A stretch of DNA of 63,143 nucleotides, counting the filler, from Octopus bimaculoides (Eukaryota): NCBI RefSeq assembly GCF_001194135.2. It is 5 parts of 4 records of this genome, joined end to end, with 100 filler letters (N's around TTAATTAATTAA, not from the genome) between each part and the next. Parts side by side here need not be neighbours in the genome. Positions count along the whole stretch, not along the records: positions 24,886 to 56,358 come from NC_069010.1; 4 more parts are not named here. One strand, given 5' to 3'. The number at the start of each line of letters is the position of its first letter. Within the stretch, counting starts at the first letter, position 1. The position numbers and the translations under genes were made by a program. Below the pieces are notes generated by a model, which was not told the origin of the DNA, made no database searches, and was given only the letters and a program-made list of their open reading frames with translations. Shown piece after piece: positions 1 through 63,143 of this stretch.

Positions 1-1155
1 ATATATATATCTAGGCAGATATAATTTTATACATTCATACATGTATATGTATATGTATGCATGTGTATGTATACGTGTCTCTGTGTGTGTTTGTATACAT
101 ACACATGCATTTACTCACATACACGCACCTATAGATATTCCTATTTAGTTTACAAATTTTTTCGTGACCTTGTCAATAATGAAATTCTTAATTTGAAACT
201 CTTTACGCCTCTGGTCTACCCACGTCATATCGTATGACAACTTATGGATGATATTTTCCTATAAAAGAGTGATGAACAGAAGCAGAAAAGAAAAAGCTAA
301 AATAAATAAAAAAAAATTCGACACATTAGAATGTATTGCGTTGCAGATATTTAATTTCGTTAGGACACATTAAAAGATAAAATAAAAGATTAAAACGAGA
401 AACTTAAGCTATAATGAAGATATCAATTAAAAATTCCACAATAATCAGAACAAAATATAACTCTTCCAAAATTTTTAACGTTTACACTATTTTTTTTAAA
501 GATTAATTTTTTTTTGTCTTCTATTTTTCCCTCAATAATATATTGTATAGTGTTGTACTTAATGTTGTTGTTGGTGTTGTTGTTGTCTTTTGTATCTCAT
601 ACTATTTTCTCCCAAGTTCTTTAGATGACATTGTGAAAATTTCTGTACAGCTTACAAAAGATGTCTGCATATTGAATGCTAATTTTTCAAGAACATTTAT
701 AAAATCAAATAAAACGTAATGAATCAAAGACATGGTGAAGTAAAATATTCAAGATTACTCTATGATAATACATCCATTTTACAAATTCCGTTTTTTTCCC
801 CAAATAGTCAGTTTATGTTTTCTTGTTTTTTTATGACTGTTTATATTTTTAATTTATCAATTCTTGTGTTGAACTTCACATATCGATAGGAATTAACCTT
901 CACGGATAGAACGAAGAATTACAACGTGATTTGTCTAAAGAAAATTATAAACGGAAACCATCTATACACATATATGTATATATATATATATATATNNNNN
1001 NNNNNNNNNNNNNNNNNNNNNNNNNNNNNNNNNNNNNNNNNNNNNNNNNNNNNNNNNNNNNNNNNNNNNNNNNNNNNNNNNNNNNNNNNNNNNNNNNNNN
1101 NNNNNNNNNNNNNNNNNNNNNNNNNNNNNNNNNNNNNNNNNNNNNNNNNNNNNNN

Positions 1156-1293
1156 AAGAAGAAAAAGAAGAAGAAGAAGAAGAAGAAGAAGAAGAAGAAG
1201 AAGAAAAAGAAAAGAAAAAGAAAAAGAAAAAGAAGAAGAAGAAGAAGAAGAAGAAGAAGAAGAAGAAGAAGAAGAAGAAGAAGAAGAAGAAGA
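1156..1293. repeat. (GAA)n microsatellite
   Basis: Direct reading; flanks an N gap. Confidence 0.95.
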
Positions 1294-2458
1294 TGTAGCT
1301 GTACTTGTCTATGTTTAAATAAACGCTACTCACTGGTTTTAGGTATTTCTCACGCATTTTGGACGGAATTGTTTTCATAATAACCATAAGCGAATGAAAC
1401 AATGAACAACAACTTCAACAACAAAATTTACCCAAGAAATAACCACCTTGGGGTCCGATTGGAATTGCCCTTCTATTTATTTTAATTCACTTTAATCAAA
1501 TCATTCTTTCGCATTTCTTACTTTTATTTTACTGCTAAATTTTATCTTTCCGTTGCTTATCTGTCTTGTAATTCTACCGCTTTGTATACTGACGAAAATC
1601 TTTCGCCTTCTTCACATTCTTTTCTTCTAATTTTTATGTCAGAAACTCAACTCAAGAAGGAATAGTGTTCCTATCTTTACAGAGAAGACAAATCGTAAAC
1701 GCCTGTAGAGAAATGGGGGAAAGGTGTGAAATCTATAATATACGCCCACTCATATTTTTTATGTCATAATATAGCATCAAGCAGCTACAACAATTATACG
1801 CAAAATAAGTATTGAAATAATGACGTCAAGTATATATATCATCATCTGAAACATAGATAGAGGTACAAAATCTCATTCAAATCATGTTTAGACTTAGACA
1901 CATACATGATGAGACACAAAGACGGGTGCAGTGCATCTCCTAAAAAAAGAAGACCAGATTCTTCGTAGAAGCAATCATCTTTATTATAGATCGTAAAAAT
2001 TATGGTTGCTTTCAGATATGCTTCATTGTGATGTTACGCGTTGAAAATTTGATTTTTGTACGACATATAGAGTATCTCCTAATTTCTGATCCCATAAATT
2101 CAGTGATGTTGAAAGGGGCACTAGGTTTATGTTGATAACTTCCGTACAGGGTGTATATAATCATCTTCTTACAAAACTCTAGTCTGTACATATACAATTC
2201 GACCAATGAAGTAGAAAAATATAATCAATATATATTTAGTGATACCACTACGTTAAAAATAATTATACCTGACGTTAATAAGCTATAAATATGTCTGGCA
2301 AGAACGGTGCCTGTTTATGGAGGTATGTGCAGTTCATACATATATCTATATCAAGATCTGTTTCTTCGTCAACATATAGATATGTATGCATGTATGTATA
2401 TATGTACATATGGTTGGATGTATGCATTTGTATGTATATATATATATATATGTATAAG

Positions 2459-2501
<43 letters not shown>

Positions 2502-3114
2502 GCATTTATGTTTCCGTGTCTGTGTGACTATAAGTGAATGTGACTATGTGTGTGTGTGTTTAAAAATGTGCCTTCGTTATTCCCAGTCGTTTATAAGTAG
2601 AGTAATATACAGGAGACAAAGTAGGTAATAAACGCAAATTTCCACGTAACTAAGCAATAAAACCCCTCGCATGACGTAATCAAGTAATTGCGTGTGTATG
2701 TACACGTGCTCGCACATAGAGGTTTATATGCACAGATACGCACACACACACAGAAACATATAAATATACATATACTATTATTCCCTTTCACTCTGACCTA
2801 CATTTTTCACTGTTCCTTCTCATATTTTGGCAACCACAAAACCATCACACAAAATTCTATACGCATTAAAAACACACATACATAACTATAAATGCATTGT
2901 TAAATATATGTATATGTGTGTGTGCATGTGTGTATGTGTGTGTAATCTTTTTTGTCTATATAAGTGTATATATATATCTGTGGTGTGTATATACATATGT
3001 GTGGTGGGGGGGGGTATATCTTCGCCGATGTATATCTCTCTCTGTCTCTTACCTGATATATATATATAAATTAATAAATAAACTGACACACAAATTGATG
3101 CATTGGTTGTAAAA

Positions 3115-3287
<173 letters not shown>

Positions 3288-4146
3288 NNNNNNNNNNNNN
3301 NNNNNNNNNNNNNNNNNNNNNNNNNNNNNNNNNNNNNNNNNNNNNNNNNNNNNNNNNNNNNNNNNNNNNNNNNNNNNNNNNNNNNNNNNNNNNNNNNNNN
3401 NNNNNNNNNNNNNNNNNNNNNNNNNNNNNNNNNNNNNNNNNNNNNNNNNNNNNNNNNNNNNNNNNNNNNNNNNNNNNNNNNNNNNNNNNNNNNNNNNNNN
3501 NNNNNNNNNNNNNNNNNNNNNNNNNNNNNNNNNNNNNNNNNNNNNNNNNNNNNNNNNNNNNNNNNNNNNNNNNNNNNNNNNNNNNNNNNNNNNNNNNNNN
3601 NNNNNNNNNNNNNNNNNNNNNNNNNNNNNNNNNNNNNNNNNNNNNNNNNNNNNNNNNNNNNNNNNNNNNNNNNNNNNNNNNNNNNNNNNNNNNNNNNNNN
3701 NNNNNNNNNNNNNNNNNNNNNNNNNNNNNNNNNNNNNNNNNNNNNNNNNNNNNNNNNNNNNNNNNNNNNNNNNNNNNNNNNNNNNNNNNNNNNNNNNNNN
3801 NNNNNNNNNNNNNNNNNNNNNNNNNNNNNNNNNNNNNNNNNNNNNNNNNNNNNNNNNNNNNNNNNNNNNNNNNNNNNNNNNNNNNNNNNNNNNNNNNNNN
3901 NNNNNNNNNNNTATATATACATATATGTATTCTTCACATTATTAATTGTTTTGCGCATTTGCCTTGCCCCAGTTTAATGTATGTGTTCACGCTAGGAATT
4001 TTCGGGTTTTAATCGTTCGGTACAAAATGTTTTGCATGAATGTCCGGAGCCCGTGAGACTAATAAATGAACGATAACCCGTTTCCTGCTCATCATGCTCA
4101 TTGTCGCTATCATCATTTTATCATCATCATCATCATCATCATCATC

Positions 4147-4179
<33 letters not shown>

Positions 4180-4599
4180 TTCATTATTCTTGCGTCATTA
4201 CTCCAATACCTATTACACTGTTGATAACAGCAGATATTTTAATCTCTTTCCATACGACACCAATAATCTTTACTGTGTGGTGACATCAATGTCACCGGCC
4301 TACCATAAATGGCTTTATCGATCTTGTAGAACGTGGAAACTATGCAGTATACAATAGCATAAGAGAGACGTGTATTTTATTTTTTATTCAATTGCGACAT
4401 TCAGAATGTTTGAGAAGAATCGATGAAGGTTTTATTCTATTTTATTCATTTATTTATTTTGTTAGGCAAATATATGTAGGTGGATTCAGGTATTGGGTTT
4501 TCTTTTGTGAGTTCAGATCCCGCCAATACAGATTTGTTTTGCTCACTTTCTTTAGCCCGTTTAAGAAATTAATCTTTGAAATATTACTGACAGGATTTG

Positions 4600-4925
4600 C
4601 TGTGAAGTAAGACAGTTATTTAGCAACCACATATTTTATGTTCGGTGCCACTCTGTGACACCTTGAGCAAGTACAAGTACGTTCTGCTATAGCTCCAGGC
4701 CAACAAAAACATTTTGAGTGTATTTGGTAGACGGAAACTGAGATCGATTCCTTCTACTGAAATAGTTTAAGGTGGTGTTCCAGCATGGTCACATTCATAT
4801 GATTGAAACGAATGTATACATATATTTGTGGCTGTCTGGTAAGAATCTTGCTTCCTAAGCACACGTTTCTGGGTTCAGTCTCACCACATGGCACCTTGGA
4901 CAAATGTCTTCTACTATAGCCTAAC
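4600..4925 (+). mobile_element. Two degraded SINE family A fragments
   Basis: accttgagcaagt...ggtagacggaaactg...ccagcatggtcaca and gtggctgtctggtaagaatcttgcttcc...ggcaccttggacaaatgtcttctactatagcc. Confidence 0.6.
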
Positions 4926-5906
4926 GATTGAAATTACGAAACGAATAACAAAGCTAAGAAAATCAGGATTTAAAATTCTTATTGTGTTTTATTATTGTTG
5001 CTTCAGTTGATGGTGTTATTGTTGTCTTTTTTAAATACAGATTAGGTCTGATCGAGCAGATATATATTTAAATATATTCATCAGTAACCACTTTTTCCTT
5101 TCACCGGCACAAAGTATCAACGCCTCCTTTACGACTCGTTCCAACATCAGAATGTATGCTAAACTGACAAAATGTGATCTTCAGGAAGATTTACCTCCCT
5201 TTTCTCTTATAGTAAACGTTTGCGTAAAACAAAAACAAACAAAAAACGTGTACACTTACTCTATTTTAAAGAGTAATAGAAACAAAGAAGTTGACAACGT
5301 GAGGTGGGGGGGGGGTTGACGTTAGCTGTAGAAAGATAATTTCCACAGTGACCAAGTAAGGTGATATTAATACGCTTTAAAACAAAATGTCACACATTCA
5401 GCTGTAAAATAACATTTTGCGCTGACATTGGAAATCAATAAATATTTTATCGTATCTTTATGACATAATTGGTAGTTTATGAAAATACGTTCTATCGATT
5501 CAAGCCAACGAGAAAATGAATTTCAACATCTCAGTTTCTCTACTCTATGAGGCCTTACACATATTAAAATAACAAAAACGCGTTCGATCACACAGCAGTT
5601 TATATAATATGTCTGAAAAGATCACAGTTTTATATAACGTTGTGTTAGCAGTTCATTCTTTTATTCTACCCGTTTCGTTCATTCGACTGCAGCCATGCGG
5701 GGGTATCAACGTTTAGTCCCCAAAATTGACCCCAGGACTTATTTTTTCTAAGCCTAGTACTTATTCTATCGGTTTCTTTAGAAAACCATGGCTCAGTGGT
5801 TAGAGCGTCGAACTTACGATCGTGAGTTTGTGAGTTCGATTAACGGACCGGGCGACATAAAAGCTCTTAAATGGACGTTATGGAATTTTTACCCGTATTA
5901 TACTAT

Positions 5907-5956
<50 letters not shown>

Positions 5957-7836
5957 ACATATATATAATCTCTGATGCAATCTCGATTGTAAACAGAAAT
6001 AAGGAAATAGGGTCACATTTGGTTCAACTTCAATCATAACACTGACTGCACCACCTTTAAGAATACCGATTCCTAAATCCAAAACTTGTGCAATTAAATT
6101 GAAATAGGTTTGCAATTTTAACGCTGCTGTGAGTTACATTTATCCATGGCTTATGTAGTTTACTACCATGATGTAAATTCTTGCAGCAATGTGGACTCAG
6201 GCGTCTAAAATTATAAAAGAGTGTTTAAAGAACGTTTCATTGCAACGTAAATTAAATTTCCCGTCAATTTTCTCTACGTATCTTACTCGCCAGTATCCAT
6301 TTTCTTCGAAATATAACGTCAAGAAATTCCAATGAATATATTTGCCAAAATATTGCTAACATAATATCCACAGTTTAATACTTAACTTATGAATATTAGA
6401 AGGATATCCCAAACATCCTTCGAATATTCCTTTTATATATTTGGACATACTGAGTCCTATCAACACAAGTCTACATCTGGAACCACTTAGTACAGTTTGC
6501 AGATGTGACATTCTGGATTTCAATAATGATTTTTTTTATATTGACACAATTCTATGAAGTTTTACAAGGGGTGGGTAGACTCTATTTCATTGACCCCCAA
6601 CTAAACAAAGACACAGAACCTTCAGACATTCTGCTGGTTGTGTTAACTTTCCTTGGAATAGTGATAGTGCCGTTAATAATGAGAACAATGAAGATGATGA
6701 TAATGAGAATTCAGCTACTCTTGATGATAAAAGAGAATAACAAATACAATTATATTTTAATTTGCACATCCGACTTAACTTGAATGTTAAGTTAAGAACA
6801 CAACAGACTGAGGTAATTATCTTCAGAAATCATTTAAAATGGATTTTAGGTGCTAAAAAAGCACAGATTTGATCAGTTAATGAAATTACCTTTGTTTTTG
6901 TTTGGGAGGGGGGTGATTTTAGTCTTCCTATTTATTCTCGGAATCTCTCGTTCAGGGTACTTATGATCAAATATATTTTAGCCATGCATAATCCCGTCAA
7001 AACATTCGAACTAAAATACGTTACATGTATTGTATTCTTAAGGACGTTTAGGTGGTCAGTTAAACGATGTTGGGGAGTATTTTCAATGAAACCAAAGTGA
7101 TTGCTTAACGGCTCACATTGCTTGTTTGTTTTTATTTTCTTGTTGCGTGTATTTATTTTTCAACAGATGCAATATTATAGGTATGCCATTCGTGAGCATC
7201 CCGGATTCTCTCATAAGTTATTTTTAAAGCGAAGACCTGGTTAATCAAAGACTTTTAGCTGCCTTAGAAACGAAGAAAGAATTGTTATTTGGGTGATCTC
7301 GTAATTCTACTCAGCACGATCGCCGTCTTGTGGCGACACGATCATTGCTACGTTGTCTTCAATTCTATGCCTGTGGTGTATATAGGTCATAACGAAGATA
7401 GAAATCTCACCGATTTATTTATTTAAAATCTACAGAAGTCTGGAAAACAAAGGTTGCGTACTAACAAAACTACAGGAGGTTCTACGAAGCGTCTGTGCAT
7501 ATCTACACACAAGCATACATTTCTTTGACGGCGTGCGTGTATGTGAAACATGTTCACATGTCATTAATACATCAATATAATTAAATTTATATAGAAATAC
7601 GGTTTAACCTCTTGTTTTCTTTTTTAGTCGATATATTTTCGTTTGCAAATGTATGTGCACACATACCAACATATAACACGCGTAGCATGTGTGTATATGC
7701 GTGTATGTATTTCAGCATTACATATACTAACATGTATATATCTGTGTGTACATGTGTTTGAATGTGTATGTGTATTAATATATACATGTATATACCTACG
7801 TATTTATATATAGATAGATATACATATATAGCAACA

Positions 7837-7868
<32 letters not shown>

Positions 7869-9289
7869 NNNNNNNNNNNNNNNNNNNNNNNNNNNNNNNN
7901 NNNNNNNNNNNNNNNNNNNNNNNNNNNNNNNNNNNNNNNNNNNNNNNNNNNNNNNNNNNNNNNNNNNNNNNNNNNNNNNNNNNNNNNNNNNNNNNNNNNN
8001 NNNNNNNNNNNNNNNNNNNNNNNNNNNNNNNNNNNNNNNNNNNNNNNNNNNNNNNNNNNNNNNNNNNNATATATATATATATATATATATACCAGACTTG
8101 CATTCATTTTATTTTTGGCCTGAGGCAACCAGATAAATCTATAGTCGGATTTTGCATCTTAGCAAGGTAAAATTTAGATTACTTGTCACACGAAACCACA
8201 GACACATTAAACAGTAAAACATTATATATACACTCACTCACAGGCACACACACACATACACGTGTACACTCAAACATACAGACACACGCATATACACACA
8301 TATGCAGAGAGGGACAGAGAGAATGGCAGAGAGAAAGAGATGAGTTAGAGAAACAATTTTAGAATGTGAGATACCGAGAACAATGGCTCTTTTATAGTTA
8401 CTAGTGCAAGGAGCGTAATAATAAGGCAAGTAAGGAAGAAAACTCAACGAATTCAAACTTATTATTTGAGAGTACTTTTTATGAAGAGTCAAAAGGAGAA
8501 ACAATTATAAAAAATATTCCATAATATTACTTTGATTTATTTATTGTTTTCAATATATACAAACATTTGTTCCAGCGTGTATGTAGAAATAAGCTCATAC
8601 ACACATACAGACGACATGTTTATGTAAGTATGTATGCATTTATGTGTACTTGCAGATATGTATACAATATGAATATTTTTATGTATATGAGGCAATATTT
8701 AAATCTTACACAATGGGGACGTATTGTTAGAACAGCATATACTGCGGTATTCAGAAACGTGAAAGGCGACCAATCGAATTTCTAATAAGTATTGTGGATG
8801 TGCTCATCAAGTATGTTTACGTCACAGTAATATTTGTAACATTGAACATATTAGAATATAATTGTGAATGCACAAAGGAGTAAATTTTAAAGGGTTGTCT
8901 AACATCTGTCTTCTATGAAAATATTTTGCAATCCTGTATGCTTATGGCTCACATTCAAAACTATTCCATTATATGTTGCGAACAACTGTAGTGAACGTGG
9001 AAGAACGTAAATTAATAACAGAAATGTGATATACTTTCCAAATCTCCTATAAATGTAAAATTTATTACCAGTACTGATATTCCAATTTAAATAATTTATA
9101 TGTTAAGGTCATACAAGGTTAGATGTGTCGTTGCTGGCTGGGATCTTGCATAATTAATATTTCATAAGTTGGATCAATGAGCAACTTACTCCAACATGTG
9201 CAATTATATTGCATTGAATATAAATATTTCAGCACTATTTGTTACATGCAACTATATAAATATATATACATGCGCATACATATTTCATA

Positions 9290-9348
<59 letters not shown>

Positions 9349-10607
9349 ATGTGTGTGTGTGTGTGTNNNNNNNNNNNNNNNNNNNNNNNNNNNNNNNNNN
9401 NNNNNNNNNNNNNNNNNNNNNNNNNNNNNNNNNNNNNNNNNNNNNNNNNNNNNNNNNNNNNNNNNNNNNNNNNNNNNNNNNNNNNNNNNNNNNNNNNNNN
9501 NNNNNNNNNNNNNNNNNNNNNNNNNNNNNNNNNNNNNNNNNNNNNNNNNNNNNNNNNNNNNNNNNNNNNNNNNNNNNNNNNNNNNNNNNNNNNNNNNNNN
9601 NNNNNNNNNNNNNNNNNNNNNNNNNNNNNNNNNNNNNNNNNNNNNNNNNNNNNNNNNNNNNNNNNNNNNNNNNNNNNNNNNNNNNNNNNNNNNNNNNNNN
9701 NNNNNNNNNNNNNNNNNNNNNNNNNNNNNNNNNNNNNNNNNNNNNNNNNNNNNNATATATATATATATATATACACGCGTATGTATATATATACACACAT
9801 ATAAATATGTATATATATGCGCGTACGTGTGTGGTTCTACTTTTTCAGTGATCCGAATAATCCTTGAAGCTATTATGTCAACAACTTCTTTCGTTACCCC
9901 CGTAACCTCTACTATCGTATAAATGTTCAATTATACGTGTCAAGTTATCGTATATTCAAGATTAAAAAATACATAAAAAATCTCACCTATTTTGTAAGAA
10001 AAATAGACTGGCGAATCACAGATCACAGGAATAAAAATGTCTTTTCTCAATATTTTTGTTAAGTTATTATTGTTATATTTATATTCTTATTTCAGAATGA
10101 AATTACATATTTGCTATCCATAAGAAAGTTCTAAACATTCTTTGTATATGCTCAAATTTTATTGATAGTATAGCGTCATGTTTTACAAATTCAGTTCCCA
10201 ACAGAAATCGACAAGGAATACACACCAGCATTACTGTATCGTTTTCATAAACATTGGCCTATCCACAATTGCTAGGCGCATGTTTGATAAATAACAATGC
10301 CTATATTGTATATTTGTATTCATCTGGAGACGAAGTATTTACTTTTTTGTTCTCATATTTCTAATGTCCCAGAAGTACCAATGACACTTATTGCAATATT
10401 TCAGTTTAGCACTTCTTAGAAGTGCTGCTATTCATTATTGCGTAGGAGGAAAATGAATTCAAATTATCGTGGCAGTCTCAATGACAATTCGAGATACGTT
10501 TCAATCGAATTTGCACCACATTTTTGGAAAGTCCACAAAATGCTACCAGCTGTCATATTAAACATAATAATACAGCCTTCGCCAAAGAATATCGGTTCGA
10601 CTGCAGA

Positions 10608-10658
<51 letters not shown>

Positions 10659-13600
10659 ACGAAATATGCCAATATTTAACGACATTATGCAGATACCGCT
10701 AAATATATGCAGATAACGCCAACATGTCCTTCACCCATATAATATGGTAATCGCAATTGGTCAATTGTTCATAGTACTCATATTTCAAAGTTAATTAGTG
10801 ACTGAAGGTATAAACTCGACATTCATCGCAACACAATTCGATGTCGAGAAATAATACAATACCTCCGTTCTTTTATTTCTTAGAATCTAATTATTGCAGA
10901 TATGGATAATAAATTTGTAGATATATAATATTCCACGGACGTTTGCAGACTTCAATTATAGTCAGCTCACGTGGCACAAAATGACAGCTTTAAAGTGAAG
11001 TGTAATGCTTTATAATGTGGAGGGCAATATATACTACCAACACAAGAAGAACTCTGTATAAATTTTAATATATATATTGCCCTTTACGGGCAACTGTTTA
11101 AGTATTCATGTGACGGACGCTGGTGGAATACCTTTGATCAAAGTCCGGCTCAATCAGAACTGACCTGGCTCTAAACAATATTAATAACAACAATATTTAC
11201 AACGGCAACAGTGAAACACGGTTTTTTATTATAGCCTTACAACACCTGAGTTATTTAAAAGACCTTTAAAATATTCAAATCTTAGCCATTGCTAGAATTG
11301 CTTTGGTCAAACCTGTGTGCGACCGAGGCTGATATGAGATTACAAAAAAAAATGACCTACTATATATGTTGACCAAATTCCGTGTCACACTATTACTAAT
11401 TAGTCAATGTTATTCTCGTTATACGGTAATTTGATGTATCTCTTTGCATTTATATTTCATCACGTATATCCCAAATCTTGTGTGCCTTCCTTCTTTGATA
11501 GATAGAGGTCATTTTAGCCCTGACCTTCTGTACAAAAGCCATTGAAATTACAGTCAATTATAGAACTATATATATTGATTATATTGATCACAATATATGT
11601 TATATCGCTCCTAATCTACATTTTTTATCGATTTCAATAGATTACTTTTTAATTATTAACACAGAATAAATGAACATAAAGTTAGTCTGGGCGGAATGTG
11701 AACAGAAAGCAATTTTTATGCATCAACGGGTATTTTTTTTTAAGGTCAAAACACATGATATGTGCCGGGTAATTATGCATGCTTAAGAGTGAACATGGGT
11801 ACATATATGCAAAGTTAAGGGGTTGGTATTGAATCAGGTTACGCTTTAAACTCACCCAACAACAAAATAATTGTAACACACAAAATTTAGATACAGAACA
11901 TCAACGGAGTCTTATTACTGCAGATTTCGTGAGATGTCTAATCGACGGAAGAAGTCTTCCCGACGGAAATATTTCCATAGTTGTTCCGCGTGGCAAACGT
12001 ATATCCGACATTATCCGACACATAAATTCGTAATTTCTCAAAATAACCCTCTATTAAATTTCAATGAAACTACCCACTGGCGTCAGGTTTCTAATTTGAG
12101 AATTGACCATATAGATAACTAAACGGTCAAGGGGAGGTAATTAATCAGAAATCGATGGTAGATTGAGCATAGCAAATATATAAATCTGACTAGATGGAAA
12201 ATGTGGATATTATATATTCTTACAGAGGTATGAAGTAAAAAAAAATACTATATTAAATAATAAGTTAAATAATAATAGGCTAAGTGGATTTATAAGTAAA
12301 ATATTAATGCATTCTACCAAAAACAGGAAGAAAGAAAGAATAAAATATTTAATTAATAAAACGCTAGAAGAATAGTGGGGATAATATTTAATTTGATGGC
12401 GGGGAGGTATAAGTAAAAAAAGCTGTAATCATAGTTTAAATATATATAGGTGGAGATAGGACGAAATATAGTTTAAATGTAAAGCAAATTAGTCAAATAA
12501 TGAAAAAGTTAGCTGTAATAATTTAGTTATGAATAGACAAATCCACATTATAATTAATTAATACAATAACAGAACAATAAAGTTAAATAATTATGAGATA
12601 GGTACAAGCTATACAGTAAATATAGTATGTGTGCAAAATAAATATCGAGTTTATAATAATATATAATTATTAACTTAAAAAGCCAAGGTATATAAAATAA
12701 GAGAGGGTAAAGTACAAATACTAATATAATTAAATGTATATACTCGGTAAGAAATATAAAATAATGGGGGAATCATAAGGGTTAAAAAGGATGGAGTGAG
12801 AGAGAAAGGGGTTAATAGAATATTAAACAATGTTTAAAAAATTTTTTTAAACATTTTTAACTATTTCGATTTTTTTAACTATTTCGATATTACTAATAAA
12901 TGATATTGCCTGAATGTCTTCTACCTTAACTCTACATTAGTAACTATACACATTTGAATTAAACTCTACATACTAAGTTTATACTCATATTTCTATTGCC
13001 GCTGTTCGTTTTGGCGTAAAGTGTAATTGTTTAATTTTCTGTCAAAGACGTTCGAGCTGGTACTCTCCTGCTTTGCTCCCGTTAATAATTCACCCGTTTT
13101 AAAAACCGTTAGCTATAGCACTATAGCTGTCCATAATGCTGTTTGTGTCATACCATATAATCACGTGTCGTATACTAAGCGTATAAAAATGTACAATAGT
13201 TCATTGCTATACTCCTAGACAATGAATAAATTGTTAGCCAGCACTCAATACAAAGCTACATAACTCAAGAAAGTATTTGCACAATCTTTGGAACCGGTAG
13301 CTACACTTGCAACTAAATCTCCCGTACCTTCACATGAAGAAGACGTCATTCGATCATGTGGTCTGAGATGCACAACGTATGAAAATATGATAGCACAAGC
13401 ATGTCTGTTAATCTACCGAGATTAAGTCTGTTTAATCACAGCAGACCTGGAGCTAGAAGAAAAACATCAAAGAAACGGAAAATTCTGCTGAACAAGAGAA
13501 AAACTTCTTGGCAACAGTCCGCTTGCTAGAAATAGCAGTGAATTACTCATCAAACCAGAGATTACACTTTACCTACTGTTATACTGTATAAGCACTCGCA

Positions 13601-14319
13601 CAGGTGCGCGCAAAATTAAAAAATGAACAGGAGTGAATGACATGGTCGGAGCGCCTTTCGTCTAAGTTTGCTTTTATAGGGTTGACCTTCGTTTGAACAA
13701 CCAAGACAGTAATAATATCACAGTGTAGCCATGGATAGAAACTTCCATCCGGTTTGTAAACCTGCAAGAAATAACAGCCAAATTACCGTCGCATCATATG
13801 CTACTGTTTTTATAGAAACAAAAATAAATGACACTTTGGATGATGTATTATTTAGCATACGCAAGAGACAAGAGGGTTTTGGATGGAACATTTCTTTTTT
13901 TTTATCATAGAACAGCTCTATCGACGCTGACGCATGCACAGAACTGACGAACAACAACAATAAAAATAATGATGCAGCATTAAATAAAAAAGAAAAATAA
14001 GCAACTGCAATAGCTGCAACAAGAACAACAGAGGTCCTTAACAAATTCTAGCTGTGACAGAAACTACTACGATATTTTTGTTGTTATTTATTTCTAGCCT
14101 TTGTAATACCAGAATTTGTCAAAAGCTCACTTATGTAAAATGAGTATTTGCTTATTTAGAGTAAGTATTTGTGAAAACCGAATGTACTTATTCAGTGGCA
14201 CAATATTCTCAATAGAATCGAAACAATAATTTATGGATGCCACTAGAAATATTTCAAAAGCTTTCACGAATTCTGAAAGAATTCCTGAGTGAATAATATA
14301 TGTGTGTTCTCACTGAAAA

Positions 14320-14990
14320 TTACCAACGTTGGCACCTCTCTTTCTCTCGTCATATCTCTGTCTTTTATTTTCTATATTTCCCTCATTCTCTCTTTGCTTC
14401 TTCTAAACTTTTCTATATTTTCCTTTCTTCCATACGCTCTATCTTTTCTCAATGCACTTTCACTCTTCCTCTCTCTCCCTCTCCCTACCACTCTTTCTCT
14501 CTCTCTCTCTGTCTCCTCTCTGTGTCTCATTATCTCTGTCTCTGAACTTATTTCTCTATTTTGCTAACATGCTTCTAACTAATTTTCTCTATATTCCTCT
14601 GTATTTCTCCCTTTGTTACAAGGTCTCTATCTTTCTTATTCTTTTATCGCTATCTCATTCCGTGTTTGTCTCTCATTCTCTGTTTATCACACACTCACCC
14701 CCCCTCTCTCTCTCTCTCCCTCTTATAATTTATCATATTTTTCTCACTCATTCACGTTCTCCCATTCCTTATTTCTCTATCTATTTTATTCTCTCTTAGT
14801 CAGCATTTTTCCTCTTTCCTTTTTAACCCTTTTCTCTATATATATTTCTCTCCTTTCTTTTTTCTACCCGTATCTACTTGTTTCATTCTCTGTTCTACGA
14901 ACTCTCTCCTTGCTTCTAATCCCGCTCTCATCTCTCTTATTCAGCTCACATCTTCTCCCTATCCATCTCTATTCTATTACTAACCCGTTT
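14320..14990. repeat. Degenerate CT-rich polypyrimidine tract
   Basis: About 670 bp dominated by C/T on the + strand. Confidence 0.8.
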
Positions 14991-15466
14991 TGACATGTAT
15001 TTATTTGTGACATTAGTTACAGTGTAAACAGAAAGAAAGCTAAAACTTCTAAATCCATTCCTGCACAAATAACCTGTTGCAATCCCTGGTCTCTTAAATA
15101 ATTTATCGCAGAACACTTTATCAATCATGCAATCTGAAAGATAAAGTTAGTTAGGGAGAGAGAAGAAATCGAGAGACAAAAGTTTAACAGCGAGATGCAT
15201 CATGATAGAGAGGTATTGTTATGTAAAGAGTAAGAGGTGGAAACAAAATGGCGGAAATGTGTTGAGTGAAGTTCTTCAAATCACTGTATTATGTATAAGA
15301 GACTCTACTACTTATAGGTTTAGTATGTACAACAGTCCACTGAATTATATTTCTTCTGTCATATTCTTGGCATCCATAACCAGAGTCACAACATACTCTC
15401 TGTTTATATATAACTGTACCTATCTATCAATCTATCTATCTATCTGTGTGTCTGTCTGTCTATCTA

Positions 15467-15529
<63 letters not shown>

Positions 15530-15662
15530 TTATTTAAAATGTAACCACTTGTGAATCATTGGCGATTTTCTTTCTCCGTCTTCCATTCTTTTGGACTTTC
15601 CTCTATTTCTTCATCAGGTGTCTTCCGGAAATTTCGAACCTGGGTTCTCATTTCTAATGTAG

Positions 15663-15707
15663 TTTTCAATATTATTATTATTATCATTATTATTATCATT
15701 ATTATTA

Positions 15708-15744
<37 letters not shown>

Positions 15745-15862
15745 CATCATCATCATCATCATCATCATTATTATTATTATTCAGGTCACTGCTTGCAATC
15801 GAACTCGGAATTTTGGGGTTAGTAGCCCGCGCTCTTAACCACTATGCCATATGCCCGTGGAC
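15663..15862 (-). mobile_element. Short tRNA-derived SINE with (AAT/GAT)n tail
   Basis: ggcatatggcatagtggttaagagcgcgggctactaaccccaaaattccgagttcgattgc: A/B-box head followed by a trinucleotide tail. Confidence 0.65.
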
Positions 15863-16624
15863 ACCTTATAATTCTCCCATTTACAACGAAATCAACCGGA
15901 AACAGATTTTACTAATATAACACAAGTCTACATACACACGCATCAACAATTCTATGCAAGCAAACTGAAAGACCTCGTTCCTTTTTCTTATTTTTTTTCT
16001 TTTTCTATATCTTTTAAAATTATACTTCACTTCTGTTCCAATTTTGAGATATGAATATATACACACCTTGTATAAAAGCCTGACCTTTGCATATATCTAG
16101 ACGAGAATTTGAAGTAATTTCTAAACAAACAGCAAACAAACTCGACTTCCATAAATCACGGAGATTAAAACCCTTCTATACCATACAAATTGCTTATAGA
16201 ATAATGAACACCCAGAGAGAAACTTATTGACATAAAACCTTTACGCAAATACCTTTGGGAACATCAAAACTCGAGAGAAACAATTTACGATAGTAACAAA
16301 GCCTTGACATGCCTGACTAATAACGCCCAACATAAATTTAAAACATAAAATATTCTAAATAACAAAACATCAAGTAAAGAAACGACCAGCCGAAATTTAC
16401 CACCTACCTACATTCTTTTGTGAATAAAATGTCGCCACATCCAATTACTAAGTGCTCAAATACAGGGCTTTGTATACTTGCCCTTTACATTGTCGATTCA
16501 AATGGATTAAAACCAATAATACCAAAAGCAACATATTCTTAACACATTCACAAAAGAGAAACCTACTTTACAAAGTTCTACATACAGGAATAAACTCTCA
16601 ACGATAAAGAATCTCTAATTTAAT

Positions 16625-16812
16625 TAATCATATACATCATCATCATCATTTAACGTTCGATGTCCTAGCTGGCAGGGGTTGGACGGTTTCAACAGAGCTG
16701 ACGAGCTGAGTAGCTGCACCAGTCTGATTTGGCATGGTTTCTACGGCTGGATGCCCTTCCTAACGCCAACCACTGTACAGAGTGTGCTAGAGGATTTTAC
16801 GTGGCACCCCAC
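16625..16812 (-). repeat. Interspersed repeat 3' end with (GAT)n tail; second copy at 26520-26730 (+)
   Basis: Shared ggaagggcatccagccgtagaaaccatgcc...gccagc..ggacgttaaatgatgatg. Confidence 0.65.
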
Positions 16813-17172
16813 GGACGCATATTATATGTGAGAGACAGTTAACAAGGAAGCTTATAAACAATTTGCTGCTCGGTTGAGAAAAAAACCATGATTTTAGTGA
16901 GTCAGAAACAGAATAGTCAAACACGTTCTCTTCGCTCTTAAATAATACTTAAATAACAGAAGGTTTGTAACAAATGCGAGTACGGCAAGATAAAGAAAGA
17001 AATAAAACAGCATTTAGCCATTTAATTAGAAAAAAATTTATATAGAAATCATATCTTTTAAATTTGAATGAAATTTACTTCATATCTTAGAGCAATAAGT
17101 ACATCCAAATTTTTTTGATGTAACATAATGTAATATCTCTCTCTCTCTATATCTCTCCCTCTCTCGCTCTCA

Positions 17173-17209
<37 letters not shown>

Positions 17210-18057
17210 NNNNNNNNNNNNNNNNNNNNNNNNNNNNNNNNNNNNNNNNNNNNNNNNNNNNNNNNNNNNNNNNNNNNNNNNNNNNNNNNNNNNNNNNNNN
17301 NNNNNNNNNNNNNNNNNNNNNNNNNNNNNNNNNNNNNNNNNNNNNNNNNNNNNNNNNNNNNNNNNNNNNNNNNNNNNNNNNNNNNNNNNNNNNNNNNNNN
17401 NNNNNNNNNNNNNNNNNNNNNNNNNNNNNNNNNNNNNNNNNNNNNNNNNNNNNNNNNNNNNNNNNNNNNNNNNNNNNNNNNNNNNNNNNNNNNNNNNNNN
17501 NNNNNNNNNNNNNNNNNNNNNNNNNNNNNNNNNNNNNNNNNNNNNNNNNNNNNNNNNNNNNNNNNNNNNNNNNNNNNNNNNNNNNNNNNNNNNNNNNNNN
17601 NNNNNNNNNNNNNNNNNNNNNNNNNNNNNNNNNNNNNNNNNNNNNNNNNNNNNNNNNNNNNNNNNNNNNNNNNNNNNNNNNNNNNNNNNNNNNNNNNNNN
17701 NNNNNNNNNNNNNNNNNNNNNNNNNNNNNNNNNNNNNNNNNNNNNNNNNNNNNNNNNNTATATATATATATATATATATACATATATATAATGTGTGTGT
17801 GCGTGTGTGTATGTAGACACGCATATACATGTATACACACACATAATCTGTATATGTATACGCATTACGCCCACGTATATATAGACGAATACATGGGCTT
17901 ACATTAAATTCCTCAATCGATTGCATGGTTTTTAGCTTTAGAGTGAACGTGCTTCTTCGTGTATATGTGGGAGTGATTCAATGAGTTTGCAAGTGTACAT
18001 ATGTGTGTGTGCGCGCGTATATATACACACATACATATACATACACCCATATATATT

Positions 18058-18105
<48 letters not shown>

Positions 18106-18489
18106 TATATATATATATATAGATGCACACACACACACACACACATATATACAATTGCATATGTTTTGTAACTCTATATGTATGTATGTTTATTTGGTTG
18201 ATGATATTTGTCACTTCTTCATGTTTTTACGAAACATTGCTCCTTGACGCGTTGATCAACAAAGGCATCTCGTCCTTTGTTTACAATTCCCCTTTGGTCC
18301 TATTATTTGCTGCCTATTAATTATTAATGAACAGAATTCTTTTCCCTAGATACCGTGCCTGTTATATTGCTGGCCAATGAGTTTATGCTTTACATGAATT
18401 TTGGCAATTCCTTTCAACAAAAGTAAATCAATTCTTTACCTATTTTATTGAAACCCTGCAGTCGATTAGTTTTAAATAATGTAACAAAT

Positions 18490-18870
18490 GTGCCGTATAG
18501 TGTTTCAAATACATGACCTATAGTGAAATATGCCATCAAGATGTAGGACAAGATACTGCAATAGCCTGGGCTTCAGATGTCCACAACTCTTCAATATCCT
18601 CCCGAAGGACCTGAGAGATCTGCATGGGATGGATGAAGGTGTATTCAAAATAAAACTGGACCTCTTACTGTCAAGTGTCCCAGATGAGCCAACTTCGCGG
18701 CAGGAGGTGCAGATGAGGGCAGCTGTATCAAACAAACACTTTCATGTATCAAATGTCAATCCCTAAAAAGCATTTGTGAAGTAAAATTATGTAGCAACAC
18801 CAAATGGTGGTGCCCCAGCAGAGCCACAGCTCGTTAGCTGAGACTACCGAAAATAAAAATAAATAAAAAT
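18490..18870 (+). mobile_element. CR1-group LINE 3' end with A-rich tail
   Basis: RTRYCNSLGFRCPQLFNILPKDLRDL...FKIKLDLLLSSVPDEP, then ggtggtgccccagca... and aaataaaaataaataaaaat. Confidence 0.75.
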
Positions 18871-19196
18871 ACAATAAAAAAGTATATCGTGATATATTAT
18901 TGTCGAAATCAATTAAATATAATTCTTACGTATATACGTGTACATTAATTTCCGTTAGAAAACTATAGAGGTTACGACCACTTAATTTCATTCTTTACCA
19001 GAGTGCGTACTGATATATATGTACGAAAGCAATTTATGTTTGCAGAAAGCTATATTAAAAACGGACGCATATAATGTCAACTTCTGTTTTGTAATAATAG
19101 TAGCAAGTTAGTCATTATTTCACGTTATTTCTTTCTTTTCGATAGATTCTCTGCATATCGCTTACCTTTAGGCATTACGAGTAAAGGGTATAAACT

Positions 19197-19425
19197 ACAT
19201 AGGGTGACTAAAAAGGCGTCACGTTAGAGCTGTGAAATCTTTCATGCATTAATTTCGACTCATTTGATGAGTAACTTCTTTACATCTATCTGTTCATGGA
19301 AACTGACTTTAGAATGTTGAAAGATCTCAAACGTAAATAGTAGCGACTTCAATGGAAATGGATAAATTTAGCATCGTACTGTCATCAAATACCTGCAGAA
19401 AAAATAATTTATCCCCGGAAGACAG
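19197..19425 (+). mobile_element. Mariner 5' fragment
   Basis: tacatagggtgact end-like sequence and MDK..HRTVIKYLQKK-like N-terminus. Confidence 0.45.
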
Positions 19426-19805
19426 TGATGCTAACACGCTGGTTCAATACGGGATGGGGTAATTCATAAAACAATGAATATGGTGGTTTCTTGAACAATT
19501 TTCCTTGAATTATAAATTACATTAAACCAGCAATAGTTATAATATTGAAATATATTCATCGAACGTTTCAAACTAAAAGTAAAGGCTTATTAATTTTCAG
19601 CATCTAATAAACAGAATTACGTCCATCGGAGGAGGGAATAACATTTTGGAGTCATATTTTATATTTGTTTACATTTGGGTGGTTGTTTACATCCGTCTTA
19701 TCTTCACTCTCAGATTCACATCCCATTTTCTGACAGTCATACACATGTAAATACACGTACAACCACATTAGCTTACAAACTCACGGACATACACACACAC
19801 ACGCT

Positions 19806-19840
<35 letters not shown>

Positions 19841-19941
19841 TGTGTTACTATAGCATGGTTCTTGTTTTGGCGCCTTTAGTAGATTGCAGAATAACATACT
19901 CACTCTCTCTGTTCCCTTCACTCTCTCTCTCTCTCTCTCTC

Positions 19942-20041
19942 NNNNNNNNNNNNNNNNNNNNNNNNNNNNNNNNNNNNNNNNNNNNTTAATTAATTAANNN
20001 NNNNNNNNNNNNNNNNNNNNNNNNNNNNNNNNNNNNNNNNN
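19942..20041. other. Artificial scaffold spacer (44 N + TTAATTAATTAA + 44 N)
   Basis: The 12-mer places stops in all six frames; the same construct occurs four times. Confidence 0.95.
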
Positions 20042-20192
20042 ATTTTTTAAGAATAAAAAATATTCTTAAAAAAATTATCTTCGTTAAAAGACCGCTTCCT
20101 TCAAATCTTCCACCGGTTCTTTTGGCTAATTCCATCGATGTTATTGGATTAGATATGTTTTTGTATAGGGAGCCCGGTGTAGCACATCCATC

Positions 20193-20950
<758 letters not shown>

Positions 20951-21081
20951 ACAAAGAAGAAACAAATATGGCCCCCTCCTTCCAGTAACATCTTCCACAT
21001 ATTCTCATATATAGCTTGCACCCCTACATACTACATACATACACACTGTACATTCACACAGGCTTCCATATCTAAACCTTT

Positions 21082-21133
<52 letters not shown>

Positions 21134-21179
21134 GCACAGACAAACTGACCATTTTCGCACTTTCCTGTCTTAAAGACCA

Positions 21180-21420
21180 CTTTCTCTAACTCTCTCCACT
21201 CCCAGTCACTTTAGCCATGTAACCACATACGTGATTTTCCTGGACGTTTTTTCCCCTTCTCTGGATCTTTCCTTTCTCCTCTCTCTGACGAAAAGCCATG
21301 CTCGAAACGTTACGCATCTACTCTTTTTTTCCACCTTTAATGAGCGTCAACCGTATACATTTCATCTGTACGTCCTTTAAACTTTTGTTATTTGTTATTT
21401 TAAATTTCCGATTTGCCTAT
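21180..21420 (+). mobile_element. Penelope-like element terminal repeat remnant
   Basis: ctgacgaaaagccatgctcgaaacg...gagcgtc motif; related antisense copies at 31750-31890 and 53940-53990. Confidence 0.45.
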
Positions 21421-21436
21421 ATATATATACTGCCAT

Positions 21437-22890
21437 TGGACGACATGACCGAGCTTGTAAAGAAGACGGCAGTAAATAGTTTGCTGCAACTTAAGGCAAG
21501 CTCCGATAAAGTGGTGCAAAATAGTGAACCAGTTGTTCGTTGTGGGAGGAAGTGGAAACTAGTGGAAGCAGCAGTGAGGGCGGAGAGCATGTCCTAGATT
21601 TGAGGACATGTCTAGGGGTCAATTTGACCGTGCAGGCCTTGGATCTTTGAAGTTCTGAGCATCATGGAGCAAGATGTCCAGCAAGGAGAGGCGATCGGAG
21701 CTGTGCAAGGCAGCTTCGGCAGAGCACGATGATCTATATTACGTTCGTGCAGTTCAGCTTGGAGTGCAAGGCAGCTGGACGTCATGGGTAAACGTGAAAA
21801 ATCGCGACCTGAAATGGAGAACTCTACTTGACATGAGCCTGAAGCTGCTCCAATTTGTAATTGGTTCAACGTATGACACCGTGGCTTCCCCGAAGAATTT
21901 GAAGAGATGGAGACTCGCATAAGATGACGCATGTAACCTGTGTCAAGAGGAGGGGTGCACCACAGCTCATATTTTAACCGGGTGCCCCGTCAGTCTCCGG
22001 CAAGGACGATATACTTGGCGACACAACCGAGTACTGAGAGTGTTACTCCAGAGTCTTCGGGAGGAGATATCGGAAGCAAACAGATGTCCAAAGAGAAGTG
22101 AAGATACGAAGATTCATTTCGTGCGGCAGGGGGATGCTCGACCTCGTCGTACCGCAAAGAGACGGTCGAGGCTTTTAACTTCAGTAAACGATTGGACAAT
22201 CATGACAGATTTAGACACGAAATTGATCTTCCCAGAAAAGATTGCCGTCACGAACCTTCGGCCAGACATATTGATCTTTTCCGAGCAGAGGAAGACAATA
22301 GCACTGATTGAACTTACAGTTTGTGATGAAAGCAACGTGCAGACTTCACATGAGAGGAAAATGAGGAAATACGAAGAACTGAAACTGCTTTGTGATAACA
22401 ACGGTTGGGCAACTTCAGTGTGGCCGGTAGAAGTGGGCTGTAGAGGTTTCGCATCGCATGCCCTCCCTCCTTCGTTATACCGACTTGGTGCGCGTCACTC
22501 TAAAGTAAAGGCACTAGAGAAGTCAGTATGTAGCGTTGCTGAAAGAGCTTCCTATCATCTCTGGCTCTCAAGACAACAGAAATCATGGGGTACGCCCCGT
22601 GATTAAGACTGATCATAACGTAATAGAGGGTGCGCCGATTCTCCCTTTCATAATCCACATGATAACGGGACTGAAATGCACGTGGAGCGGTGCACTTTGC
22701 TACTTGGAGATGCGGTTTTGAGCTTTGTGCACTTCGCATCATGGAAAACAGGTTGGTTTGAAGATTCGTATTGCCAGGTCCGGTTTCATAATCGGGTCAG
22801 AAACGAATCTTTGAACCACCTTTTTCTGCTCCCTGGCAACTGAGGACGAGGGCAGACCAAGCTAACCTGTTTCCAACTAATTTTGGCTTT
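21437..22890 (+). mobile_element. 5'-truncated non-LTR retrotransposon with CCHC zinc knuckle and restriction-like endonuclease (HERO-like clade)
   Basis: Frame 21674-22606 is open except one TAA (21920-21922): CNLC-x8-H-x4-C, QGRYTWRHNRVL, LRPDILIFS, IELTV, KMRKYEEL, PVEVGCRGF, AERASYHLW. Boundaries approximate. Confidence 0.85.
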
Positions 22891-23399
22891 CTCCTGCCGG
22901 AGTGTTTGCCTTTTCTTGGCCAAGTTTATGGTATTTTTCATCATATATATATATATATATATATATTAAAGGTGATAAATTGAATATTAATTTAATTAAC
23001 ATCAATTTAAAACCAGTGGCCTAGGATATAAAAAATCTGAAAATTCAGAAAAATTGTANNNNNNNNNNNNNNNNNNNNNNNNNNNNNNNNNNNNNNNNNN
23101 NNNNNNNNNNNNNNNNNNNNNNNNNNNNNNNNNNNNNNNNNNNNNNNNNNNNNNNNNNNNNNNNNNNNNNNNNNNNNNNNNNNNNNNNNNNNNNNNNNNN
23201 NNNNNNNNNNNNNNNNNNNNNNNNNNNNNNNNNNNNNNNNNNNNNNNNNNNNNNNNNNNNNNNNNNNNNNNNNNNNNNNNNNNNNNNNNNNNNNNNNNNN
23301 NNNNNNNNNNNNNNNNNNNNNNNNNNNNNNNNNNNNNNNNNNNNGGGACAACAAAATATCTAGATAGACGATACAAAGAAAACAAGGACGGGTCATTCG

Positions 23400-24785
23400 G
23401 AGTTTTCTTTCCTCAGTCCAGTTCCAGTTTATCTTTGCAATTTTGGCTGGTTATATTTGAGATTGCTCCAATCTGGCCAGCCCCAAGGAAAAACTAAGCT
23501 AAAAGCATTAGATTCCTTGGAAGAAAGTAGCGAATGTATACGAAAACAAGGACTGAAAAAACGGAGAAGGTTACACAAATACAAATAACAGGATATAACA
23601 ACAGGTGTCTTTCGACCGTATGTGTCAACAACAAATTGCACCCCCTCTAACTGAGCTCTGGAGAAACTCACTTGATGCAGGCTACATTCCTGATCATTTT
23701 CTTCCCCAGTTTGTCGTTCCAGTCTTAACAAAGGGAAACAAATCTCTTGCAGTGAATTACCGTCCGATTTCACTCACTTCTCATATCATTAAAGTATTTG
23801 AGAGGGTGGTGAGATCACGAATAACTCACTTCCTCGAAGACAACAATCTGCTGAACCCCAACCAGCATGGGCTCCGTGATAGCAGGGACTGCCTGTCGCA
23901 GTTTCTGCACCATTTTGATAACATCTTAAAAGCGTTGGGAGAAGGCTCCAACACTGACGTCATATACCTTGATTTCAGCAAGGCATTTGACAGAGTGGAC
24001 CACAAAATCCTGCTGAAGAAACTGTCCAATATTGGAGTCCGTAGAAAGCTGCTGCAGTTGATAAAGTGTTTCCTGACGAACAGAACCCAACATATTTTGT
24101 TTGAGGGAATACGGTCCAGCTCAGCCAAAGTCAGTAGTGGTGTCCCACAAGGTACTGTGTTGGGCCCACTCCTCTTCATTATTTACATCAACGACATAGT
24201 GGATGTCATCAAACATTCTGCATTGAAAATCTTTGCGGATGATTCCAAACTCCAGAAAGCCATAAACGGTATGAGGGACCGAACATGCCTTCCGTCAGAT
24301 CTGTTTGCTATTGTCTAATGTGCGGAAAAAACAATATGCTTTTAAATGAGGATAAGTTTGATTTGATCCACTTTTGGAGAGAGGAAACTCTGTAATGACC
24401 ATATGCTCTTCTCTCGAGCGACTTCCTAGTGTCATCCAACAACACCAGAGATCTTGGAGTTGATAACAATCTAAGCTGGAGTTCCCACGTAAACAGCAAA
24501 GTTGACTTGGCCCGCAAGATGTGCTCCTGGATTCTGAGAACTTTCTGGTCTAGAGATGCCTACACCATCATCCTTCTCTACTCTACTTTTGCCCGACCCC
24601 ACCTTGAGTACTGTTGCCCACTGTGGTCCCCCCCATACGAAGTAACTCATTATGAAAGTAGAAGCACTCCAGAGGTCAATGACAAGAAAGACAGACGGCA
24701 TTAGAGGCATTGATTATTGGGGTCAACTAAAAAAACTCAATCTCTACTCTCCCCAACGCCGCCGGGAGCGCTATATCATTTGTGT
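23400..24785 (+). mobile_element. CR1-group LINE reverse transcriptase remnant (frameshifted)
   Basis: NYRPISLTSHIIKVFER, YLDFSKAFDRVDH, SGVPQGTVLGPLLFIIYIND, IFADDSK, and downstream RPHLEYCCPLWSP and RRRERY. Confidence 0.92.
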
Positions 24786-24885
24786 NNNNNNNNNNNNNNN
24801 NNNNNNNNNNNNNNNNNNNNNNNNNNNNNTTAATTAATTAANNNNNNNNNNNNNNNNNNNNNNNNNNNNNNNNNNNNNNNNNNNN
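24786..24885. other. Artificial scaffold spacer
   Basis: N-run + TTAATTAATTAA + N-run; lies about 500 bp beyond the last aGPCR exon found. Confidence 0.95.
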
Positions 24886-24916
<31 letters not shown>

Positions 24917-25382
24917 TATGTGTGTTTGTGTTTGTCACCCACCAACTGTTGTTCACAATTTTGACTTTAATCTATTGCTGTTTTAAGAGAATACTGTGAT
25001 TTAATTTATACCCGGTCAACCTCTGCACGAATCAGCAAATGTTTAACTTGTTTAATTTCTTATATTGGAATAAAGACACTGGATTAACTCAGGATGTTTG
25101 GGATCTTCGTCACTCTGAAGCGGTCAAATCAAATTGCAATATCGTTACTGTCATTTCTGTGTTTTTAATACACCAAATTCCTAAAGAGAAGTCTATTTGA
25201 GACAAAACTCAGAACAAATGCCGTCTTGAGTTTCTCTATGCATTATAAATGAGTCACAGACAAATTGCCATATATAGAGGACTACATATATGAAAACAAT
25301 GGCAGTTATTTTGTATTAATATTGTTATCAAAACACGTATCAATGAATTCAAACAGAAAGAAGAAATCTTTTTGTTCCGTAC

Positions 25383-25541
25383 CCTATATAGCTTATCATC
25401 GCTCGTGGAGAAAAAGAATATCCTTGAAAAGGCTGATATTTCTTCGACTTTCAGATGTTTTGGTAAACTTTTTGGTAATGAAATAAAGGAAATTGTCTGT
25501 ATATCTTCTTGTTGTGAATCAGGGTGTGAGTGGTTATAGAG
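25383..25541 (-). CDS. aGPCR exon: GAIN subdomain B (LYNHSHPDSQQEDIQTISFISLPKSLPKHLKVEEISAFSRIFFFSTSDDKLYR)
   Basis: 159 bp, phase 0-0, tctctaacAG|...AGG|GTacgg; FISLPKSL and RIxFxxxxDDKLY match GAIN-B patterns. Confidence 0.9.
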
Positions 25542-25599
25542 CTGTTAGAGAAAAATGAAAGAAAAATTTGAAATTGATAAATAATAAATAAGAGAGCAG

Positions 25600-26505
25600 T
25601 TCATCTGAAGAGTTTGATAATGATATAAAAATGGGGGAAAAATGACGTATATGCTTAGATGCAACTGAGTCCCTACATTTGTTAATTCAAACGGAATTAA
25701 ATGACTTAGTGCTCGATTTGGAATTACCAAAAGAAAAGACAGAGTTGCTCGGCTCCAGACTTCAAGATCGGAATTTTCTCCAGCCAAACTCCAAAGTTCC
25801 CAATCGTCATCTGCAGTTTCATCATTTTACTTAGAGGAGGACAACATTTGTCTCTGCCACGATATCAGTGGTCTGATAGAAAAGATTGGCTTTCGCTATG
25901 ATCCAAAAGTATGTAGACTGTTCATTGACTCTAATAAAGCTTGCCTTAAAGCTGTATTACTGTACAACGGTGATGAAAATCTTTCAATACTTGTAGCACA
26001 TGTCACCGACCTTAATGAGACTTATGAATCAATGAAACTGCTGCAAAGGCTCATCGAATATAAAGGCCACATACGTAATATTTGTGGTGGCCCTAAAGTT
26101 GCATTATTAGTTCTTAGGTTATACTTGGGTTACACAAAGCGTGACTGCTTTTTGTGTCCCTGGAAGAACGGAGATAGCAAGAAATACTACAAAAAACGTG
26201 ATCTTCCAGTTCTAGATGAACTGAACATGTTGATAAACACAATGTGAAATACCCAGCACTTATTGACTCTCAGATAATACATCTTCCATCACTTCTCATT
26301 AAACTTGGCTCTTTGTTGAATTTCGCGAAGAGTATGGATGATCAATGTAGTGGTTTCCAATAATTAAAGGATAAATTTAAAGGAATTTTGACAGATACTA
26401 AACTTGAAGCTGGAGTTTTCACTTGACCTCTAATCTGCAGTGTCATCCTCGATTCACCGTTTCCATTTAATCTAAATGAGAATGAACTAGGAGCACTAAC
26501 CACTG
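25600..26505 (+). mobile_element. Degraded Chapaev-like (CMC superfamily) DNA transposase
   Basis: QTELNDLVLDLELPKEKTELLGSRLQ, RLFIDSNKACLKAVLLYNG, LGYTKRDCFLCPW, LPSLLIKLG and KLEAGVFT(*)PLICSVI across frameshifts; motifs recalled from Chapaev3-type transposases. Confidence 0.7.
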
Positions 26506-26873
26506 AGTCAAACTTCAGTACTACCAAATGGCATGAGAAAAGCATCCAGTACGCTCTGTAAAGTGGGTGTCGTAAGGAAGGGCAACATCCATCCACAGAA
26601 ATCATGCCAAAGCTGACTCTGTAGCACAGTACAGTCCTTGGAGAGACCGGATTCTGTCAAACCATTCAATTCATGCCAGCATGAAACGTGGACGTTAAAT
26701 AATGATGATGATGATGATGATGATGATGTAATATAGATGACACTCACACAAAACTTGTTATTATCTTTTTTTTTGTGCTGAAGCAAAAGATAAGAAAAAT
26801 AATGCCGTCAGTTGTATGGATATAAGTTCTAATTATTACGTTAGCATTATAGCTGATCTATTTAATCTGTGTG

Positions 26874-26914
<41 letters not shown>

Positions 26915-27061
26915 TTTTGTAAGATGTATCAGATAATGTATATACAATAACTACTTTATACGACAATAAATGAAATTATATTGCATTCTAATGTATTTCA
27001 TCAATTTGGGTGTTTAGAAAAAAACGGTTAACAAGAGAGTAATCATGTAAACGTATTGTAC

Positions 27062-27227
27062 CTGTGCTTCTGTTTCATTAGTTCCATAGAAAACACCATA
27101 GAAAAGACCATCGAAAGTGTCCTTATTCACTTTGGCAACACCAATACCAAGATTAGAATATATAGCTGTGACTTGCTGCTCTTCCAGTGGAATCTTTTCT
27201 GGGATCGTTTCTATAATGTCCAGTAAT
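27062..27227 (-). CDS. aGPCR exon: GAIN ((R)LLDIIETIPEKIPLEEQQVTAIYSNLGIGVAKVNKDTFDGLFYGVFYGTNETEAQ)
   Basis: 166 bp, phase 2-0, ttttctcacAG|...CAG|GTacaa; the last GAIN-A helix followed by beta strands (SNLGIGV, FxG). Confidence 0.9.
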
Positions 27228-27465
27228 CTGTGAGAAAATCAAGAAAATGACTTTCAATTAACAATGTGTTTCGAATACGTAATTAGCTGTAGGTGTAATT
27301 ACACTAATTATCTTAACTAACATGTCTTTGTATGCTACTGTTGCTTCTACTACCTCTGTTGTTGCTAGGTTAGCGTTGATGCAGAACATTTTATTATTTA
27401 TGCTGCTGCAAATATGGCTGCTGCTATTGCTTCTTTTCTTTCTTCCTTTCTCTCTTCGTCTTCAT

Positions 27466-27502
<37 letters not shown>

Positions 27503-27526
27503 AAGGAAAAGTGATTTGAATATTAC

Positions 27527-27758
27527 CTGCTGACACTTCTATCAGCTTGTTCTGCCTCAGCCAAAACCTTCTCTGGTGTGTTCATTATATTGTTGATACC
27601 AAGAAGTATATTGTCCAGTGTTATATTAGCCGACACGTTCGATATCAATGGCGCCATTTTCTCAAGAATATCTACAGCCAAGTCAATATCTTGTTGTTTG
27701 AAATACACTGACTTTTGCGAAACATTTAAGACCTCTTTCGAAATATCGCCGATATTAC
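27527..27758 (-). CDS. aGPCR exon: GAIN subdomain A helices ((G)NIGDISKEVLNVSQKSVYFKQQDIDLAVDILEKMAPLISNVSANITLDNILLGINNIMNTPEKVLAEAEQADRSVS-R)
   Basis: 232 bp, phase 1-2, catttaAG|...AG|GTaata; helical pattern resembling the GAIN-A region of ADGRG-type receptors. Confidence 0.9.
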
Positions 27759-28204
27759 CTTAAATGAAAATTTTACCATGAAATTTAATGGAATTACAGT
27801 CGCTTTGATTTGAAATATTAAATGCAAATTAAATGTCACATAACAAGTAACGAATCACCGGAAGTTAATTAAAAACTCCGACTTCAAAGACCAGAAAGAT
27901 TGCTGAATGTGTTCAGTTCATCAGTTCTGTACTCATCAAACAGCCTGAGGGTCTCCTGCTCTGTAACATTAACTGAAACAGCGGGGGAGTTACACAACAC
28001 TGTGGCGCCCTTTATAGGTTAGTAAGGCAGACACTTGATGGTAGTGGACGACGTGTGTTTGTACACAATATCATTGACAATCAATGAAAAGCGATACACC
28101 AACCGTCTTAAACAGCCATTAATTTCAACTCAATTATTTTTCTAATCCCAAGGTGAATCTAGACGAAAGCGGGTCGCCGTTCTAAGGAATAATATTGGTT
28201 TTCA

Positions 28205-28432
28205 AATACTTAGTTCAAATTTTGGTACTAGGCCAGCAATTCTGGGGGAGGATGTAAGTCAATTACATTGACCCCCACTGCTCAAATGGTATTTGTTTTA
28301 TCGACTCCGAAAGGATGAATGATAAAGTGAATCTCAGAGAAATTTGAACTCAGAAAGTGAGGACAGACGAAATGCCGCTAAGCACTTCCTTCGTCCGGCG
28401 TGCTAACAATTCTGCCACTTCACTTCCTTGAT
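28205..28432 (-). mobile_element. SINE family C; partial copies at 29485-29665 and 41324-41450
   Basis: Shared ttcaaattttggtac...gacccc...gaaaggat..aggcaaagtcgacctcg..gaatttgaactcag...gattctgccagctcgccgcctt. Confidence 0.7.
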
Positions 28433-29076
28433 CTAAAGATCAATATTGAAAAGATTCCATCAAGATTTCATAAAAAATTGATGTTATCAAATTACTGTAT
28501 GCTGATGAGAACATATTCAATTTTACTGTGCTATAATAATATCTGTGAGAGGTAAGTTGCTCACATTCTATGATAAACAGCTTTGTGGACAGCTTCATTG
28601 AAGATTTATAGCCAAACATAATGTATGCGGAGAAGTATGTACCAGTAATTATCTTTGTTGTTTTTTCTACTTCTCTATGTAGTCAGCCTATCGGCAGAAA
28701 GTTAGTGAGGAATTAGTTTCAACGATTATAAAAATAAACTCAACTCTCCTAATTAATAAATTTTGTCATAATGTTTCTATAAATGAATCAATTGATCTAC
28801 TGTTGGGCAAGATGAATACATTGCTGGAGAACTCAGAAGAGAGAATGCGGTGTATTACCTCTTGGTAGATAATATTAATTATAAATACACACACACACAC
28901 ACACACACACACACGAACACACACATACATACACACACATGCATACACACACATACACCCACACATACGTATAGTGGACGTAACGGAACAGACATACAAA
29001 GGCAAGTACATACATATATCTTCTCTCACAACTTCAACTACATTAAAAGTATTTCGAAGCACAGTTACTCGCTTAC

Positions 29077-29246
29077 CTTCATCAATGACTTGGCTTCTGA
29101 TGTTCTTTAGTCGTCGAGTGATCCACTCTGTATTGTAACATTCAGACATGTCTGGTTCTTGCCAGATACCAGTAAATGGTGAACACTTTAGTGATGTCTT
29201 AGTTTGGCTTGATAGCATTTCTAGATGCTTCACCGTTCTGGATGAA
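29077..29246 (-). CDS. aGPCR exon: HormR C-terminal half and linker (SSRTVKHLEMLSSQTKTSLKCSPFTGIWQEPDMSECYNTEWITRRLKNIRSQVIDE-G)
   Basis: 170 bp, phase 2-1, atttttccAG|...G|GTaagc; C...GxWxxPDxSxC motif of aGPCR HormR domains. Confidence 0.88.
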
Positions 29247-30288
29247 CTGGAAAAATGAATGTAAAACATTGTCAGACGTGTTTATTCATTCTCTTCTCAT
29301 CAATTTCAAAAGAATGAAGAGACCATCGATCTAGTTTGGATTTGAACTCATAAACTAGTAAAAGAAGGGTAAATAGCATAATGCGTTTTTGTGCGACATC
29401 TATTATTTACCCTGATCCCCTAACCTCAAAATGAATATAAAACGATCCTGCCAGTTGACCTCGCTTGTGTTTTGTATAATATTGGTTTCAATTTTTGGTA
29501 CAAGACCAACACTTTTGGAGGAGAGGGTAAGTCGATTGCACCAACCCCAGTCCTCAATTGGTGCAGAGTTTATCCATTACTAAGGATTAAAGGCAAAGTC
29601 GACCTCGACAGAATTTGATCTCAGAACGTAAAGACAGACGAAGTGCTGCTAAACATTTCCCTTTGTCTAATATTGACAACAAATCAAANNNNNNNNNNNN
29701 NNNNNNNNNNNNNNNNNNNNNNNNNNNNNNNNNNNNNNNNNNNNNNNNNNNNNNNNNNNNNNNNNNNNNNNNNNNNNNNNNNNNNNNNNNNNNNNNNNNN
29801 NNNNNNNNNNNNNNNNNNNNNNNNNNNNNNNNNNNNNNNNNNNNNNNNNNNNNNNNNNNNNNNNNNNNNNNNNNNNNNNNNNNNNNNNNNNNNNNNNNNN
29901 NNNNNNNNNNNNNNNNNNNNNNNNNNNNNNNNNNNNNNNNNNNNNNNNNNNNNNNNNNNNNNNNNNNNNNNNNNNNNNNNNNNNNNNNNNNNNNNNNNNN
30001 NNNNNNNNNNNNNNNNNNNNNNNNNNNNNNNNNNNNNNNNNNNNNNNNNNNNNNNNNNNNNNNNNNNNNNNNNNNNNNNNNNNNNNNNNNNNNNNNNNNN
30101 NNNNNNNNNNNNNNNNNNNNNNNNNNNNNNNNNNNNNNNNNNNNNNNNNNNNNNNNNNNNNNNNNNNNNNNNNNNNNNNNNNNNNNNNNNNNNNNNNNNN
30201 NNNNNNNNNNNNNNNNNNNNNNNNNNNNNNNNNNNNNNNNNNNNNNNNNNNNNNNNNNNNNNNNNNNNNNNNNNNNNNNNNNNNNNNN

Positions 30289-30600
30289 CTCCATTTCTTT
30301 TAGGGAAACGTTGTCATCTGCTGGTATTGATACATCAATTAGAAAGCATTTTTTTTTCTTCATGATCTTTGACAACTATATCTGGTCTATTGGCCTTAAT
30401 TTCTCTATCTGTGTGTATTGACATATCCCAGAGTATGGCTGCTTTCTCGTTTTCTGTGACCTTTTCTGGCGTGTGCCTATACCATCTTTTTTCTGTTGTT
30501 ATTCCATAGTGTTGGTATAGCTTCCAGTGTATATAAGTCCCAGCTCTGTCGTGTCTATGAATATATTCCTTCTTAGCCAGGACTGGGCAGCCAGAGATAA
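30289..30600 (-). mobile_element. R4/Dong-like non-LTR retrotransposon REL endonuclease fragment
   Basis: IISGCPVLAKKEYIHRHDRAG...ILWDMSIHTDREIKANRPDIVVKDHEEKKCFLIDVSIPADDNVSLKEME; runs into an N gap. Confidence 0.85.
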
Positions 30601-30623
30601 TATGATTTATTGTTTCTTGTCCA

Positions 30624-30663
<40 letters not shown>

Positions 30664-31252
30664 CGCTGTTGTAAATAAATAGTTTGAACTTGCTGGCTGA
30701 TTTGAGGACTATGGTTGATAAATTATTATCAGTAATATCTCAAGAGAGATATAGTCTTATGCTAACAGGAATCTGTGGGGGTGCCACATTTTGCTGGAAA
30801 TAAACTCTATATCTTTCAAGTCCTCTTGGCTACTAGGTATGACAGATTGTCGCAAATATTTCGAGAACCAGAGATCAGTTACAGTTCCATAAAACAAGAA
30901 CCGTAAGGAGGAGAAGGGGGGGGGAAGAGACTTAGAGACAAGAAGAGAGAAAACGTAAGGGGAGAGAGAAGAGTACAGGGTAGAGTTGCAACAGATTGCA
31001 GAGCGGATTCAGTAAAAAAACGCGAGATCAACAATAATAATTACAGAAAGAACAACAGTAGCAGCTTTGGTTGCTGCAACACTTCATCGAGGGAAACCTG
31101 AAGAAGGAAGATGGTAACAATTAGGACAACAACAACACAGAACACAACAGAGCTACCACTACCTCTGACAACAACACGAACAAGTAGTAGTAATAGTGAT
31201 TGTGTTAGCAAAATTATGATGGTAGTCGTGATAAAAATAAGAAAATTAATAC

Positions 31253-31414
31253 CTACTTCCATCAATTAATTCTACATTTTGTTGCTGAATTTTCAAGTCA
31301 TACAATGTCTGTGATGTGTTTAAAACTTGGTATATGTCGAGCAACAGCTTTTCCTTAGTAATATCTCTGACCACGTTACAGTATATAGTAAATATATTTT
31401 TACCATCCTCTGAA
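31253..31414 (-). CDS. aGPCR exon: SEA-like module part 3 (SEDGKNIFTIYCNVVRDITKEKLLLDIYQVLNTSQTLYDLKIQQQNVELIDGS-)
   Basis: 162 bp, phase 2-2, tatttcAG|...AG|GTatta (an alternative donor would end the exon at 31257). Strand-helix-strand pattern; its Cys could pair with the Cys in the previous exon. The SEA-like fold is an inference. Confidence 0.8.
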
Positions 31415-31729
31415 CTGAAATAAAAAAAATACATAACCAATTAACTACTGCTACGGACACGGACAGAGGTCACTGCCATTTACCATTACCAAACACGGTC
31501 ACTACTACTACAACTACAACCAACAAAAAATGCTCCCACAAGGACTGCTGACACCAGTAAGGAACAATTATGAACTTTTCATTTAATTTAATTTTTTTTT
31601 TTTTAAATATGTATTTTTGATAAGGTTCGTTTTTTCAAGAACCGAAACATGTTAAAAATATCTCTGACAAAATTATAAATTAAAATTCATTTTTTATATA
31701 TTGGCGTTTTCAAACTTCCTTTTTATAAG

Positions 31730-31749
<20 letters not shown>

Positions 31750-31760
<11 letters not shown>

Positions 31761-32400
31761 AATAAAAAGAAACGAAGAAGAAACACAAGAAAAAAACAAC
31801 GTGAGGGTGTGGTGCATGCAAAGTACAGCAGACGCTCAGGGAAGGAAAGAAAGCTGGTTTTACGTTGCGAGCTAAGACCTTCTTATATATAGTGAGAATT
31901 TACAAACAAAAAACAAAAGACGAAAACGGGTGTGTAAACAACAGGTGTATAGTGAGGGCTACAAACAAACGATTCTTGACCACTTGCCCACCAGACATAT
32001 TAAATTTGGAGTGCCTTGATAACTAAACATGTCCACTCAATCGTGTCGTCCTTCTTATTAGGCGCAAAATATACTGTCAAACGATGTAACGCAGGAATGT
32101 AGCGGGAAACATACAAAAAGTTATAAACTTAATCATGTGTTCATTCTTTACAAACACTTGACAAAACATTCAGAGCATTCACTGTTTGGACATGTTCAGT
32201 CAATCGTGTCGGCCTGAATTTACGACGCCTATATTTCTACCCGTGTGGACAGACGAGCATGACATTAAGACGGAAAAACACTCTACATAAAGTGCAGATC
32301 CGGTTCCCGCAATACAAACAGATTCCTTTAAGTGAACATACAGAGATATATATGTTTTAAGTGAACACATAGAGAGACGTGTAGGTAACATCAAACCAAA
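31750..32400 (-). mobile_element. Penelope-like element remnant (terminal repeat and degenerate GIY-YIG region)
   Basis: Shares the gctcagggaaggaaa...cgttgcgagc end motif; the upstream HTGRNIG / RLTEH pieces resemble YIGxTxR...RxxEH. Confidence 0.35.
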
Positions 32401-32715
32401 TTTCTCAGTTCTCCCCTTCTACCAGTACAAGAACGTTTAAATAAAGAAAATTGATTCATCGAAAAATATAGAACGCTTCTAAATATGCACGCATAACGAA
32501 CTTTGATCTCTATACATATATTAATTCATAATTACATACCTGTCACTGTACATATTTCTTCCCACTACTTTCTTAAGAAAATACGTTTTTAAATAAATTT
32601 TAATGTCATGATTAGCGAAGGCGAAACCGGTCGACAAACACAATATAGAATATATCAAAAGATATATCAAAAGATATATTAGAACTTTGTAAAGTGTGTG
32701 CATTTTCCATTTTAA

Positions 32716-32747
<32 letters not shown>

Positions 32748-33101
32748 GAATATATATACGAATATATATGAATAACCGTCTAAGGGATAAGAATATCCGT
32801 TGCTACTACCGGTGTAAAAAACCTATGTTAACTTTGTGCGTAGATATGCAAGCATACTATACTCATAGGATACAGGCAATAACAAAATAAACAAGAGTTT
32901 ATCAGGAATCAAACTGAAATCAAGCAGAAAATGGAGAAAATTTTTATGGTACATAGTTTGACAGTATAAATCTTGTATGTTGTGGTTCAAATTCAGCATT
33001 GTTAGGTATTGTAATATTTAATACATACAAGAAAACAACACTGGATTGTTTGGAGCAAAAATAAATAAATTTGAATAAAAGTGTTAAAAGTTTTTGCTTA
33101 C

Positions 33102-33157
33102 CCGCAATATTCAACGCTGAATGTTGTTCCCGTCAAGTTTGATAACTCGTACTCAAT
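33102..33157 (-). CDS. aGPCR exon: SEA-like module part 2 (IEYELSNLTGTTFSVEYC-G)
   Basis: 56 bp, phase 0-2, cttttgcAG|...GG|GTaagc; open frame and phase continuity. Confidence 0.8.
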
Positions 33158-34002
33158 CTGCAAAAGTCGGTTTCATATATATATATAAAATAGTCCTTAA
33201 GGCACGCTGTTAATGTCACTAGAGTGAACAAAATAAAAAAATAGTTAATCCCATACTCGAGTTTCGCTATTAATGACCAAATAAATTAATTTGGCATCCG
33301 TAGTTCGTCTGTGGGATCGATCGAAAACACGCGCGCAAGACTGCTCCATCTTCATACATTATAGATTCAAATTTAGTGTGCTTGTGTAGTCAGATAGTCC
33401 AGCAGCAAATAAATTTAAACTGTGTACTATATGCCCTCAGAATTGGAAAATTTTACCGTATAAATTATGAGGGTAAAAATTAAAATGATCGATTACCAAT
33501 GGTTCGCATGCTTAATAAAAGTCAGAAGACATAACACATTTTTATATACAAGAATGTATACAGATTATACGCGGAGGAAAGACTTTTGACATGCTAAAAT
33601 GGGCAAGAAAATAATTCTTAAAGCACGTTGTTAATGGCACTATATTGTTTCGTTGTGAGGGTTTAACTTCCCTTTTTAGCATGTAAGAAGCCCTGTAAAG
33701 GGTTTTTCTTTGATGTGACAATGATATACATGGGGAAAGTAACACATGTACTATTTATTTAATATTCTCTTGAGTTTTTCTTCGTATTATTTCTAGTTTA
33801 TACGTTTGTGAAACTTCTTTTGTCAGACATTCTGTTACCTCTTCAGTGACTCCTTTTTCTATGTGTCTCCTCTTGTCTCATTTTGCCCTTCTGTGTGATG
33901 TATCCGTATCTGCCCGTGCGTTTATGCCTGTGTGTATGTGTGTGAGACGATGTAGCCCCAGAAGGCAAACTAGCATATCGCTTTGGGAGGACTTTTGGTA
34001 AG

Positions 34003-34365
34003 ATGTGGCTGAGTGGTATGAAACTTGCTTTCCAATCACATAGCTTTGAGTTCAGTTCCACTGCGTAACATCTTGGGCAAGTGTCCTCTAGTATAGCCCT
34101 AGATTGACGAAAGCCTTGTGAGGGCATGTGGTAGATAACTGGAAAGAAGACTGTCTTTCGTATGTGTGTGTTTGTGTTTGTGTCTGTGTTTGTCTCCCAC
34201 TACTGCTGGTGTGTTTACGCCCCTGTAAGTTAGCAGTTCAGCAACAGATCGACGGAATATTTACCAGGATTTACAAGGAATTAAAATTCACTCGACGAGA
34301 AAATTCTTTAAGGCCATGCCCCAGCATGGCTGCAGTCTAATGACTGAAACAAGTAAAAGGTAAAG
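34003..34365 (+). mobile_element. SINE family A, old diverged copy
   Basis: atgtggctgagtggtatgaaacttgctttccaatcaca...ccccagcatggctgcagtctaatgactgaaacaagtaaaagg. Confidence 0.7.
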
Positions 34366-34741
34366 GTTAAGATGAATCTACAGATTAAAGTAGTTGAAAG
34401 ACCAGGGACCCTCATAAAATTCCTGGTCCGTAGAACATAGAGTTATCTTAAAAGTGCATAGATTTTGTAGAATATTTTTCTATGTTTGTCTTCCTCGTGG
34501 AAAGGAAATATTATTTTGGAAAGCTGATCTGGCGAACCTTCAAAGATTGCTGTCGTCTTTGAACGAAATCAATAATACTATTTATTAAAGGTAATAAGTT
34601 TCTTATGTAGTCGATTTTGGCATTTGTTCTATAAAATATGTGTACGTGTGCGCGTGTGTGTGTGTGAAGAGAGAGAGAGAGAGAGAGAGATGGGGGGGGG
34701 AGAAAGAGAAAGTGACAAAGAGAAGGCAGACATCTACTCAC

Positions 34742-34821
34742 AGATATTGACGTGTTTTCAGAGATTTTAGATTTGTTGAGCTTTTCGAAAATCATATAGA
34801 ATTCAAAGGAATTGGTCCAGC
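34742..34821 (-). CDS. aGPCR exon: SEA-like module part 1 ((G)WTNSFEFYMIFEKLNKSKISENTSIS)
   Basis: 80 bp, phase 1-0, ccttccatAG|...TCT|GTgagt; supplies exactly the phase needed between its neighbours. Confidence 0.8.
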
Positions 34822-35145
34822 CTATGGAAGGATATAAAACAGATAATCATAGAGTTTGTAAAAGAGACACACGTCACAGATGCTCAGAAACCCACATACA
34901 TAGACAAAAAACACTTAAGACACACACACACGTACGCACATGCATTCACATTTATACATATACAGACACAGACTTAAAAATACATGCATAAAGAAACATC
35001 CATCTCTTCCTCTATGAAATGGAAAATTATGGATGTATAAATAATTTATTTGTATGATATACAGATATTGAAATTTTTTGTATAAAAACAATACAAATAA
35101 ATTATAAGTTGTAAAGCTCTAAAAGAAATGGCAGATACCAAAAAC

Positions 35146-35760
35146 CTACATATATGTTTCGATTCCTGCCCCTATGTGATACGTAATCCTATATGTGCTG
35201 TATATTTTCGAGATATATATTTGATAGTAGTTGACCAATCCTAAGAATGCTTCTAACAATTTGACGTTCATTGCGGGCGGCATATTCCGTATTGCCGTCG
35301 CTCTTGATGGGTCTGGCCTTCGTCCCATTTCGTCAACTACTTGACCCAGATATTTGATTTTTGTCACCAAAAATTCACATTTTTCTTCTATTAGTCTAAA
35401 CCCGTTTTCATTTATTTTACCAAATGCTTTCTTGATATGATCGAAGTGCTGCTCCACTGATTAGCTCTTTATCAAAATATCACCGAGATAAGCAATAAAG
35501 AAGTTGCAATCATGTAACATTGCATCCATCACTTATTGGAATATGGCAGGTATCACTTTTACTCCAAAAGGGAGCCGCTTGAAATTGATACAATCCACGG
35601 ATGTGTTGATTCTTAAAAGATTTGCACAATCATTCTCTACCTGTACGTGTAGGCAGTTCCCCAAGAGGGCTAATTCGAGAAAATTTTTCCTCCATTTAAT
35701 CTTGAGAACAAATTTTCTGGGTTTGGTAATGAATAATTGTGTTCCTACATAAAATGTCAA
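35146..35760 (-). mobile_element. Ty3/Gypsy LTR retrotransposon RT remnant
   Basis: FKRLPFGVKVIPAIFQ, AYLGDILI (degenerate YLDD), KCEFLVTKIKYLGQVVD, RPDPSRATAIRNMP, FLGLVNYY. Confidence 0.9.
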
Positions 35761-36780
35761 TTGTGTCCGTAAAATGTGTCAGAAGATTTTTTAAAGCAGT
35801 ATAGAGTTACTGTATTTTTCATGCTGTGTTGTCGCCAGTTTCTTCATAATTAGATACATTTTCATACTAGCCTTCTTGAATTTCGTTCTGGTTCAGAAAA
35901 ATACGTCAATGTCGAAACGTTTCATTAATATAGGCTCATGCGTGAATAACGGACCTAAATCGAACGATAGATCAATGCATATACACATAAATACGTACAT
36001 ACACATCTATATATATATATATATACAAGAATATATCCCTGTATATTTATAATGATAAATAGTTTTACCGATAAAGGTTTTTTTCATACTGAACTACTTG
36101 GCAAAATTGTTAATTATTAATTCTATTATTAATTGACGATTCTCTGCCCTTATTCTTGTATATTTTATATTTGATATCTCTAAGTTAGATGGCTAAACCG
36201 TAATCCCTTCCACACGGGACTTCTTTTCATACGGGACTATTTGTGACGCACATGGAATAGATTTCTTTGAGGTGAGGTGCCTGAACTCGCTNNNNNNNNN
36301 NNNNNNNNNNNNNNNNNNNNNNNNNNNNNNNNNNNNNNNNNNNNNNNNNNNNNNNNNNNNNNNNNNNNNNNNNNNNNNNNNNNNNNNNNNNNNNNNNNNN
36401 NNNNNNNNNNNNNNNNNNNNNNNNNNNNNNNNNNNNNNNNNNNNNNNNNNNNNNNNNNNNNNNNNNNNNNNNNNNNNNNNNNNNNNNNNNNNNNNNNNNN
36501 NNNNNNNNNNNNNNNNNNNNNNNNNNNNNNNNNNNNNNNNNNNNNNNNNNNNNNNNNNNNNNNNNNNNNNNNNNNNNNNNNNNNNNNNNNNNNNNNNNNN
36601 NNNNNNNNNNNNNNNNNNNNNNNNNNNNNNNNNNNNNNNNNNNNNNNNNNNNNNNNNNNNNNNNNNNNNNNNNNNNNNNNNNNNNNNNNNNNNNNNNNNN
36701 NNNNNNNNNNNNNNNNNNNNNNNNNNNNNNNNNNNNNNNNNNNNNNNNNNNNNNNNNNNNNNNNNNNNNNNNNNNNNNNN

Positions 36781-36828
<48 letters not shown>

Positions 36829-36974
36829 GCGTGTGCATGTGCACAGTACATCCATACATATGTATATATGCGTCTATGTATTTATATGTACATATACATA
36901 TGCAAATATGCGTGTGCAAACACACATATATACACACATGCACACACATATGCACACAATAAAATCTTCTTATC

Positions 36975-37384
36975 TCTTTTACTTTTTTACTTGTTTCAGT
37001 CATTTGACTGCGGCCATGCTGGAGCACCGCCTTTAGTCGAGCAAATCGACCCCGGGACTTATTCTTTGGAAGCCTAGTACTTATTCTATCGGTCTCTTTT
37101 GCCGAACCGCTTGGTGACGGGGACATAAACACACCAGCATCGGTTGTCAAGCAATGCTAGGGGGACAAACACAGACACACAAACACACACACATATACAT
37201 ATATATATATATATACATATATACGACGGGCTTCTTTCAGTTTCCGTCTTCCAAATCCCCTCACAAGGCTTTGGTCGGCCCGAGGCTATAGTAGAAGACA
37301 CTTGCCCAAGGTGCCACGCAGTGGGACTGAACCCGGAACCATGTGGTTGGTAAGCAAGCTACTTACCACACAGCCACTCCTGCG
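36975..37384 (-). mobile_element. tRNA-derived SINE family A with internal (AT/AC)n
   Basis: Head gcaggagtggctgtgtggtaagtagcttgct...ggttccgggttcagtccc; tail ggtgctccagcatggccgcagtcaaatgactgaaacaagtaaaa. Confidence 0.9.
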
Positions 37385-37678
37385 TAAACTATTAACCCAT
37401 TTGTTGCGAGAATAACTTTTTATTTCTGATTTTGCTGAAACTTTGTTCAAGGATTAGTTTAAGCACCATTTACAGTGATTTGAAGCCAGAAATGTAAAAT
37501 TCAAAATACATTCTTCAATAAACCCAGGTATCATATGGCACCCCTAGGATAATAAGGGTACAAAAATACAGCTGTGGTAATTTTTTTCTGTTTTATTCAG
37601 TAATCAAATGTATATATTCCTCTTTCATAGCAGTAAAAATAACGAAATATCAATAGGCTCACAAAGGAAATATCAATA

Positions 37679-37806
37679 GGCACAGGAGTGGCTGTGTGGT
37701 AAGTAGCTTGCTTACCAGCCACATGGTTCCGGGATCAGTCCCAGCCTCGGGCCGACCAAAGCCTTGTGAGTGGATTTGGTAGAGGGAAACTGAAAGAAGC
37801 CCGTCG
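37679..37806 (+). mobile_element. SINE family A, 5' half (internal deletion), inverted relative to 36975-37384
   Basis: Same head; ends at gaagcccgtcg + (TA)n + gap. Confidence 0.88.
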
Positions 37807-37855
<49 letters not shown>

Positions 37856-39095
37856 GNNNNNNNNNNNNNNNNNNNNNNNNNNNNNNNNNNNNNNNNNNNN
37901 NNNNNNNNNNNNNNNNNNNNNNNNNNNNNNNNNNNNNNNNNNNNNNNNNNNNNNNNNNNNNNNNNNNNNNNNNNNNNNNNNNNNNNNNNNNNNNNNNNNN
38001 NNNNNNNNNNNNNNNNNNNNNNNNNNNNNNNNNNNNNNNNNNNNNNNNNNNNNNNNNNNNNNNNNNNNNNNNNNNNNNNNNNNNNNNNNNNNNNNNNNNN
38101 NNNNNNNNNNNNNNNNNNNNNNNNNNNNNNNNNNNNNNNNNNNNNNNNNNNNNNNNNNNNNNNNNNNNNNNNNNNNNNNNNNNNNNNNNNNNNNNNNNNN
38201 NNNNNNNNNNNNNNNNNNNNNNNNNNNNNNNNNNNNNNNNNNNNNNNNNNNNNNNNNNNNNNNNNNNNNNNNNNNNNNNNNNNNNNNNNNNNNNNNNNNN
38301 NNNNNNNNNNNNNNNNNNNNNNNNNNNNNNNNNNNNNNNNNNNNNNNNNNNNNNNNNNNNNNNNNNNNNNNNNNNNNNNNNNNNNNNNNNNNNNNNNNNN
38401 NNNNNNNNNNNNNNNNNNNNNNNNNNNNNNNNNNNNNNNNNNNNNNNNNNNNNNNNNNNNNNNNNNNNNNNNNNNNNNNNNNNNNNNNNNNNNNNNNNNN
38501 NNNNNNNNNNNNNNNNNNNNNNNNNNNNNNNNNNNNNNNNNNNNNNNNNNNNNNNNNNNNNNNNNNNNNNNNNNNNNNNNNNNNNNNNNNNNNNNNNNNT
38601 CCATTTCTTGTTTTATAGTGCATAGTTGTACCATTCTAAACTTTTATTCTTTACAAACAAGACACAACGCTTCAAGCGAACTACAATACTCTCCTAAAAC
38701 AATAGGAAATAACATGTGTACAGTGTATTTCGTAGCGGTGCCAAATGGCACCTTGAAATAATTCAACAAATCAAATCAAACATCACTGCAATAGATCGTA
38801 CGGACTATTTTCATTTCTTCGTATCTCTAACGAAGTATTTAGATATTATTCTAATAAAATACAAGATATTTTGACCATATTCCTGAATGAGCAAAGAAAT
38901 AGTAACTCACCAGTTTAGATAAGTCATCTCTGCAGGGGATGTTTTTCGCACAGGTTCTAAACTTTTGCACCATAAATTGAGGCAAGAATCATTCCTAACA
39001 TCTTTAATACATGTTTCATGGAAATTAATGTTATAAAGTTTTATTTTTATACCCAGTTTTTGCGATGCCGTATGGCACCACTAGGATCAAATAGC

Positions 39096-39757
39096 GGATC
39101 TATTTTAAAACGGGGGAGCCAGTTTTCATTTATGTTTTATGTAGTGTTTTTAGTACCGAAAGACTTTCAAACTTCGTATACTTATCTATTTTGTGTTATA
39201 GAACAGAAAAATATTTTTGTATTCGAATTTATTTCATGTAAAAAATTGTCTTATTTCGATAATTTCTACTAATCACTGACGTCTATTCAGTTGAAAACAG
39301 TTAGCGCTGTAACGGTGTATATCGTATTAATCCCCTAACCCTAACCCTAACTAGACTGTTCACCGTAACCGTAACCCTAACCCTAAAACTAACCCTAACT
39401 CTAGAATCCGAACTCTAAAATTGTTACACACATAGATACGCACAGCGTAATTTATTATATAAACAATATATGCGTATAAATTACGATTAAACCGGATGAA
39501 ATATGTCACAGGGAATAACATTTTTATGACCGCCCAGCAGTAACTCTATTGAGCTGAATAGACGTCAGTGATTGGTTGAAATTACAGAAATACGACAACT
39601 TTAACATGGAATAACTTACGAATTCCTTTTTTTTTGTTAAGAAGACTAAGAGTAAAAGATGTTTTATATGACACATTCTACCAGTGTCCCAAGTTTCAAA
39701 GTGTTTCGTTAGTGTTTCGTTAAGAAAATACTGGCGCCCCCGTTTTAAAATGGATCC
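39096..39757. mobile_element. Non-autonomous foldback DNA element (Merlin-like MITE), 662 bp, with central CCCTAA repeats
   Basis: Termini GGATCTATTTTAAAACGGGGG / CCCCCGTTTTAAAATGGATCC; 8-bp direct repeat CAAATAGC at 39088-39095 and 39758-39765; imperfect arms of about 200 bp. Confidence 0.8.
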
Positions 39758-39785
39758 CAAATAGCTTCAATGTTCTTATTAACTA

Positions 39786-40183
39786 TTGTTGTTGTTGTTG
39801 TTGACACTCCGTAGCTTACGATGTCGAGGGTTCCAGTTGATCCGATCAACGGAACAGCCTGCTCGTGAAATTAACGTGCAAGTGGCTGAGCACTCCACAG
39901 ACACGTGTACTCTTAACGTAGTTCTCGGGGAGATTCAGCGTGACACAGAGTGTGACAAGGCTGACCCTTTGAATTACAGGCACAACAGAAACAGGAAGTA
40001 AGAGTGAGAGACAGTTGTGGTGGAAGAGTAAAGCAGGGTTCGCCACCATCCCCTGCCGGAGCCTCGTGGAGCTCTTAGGGGTTTTCGATCAATAAACACT
40101 CACAACGCCCGGTCTGGGAATCGAAACCGCGATCCTATGACCGCGAGTCCGCTGCCCTAACCACTGGGCCATTGCGCCTCCAC
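39786..40183 (-). mobile_element. tRNA-derived SINE family B, full length
   Basis: Head gtggaggcgcaatggcccagtggttagggcagcggactcgc...ggtttcgattccc (pol III A/B boxes); (CAA)n tail. Confidence 0.9.
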
Positions 40184-40245
40184 TATTAACTTATTAATGT
40201 GTAATAAATCAAATGTAGTTATATTAGATAATAAATAGCACTTAC

Positions 40246-40429
40246 CGATGAAATCATTCTTGTTACATAAGTTTCCGACGCAACAACCAGCACAGGAAGT
40301 GCCATCGGTCCATATATTGCATGTTTGGCTATTGTTTCTCATAAGGTCAAGACATTTTCTGTATGTACTGCAGGATCTTTCAAACTTCAGTGTAATACCG
40401 CTCATTGATACAGTCAACCGACAAGCAGG
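40246..40429 (-). CDS. aGPCR exon: LU/three-finger module, second part (PACRLTVSMSGITLKFERSCSTYRKCLDLMRNNSQTCNIWTDGTSCAGCCVGNLCNKNDFI-G)
   Basis: 184 bp, phase 0-1, ttttcttacAG|...G|GTaagt; ends in the LU hallmark CCxxxxCN. Confidence 0.9.
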
Positions 40430-40760
40430 CTGTAAGAAAAGATATAAAAGTCTACTACAACCACGACATTTACTAGCACAGCTACCGCTAACTACAGCAA
40501 CAAAAACAATTACAACACTGGGGAGGTTTACCACGTAAAAGAGTTTATCATTGCTACTAAAAAAAATCCCCAAAACAGCAAATGAGACCGAAAATTACTT
40601 GCGAGAGTGTTGTAAGATAACAGCATAAGTGATCCCTTATAAAGTCTATTGATATTTACCTTTTATAAATAACGTTTCGTGAATGCTTCCTGGATGCCAA
40701 CGCGTTCGGATCACATGTAATGTAAATATGGCCATCGAATCACTAGCCGTATTAAAATCA

Positions 40761-41014
40761 GTTGGCACTCCGTCGCTTACGACGTCGAGGGTTCCAGTTG
40801 ATCCGATCAACGGAACAGCCTGCTTGTGAAATTAACATGCAAGTGGCTGAGCACTCCACAGACACGTGTACCCTTAACATAGTTCTCGGGGATATTCAGC
40901 GTGACACAGTGTGACAAGGCTGACCCTTTGAATTACAGGCACCACAGAAACAGGAAGTAAGAGTGAGAGAAAGTTGTGGTGAAAGAGTACAGCAGGGTTC
41001 GCCACCACCATCCC
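40761..41014 (-). mobile_element. SINE family B, 3' part (head in gap)
   Basis: Near-identical to 39803-40050. Confidence 0.9.
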
Positions 41015-41679
41015 CNNNNNNNNNNNNNNNNNNNNNNNNNNNNNNNNNNNNNNNNNNNNNNNNNNNNNNNNNNNNNNNNNNNNNNNNNNNNNNNNNNNNN
41101 NNNNNNNNNNNNNNNNNNNNNNNNNNNNNNNNNNNNNNNNNNNNNNNNNNNNNNNNNNNNNNNNNNNNNNNNNNNNNNNNNNNNNNNNNNNNNNNNNNNN
41201 NNNNNNNNNNNNNNNNNNNNNNNNNNNNNNNNNNNNNNNNNNNNNNNNNNNNNNNNNNNNNNNNNNNNNNNNNNNNNNNNNNNNNNNNNNNNNNNNNNNN
41301 NNNNNNNNNNNNNNNNNNNNNNNNCAGTGTTTTTTCTGGTACTTAATTTATCGAACTCAAAAGGATAAAAGGCAAAGATGACCTCGGCAGTATTTTAACT
41401 CACAGGCATTTCGTTCAGCGTTCTACCGATTCTGCCAGCTCGCCGCCTTAAGTTCGTCAGGTAATCCCAATAAAACAGAAAGTTTCATTCAATCCAAGTT
41501 TCTTCTCAATCGGAGAATGCACAAGGGGATTTTCTTTTCGCACACAATTTACGAAGAAAATAAAGCGTGCAAAACTCATCAGGAACGAAAACTAATACAC
41601 CCGCACTGAAAGATGATAATGAAATAAAACTGTCAGACTGAACTCTTCAAGGATAGCAAATTAAACAGAAAATGCATAC

Positions 41680-41771
41680 CTCTGCTCCTGGACAGCTTGT
41701 CACTTCTGAACCATTGCACTTCATCCCTGAACATGTTTGACACTGTAAATTCCTTTGAAATAACGAGTAAT
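41680..41771 (-). CDS. aGPCR exon: LU/three-finger module, first part (YSLFQRNLQCQTCSGMKCNGSEVTSCPGAE)
   Basis: 92 bp, phase 1-0, ttctctAG|...GAG|GTatgc; LxCxxC start typical of LU domains; joins in frame to the 40246-40429 exon. Confidence 0.85.
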
Positions 41772-42106
41772 CTAGAGAACATAAATAAATATCCATATTT
41801 AAGAACCAAATAGTGTCATGCATAGCAATAACAAGAAATACTTTGTGATGTCAAGCAAATGTATACGTGTTAAGTGTTGGAATCAATATATGTCAGACTT
41901 ATAACACAAAGTATTAACAAAGACTATAAACATGTCCTTATATATTAACAGAGACTAAAAACATTTTCATAATATATGAACTATAAACATGTGAACAATA
42001 AACATGGTCATAATATATGGAGTGAGCCAAACAATATTTGAATAAAAATTAGAAAAGATTAGCAATAGTAAGTTGCTCTATTAAATATATAAGTTCATGT
42101 ATGTAT

Positions 42107-42451
42107 GTGGAGGCGTAATGGCCCAGTGGTTAGGGCAGCGAGCTCACGGTCGTAGGATTGCAGTTTCGACTCCCAGACCGGGCGTTGTGAGTGTATCTTG
42201 AGCGAAAACTCCTAAAGCTCCACGAGGTTCCGGGAGGGAGTGGTAGCGAACCCTGCTGTACTCTTTCACCACAACTTTCTCTCACTCTTTCTTCCTGCTT
42301 CTGTTGTACCAGCCTTGTCACACTCTGTGGCACTCTGAATTTCCCCGAGAACTAAGTTATTTGTTCACGTACCTGTAGAGTGCTCAGTTATCTTCACGAG
42401 TAGGTTGATCGGATCAACTGGAACCCTCGACGTCGTAACCGACGGAGTTCC
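42107..42451 (+). mobile_element. SINE family B, diverged copy with internal deletions
   Basis: Same tRNA-like head and ggatcaactggaaccctcgacgtcgtaa tail. Confidence 0.88.
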
Positions 42452-42523
42452 CCATTATATGCATGTATGTCATTATTCAGTCTTATTTCAAGATTTCTTG
42501 CCAATAGAGACAGAGCCGGTTTC

Positions 42524-42738
42524 GGATTTTTTTTAAAACGGGGGCCACATTTTTTTGGATCTTTTTTAAAACGGGGGCCACATTTTTCATTAACGAAACA
42601 CTTTGAAACTTGGAACACTGGTAGAATGTGTCATATAAAACATCTTTTTCTCTTAGTCTTCTTTAAAAAAAAAAGAAATCCCTAAGTTATTCCATGTTAA
42701 AGTTGTCGTATTTCTGTAATTTCAACCAATCACTGACG
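42524..42738. mobile_element. Second (partial) copy of the foldback element, with duplicated terminus, running into an N gap
   Basis: Reverse complement of 39560-39757 (gaaacactttgaaacttgg...aatcactgacg); terminal ttaaaacgggggccacatttt occurs twice. Confidence 0.8.
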
Positions 42739-43639
42739 NNNNNNNNNNNNNNNNNNNNNNNNNNNNNNNNNNNNNNNNNNNNNNNNNNNNNNNNNNNNNN
42801 NNNNNNNNNNNNNNNNNNNNNNNNNNNNNNNNNNNNNNNNNNNNNNNNNNNNNNNNNNNNNNNNNNNNNNNNNNNNNNNNNNNNNNNNNNNNNNNNNNNN
42901 NNNNNNNNNNNNNNNNNNNNNNNNNNNNNNNNNNNNNNNNNNNNNNNNNNNNNNNNNNNNNNNNNNNNNNNNNNNNNNNNNNNNNNNNNNNNNNNNNNNN
43001 NNNNNNNNNNNNNNNNNNNNNNNNNNNNNNNNNNNNNNNNNNNNNNNNNNNNNNNNNNNNNNNNNNNNNNNNNNNNNNNNNNNNNNNNNNNNNNNNNNNN
43101 NNNNNNNNNNNNNNNNNNNNNNNNNNNNNNNNNNNNNNNNNNNNNNNNNNNNNNNNNNNNNNNNNNNNNNNNNNNNNNNNNNNNNNNNNNNNNNNNNNNN
43201 NNNNNNNNNNNNNNNNNNNNNNNNNNNNNNNNNNNNNNNNNNNNNNNNNNNNNNNNNNNNNNNNNNNNNNNNNNNNNNNNNNNNNNNNNNNNNNNNNNNN
43301 NNNNNNNNNNNNNNNNNNNNNNNNNNNNNNNNNNNNNNNNNNNNNNNNNNNNNNNNNNNNNNNNNNNNNNNNNNNNNNNNNNNNNNNNNNNNNNNNNNNN
43401 NNNNNNNNNNNNNNNNNNNNNNNNNNNNNNNNNNNNNNNNNNNNNNNNNNNNNNNNNNNNNNNNNNNNNNNNNNNNNNNNNNNNNNNNCACATATATATA
43501 TATATATATATATGTATAATGTCCTGTACCCATATATGCACCTATATATACAGGTAGACGTAGGTATGCACATACCTGTACGGATTTTCTTACCCTCTTT
43601 TCACAAATGTGTACCAATACCTTACTTGTACCGACTACA

Positions 43640-43990
43640 TTATTTGATCTTCATGAAGTGTATCATATTGTCAGATTTTTTATATTGCTCAATTTTTTCT
43701 TGTTTCTTGGAATTTTTCTTGCTTTGATATTTGACATTCGCAAATAAGCTTTTTTTCGCATTCGAATTTTAGCTTCTAGTTTCTGCTGCATCTGTCCATG
43801 ACACGTCTTACAGTCATTACAGCGTTCACAGAGCATTGAGCAGCAATTGTGATGCTAGCATTTTGATAACCGGTACGAATCAGAATGACACATGGGACCA
43901 TTTTCCAATATTCAGATGGATCTCAGTCCTCCAAATCAGTTAACTTTTCTCAGTTACAACTTTATGCACTCCAACGCCATTGACTATTCA
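43640..43990 (-). mobile_element. Possible Tc1-family N-terminal HTH remnant
   Basis: RTGYQNASITIAAQCSVNAVMTVRRVMDRC weakly resembles a transposase HTH. Confidence 0.25.
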
Positions 43991-44099
43991 CCAATGCATT
44001 AAGCTTTTCATGAAACCCCCCCCCCCAAAAAAAACGAGATATAAATATCGTCACGTTTAACACTCTGCATACATACCTCCATCTAGCCATCCAATATGT

Positions 44100-44480
44100 T
44101 CATTATTCTTGTGAGAGTCCTGAAGATAGAGTCCTGAAGTACCTCCTGCATAGGGTCCTATCAGAAGCAATTGTCAACACACTTTCTGGTTGGTTTCTCG
44201 AACGTGACCGACTGCAACTATGGATATTATCTCGTCATCTGGTTTGGAGAGACGCCATCATCTCGGAAGTACGAATCCTGTCGAGTAACGTAACTCTAGA
44301 GATTATTCGGAGGAAACTCGTTTCGGCTTCTGTTATTTGTGATCCTAATCTTTCGGTCGTTAGCCATCTTTCATGTCCATAGGTGAGGGTAGGCATGAAA
44401 ACTGAACTGAAGATAGCGTGTAAGCTTTTTTACAAAGCTGTCCTCTTCTGAGGATCGAATGCTAGAGCATTTGTTGTCTC
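44100..44480 (-). mobile_element. RTE-clade LINE C-terminal remnant
   Basis: SVFMPTLTYGHERWLTTERLGSQITEAETSFLRIISRVTLLDRIRTSE. Confidence 0.7.
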
Positions 44481-44805
44481 TCGGGAGGGTCATTATGCCA
44501 ATAATAACCGCACACTCTGGTTCTATTTCACTTCTTTATTATTCGTCAATTTGTTAACCATTTGTTAACCAATTATTCTCCCAACGATGTATGATGGTTA
44601 GAGACGTTTTGCCGCCATTCGTGACCTCTTCAATGACCGTTTTAATTTTTGATTCTAGGCTTATGTAGTCGTACCGATGTGAGTGAGAATGTACGTGAGA
44701 GTGGGTGAGTTAGAAAGAGGGTGTGTCTCTGTACACGTGTGTGTATGTATATGAAACCCCATTCATGTCTGCGTGCGATATTGTGTATGTGTATGCAGGT
44801 CATAT

Positions 44806-44806
44806 A

Positions 44807-44861
<55 letters not shown>
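44806..44861. repeat. (TGCG)n microsatellite
   Basis: Direct reading; runs into a gap. Confidence 0.95.
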
Positions 44862-45735
44862 NNNNNNNNNNNNNNNNNNNNNNNNNNNNNNNNNNNNNNN
44901 NNNNNNNNNNNNNNNNNNNNNNNNNNNNNNNNNNNNNNNNNNNNNNNNNNNNNNNNNNNNNNNNNNNNNNNNNNNNNNNNNNNNNNNNNNNNNNNNNNNN
45001 NNNNNNNNNNNNNNNNNNNNNNNNNNNNNNNNNNNNNNNNNNNNNNNNNNNNNNNNNNNNNNNNNNNNNNNNNNNNNNNNNNNNNNNNNNNNNNNNNNNN
45101 NNNNNNNNNNNNNNNNNNNNNNNNNNNNNNNNNNNNNNNNNNNNNNNNNNNNNNNNNNNNNNNNNNNNNNNNNNNNNNNNNNNNNNNNNNNNNNNNNNNN
45201 NNNNNNNNNNNNNNNNNNNNNNNNNNNNNNNNNNNNNNNNNNNNNNNNNNNNNNNNNNNNNNNNNNNNNNNNNNNNNNNNNNNNNNNNNNNNNNNNNNNN
45301 NNNNNNNNNNNNNNNNNNNNNNNNNNNNNNNNNNNNNNNNNNNNNNNNNNNNNNNNNNNNNNNNNNNNNNNNNNNNNNNNNNNNNNNNNNNNNNNNNNNN
45401 NNNNNNNNNNNNNNNNNNNNNNNNNNNNNNNNNNNNNNNNNNNNNNNNNNNNNNNNNNNNNNNNNNNNNNNNNNNNNNNNNNNNNNNNNNNNNNNNNNNN
45501 NNNNNNNNNNNNNNNNNNNNNNNNNNNNNNNNNNNNNNNNNNNNNNNNNNNNNNNNNNNNNNNNNNNNNNNNNNNNNNNNNNNNNNNNNNNNNNNNNNNN
45601 NNNNNNNNNNNNNNNNNNNNNNNNNNNNNNNNNNNNNNNNNNNNNNNNNNNNNNNNNNNNNNNNNNNNNNNNNNNNNNNNNNNNNNNNNNNNNNNNNNNN
45701 NNNNATTTAATATTAATTTACCTTCTACAAATGGA

Positions 45736-46124
45736 GTGGAGGCGCAATGGCCCAGTGGTTAGGGCAGCGGACTCGCAGATCTTAGGATCGCGGTTTCGAT
45801 TCCCAGACCGGGCGCTGTGAGTGTTTATTGAGCGAAAACACCTAAAAAGCTCCACTAGGCTCTCGGCAGGGGATGGTGGCGAACCCTGCTATACTCTTCC
45901 ACCACAACTTTCTCTCAGTCTTACTTCCTGTTTTTGTTGTGCCTGTAATTCAAAGGGTCAGCCTTGTCACACATTGTGTCACGCTGAATATCCCCGAGAA
46001 CTACGTTAAGGGTACACGTGTCTGTGGAGTGCTCAGCCACTTGCACATTAATTTCACGAGCAGCAGGCTGTTCCGTTGATCGGATCGACTGGAACCCTCG
46101 ACGTCGTAAGCGACGGAGTGCCAA
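45736..46124 (+). mobile_element. SINE family B, full length
   Basis: Same head, body and tail. Confidence 0.9.
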
Positions 46125-46229
46125 TGACAGGGCAAGATAATATGTTCTCATTCTTTCTTCATTTATGAAGAGAGTGGGCAGGTGTCAGTGGTAAAATAGA
46201 AGCTTCAGTACAAGTTGGGACGGATAGGC

Positions 46230-46400
46230 CCTACCTTTAAGGGAACCAATGTACCACATTACATGTCTGTCTCTGACCTGGAACCCATAAAAGGGAGGCA
46301 GAAAAGAGGATGCCCTAAAATTAGCTGGAAGTAGGATAGTGGGGTGGAGTTGGAAAAACGGGGGCCCAACTGAAGCAGCCCAGATTTGAGAATAGTGGAG
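46230..46400 (+). mobile_element. Short RTE-like LINE 3' remnant
   Basis: KGRQKRGCPKISWK resembles the RTE GxRxRGRPxxxW motif. Confidence 0.4.
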
Positions 46401-46641
46401 AAAGGTAACCAACACCTTACAATCTATAAGAAGGGAAGGGATTAATCCTTTGGAATTTAAATGAGCCACATAAGGCCCAAATATTCTATCTGTTTTATGT
46501 TGATCTACACCATATCCGGATCTACACGATTGAAATCTTGAAGCTATGAGATAATGCATGATTAATTCAAAACAAGGCCAGATCCGGTCTCTCACACCTA
46601 CCCTACAATGTCATTCTAAAAATAAACAATCACGTCATTGA

Positions 46642-46723
46642 AATCTCCCTGAGAACTACGTTAGGCGTCAACTGGATCAACTGGAACCCTCGACGTCGTA
46701 AGCGACGGAAGTGCCAACAACAA
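46642..46723 (+). mobile_element. SINE family B, 3' fragment
   Basis: gagaactacgtta...ggatcaactggaaccctcgacgtcgtaagcgacggaagtgccaacaacaa. Confidence 0.8.
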
Positions 46724-46826
46724 NNNNNNNNNNAATAAGAAAAAGTAAATAAATCTGTTTTCTCTTATTCAGTACTGTCTAAAGTGCTCTTTGCTCAACA
46801 GAAACTGAACAAATGCTCATGGTTAC

Positions 46827-46930
46827 AGTACAATTGTTTGTTTCTTTGTATTGTTCTTATGGTAGCGTTGTCTGGACAGAAATAGGTTCCTTCAATCTGA
46901 CTCAGATTTCCTAAGCTAAGAGAAAATCTT
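46827..46930 (-). CDS. Possible exon bridging the LRRs to the LU module (RFSLSLGNLSQIEGTYFCPDNATIRTIQRNKQLY)
   Basis: Long pyrimidine tract plus cacAG acceptor, and its phase 2 to 1 fits the missing link. The donor T|gtaacc is weak and there is no clear LRRCT NPxxCxC motif. Confidence 0.25.
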
Positions 46931-47563
46931 CTGTGAAATCCCAACAACAAAAGATGGAAGATGATAAAATATAAAAATGACAAAACATTAACGAGACTCT
47001 GTTATGTTCACATCATGTGGTTTATATAACATTCTCATCTATAATTAAATATTATGGTCGATATAGGTACAGGCATGGCACGGTAGAAAGAAGATTGCTT
47101 GTCACAGACATTGATTCTTTAGTCCCATTTTGTGCCACTTTGGGTAATTGACGTCTACTATAACCTATAATTAGTCTAGTGAGTAAATTCGCTACCGGAA
47201 ACTGTGAGGAGGCCTGTCGTAAGTATACCTTTGTGATTATCCCAGAACACGCTTGACAACAGATCTTCGGTTGTTTACGTCCCCGCAAATTAGCGGTTGG
47301 CCAAAAATATTCTGATTGGTTTTATAACAGATTTTAAAATGTTAAGTATTGGGGACGATTTGATCAACTAAACCCTTGAACGCAGCACACCAGCATGGCC
47401 GCAGTCCAATGATTGGAACAAAGAATTATAAAAGTATACACTCCAATGGTAATGTAATGTTATAAGAACTCTTCAAAGAAAATAAAACGTGAATTATTAC
47501 CACACTGACTGTCTTCAGAACAGTTCACAACTTTAAGAATCCTATTCAGAGAGTATATAACAA

Positions 47564-47877
47564 TACTCTTTTACTCTTTTACTTGCTTCAGTCATTTGAC
47601 TGCGGCCATGCTGGAGCACCGCCTTTGTAATCGAGAAATTCGACCCCTGGACTTATTCTTTGTAAGCCTAGTACTTATTCTATCGGTCTCTTTTTGCCGA
47701 ACCGCTAATATATACGACGGGCTTCTTTCAGTTTCCGTCTACCAAATCCACTCACAAGGCTTTGGTCGGCCCGAGGCTATAGTAGAAGACACTCGCCCAA
47801 GGTGCCACGCAATGGGACTGAACCCGGACCATGTGGTTGGTAAGCAAGCTACTTACCACATAGCCACTCCTGCGCCT
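47564..47877 (-). mobile_element. SINE family A lacking the central microsatellite block
   Basis: Head and tail match the other copies. Confidence 0.88.
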
Positions 47878-48821
47878 ATGTTCATCTTTAACCGTTAGTA
47901 GNNNNNNNNNNNNNNNNNNNNNNNNNNNNNNNNNNNNNNNNNNNNNNNNNNNNNNNNNNNNNNNNNNNNNNNNNNNNNNNNNNNNNNNNNNNNNNNNNNN
48001 NNNNNNNNNNNNNNNNNNNNNNNNNNNNNNNNNNNNNNNNNNNNNNNNNNNNNNNNNNNNNNNNNNNNNNNNNNNNNNNNNNNNNNNNNNNNNNNNNNNN
48101 NNNNNNNNNNNNNNNNNNNNNNNNNNNNNNNNNNNNNNNNNNNNNNNNNNNNNNNNNNNNNNNNNNNNNNNNNNNNNNNNNNNNNNNNNNNNNNNNNNNN
48201 NNNNNNNNNNNNNNNNNNNNNNNNNNNNNNNNNNNNNNNNNNNNNNNNNNNNNNNNNNNNNNNNNNNNNNNNNNNNNNNNNNNNNNNNNNNNNNNNNNNN
48301 NNNNNNNNNNNNNNNNNNNNNNNNNNNNNNNNNNNNNNNNNNNNNNNNNNNNNNNNNNNNNNNNNNNNNNNNNNNNNNNNNNNNNNNNNNNNNNNNNNNN
48401 NNNNNNNNNNNNNNNNNNNNNNNNNNNNNNNNNNNNNNNNNNNNNNNNNNNNNNNNNNNNNNNNNNNNNNNNNNNNNNNNNNNNNNNNNNNNNNNNNNNN
48501 NNNNNNNNNNNNNNNNNNNNNNNNNNNNNNNNNNNNNNNNNNNNNNNNNNNNNNNNNNNNNNNNNNNNNNNNNNNNNNNNNNNNNNNNNNNNNNNNNNNN
48601 NNNNNNNNNNNNNNNNNNNNNNNNNNNNNNNNNNNNNNNNNNNNNNNNNNNNNNNNNNNNNNNNNNNNNNNNNNNNNNNNNNNNNNNNNNNNNNNNNNNN
48701 NNNNNNNNNNNNNNNNNNNNNNNNNNNNNNNNNNNNNNNNNNNNNNNNNNNNNNNNNNNNNNNNNNNNNNNNNNNNNNNNNNNNNNNNNNNNNNNNNNNN
48801 NNNNNNNNNNNNNNNNNNNNN

Positions 48822-49124
48822 AGTGGCTGAGCACTCCACAGACACGTGTACCCTTAACGTAGTTCTCGGGGATATTCAGCGTGACACAGTGTGACAAGGC
48901 TGACCCTTTGAATTACAGGCACAACAGAAACAGGAAGTAAGAGTGAGAGAAAGTTGTGGTGGAAGAGTACAGCAGGGTTCGCCACCATCCCCTGCCGGAG
49001 CCTCGTGGAGCTTTAGGTATTTTCGCTCAATAAAAACACTCACAACGACCGGTCTGGGAATCGAAACCGCGATCCTATGACTGCGAGTCCGCTGCCCTAA
49101 CCACTGGGCCATTGCGCCTCCACA
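48822..49124 (-). mobile_element. SINE family B (tail in gap)
   Basis: Head at 49124, body matches the other copies. Confidence 0.9.
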
Positions 49125-49424
49125 CCTAATTTGAATACGCCGTCTGGAATGTTACCAGCAGAAGGTAAGGGAGACTGATTCTAAAAGGGGGAGATGTTGT
49201 TGAATGATCCCTCCCCCCAAGTAACAAAATTGTACTGTCATTGTTATAAAACAAAGAACTGCCGTGGCGTCAGGAGTTCGTGTTGGTAGCAGTTCACTGT
49301 GTGCCGTTGATATAGAGCGTTGAGTCTCGTGTAATAGAAATAGTAGTGCATCGTGTCTATACTTTCTTTCCCCTTGCTTTGTGATATTATATATCCAATA
49401 CAAAGATATAAAAGTATAGAAGAA

Positions 49425-49790
49425 GAAGGAGGAGGAGGAGGAGGAGGACAAGAAGAAATCGAGAAGGAAGAAGAAATAGGAGGAGGAGGACAAGAATAAA
49501 TAGAGAAGGAAGAAGAAATAGGAGGAGGAGGACAAGAAGAAATAGAGAAGGAAGAAGAAATAGGAGGAGGAGGAGGAGAGGGGAAATACAAAAAGAGGAA
49601 GAGGAAGAAAAAGTACGAGAAAAGAAGACGAAGAAGAGAAGAACAACAACAACAAAAAGAAGAAGGGAAGAAGAAGGAGAAGAAGAAGAAGAAGAAGAAG
49701 AAGAAGAAGAAGAAGAAGAAGAAGAAGAAGAAGAAGAAGAAGAAGAAGAAGAAGAAGAAGAATGAAAGCAAGAAAAAGAAAAAAAGAAAT
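49425..49790. repeat. Purine-rich field: three 42-bp units (gaggaggaggacaagaagaaatagagaaggaagaagaaatag) followed by (GAA)n
   Basis: Direct reading. Confidence 0.85.
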
Positions 49791-49899
49791 TATATATATT
49801 TTAAGAGGGGGAATGAGAGAAATCGGCAAATAAGGTAATATTAAACATTCATAAGTATATTGTGAGTGAAAGATTATGAAGTAAATTGAGGCAACTTAC

Positions 49900-49971
49900 A
49901 ATATTTCTAAATTTTTGAGAGTTGCAAACCATCCGCTTTTAATGTCCGTAATGGAATTATGGTAAAGATTT
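49900..49971 (-). CDS. aGPCR exon: LRR 2 ((L)NLYHNSITDIKSGWFATLKNLEI-L)
   Basis: Exactly 72 bp, phase 2-2, catgcAG|...|GTaagt; LRR consensus. Confidence 0.9.
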
Positions 49972-50117
49972 CTGCATGATATAAAAAAAAGGACATTTTT
50001 TTATGAAGAAGAAGAAGAAAGATTATTATGTTTTAAGAGGGAGAATGAGAGAAATTGGTAAATGATTTGAGAATCATATCGTGAGTGAAAGAATAAAAGA
50101 AAAATGAGACGACTTAC

Positions 50118-50189
50118 AGTGTTCGTAAATTGTAGAGATATGCAAACGATCCGGGTTGAATGTGCGTAAAATAATTCCAGGAAAGTGCT
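50118..50189 (-). CDS. aGPCR exon: LRR 1 ((L)ALSWNYFTHIQPGSFAYLYNLRT-L)
   Basis: Exactly 72 bp, phase 2-2, aatgcAG|...|GTaagt; matches the 24-residue typical LRR consensus. Confidence 0.9.
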
Positions 50190-50859
50190 CTGCATTATTA
50201 AAAGGGACAAGTTTAGAAATAATAGAAAGAATAGATTCGTAATTCAATATTCAATATTGTGTCATAATAGTGAGAGTAATATGGAGAACAATTAGGACGA
50301 TGAAGAAGAAAGGAACATGAAGATGGTGGTGATGATGGTGATCATGATGACGATGATGGTGATGATTATGGTGATACTCATGAGGTTGATGAACATGATG
50401 TTTTTCTCTTTATTTTTTCTGTGAAGACAGTGGAGATACCCCTCCAGGTTAAACCAGAGGAGGTGGAAAAGTTCCCAGATCCTATTCTCCTAACCGATGG
50501 CGGAGTGGATTGGTGTTGTGGTTGAGGGCAGAAAGCAAAGATGCTACATGCGCTGTACTGAAGGCCACATCACAGTTTCTGTCCATAACAAAAATCGGAA
50601 GAAAGAAGATTCCCATCACTACTCGCACCGCGGTCCCAGGTGCAGCAGCAGCAGTAGTAGCTAGAACGTGTATCAGTAGCATCAGCAGCGATGAATAGAG
50701 GAATAATAGCAGTAGCACCAGCACTAACAACAATAACAACAGCAAGATCAGCAAAAGCGTCATCAATATCCTCAATGCAACCAAAACCCGCCACCCAGGA
50801 AAATATTCAACTCCGTCTCTTTTACTCTCACTCTCTCCCCTCCATTTTCAAATGCACAC

Positions 50860-51370
50860 ACGGATACGCGGAAAACACCTTTTTCACCCTTTTTGATATA
50901 CCCCGCTGACCTTGACTCTCATTGACTATAGGCCTGAATCAGAGAATTGCGCCCCAAGTGATCCAAAATGTTGGTGCAGGCAGAAGGAATGGCCTCACAG
51001 CACAGGGCTACGTTGACCAGATCCTAAGACCTCACATCGTGCCCTTCTTTGCCCGTCACCATAACTCCGTATTCCAGCAGAACAATGCTCTCTCTCCCAC
51101 ACGTCTAGGAACTTCCTGCGTTCGCAGAACATCAGAACCATGCCGTGGCCGGCTCTCAACCCGTATTTGAACCCAATTGAATACCTGTGAGATGAAACCA
51201 AGAGACGGCTGAACCAGGTGGTTCCAAGGCCGACAACTCTTGTGGAACTGGAAGGAGTTCTCCTCAGGGTGTGGGCACAGGTACGAATAACTTTTGTGAA
51301 CCGCCTCGTGCACTCCATGTACCGACAGTGTATTGCCGTTTTGAACGCCCAGGGAATGCAGACAATATTG
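50860..51370 (+). mobile_element. Tc1-like transposase remnant
   Basis: LTAQGYVDQILRPHIVPFF...VFQQNNA, MPWPALNPYLNPIEYL, RPTTLVELEGVLLRVWAQV...RLVHSMYRQCIAVLNAQG. Confidence 0.85.
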
Positions 51371-52020
51371 AACATGTTACGCCTTACAATCTCGATATGC
51401 TGGATCCGCCCACTACCACGACACATGACAACGACCTATAGACTGGTCAAAGCGCATCCAAGAAATTGACTTTATCAGATTTATCAAAATTTATCTCTGA
51501 CATAATGGAATCAAAACATATCTCACAATCACATAGGTCACGCGTTTCTTTTGCGGTTCAGTGTAAATAATAAATTCAGTATAGGTATACGTTGAATGAG
51601 AAACAATTTATTTGACTTCACAGTAAGTAATTTAGTAGAAAGTGGGTTATACATCTTTAGATTGTATACCTGACTTTCTACTATAAAATTGAAGAAATTG
51701 ACGGAACGCTGAACTCCAGACTAAACAACTTCCGAGTATAAGACCGAAAGATGTAGAGACAGCTTTAAACACACGTCCTTGCTCAATCGCTGGCCAGCGA
51801 GAAAGAGAATGAATTGAGCGGGAAACGCTTGCTTTATTAATTCTACGCATGCGTAAGACTACGCATGCGCAGGCGTTACTACAGTAACATATCGGTCTGT
51901 TTTACTTTAACATTGGGTTTAAAGCTGATATCAACAACATAAGCGATTATCTAAGAACATAATCGATGAGAATTTAAAACATTGGATGTGGAAAATATGT
52001 AGAAAGTATCAAATACTTAC

Positions 52021-52220
52021 AAAGATGTAGTAGTTTGCGAGATATTGTTGGGGACTGAAGTTAATAGACGGCGTTCACAATTTACAATTCCATTCTGATA
52101 GCAAATACATATGGTGCATGCACCTGGCACAACTTGTTGCCCGAAAACCAATCTCGTATACAGTATGAACACAAAAGTCCATTGAACTAACATAATTTGA
52201 CGGAACATATTTTCAGGCAT
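52021..52220 (-). CDS. aGPCR exon: start, signal peptide and LRR N-terminal cap (MPENMFRQIMLVQWTFVFILYTRLVFG/QQVVPGACTICICYQNGIVNCERRLLTSVPNNISQTTTS-L)
   Basis: Hydrophobic stretch ending VFG-QQ; 4-Cys LRRNT pattern; acceptor ttctgttacAG just upstream (exon starts 52224); donor TT|gtaagt, phase 2. The start codon could be any of three ATGs (52220, 52208, 52193). Confidence 0.85.
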
Positions 52221-52489
52221 AAATCTGTAACAGAAGAAAATAGAAATTATCAGAGGCTTCAATGTTATTACTTTCATGCTGCAGATTCTTCGAAGGAATT
52301 AAAGTTCACCCCTGTTCCATGTGACGAATATGGTTTTATTTTCATAATTTGATATTTAAAGTTACAAAATTAAGTTTCGAGAAATGTTTGTGAACAACTT
52401 TATTTGAGATTATAGCTTTAATGGGTGATAATTTCAAATAAAACTGGACATCAAACACACACTCACACACAGACACTCACAAACACATT

Positions 52490-52528
<39 letters not shown>

Positions 52529-52765
52529 CTCTACACATTCCCATGCAGTAACCAAACTTGGTGGATCTACTGTAAATTTAACGAATCATACGTTTCCAGA
52601 CCCTAAATTTGTGGTGCCTCTAATCCCGACTGGGCTGCTAAATCTGATGGGTCCCTTCCAGCAACTTTATTGTAACGAATGAGTTTTCTTTTTTTTTTTC
52701 TCCAGCTAAGGCTTAGAGACGTTCATACAAATTATATTTGTATATATACATATACATACATAATA

Positions 52766-52818
<53 letters not shown>

Positions 52819-53614
52819 ACAAACTGGCTTTTGGGAGTGGCTAGTAGGTATGTATTTGTGTATATGTGTGTGTGTATGTATGAGTATGTTTGTATGTACA
52901 TGATTGCGTGTGTTGCAGTTTTGAATTCCTTCCTGCAGTTGAACTTAAAATGACCCCTGGCTATTAAAGACCCAACTACACACACGCACACATATCTGTT
53001 TTAGGTTTTGTACCCATTTGAACTGCGAACATACACAAGATAACGTGGTAAGTCTTATGTTCTGAAATTTAAATTCTGAATTTGTTTGAATAATAAAATT
53101 ACACCTCAGCTAAAATCACATCCTTTGGCTTTTGGAAAACAACCTTTTCTTTGTCTTTCTATATTTTTGTTAAGTTCGAGGGCTCAAGAAATATTTGTAT
53201 GCATACTCATACATATATACCTTCATATAAGTGTGTATATATATATATAAACAAATTTGTTTATAGTGACCAAATGTTTGTGTTTACGTAAGCTCACTCT
53301 CTCCATCGAATCCTCATTATCTTTACAAGTGCACGATGTGCCACCTATCGGATGACGAAATAATCGCAGGGCAACGCAAAATGAAGCGTTTTGCTCCCGA
53401 ACACATCATAAAGCCCGGTCCGAGAATCGAAACCACGATATATATTTATATATGCATAAACATATGTACGTATGTATGTATGTATATTTGAAACAATTTC
53501 CCACTATAGGAAACCGGATCTGATACTAAAAATATCTTATGTGGTTAGACGATTTAGCTTTTATTTTTCAGCATATTGGCAAAGAAATTTGTCTTCTTTT
53601 TGCCCTTTTTTATA

Positions 53615-53668
<54 letters not shown>

Positions 53669-54059
53669 NNNNNNNNNNNNNNNNNNNNNNNNNNNNNNNN
53701 NNNNNNNNNNNNNNNNNNNNNNNNNNNNNNNNNNNNNNNNNNNNNNNNNNNNNNNNNNNNNNNNNNNATATATATATATATATATATATATATATTGCCA
53801 GACTAACGTGGCAGTTGAAGGAAATAGGACAAATGCTGCTGTTGACCAGCTCCGAGAGGTGATCGCCTCCAGCTAGCTGACACACATTTCTGCGTCCATA
53901 ATAATCCCCTAAAAAAGAACAAACACAAAAAAAACAACAACAACGCGTGGCACATGTAAAGTATTAACAAACGCTCAGGGAAGGAAACAGAGAATGGATG
54001 TGATGGTGACCAGAGACCAAGCTTCTGAATGACTGAGAGAAAATAATGTCTCCTAGCCA

Positions 54060-54350
54060 GACAGGAGGTCGTGGAGGGGTAGTAGTAGTAGTATTGCTCT
54101 GTAAAAGCTTGGCTCTGCAGACTAGAACAATCTTTATTGATCCAGAAGGCAAGCTGGTCGTTCTCAACTTGACATCCAACGGCTAGGACCTCAGGTTGAT
54201 AGGCATCTATATGCCTTGTGCTACAAGGTAAACAAAACGATTTCTATCGACGCCTCGAGAACTTTATCGTCACGTCAAGGACATTAGTTGTATTAGGTTA
54301 CTTTAACGCTATTCTGAATGCACGCTTGGATAGCGTTAACTCGGCATATA
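54060..54350 (+). mobile_element. L1/Tx1-type apurinic endonuclease remnant
   Basis: DPEGKLVVLNL, LRLIGIY, FYRRLENFIVTSRTLVVLGYFNAIL (degenerate GDFN). Confidence 0.65.
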
Positions 54351-54963
54351 GGAAAGAAGCCTAAGCGAATAAGAACACAAGAGTTACGGAATGGCGTAGA
54401 TTAGATCCGTGCTACATATGTTTCTTAGCGAGCGGTAACTCAGAAGTAATAAAACTCCAGGTGAGGTGTATACCGCAGGGTACTCTTCAGGTCAAGGATA
54501 TCTTGATTAAACGAAAATTTAGATTGTCGCAAGTAGGTACATGTTACAGCATGGAAGATTCACACGGAATAATATCAATCATTAGATAATTCTCTTTCCA
54601 GTTGTACTTTAAAATTGTAACAGAAGACCAAATTTAAGACGTGAAAAATGTTTACCTTACCTTAAAGAAGGGTATTTCAGTTGGAAAAGTCTCTTATGTT
54701 ATTTCATGTTTGCTCTTCTCTGCGGGAATGAAGAAATCGTTTTCAGTTACTCAATCAAATACCTGTTTTCAGCCGGATGCAAGGTTTCTCAGTGTCTTAG
54801 AAATTTTTTATGGAAATGTATTTCCTTGTTCATTGTATCCCTTTCATTCTCCCACGATCTTACACTGCACCATTTCCGACTCACATATCTTTTGTTCAAT
54901 TTGTGAAGTATGTTGATTTATTTGTTTACTAATTGTAAATGTTGTTTGAAAAACTATCTACAT

Positions 54964-55139
54964 AGGCGCAAGAGTGGTTGTGTGGTAAGTAGCTTGCTTA
55001 CCAACCACATGGTTCCGGGTTCAGTCCCACTGCGTGGCACATTGGGCAAGTGTCTTCTACTATAGCCTCGGGCCAACCAAAGCCTTGTGAGTGGATTTGG
55101 TAGACGGAAACTGAAAGAAGCCTGTCGTATATATGTATG

Positions 55140-55178
<39 letters not shown>

Positions 55179-55384
55179 GTATGTGTGTATGTGTTTGTCC
55201 CCCCAACATCGCTTGACAACCGATGGTGGTGTGTTTACGTCCCCGTAACTTAGCGGTTCGGCAAAAAGCGACCGACAGAATAAGTACTAGGCTTACAAAG
55301 AATAAGTCCCGGGGTCGATTTACTCGACTAAAGGCGGTGCTCCAGCATGGCCACAGTCAAATGATTGAAACAAGTAAAAGAGTA
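54964..55384 (+). mobile_element. SINE family A, full length
   Basis: Head, internal (TA)n and gtaaaagagta tail. Confidence 0.9.
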
Positions 55385-56358
55385 CATGTGGTGTGTGTAT
55401 ATATATATACCCCTGTCCACAATATGCTTATACACTTTATTTTATCCTAAAGCCAGTCCGTCCTTAACTCTCCCCCTTCACTCTATCTCTCTTTCTATTT
55501 ATCTGCTTTTCTTTCCTTTTACAGCTTAATAGCCACCTCTGCTACCATTATATTATTGAATTTTGATATGTCCGCGTCTTTTTTTCTCTGGATGTTTACA
55601 ATATCAGGATTTGAACCCACATGGATCTACACAAGATTGCACCGAAGGACTTATGCAATTGTTTCTTCAGCATCGGTAAGTTGAACTATGAACTTTTATG
55701 CTTCCTTCTTTCTTCCCTCTCTTCATTTCCTTATCCCTTTACTCCCTTCCTCTATGTCGTCATTCCCTTGATATATATACCCTTCTCATTTCCCTATTTT
55801 CCCTATTTGTCTCTGATGACAGAATGTCCCCTACTCGGGGACATCCCAGAAACAACTGTAAGACTGAATTTTTCCCAATAATAATAATCTATATGACTTG
55901 AGATGTTTGCCTTGCCTTAATGTTTATTGTCTTTTTTAACAATTATATATATATATATATAAGGTTTTTAACTTTTAAATTTTCATATTTAAAAGAGACA
56001 GAGACTTCAAACTCGATATATCGATTTATTCACCACTCTATGTTAACATTTCTGTGCCAAACTTATCCAGTGACTGGTCCATTGGATTTTGACATTTGGC
56101 ACTTCTTCAGGAGTGGTTACCATCGGAACAAAATACGAAAAAACACATACATAACGATCATTAAATTCTTAAAATCCCGTTAGATTTCATCTTTCTGTTC
56201 TTATAGGGGAGATAACTCCTTAATTTTCTATTTTTATTGCTCTCCTGTGAATTTCCACTAGATTAATTAATTTGTTTATTTCTTTTTACTATGCTATATT
56301 ACCCGTTCCTTTACCCGTATACATATGCATACATACACTTTACCCGTATACTTATCCA

Positions 56359-56458
56359 NNNNNNNNNNNNNNNNNNNNNNNNNNNNNNNNNNNNNNNNNN
56401 NNTTAATTAATTAANNNNNNNNNNNNNNNNNNNNNNNNNNNNNNNNNNNNNNNNNNNN
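56359..56458. other. Artificial scaffold spacer
   Basis: N-run + TTAATTAATTAA + N-run. Confidence 0.95.
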
Positions 56459-56971
56459 ATATATATGTATATACATACATATATATACATATATACACAC
56501 ACATATATGTATATATAAACCTAAAACAAACAAGAATCTAACTGAAGAAAAGCGTTTGGTAAACTTTCTACATTGATCTATTCATACACATGATGTATAA
56601 AGAGTTGTGTAAAATTACTATAAAAAATATGAAAAAATAAATAACATGATACGTTGTAAATATCCAAGTAGAAAATAAACATCTGAGAATAAATTGATAT
56701 AATAACAGAGGAATCAGAAAAAAAGAAAACACACATAAAAGATAAGTATAAGGACAAATAAAAAGAGGGGAAAAATTTTAATAAAACAACAAAGAAAAAG
56801 CAACTAGTAGGAAACGAAACGAAAAATATAACTCCTACTCCCGTTCCTTCTTCCCCACTTCTCTTTCTTNNNNNNNNNNNNNNNNNNNNNNNNNNNNNNN
56901 NNNNNNNNNNNNNNNNNNNNNNNNNNNNNNNNNNNNNNNNNNNNNNNNNNNNNNNNNNNNNNNNNNNNNNN

Positions 56972-57003
<32 letters not shown>

Positions 57004-57489
57004 GCTGTCTCCTTGTTTGTGTCTTCAAATTTTTTGGTAAATTTTTACATTGAATAGATTTCATTTCCTTATTCTTTTATTCACTAATTCACGCATTCAT
57101 CCATTCGTTTATTCATTTAATTCATTTTAATATTTTGCTTGTTACAGCCACTGGGTTGCGGCCATGCTATAGCATTGCCTTGGACGGTTTTAGTCGATCA
57201 TATCGACATCTAGTACATTATAAAAAAAATCAAAAAAATCTGGCGCTCAATTTAGCGATATCTGTTTGTCGCATCACTAGATTATGGGCCAAAAACGCCG
57301 ACGACGTTTTACAAGATGTGTCAATGTAAAGATAGACACATACAAACATTCACATATATATATATATATGAAGGGCAGCCTTTCTTGAAGTCGTTACCGC
57401 TACCTCATATCACACTTTGAAGAGTATGCGTTTGGAAATTGCGACAAAATACTTTATAAACAAAAGAGGCAGTAAAAATTACTGGCCCT

Positions 57490-58760
57490 CAAGATGAAGG
57501 CAAAAATATCGATTCTGTAACGTTTCTGTGGAAGATATACATGTCATCAGCGGCTGCTCAAAAATGTCATCAACGTATTACAATGCAATATGGCGTTATC
57601 TTTAAAAACAATATGCAATGCGATCCGAAAGAAAGACTCTGAGATAAATATAGAGAAATTCCTGTTATTGAATACATACGAGGCGTGTTCATAAAAGATT
57701 TCCCCTGACCCACTTCCAGTTATTGCAGGAAAAGGAACTTGTACAGGTATAATTATACATGGCTCTACATGTCACATTGTAAATTGCAGCTTTCCACTAG
57801 TATTCGTTTGTTTGTTACTGCTGCTGTTATAATAGGTGTTATAATACAGGCAGATGAATGCAGATCAGTGATCGGGTTCTTATACTTGAAAGGGCGTACA
57901 CCAAAAGAGACTTTCGATGAGATGAAAGAATTTTATGGTGACGATGCACCATCATACGACGTAGTCAAGTACTGGCATCACCAGTTAAAATGTGGTCGGA
58001 CATCGGTGGAAACTGCACCTATTCCTGGACCACCATATTCCGCCATTGATTACAACACCATCCATGAAGCAATGGAAGCACAACTCACCACCTCCAAAGA
58101 AGGCTCGTGTCCAACCCTCAACAGGCAAGATGATGCTCACTGTCTTTTGGGACCAGCACAGAGTAGTGATGATGGATTTTCTGGCAAAGGGCACCACAAT
58201 CAACGAGGAATATTATGCTTCTTTGCTGCAGAAATTGCCGGAAGTCAACAAAGCAGAGAGGCGCTTCCTCCAAGCCAACGCCCCAGTTCATAATGCGCAT
58301 GTTGCCCAGATGAAAGCACACTCTTGCGGCTATGAAATCCTTTCTCATCCCCCTTACTCTCCCGACCTCACATCATCTGACTTTCACCTCTTTCCAACTA
58401 TGAAGTCTTTTTTGAATGGGGAGCACTTTTTGGATGATGTGGAACTTATTTCCGAGGTAAAGTCTTGGCTCCCGATGCAACCTACCGACTTTTACAGACG
58501 AGGTCTTCACAGCTGCATAAAGTAATGGGAGAAGTATTGGCTATATAGAGAAGGACTACTAATTATGTCAAGTTTCGTTCCTCCCAGTTCTTGGGAAGTG
58601 GGTCAGGGGAAATATTTAATGAACACTCCTCGTACATAAACAAGGAATATTGGTTGAACATTCCCATCAAAACTTCTACCAACTGCAAGCATAAAAGGCC
58701 AGATATCGTTGTTTGGGACAAACACAAACAAAGTATATATTAATTACTGGTTGGGACACC
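57490..58760 (+). mobile_element. R4/Dong-like retrotransposon CCHC and REL fragment split by the mariner
   Basis: Left: RFCNVSVEDIHVISGCSKMSSTYY...YREIPVIEYI. Right: HKQG then, after a frameshift, EYWLNIPIKTSTNCKHKRPDIVVWDK. Confidence 0.7.
57679..58632 (+). mobile_element. Internally deleted mariner element (954 bp) with TIRs of about 40 bp and TA target-site duplication
   Basis: Left end TA|CGAGGCGTGTTCATAAAAGATTTCCCCTGACCCACTTCC; right end GGAAGTGGGTCAGGGGAAATATTTAATGAACACTCCTCG|TA. N-terminal HTH (RSVIGFLYLKG...SYDVVKYW) is fused to GKMMLTVFWD...HPPYSPDLTSSDFHLF. Confidence 0.95.
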
Positions 58761-58897
58761 GTATTTCGTTTTGTAACCATAATATACTACCAATTATATT
58801 CTAGGTTTATAAGTCAATACTGTGTCCTATTTTGTGTTAGCAGTGCGTTATTGTCATTTTTTAAAGTGTATATTTACTGGTTAGAATTTAGAGTCAC

Positions 58898-59076
58898 CAT
58901 TGTTTACATAGACGTATTCGTATACGAAACATCGTGACTTTCAGTACTGGCTCTAAATTCTATAGAAAATCTGTAAGGATGCACTTAAAAAAAAGAAAAA
59001 GAACGATCGCATTGTTTACATAGACGTATTCATATACGAAACGTCGTAACTTTCGATGCTGGCTCTAACTTCTATA
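58898..59076. repeat. Local direct duplication of about 67 bp
   Basis: cattgtttacatagacgtattc.tatacgaaac.tcgt.actttc...ctggctctaa.ttctata occurs twice. Confidence 0.85.
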
Positions 59077-60222
59077 CTTTTAAGAAAAGAAAAAGTATGT
59101 ACCATCATCGAGACGTGAATATCTCTCGAAAATCATAACGGAAGGGAATAACTATAGACAACTGCTTGGAAACCTTCATCTTCTATATCCAGATAATAAA
59201 TTCACGTTTATACCAATCATAATTGAAGCAACTGGTTTTGTGAGTAAATGCTTAAGTGGTAACCTAGAAAAACCAGGGTTTTCTGAAGAAAAAAAATCAA
59301 CTGGCTAACAAGCATATTATATATACAGTCTGTTAGGTATCGCATATTTGATGACATTTCTGCTGCCTTCTATACGGTCGATTACCTCAAGTACGTTTAT
59401 TCATAACATTAAAGTAATCAATTCAACGGAAAGGATACCAATTTACAAAACGCATGGCGGCTACGTGTTGTATGAACTTCTAGAGGGCGACATTCCAACT
59501 GTTGACCATTAACCCCCTTCAACTGGGAATAACCTATCGCTCAAACGGTTCTCTTCTTGGAAACGCTGAAATTGTCCAACTCAGTCTCTTCCTATACGTT
59601 TATCTGTGTGCTTCATTCTATTGCTTCATTCAAAAGTGTATGGTTCTAATTTGCGCTGGGATGAGGAGTAAGGTGTTGAAATCAGAAGAGCATTGCGCGA
59701 ACGCGGTAGCCGAGGTAGGGCTCAAAAAATTTTCTCAAGTGTAAGGTATCATCTTTCTGCAGTTGAATGGTAATGTATTAAGACCCGTGAACCACCGGGT
59801 ACTACTGCTAGTATATATATATATATATATATATATATNNNNNNNNNNNNNNNNNNNNNNNNNNNNNNNNNNNNNNNNNNNNNNNNNNNNNNNNNNNNNN
59901 NNNNNNNNNNNNNNNNNNNNNNNNNNNNNNNNNNNNNNNNNNNNNNNNNNNNNNNNNNNNNNNNNNNNNNNNNNNNNNNNNNNNNNNNNNNNNNNNNNNN
60001 NNNNNNNNNNNNNNNNNNNNNNNNNNNNNNNNNNNNNNNNNNNNNNNNNNNNNNNNNNNNNNNNNNNNNNNNNNNNNNNNNNNNNNNNNNNNNNNNNNNN
60101 NNNNNNNNNNNNNNNNNNNNNNNNNNNNNNNNNNNNNNNNNNNNNNNNNNNNNNNNNNNNNNNNNNNNNNNNNNNNNNNNNNNNNNNNNNNNNNNNNNNN
60201 NNNNNNNNNNNNNNNNNNNNNN

Positions 60223-60608
60223 CGTAGGAGTGGCTGTGTGGTAAGTAGCTTGCTGACCAACCACATGGTTCTGGGTTCAATCCCACTGCGTGGGCCGACC
60301 AAAGCCTTGTGAGTGGATTTGGTAGACGGAAACTGAAAGAAGCCCGTCGTATATATGTATGTATATATGTATGTGTGTGTGTATATGTTAGTGTGTCTAT
60401 GTTTGTCCCCCCAACGTCGCTTGACAACCGATGGTGGTGTGTTTACGTCCCCGTAACCTAGCGGTTCGGCAAAAGTGACCGGTAGAATAAGTACAAGGCT
60501 TCCAAGGAATAAGTCCTGGGGTCGACTTGATCGACTAAAGGCGGTGCTCCAGCATGGCCACAGTCAAATGACTGAAACAAGTAAAAGAGTAAAAGAGTAA
60601 AAAGAGTA
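60223..60608 (+). mobile_element. SINE family A, near full length
   Basis: Head to (GTAAAAGA)n tail. Confidence 0.9.
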
Positions 60609-61525
60609 ATATATATATAATTGAAAACGAAGAGGGGAGTGGAGATTTATTCATATCCAAAACATTTTATTCAAAAGGTTATTACACCGTATATAACAAT
60701 GACCAACATATGTTTCAATTGCAGCAACTGCACATTACTCTGTATGCAATTATGCGTCCCAGTTGCTGAAATTTCCTCATGGGTCCATCACTTACGGCGT
60801 TTCCAAAGTGAACTACTTCAAACATATGCATACACATATGATGGACTCTGCCGTCGAAGATGACGTATGAGTGTCCAGCTTTTGCCGAACGACCTGCACA
60901 AATGATTTGTTTATAGTGATCAAATGTTCGTGTCACACATTAACTCACTCCCTCCATCAAATCGACGTTGCTTGATCAGGTGCACTGTGTACCATGCGTC
61001 AGGTGTCGTAGTGATCGCAGAGTAACCTGAAATGAAGTGTTTTGCTCAAGAACACAACGCATCACCCGGTGTAGGAATTGAAACTACGATCTCGCAATCG
61101 TGAATGAAACACCCAAACCACTAGGCCACACACTTATCTAATTATACACATACATATATATGAATATATATGCGTATATACACACATACTTATACAAACA
61201 AGTATGCATTTGATTGGGCTGATCGTTTTACTATTGTAAGAAGAAGAACCTATTCCATATTTACTTATTTCGTGGCAATTATAATAAATTATATTCCAAA
61301 TGTAAAATACATTCTAATATATTTCCTATTTATTTTGGAGAAACAAAGATATTAAATTCTATTTGGATATACATACTTCAATCTGAATTGATGTCATCAA
61401 TATTATATTGAATTTTAACTATTTGGGGAAAATCATATAGTATATTTTAAATCATAAAGTATTGGTATTCAAATAGGGAGGTTTTTAAATCAGAAATGTA
61501 GAGAGAAAGGGAAAGGTAGTTTGTT

Positions 61526-61559
<34 letters not shown>

Positions 61560-61707
61560 CAGAGAGATAAATATATATACATATATATCGTTTTTTTTTT
61601 ATAGAAAAACAAATCCGAAGAAGAAGCACGCTCTAAGAAGTAGAGCAGTCTATATTAGTTACTGGTGAAGGCCGGTTTATAGGATTACCCTGGGTTTCTC
61701 GCCATAA

Positions 61708-61807
61708 NNNNNNNNNNNNNNNNNNNNNNNNNNNNNNNNNNNNNNNNNNNNTTAATTAATTAANNNNNNNNNNNNNNNNNNNNNNNNNNNNNNNNNNNNN
61801 NNNNNNN
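61708..61807. other. Artificial scaffold spacer
   Basis: N-run + TTAATTAATTAA + N-run. Confidence 0.95.
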
Positions 61808-63143
61808 TCTCTCTTTCTTTTCCCTAATTTTTTCTCGGGTCATACTAAGATGACTGTTATTTGACAGTGTTTTGTCTTGTTGGGGTCATCTGTACTTCAT
61901 TAGATGTTAGTGACAAACGCTTGTACAACACCTTTGCCACTCTCTAGGTCAAAATAGTATAATCCAGTGACAAGCGAGAGCAAGATGACTAGTACTAAGT
62001 TGACTGCAGGTTTTATATCAGCGTATCCTCTCCTAGGCTTTTCCTCAAAAGGAGACTGCAAGCCAGCAGTGGTAGATCAATTTGAATTCGGAGTTTTATT
62101 CTTCTATACTGGTTGTCCTAAACACGACCTCAAAAAACAAAAAAATAAGGTGCCCAGTCTGCTCCCACAGAAGTCATGGACCTGGTTTTATATCGGGTTG
62201 TCCTTCTCCTAGAAGAGTTGCCTTCACTTGGCTAATGGGCCTCATCTACCCCACATATTAAAAAAAAACAAAAAAAAATAAAAGAGAATATAATAAGTAC
62301 ATAGAAAATACATAGAAAAGTCAATATAAAAGATGTAGATATGAAATGAGAAAAGTAAATGCAATGGAGATACATATAAAATATAAAATATATATAAAAA
62401 CGATGTGTAAAAAACACACATAAATAAGATGTGTAAAACACATAAAGATACATAAAAAGTAAATATAAAAAAATATAAAAAATAAATATAAATATAAATA
62501 TATATGCATATATATTAATAACACCAAGAAAGAAATCGGAACAAGGCTAGTTTCACTTAAAAAATAATGCAAAAAAATATACATACAAGTTGTTTATTTT
62601 ATGGAGAGATAAACTATCTAGAATTGAATTATGCAATGAGTCCATCCCTTCTATCCAATATACAAAATAGAGAATCTATGTATTTAGAGAAATAAGAGTC
62701 GTCCAAAAGAAAGGAAAGGTGGAACAGATGAACCGGTATTAAAAAAAAAGGTTAAATTGATTCTTGGTTAGACGCCAGGCCTAAATTGTTTCCAAACTGA
62801 ATATACATTAATTAAGTTGATGTAATGACGAAAAAAACTGGTATTCATCGCCAATGTTTTGCCTATATGCTTCTTTTCTCCTCATTAGTATTCAAAAATG
62901 ATGGCGTCTTTTTCATCATATATTCTACAATTTCTGTTCATATATATATATGATTATATGTACGCACACAGAGAGATACACACACGCACGCACACAAGCA
63001 CGTATATACATACACACATATTTATATATATACCTATTATATATCTGTCTACCTATCTACAATTCAATCTTATACTCTCTCTCTCTCTATTTCCATATAT
63101 ATACATACACACACACACACACACAATATATATATGTATATAT

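Follow-up and report, generated by a model that had tools for sequence, protein, structure and literature searches.

The Octopus bimaculoides locus analysed here is probably one adhesion GPCR gene of a mollusc-wide family, encoding, in order, a signal peptide, LRRNT, LRRs, LRRCT, one LU (three-finger) domain, a non-cleaving SEA-like module, HormR, GAIN/GPS and 7TM. Twelve readable exons and their phases, the identities of the LU, SEA-like and GAIN modules, the GPS and 7TM downstream, and collinear full-length relatives were observed directly. The three exons that would join these parts (last LRR, LRRCT and HormR-A) appear to lie in assembly gaps, and the three RefSeq gene models at the locus would then be fragments of one transcript. 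The arrangement of domains, including a three-finger domain in an adhesion GPCR, is real, was overlooked and is common to molluscs; it is therefore no octopus invention.

Readable exons and the domains they encode

The piece of the window that was analysed matched O. bimaculoides chromosome CM046630.1 with 100% identity, gaps included. Its minus strand, to which all exon coordinates below refer, carried 12 readable exons with canonical AG/GT splice sites and polypyrimidine tracts. They encode the signal peptide and LRRNT, a pair of LRRs, a Cys-rich module with 12 cysteines, a module of the order beta-alpha-beta-beta-alpha-beta, the second HormR half, and GAIN. The original prediction described these elements as a phase-consistent exon chain; every element was found, with canonical splice sites, but the exons form three blocks, and this assembly does not show a single uninterrupted chain. 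All ten sequon types that it named were present in the readable exons, which held 12 N-x-S/T sequons in 541 amino acids compared with 6.6 expected from composition, and its assignment to an adhesion GPCR ectodomain held, with HormR and GAIN following the beta/alpha module.

Exon 1 (52021..52208) contains the start codon (MFRQ...), the signal peptide, the LRRNT (C-x2-C-x-C-x7-C) and the beginning of the first LRR, and its donor leaves 2 nt. Paralogues P0005 and P0011 have homologous starts; RefSeq and UniProt models use ATGs further upstream, at 52277 and 52220. Identity to paralogues was about 30-38% for exon 1, about 70% for the LU exons and 60-78% for the GAIN exons. Two 72-nt exons with splice sites follow, LRR exon a (50118..50189, LALSWNYFTHIQPGSFAYLYNLRT, LRR-unit HMM E 4e-3), which is part of RefSeq P0113 and P0114, and LRR exon b (49900..49971, LNLYHNSITDIKSGWFATLKNLEI, LRR-unit HMM E 2e-8), which leaves 2 nt of a codon. 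Together they matched Pfam LRR_8 with 49 bits (E 5e-13).

The Cys-rich module is encoded by LU exon 1 (41680..41771, …YSLFQRNLQCQTCSGMKCNGSEVTSCPGAE), an internal exon whose acceptor (ctctag|AT) takes 1 nt from the upstream exon, and LU exon 2 (40246..40429, PACRL…CAGCCVGNLCNKNDFIG), which completes the 12-cysteine three-finger domain and ends in CCVGNLCN. The acceptor and phase of LU exon 1 were the same in loci L003 and L005, and the exon with its intron was 86% identical to L005. The window copy retained all 12 cysteines. A Pfam search with the window's own sequence gave no LU match; profile comparison with the PDB returned three-finger proteins only (LYPD1, E 9e-6), and the AlphaFold model (pLDDT 80) had a predicted three-finger fold with a TM of 0.63 to Lynx2. 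The profile matches and the modelled fold identify the module as an LU domain, as had been proposed. The literature search found no description of an LU domain in any adhesion GPCR, in agreement with the earlier statement that no characterised receptor is known to have one.

The beta/alpha module that follows is encoded by SEA-like exons 1 (34742..34821, beta1 and the start of alpha1), 2 (33102..33157, the middle exon) and 3 (31257..31414, homologous to L002 9844-10064), the last with a donor (A|gtaggt) that leaves 1 nt. The best profile match was a fragment of the ADGRF1 SEA domain (8hc0_B, E 0.004), and Pfam SEA matched 4 of 15 family members (best E 1e-6) and not the window copy; Foldseek returned generic ferredoxin-like folds only. 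The beta2-beta3 turn reads EYCG-SEDG and has no autoproteolysis motif of the G|SVVV type. Judged from these matches, the module is a divergent SEA domain that is predicted to be non-cleaving, and the SEA-like call of the original prediction was borne out.

HormR exon B with its linker (29077..29246, (C)SSRTVKHLEM…KCSPFTGIWQEPDMSEC…IDEG) has the acceptor ttccag|T and takes 2 nt from upstream. Its Cys and Trp residues were kept, and all HormR matches in profile searches were sub-threshold. RefSeq ADGRG6 models begin at an internal Met, at 29218, inside this exon. GAIN is encoded by exon 1 (27527..27758, helical subdomain A, Pfam GAIN E 2e-3), exon 2 (27062..27227) and exon 3 (25383..25541), the last exon inside the piece; a precomputed PF26588 label on the RefSeq product supports the assignment. 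The next exons, at 29480-29611 and 30397-30549 of L001, lie just downstream of the piece, past a 2196-N gap, where profile matches (GPS, 7tm_2) showed an intact GPS (…CSCDHL|TSFALLMDV…) and a complete 7TM.

Joining exons and gene models

The three blocks of readable exons are each in frame and cannot be joined directly. The LRR block leaves 2 nt of a codon and LU exon 1 takes only 1 nt; the SEA block leaves 1 nt, the HormR exon takes 2 nt, and a direct join there creates a stop codon. In paralogues, LRRCT and the first half of HormR each have an exon of their own, with exactly the phases that the window blocks require. Neither exon was present in any readable part of the window.

By homology to paralogue introns, gaps appear to coincide with all three expected exons. 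The last LRR exon, which in paralogues reads …YEDGAFLFLPS…, is probably located at a 10-N gap (46724..46733): window 47038-46735 was 77% identical to the L005 intron directly upstream of that exon, and the homology ended at the gap edge; beyond the gap comes a repeat element. The LRRCT exon, predicted to be about 155 nt and to start and end with 1 nt (phases taken from L003), would occupy the gap at 44862..45704. L005 25459-26292, which begins 221 bp past its LRRCT exon, matched window 44835-44245 from the gap edge, and an LRRCT HMM found nothing in the readable window sequence. The predicted HormR exon A (115 nt in the paralogue, …VCDESTT…FYWP.TKIGT…PC…ATRYC) would fall in the gap at 29689..30288, where intron homology with L002 on both flanks places it at about 29870-29985; it was not in readable 31256-30289 or 29688-29247. 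The gaps at 41016-41324, 36292-36780 and 37857-38599 are intronic, with a correct reading frame across them. Interspersed repeats also border gaps and could by themselves account for them.

Since the joining exons are absent from every readable base, the continuity of the gene rests on synteny with a paralogue. No transcript of the window gene itself was seen. The same absence would be expected if the locus were a decaying or truncated paralogue of the tandem cluster, in which LRRCT and HormR-A had been lost, for example through repeat or LINE insertions by the gaps. No full-length receptor would then be made, and at best an N-terminally truncated GAIN-7TM product and non-functional upstream exons would remain. 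Such decay is unlikely when the preserved features are set against the signs of damage. A LINE-like fragment occupies approximately the place of the expected continuation upstream of HormR-A, the 10-N gap is followed by a repeat, the divergence of exon 1 is unusually high, TM2-4 are missing from one RefSeq isoform (P0004 versus P0117), and pseudogenes are common in fast-expanding tandem families. However, none of the 12 readable exons has lost its open frame or its canonical splice sites, the LU cysteines (12/12), LRRNT cysteines and HormR-B Cys/Trp residues are intact, as are the downstream GPS and full 7TM, and the expected exon sites fall in gaps rather than in readable non-homologous sequence.

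Current RefSeq represents the locus as three gene models, in keeping with the earlier remark that the gene is not recognisable as a whole in the ORF track; an earlier release held LRR, LU and SEA in one model (P0114), and a neighbouring paralogous locus is divided the same way. Taken literally, the annotation describes three products: a small LRR protein that is secreted, a protein with LU and SEA, and an adhesion GPCR whose N-terminus is short. Among octopus paralogues, many models contain LRR-LU only (P0001 and P0041, for example), and soluble LRR-LU products may arise by alternative termination. That these are real separate units is nevertheless highly improbable. Neither P0032 nor P0117 has a signal peptide; the former opens with read-through of an intron, ahead of an internal acceptor that is conserved, and the latter starts mid-domain, at an internal Met of the second HormR half. 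P0113 and P0032 each have a CDS-only 3' end placed at the first stop in frame, and the terminal exon of P0032 (31097-31084) ends at its own stop codon. Moreover, full-length relatives and one mRNA hold all parts in one chain. LU exon 1 and HormR exon B have the acceptor sequence and phase of internal exons in paralogues, a further sign that the RefSeq models are fragments of a single gene.

Family distribution and a possible mechanism

Collinear full-length proteins were found, among others, in O. bimaculoides (P0061, P0093 and P0105) and in Argonauta, Haliotis, Nucella, Bulinus, Dreissena, Ylistrum and Mizuhopecten. The architecture is present in other cephalopods, gastropods and bivalves, so that the lineage-specific receptor type originally proposed was not upheld. 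For one family member, a transcript contig covers LRR to 7TM, as sought for the prediction: P0065 is encoded without introns by an uninterrupted ORF of 3468 nt on a Logan contig of 4201 nt, and one mRNA therefore spans the signal peptide to 7TM. The suggested link to nicotinic-type chemotactile receptors was without support in this analysis and is not needed to explain the LU domain, which predates cephalopods.

Established adhesion GPCR biology supplies the steps of a possible mechanism. The LRR and LU domains would form the tip of a glycosylated stalk and may bind a partner that belongs to another cell or to the matrix or is present in cis. GAIN would self-cleave at HL|T, and force or ligand could then displace the N-terminal fragment and expose the putative tethered agonist TSFALLM, which would activate the 7TM and G protein.

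Comparison with known receptors and three-finger proteins

The octopus expansion of the family, including its LRRs, was published in 2019 as "group 3" of octopus adhesion GPCRs (Ritschard et al., PMC6408891), in which the family was tandemly expanded in octopods and expression of the O. bimaculoides group pointed to axial nerve cord, suckers and skin. Group 3 and the family described here are one gene family; A0A0L8GYR2 and A0A0L8FLR8, both in group 3, fall into the 90% clusters that contain P0061 and P0060. The window gene was absent from the published list under UniProt id A0A0L8I5U9, the only id of the gene searched. That study mentions neither an LU nor a SEA domain, while its supplementary table contains an unlabelled SUPERFAMILY SSF57302 match (residues 136-215, E 5.7e-6), and it treats group 3 as octopus-specific in contrast to the mollusc-wide architecture found here.

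The best profile and fold matches of the LU module were LYPD1/Lynx2, LYPD6 and LYPD6B (6zss, E 9e-6, TM 0.63/0.67; 6gbi, E 9e-5, TM 0.59). In the alignment with LYPD1 every one of the 12 cysteines is matched, those of the C-terminal CC-x4-CN among them, at an identity of only about 20%. These proteins are small, GPI-anchored or secreted and have a single domain, whereas the octopus LU is an internal module between LRRCT and SEA.

ADGRA2 and ADGRA3 (GPR124/GPR125) share with the octopus family the LRRNT-LRR-LRRCT tip followed by HormR, GAIN and 7TM, and NCBI names one octopus paralogue ADGRA3. In these receptors an Ig domain separates LRRCT from HormR, at the place where the octopus family has LU and SEA-like modules; profile searches found no Ig match in the family. 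ADGRA chains were absent from the best 60 solved-structure matches listed. The PF26588 label calls the GAIN "ADGRA2/3-type", so that any assignment to a subfamily is tentative.

The closest vertebrate relative appears to be ADGRG6/G2, on the basis of GAIN/7TM sequence and the order SEA-HormR-GAIN, rather than ADGRA2/3, which the original prediction named for comparison; it is the membrane-proximal half that resembles ADGRG6. A full-length octopus family member matched solved structures of ADGRG2 (2e-68), ADGRG6 (2e-65) and the ADGRG6 ectodomain (6V55, 4e-22). Most family members are named "ADGRG6-like" by NCBI, and the tethered-agonist motif is of the T-x-F-A/G-x-L-M type, as in the ADGRG6 group. 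The SEA domains of ADGRF1 and ADGRG6 are likewise beta-alpha-beta-beta-alpha-beta modules directly N-terminal to HormR/GAIN, the octopus copy differing in the missing autoproteolysis motif. The membrane-proximal order SEA, HormR, GAIN/GPS, 7TM is that of ADGRG6 (GPR126) and the ADGRG2/G4/G6 group. Profile searches of the octopus family gave no CUB or PTX matches; where ADGRG6 carries CUB and pentraxin domains distally, the octopus family has LRRNT-LRR-LRRCT and LU.

Exon Blocks and Reading Frame

The piece that carries the gene (24886-56358) was 100% identical, in reverse orientation, to chromosome CM046630.1 of Octopus bimaculoides (GCA_001194135.2, about 2.99-3.03 Mb), and its N gaps were the same in the public record. 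It has a G+C content of 38% and is rich in microsatellites and interspersed repeats. On the minus strand, the gene runs on past the 2196-N gap that closes the piece. Exons were mapped with two RefSeq products that matched the window at 100% and with homologous paralogues, and then with family-specific HMMs. Twelve exons were found, each with canonical AG/GT sites and a polypyrimidine tract. Their order on the minus strand was exon 1 (52208-52021), encoding the signal peptide and LRRNT, two leucine-rich repeat exons of 72 nt each, LRR a (50189-50118) and LRR b (49971-49900), two exons of the Cys-rich module (LU 1, 41771-41680; LU 2, 40429-40246, with the C-terminal CCVGNLCN), three exons of a beta/alpha module (34821-34742, 33157-33102 and 31414-31257), an exon for the second half of the HormR domain, HormR-B (29246-29077), and three GAIN exons (27758-27527, 27227-27062 and 25541-25383). 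The product had 12 N-x-S/T sequons in its 541 residues, compared with 6.6 expected from the composition.

The exon mapping recovered all the domain elements and glycosylation sequons of the original prediction, but the phase-consistent exon chain that it described proved to be three in-frame blocks, with phases that clash at both joints. Two bases of a codon remain at the end of the LRR block, while LU exon 1, itself beginning with two, needs a single base. The beta/alpha module block ends with one base and the HormR-B exon, which also opens with one base, needs two; a direct join of these blocks ran into a stop codon. At the paralogous loci, the joints were supplied by separate exons of exactly the required phases; the LRRCT exon at the O. 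vulgaris locus L003 has 1+3n+1 bases and the first HormR exon at the O. bimaculoides locus L002 has 115 nt.

The introns and the 5' flank contained several other features. In a read-through frame, the flank of exon 1 (52599-52691, minus strand) showed 55% similarity (E 3.5e-4) to the read-through stretch at the N-terminus of P0001, an O. sinensis LRR-LU model named 'slit-like', and a duplication of promoter and 5'UTR sequence along with the gene family is suggested. Intron 1 carried on the opposite strand (50922-51469, plus) two adjacent ORFs that by eye resembled a Tc1/mariner transposase in its C-terminal part, with no Pfam match. The intron directly downstream of LRR exon b held a very long pyrimidine-rich (CTT)n/(TC)n low-complexity tract (49155-49895, minus strand) that reads as poly-L, poly-S or poly-F. 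Minus-strand fragments of retroelement ORFs were present within introns at 35149-35460 (weak Pfam RVT_1 match, E 0.002), 44238-44429 (reverse transcriptase-like by eye only) and 30338-30739, which resembles a LINE reverse transcriptase at its C-terminal end and extends into the gap 29689-30288.

Predicted Joining Exons and the Three Gene Models

No LRRCT exon, first HormR exon or last LRR exon ('…YEDGAFLFLPS…' in the paralogues) was found in the readable bases of the window, and a search of all frames of the readable sequence for the first HormR exon and further LRR exons returned only LRR exon a. The gaps 41016-41324, 36292-36780 and 37857-38599 are intronic. Frame and domains carry on across them without error, with a complete LU domain and a RefSeq product that translates exactly. 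To place the missing exons, the neighbouring paralogous locus (L005 and L002, same chromosome, 0.75-0.85 Mb) was aligned to the window through its intron DNA, with the following results: 1) paralogue sequence 221 bp past the LRRCT exon matched the window from 44835, the edge of the gap 44862-45704, and the LRRCT exon is predicted at about 45056-45214, so that this cap is unseen in the readable sequence rather than shown to be absent, 2) the sequence directly upstream of the last LRR exon matched 47038-46735, ending at the 10-N gap 46724-46733, and 3) the flanks of the first HormR exon matched 30722-30624 and 29658-29441, with the exon predicted at about 29870-29985, within the gap 29689-30288. 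From this flanking homology we infer, rather than observe, that all three missing exons lie in unread sequence.

Two phase-compatible candidates for the LRR to LU joint were rejected. The ORF at 46930-46827 (…LSLGNLSQIEGTYF…NKQLY), a possible LRR/LRRCT bridge, scored E = 10 against the LRRCT HMM and was 77% identical to a paralogue intron. The 41-nt exon 47541-47501 (ILKVVNCSEDSQC), through which P0114 of an older RefSeq release linked LRR, LU and SEA, was treated as a prediction artefact; it had neither protein nor DNA homology to LRRCT exons, it adjoins a repeat, and the current release reads through to a stop. That repeat, 47563-47879, stops some 20 bp upstream of this exon and belongs to a second repeat family with two copies in O. 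vulgaris L003 (88-95% identity); the translated ORFs 37089-37358 and 54957-55356 resembled it by eye.

The current RefSeq release has three models on the same, minus strand: P0113 (160 aa, 'slit homolog 2-like'), P0032 (211 aa, LU plus SEA) and P0117/P0004 ('ADGRG6'). These were read as fragments because P0032 begins as an intron read-through, upstream of an internal acceptor that is conserved, P0117 begins in mid-HormR with an internal Met, both lack a signal peptide, and the 3' ends of P0113 and P0032 are simply the first in-frame stop, without UTR. It is likely that the three models are fragments of one gene. That they are truly separate units appears quite improbable. RefSeq splits the neighbouring paralogous locus (CM046630.1, 0.75-0.85 Mb) in a like manner, P0027 (SEA end-HormR-GAIN) being preceded immediately upstream by P0088 (LRR-LRRCT-LU). 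A third reading is that the locus is a decaying paralogue. Since repeat copies and the LINE-like fragment at 30739-30338 border the same gaps that are predicted to hold the missing exons, genuine exon loss may have occurred, although we consider decay unlikely. The single-gene reading is preferred, but the continuity of the window copy is not provable from the gapped assembly.

An interspersed repeat of the piece is about 300-390 bp long and occurs in at least five copies in both orientations (39790-40185, 40765-41015, 42107-42448, 45705-46124 and 48822-49124). Several copies abut assembly gaps, and O. vulgaris L003 has copies with 78-98% identity. These features suggest a young SINE-like element common to octopus species, which is a likely cause of the assembly gaps. 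The O. bimaculoides gene counts for this family are probably distorted by such gaps; gap-rich assemblies break genes of this kind into several models, so that gene-model counts are inflated and architectures hidden.

Identity of the Ectodomain Modules

The LRR array was recognized by Pfam LRR_8 (49.1 bits, cut-off 27, E 4.9e-13) in the model that contains exon 1 together with the two LRR exons, and an LRR-unit HMM matched LRR exons b and a with E 2e-8 and 4e-3, respectively. Used alone as a homologue query, the LRR block returned zero candidates. The alignment search gave only 13 matches.

The Cys-rich module of the window had no Pfam match on its own at E<=1. A scan of the LU and SEA segment was likewise empty at this threshold, and family profiles were therefore needed. 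In 25 family sequences, 12 LU cysteines were invariant or nearly so, the C-terminal CC-x4-CN framework was present, and all 12 cysteines aligned with those of LYPD1. When the 25-sequence profile was compared with all PDB chain sequences, each of the 12 matches was a three-finger protein: LYPD1/Lynx2 (8.9e-6), LYPD6 (8.6e-5), candoxin, LYPD6B, SLURP1, toxins, activin receptor and CD59. Pfam scans of the 25 members singly gave Toxin_TOLIP in ten, Activin_recp in eight and UPAR_LY6_2 in five (best E 1.4e-5). In the first AlphaFold attempt, with a shallow alignment of 13 close paralogues, pLDDT stayed <50 in the LU part. The AlphaFold2 model built on 25 diverse sequences reached a pLDDT of 80.5 and a pTM of 0.71. 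A Foldseek search of the PDB with this model gave three-finger folds throughout the best 50 matches listed; Lynx2 was the best (TM 0.63/0.67), with weak E-values of 0.03 or worse. As sequence profile and fold both point to a three-finger domain, the original assignment of this module as LU is supported.

The beta/alpha module was modeled by AlphaFold2 (residues 95-190, pLDDT 75-92) in the order beta-alpha-beta-beta-alpha-beta. Foldseek found generic ferredoxin-like folds only, none at E<=1e-3. Pfam SEA matched four of 15 diverse family members (best E 1.1e-6) and gave no match to the window copy; a Haliotis member, P0076, fell just below the cut-off (23.7 bits, cut-off 26.4, E 5.5e-5). The best PDB match of the family SEA-module profile was the ADGRF1 SEA fragment (E 0.004). 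The G|SVVV-type autoproteolysis motif, found in some SEA domains only, was absent from the module, and the beta2-beta3 turn reads EYCGSEDGKN. The best description of this module is a divergent SEA domain that probably does not cleave.

Only the second half of HormR is readable in the window. The paralogues scored E 0.003-0.013 against Pfam HRM, below the cut-off, and the only PDB matches of the family profile were PTH1R, PTH2R and the HormR of ADGRG6 (E 0.5-0.7). C4, W18, C31, C40, W68 and C76 were invariant in the family. Support for the HormR identity is weak but consistent.

The first four exons of P0117 lie inside the window, and the remainder of the receptor follows beyond the piece. The GPS exon is located at 30397-30549 of L001, the stretch in which the gene continues. 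Pfam GPS matched P0117 with E 7e-12 and the sequence is of the cleavage type (CSCDHL|TSFALLM, an HL|T-type site), while the Pfam GAIN match was sub-threshold (E 2.6e-3). The 7tm_2 match of P0117, also outside the piece, covered profile positions 4-250 of 250 (E 1e-34).

A Mollusc-Wide Family and Known Adhesion GPCRs

An exhaustive HMM search with the LU and SEA profile against 1.84 billion representative proteins matched only 45, among them full-length collinear receptors with LRR, LRRCT, LU, SEA-like, HormR, GAIN and 7TM regions. These came from O. bimaculoides (P0061, P0093 and P0105, the last with a Death domain), the octopods O. vulgaris and Argonauta hians, the gastropods Haliotis, Nucella, Bulinus and Physella, and the bivalves Dreissena, Ylistrum and Mizuhopecten, and aligned end to end at 30-37% identity. 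The only match outside the molluscs was one small ascidian Ly6-like protein. The architecture is therefore at least mollusc-wide, the LU domain in this adhesion GPCR family is older than cephalopods, and the lineage-specific receptor type envisaged in the original prediction is not supported. The ectodomain and 7TM blocks, which cannot be joined in the readable sequence of the window, are joined in the relatives, where RefSeq models show it and so does one transcript contig without introns. Since P0065 is an uninterrupted 3468-nt ORF on this contig of 4201 nt (run SRR21372857), a single mRNA covers signal peptide to 7TM.

Module number varies among octopus members, as seen in P0001, P0033, P0017, P0053, P0105 and the locus L005. 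SEA-like modules are duplicated in several models, an O. sinensis model has three tandem LU domains, the neighbouring O. bimaculoides locus has a second LU exon copy (L005 36243-36395), one paralogue carries its Death domain at the C-terminus, and both SEA and HormR are missing from O. vulgaris P0011.

An octopus-specific, co-localised and positively selected expansion of adhesion GPCRs has been described as 'group 3' (Ritschard et al. 2019, PMC6408891). LRRs were reported in five of its 22 members and a Death domain in one, with expression seen in axial nerve cord, suckers and skin of O. bimaculoides (PMC6408891). Two of these members fall in the sequence clusters of relatives found here. The supplementary InterProScan table of that study contains an unlabelled SUPERFAMILY match, SSF57302 (snake-toxin-like), at residues 136-215 of A0A0L8GYR2 (E 5.7e-6), which is undiscussed in the text (PMC6408891). 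In the literature searched, no description of an LU or Ly6 domain among the ectodomain modules of adhesion GPCRs was found, in agreement with the earlier statement that no characterised receptor of this class is known to have one. The domain reading of the original prediction is correct. The window gene is an ordinary member of the published octopus expansion, with an architecture conserved across molluscs; the receptor family is real, and its LU domain has been overlooked.

The classification and study of adhesion GPCRs rest largely on ectodomain content. From bivalves to octopus, LU is conserved in a fixed position, after the LRR array and before an ADGRG6-like SEA-HormR-GAIN stalk, and defines a mollusc-wide receptor type that is masked by the automated names 'ADGRG6-like', 'slit-like' and 'uncharacterized'. 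The family, already noted for its expansion and positive selection in octopus arms, offers a concrete ectodomain for ligand testing. By analogy with established adhesion GPCR biology, the glycosylated LRR-LU tip would bind a putative partner, GAIN would cleave itself at HL|T, and displacement of the N-terminal fragment would expose the tethered agonist TSFALLM and activate the 7TM region. The speculative connection of LU with chemotactile receptors of the nicotinic type would fit its closest free relatives, Lynx2 and LYPD6. It is a highly speculative idea, to which we give very little credence, that LU may work as Lynx2/LYPD1 and LYPD6 do and would dock, on its own cell or an adjacent one, with a Cys-loop (nicotinic-type) receptor or with a co-receptor of the LRP type. 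Through the octopod tandem expansion of LRR-LU receptors in suckers, skin and axial nerve cord, contact or chemotactile sensing would then be linked to signalling by G proteins. Such docking, if true, would be a receptor-to-receptor link new to this class; we know of no adhesion GPCR with a link of this kind.

Among solved structures, ADGRG2 and ADGRG6 were closest to the GAIN and 7TM regions of the family (2e-68 and 2e-65, as a best-hit ranking only), whereas the precomputed Pfam label, PF26588, denotes the ADGRA2/3-type GAIN. ADGRG6 has the SEA-HormR-GAIN order in common with the family, but its N-terminal CUB and pentraxin domains had no counterpart, as no family member scanned gave a CUB or PTX match. 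Membership of ADGRA2/3 and of the LGR-type receptors was rejected, there being no Ig domain and a 7TM region of the secretin/adhesion type. In ADGRA2/3, an Ig domain lies between LRRCT and HormR; no Ig match was obtained in the window product or the full-length relatives, and in this family the position is taken by the LU and SEA-like domains.
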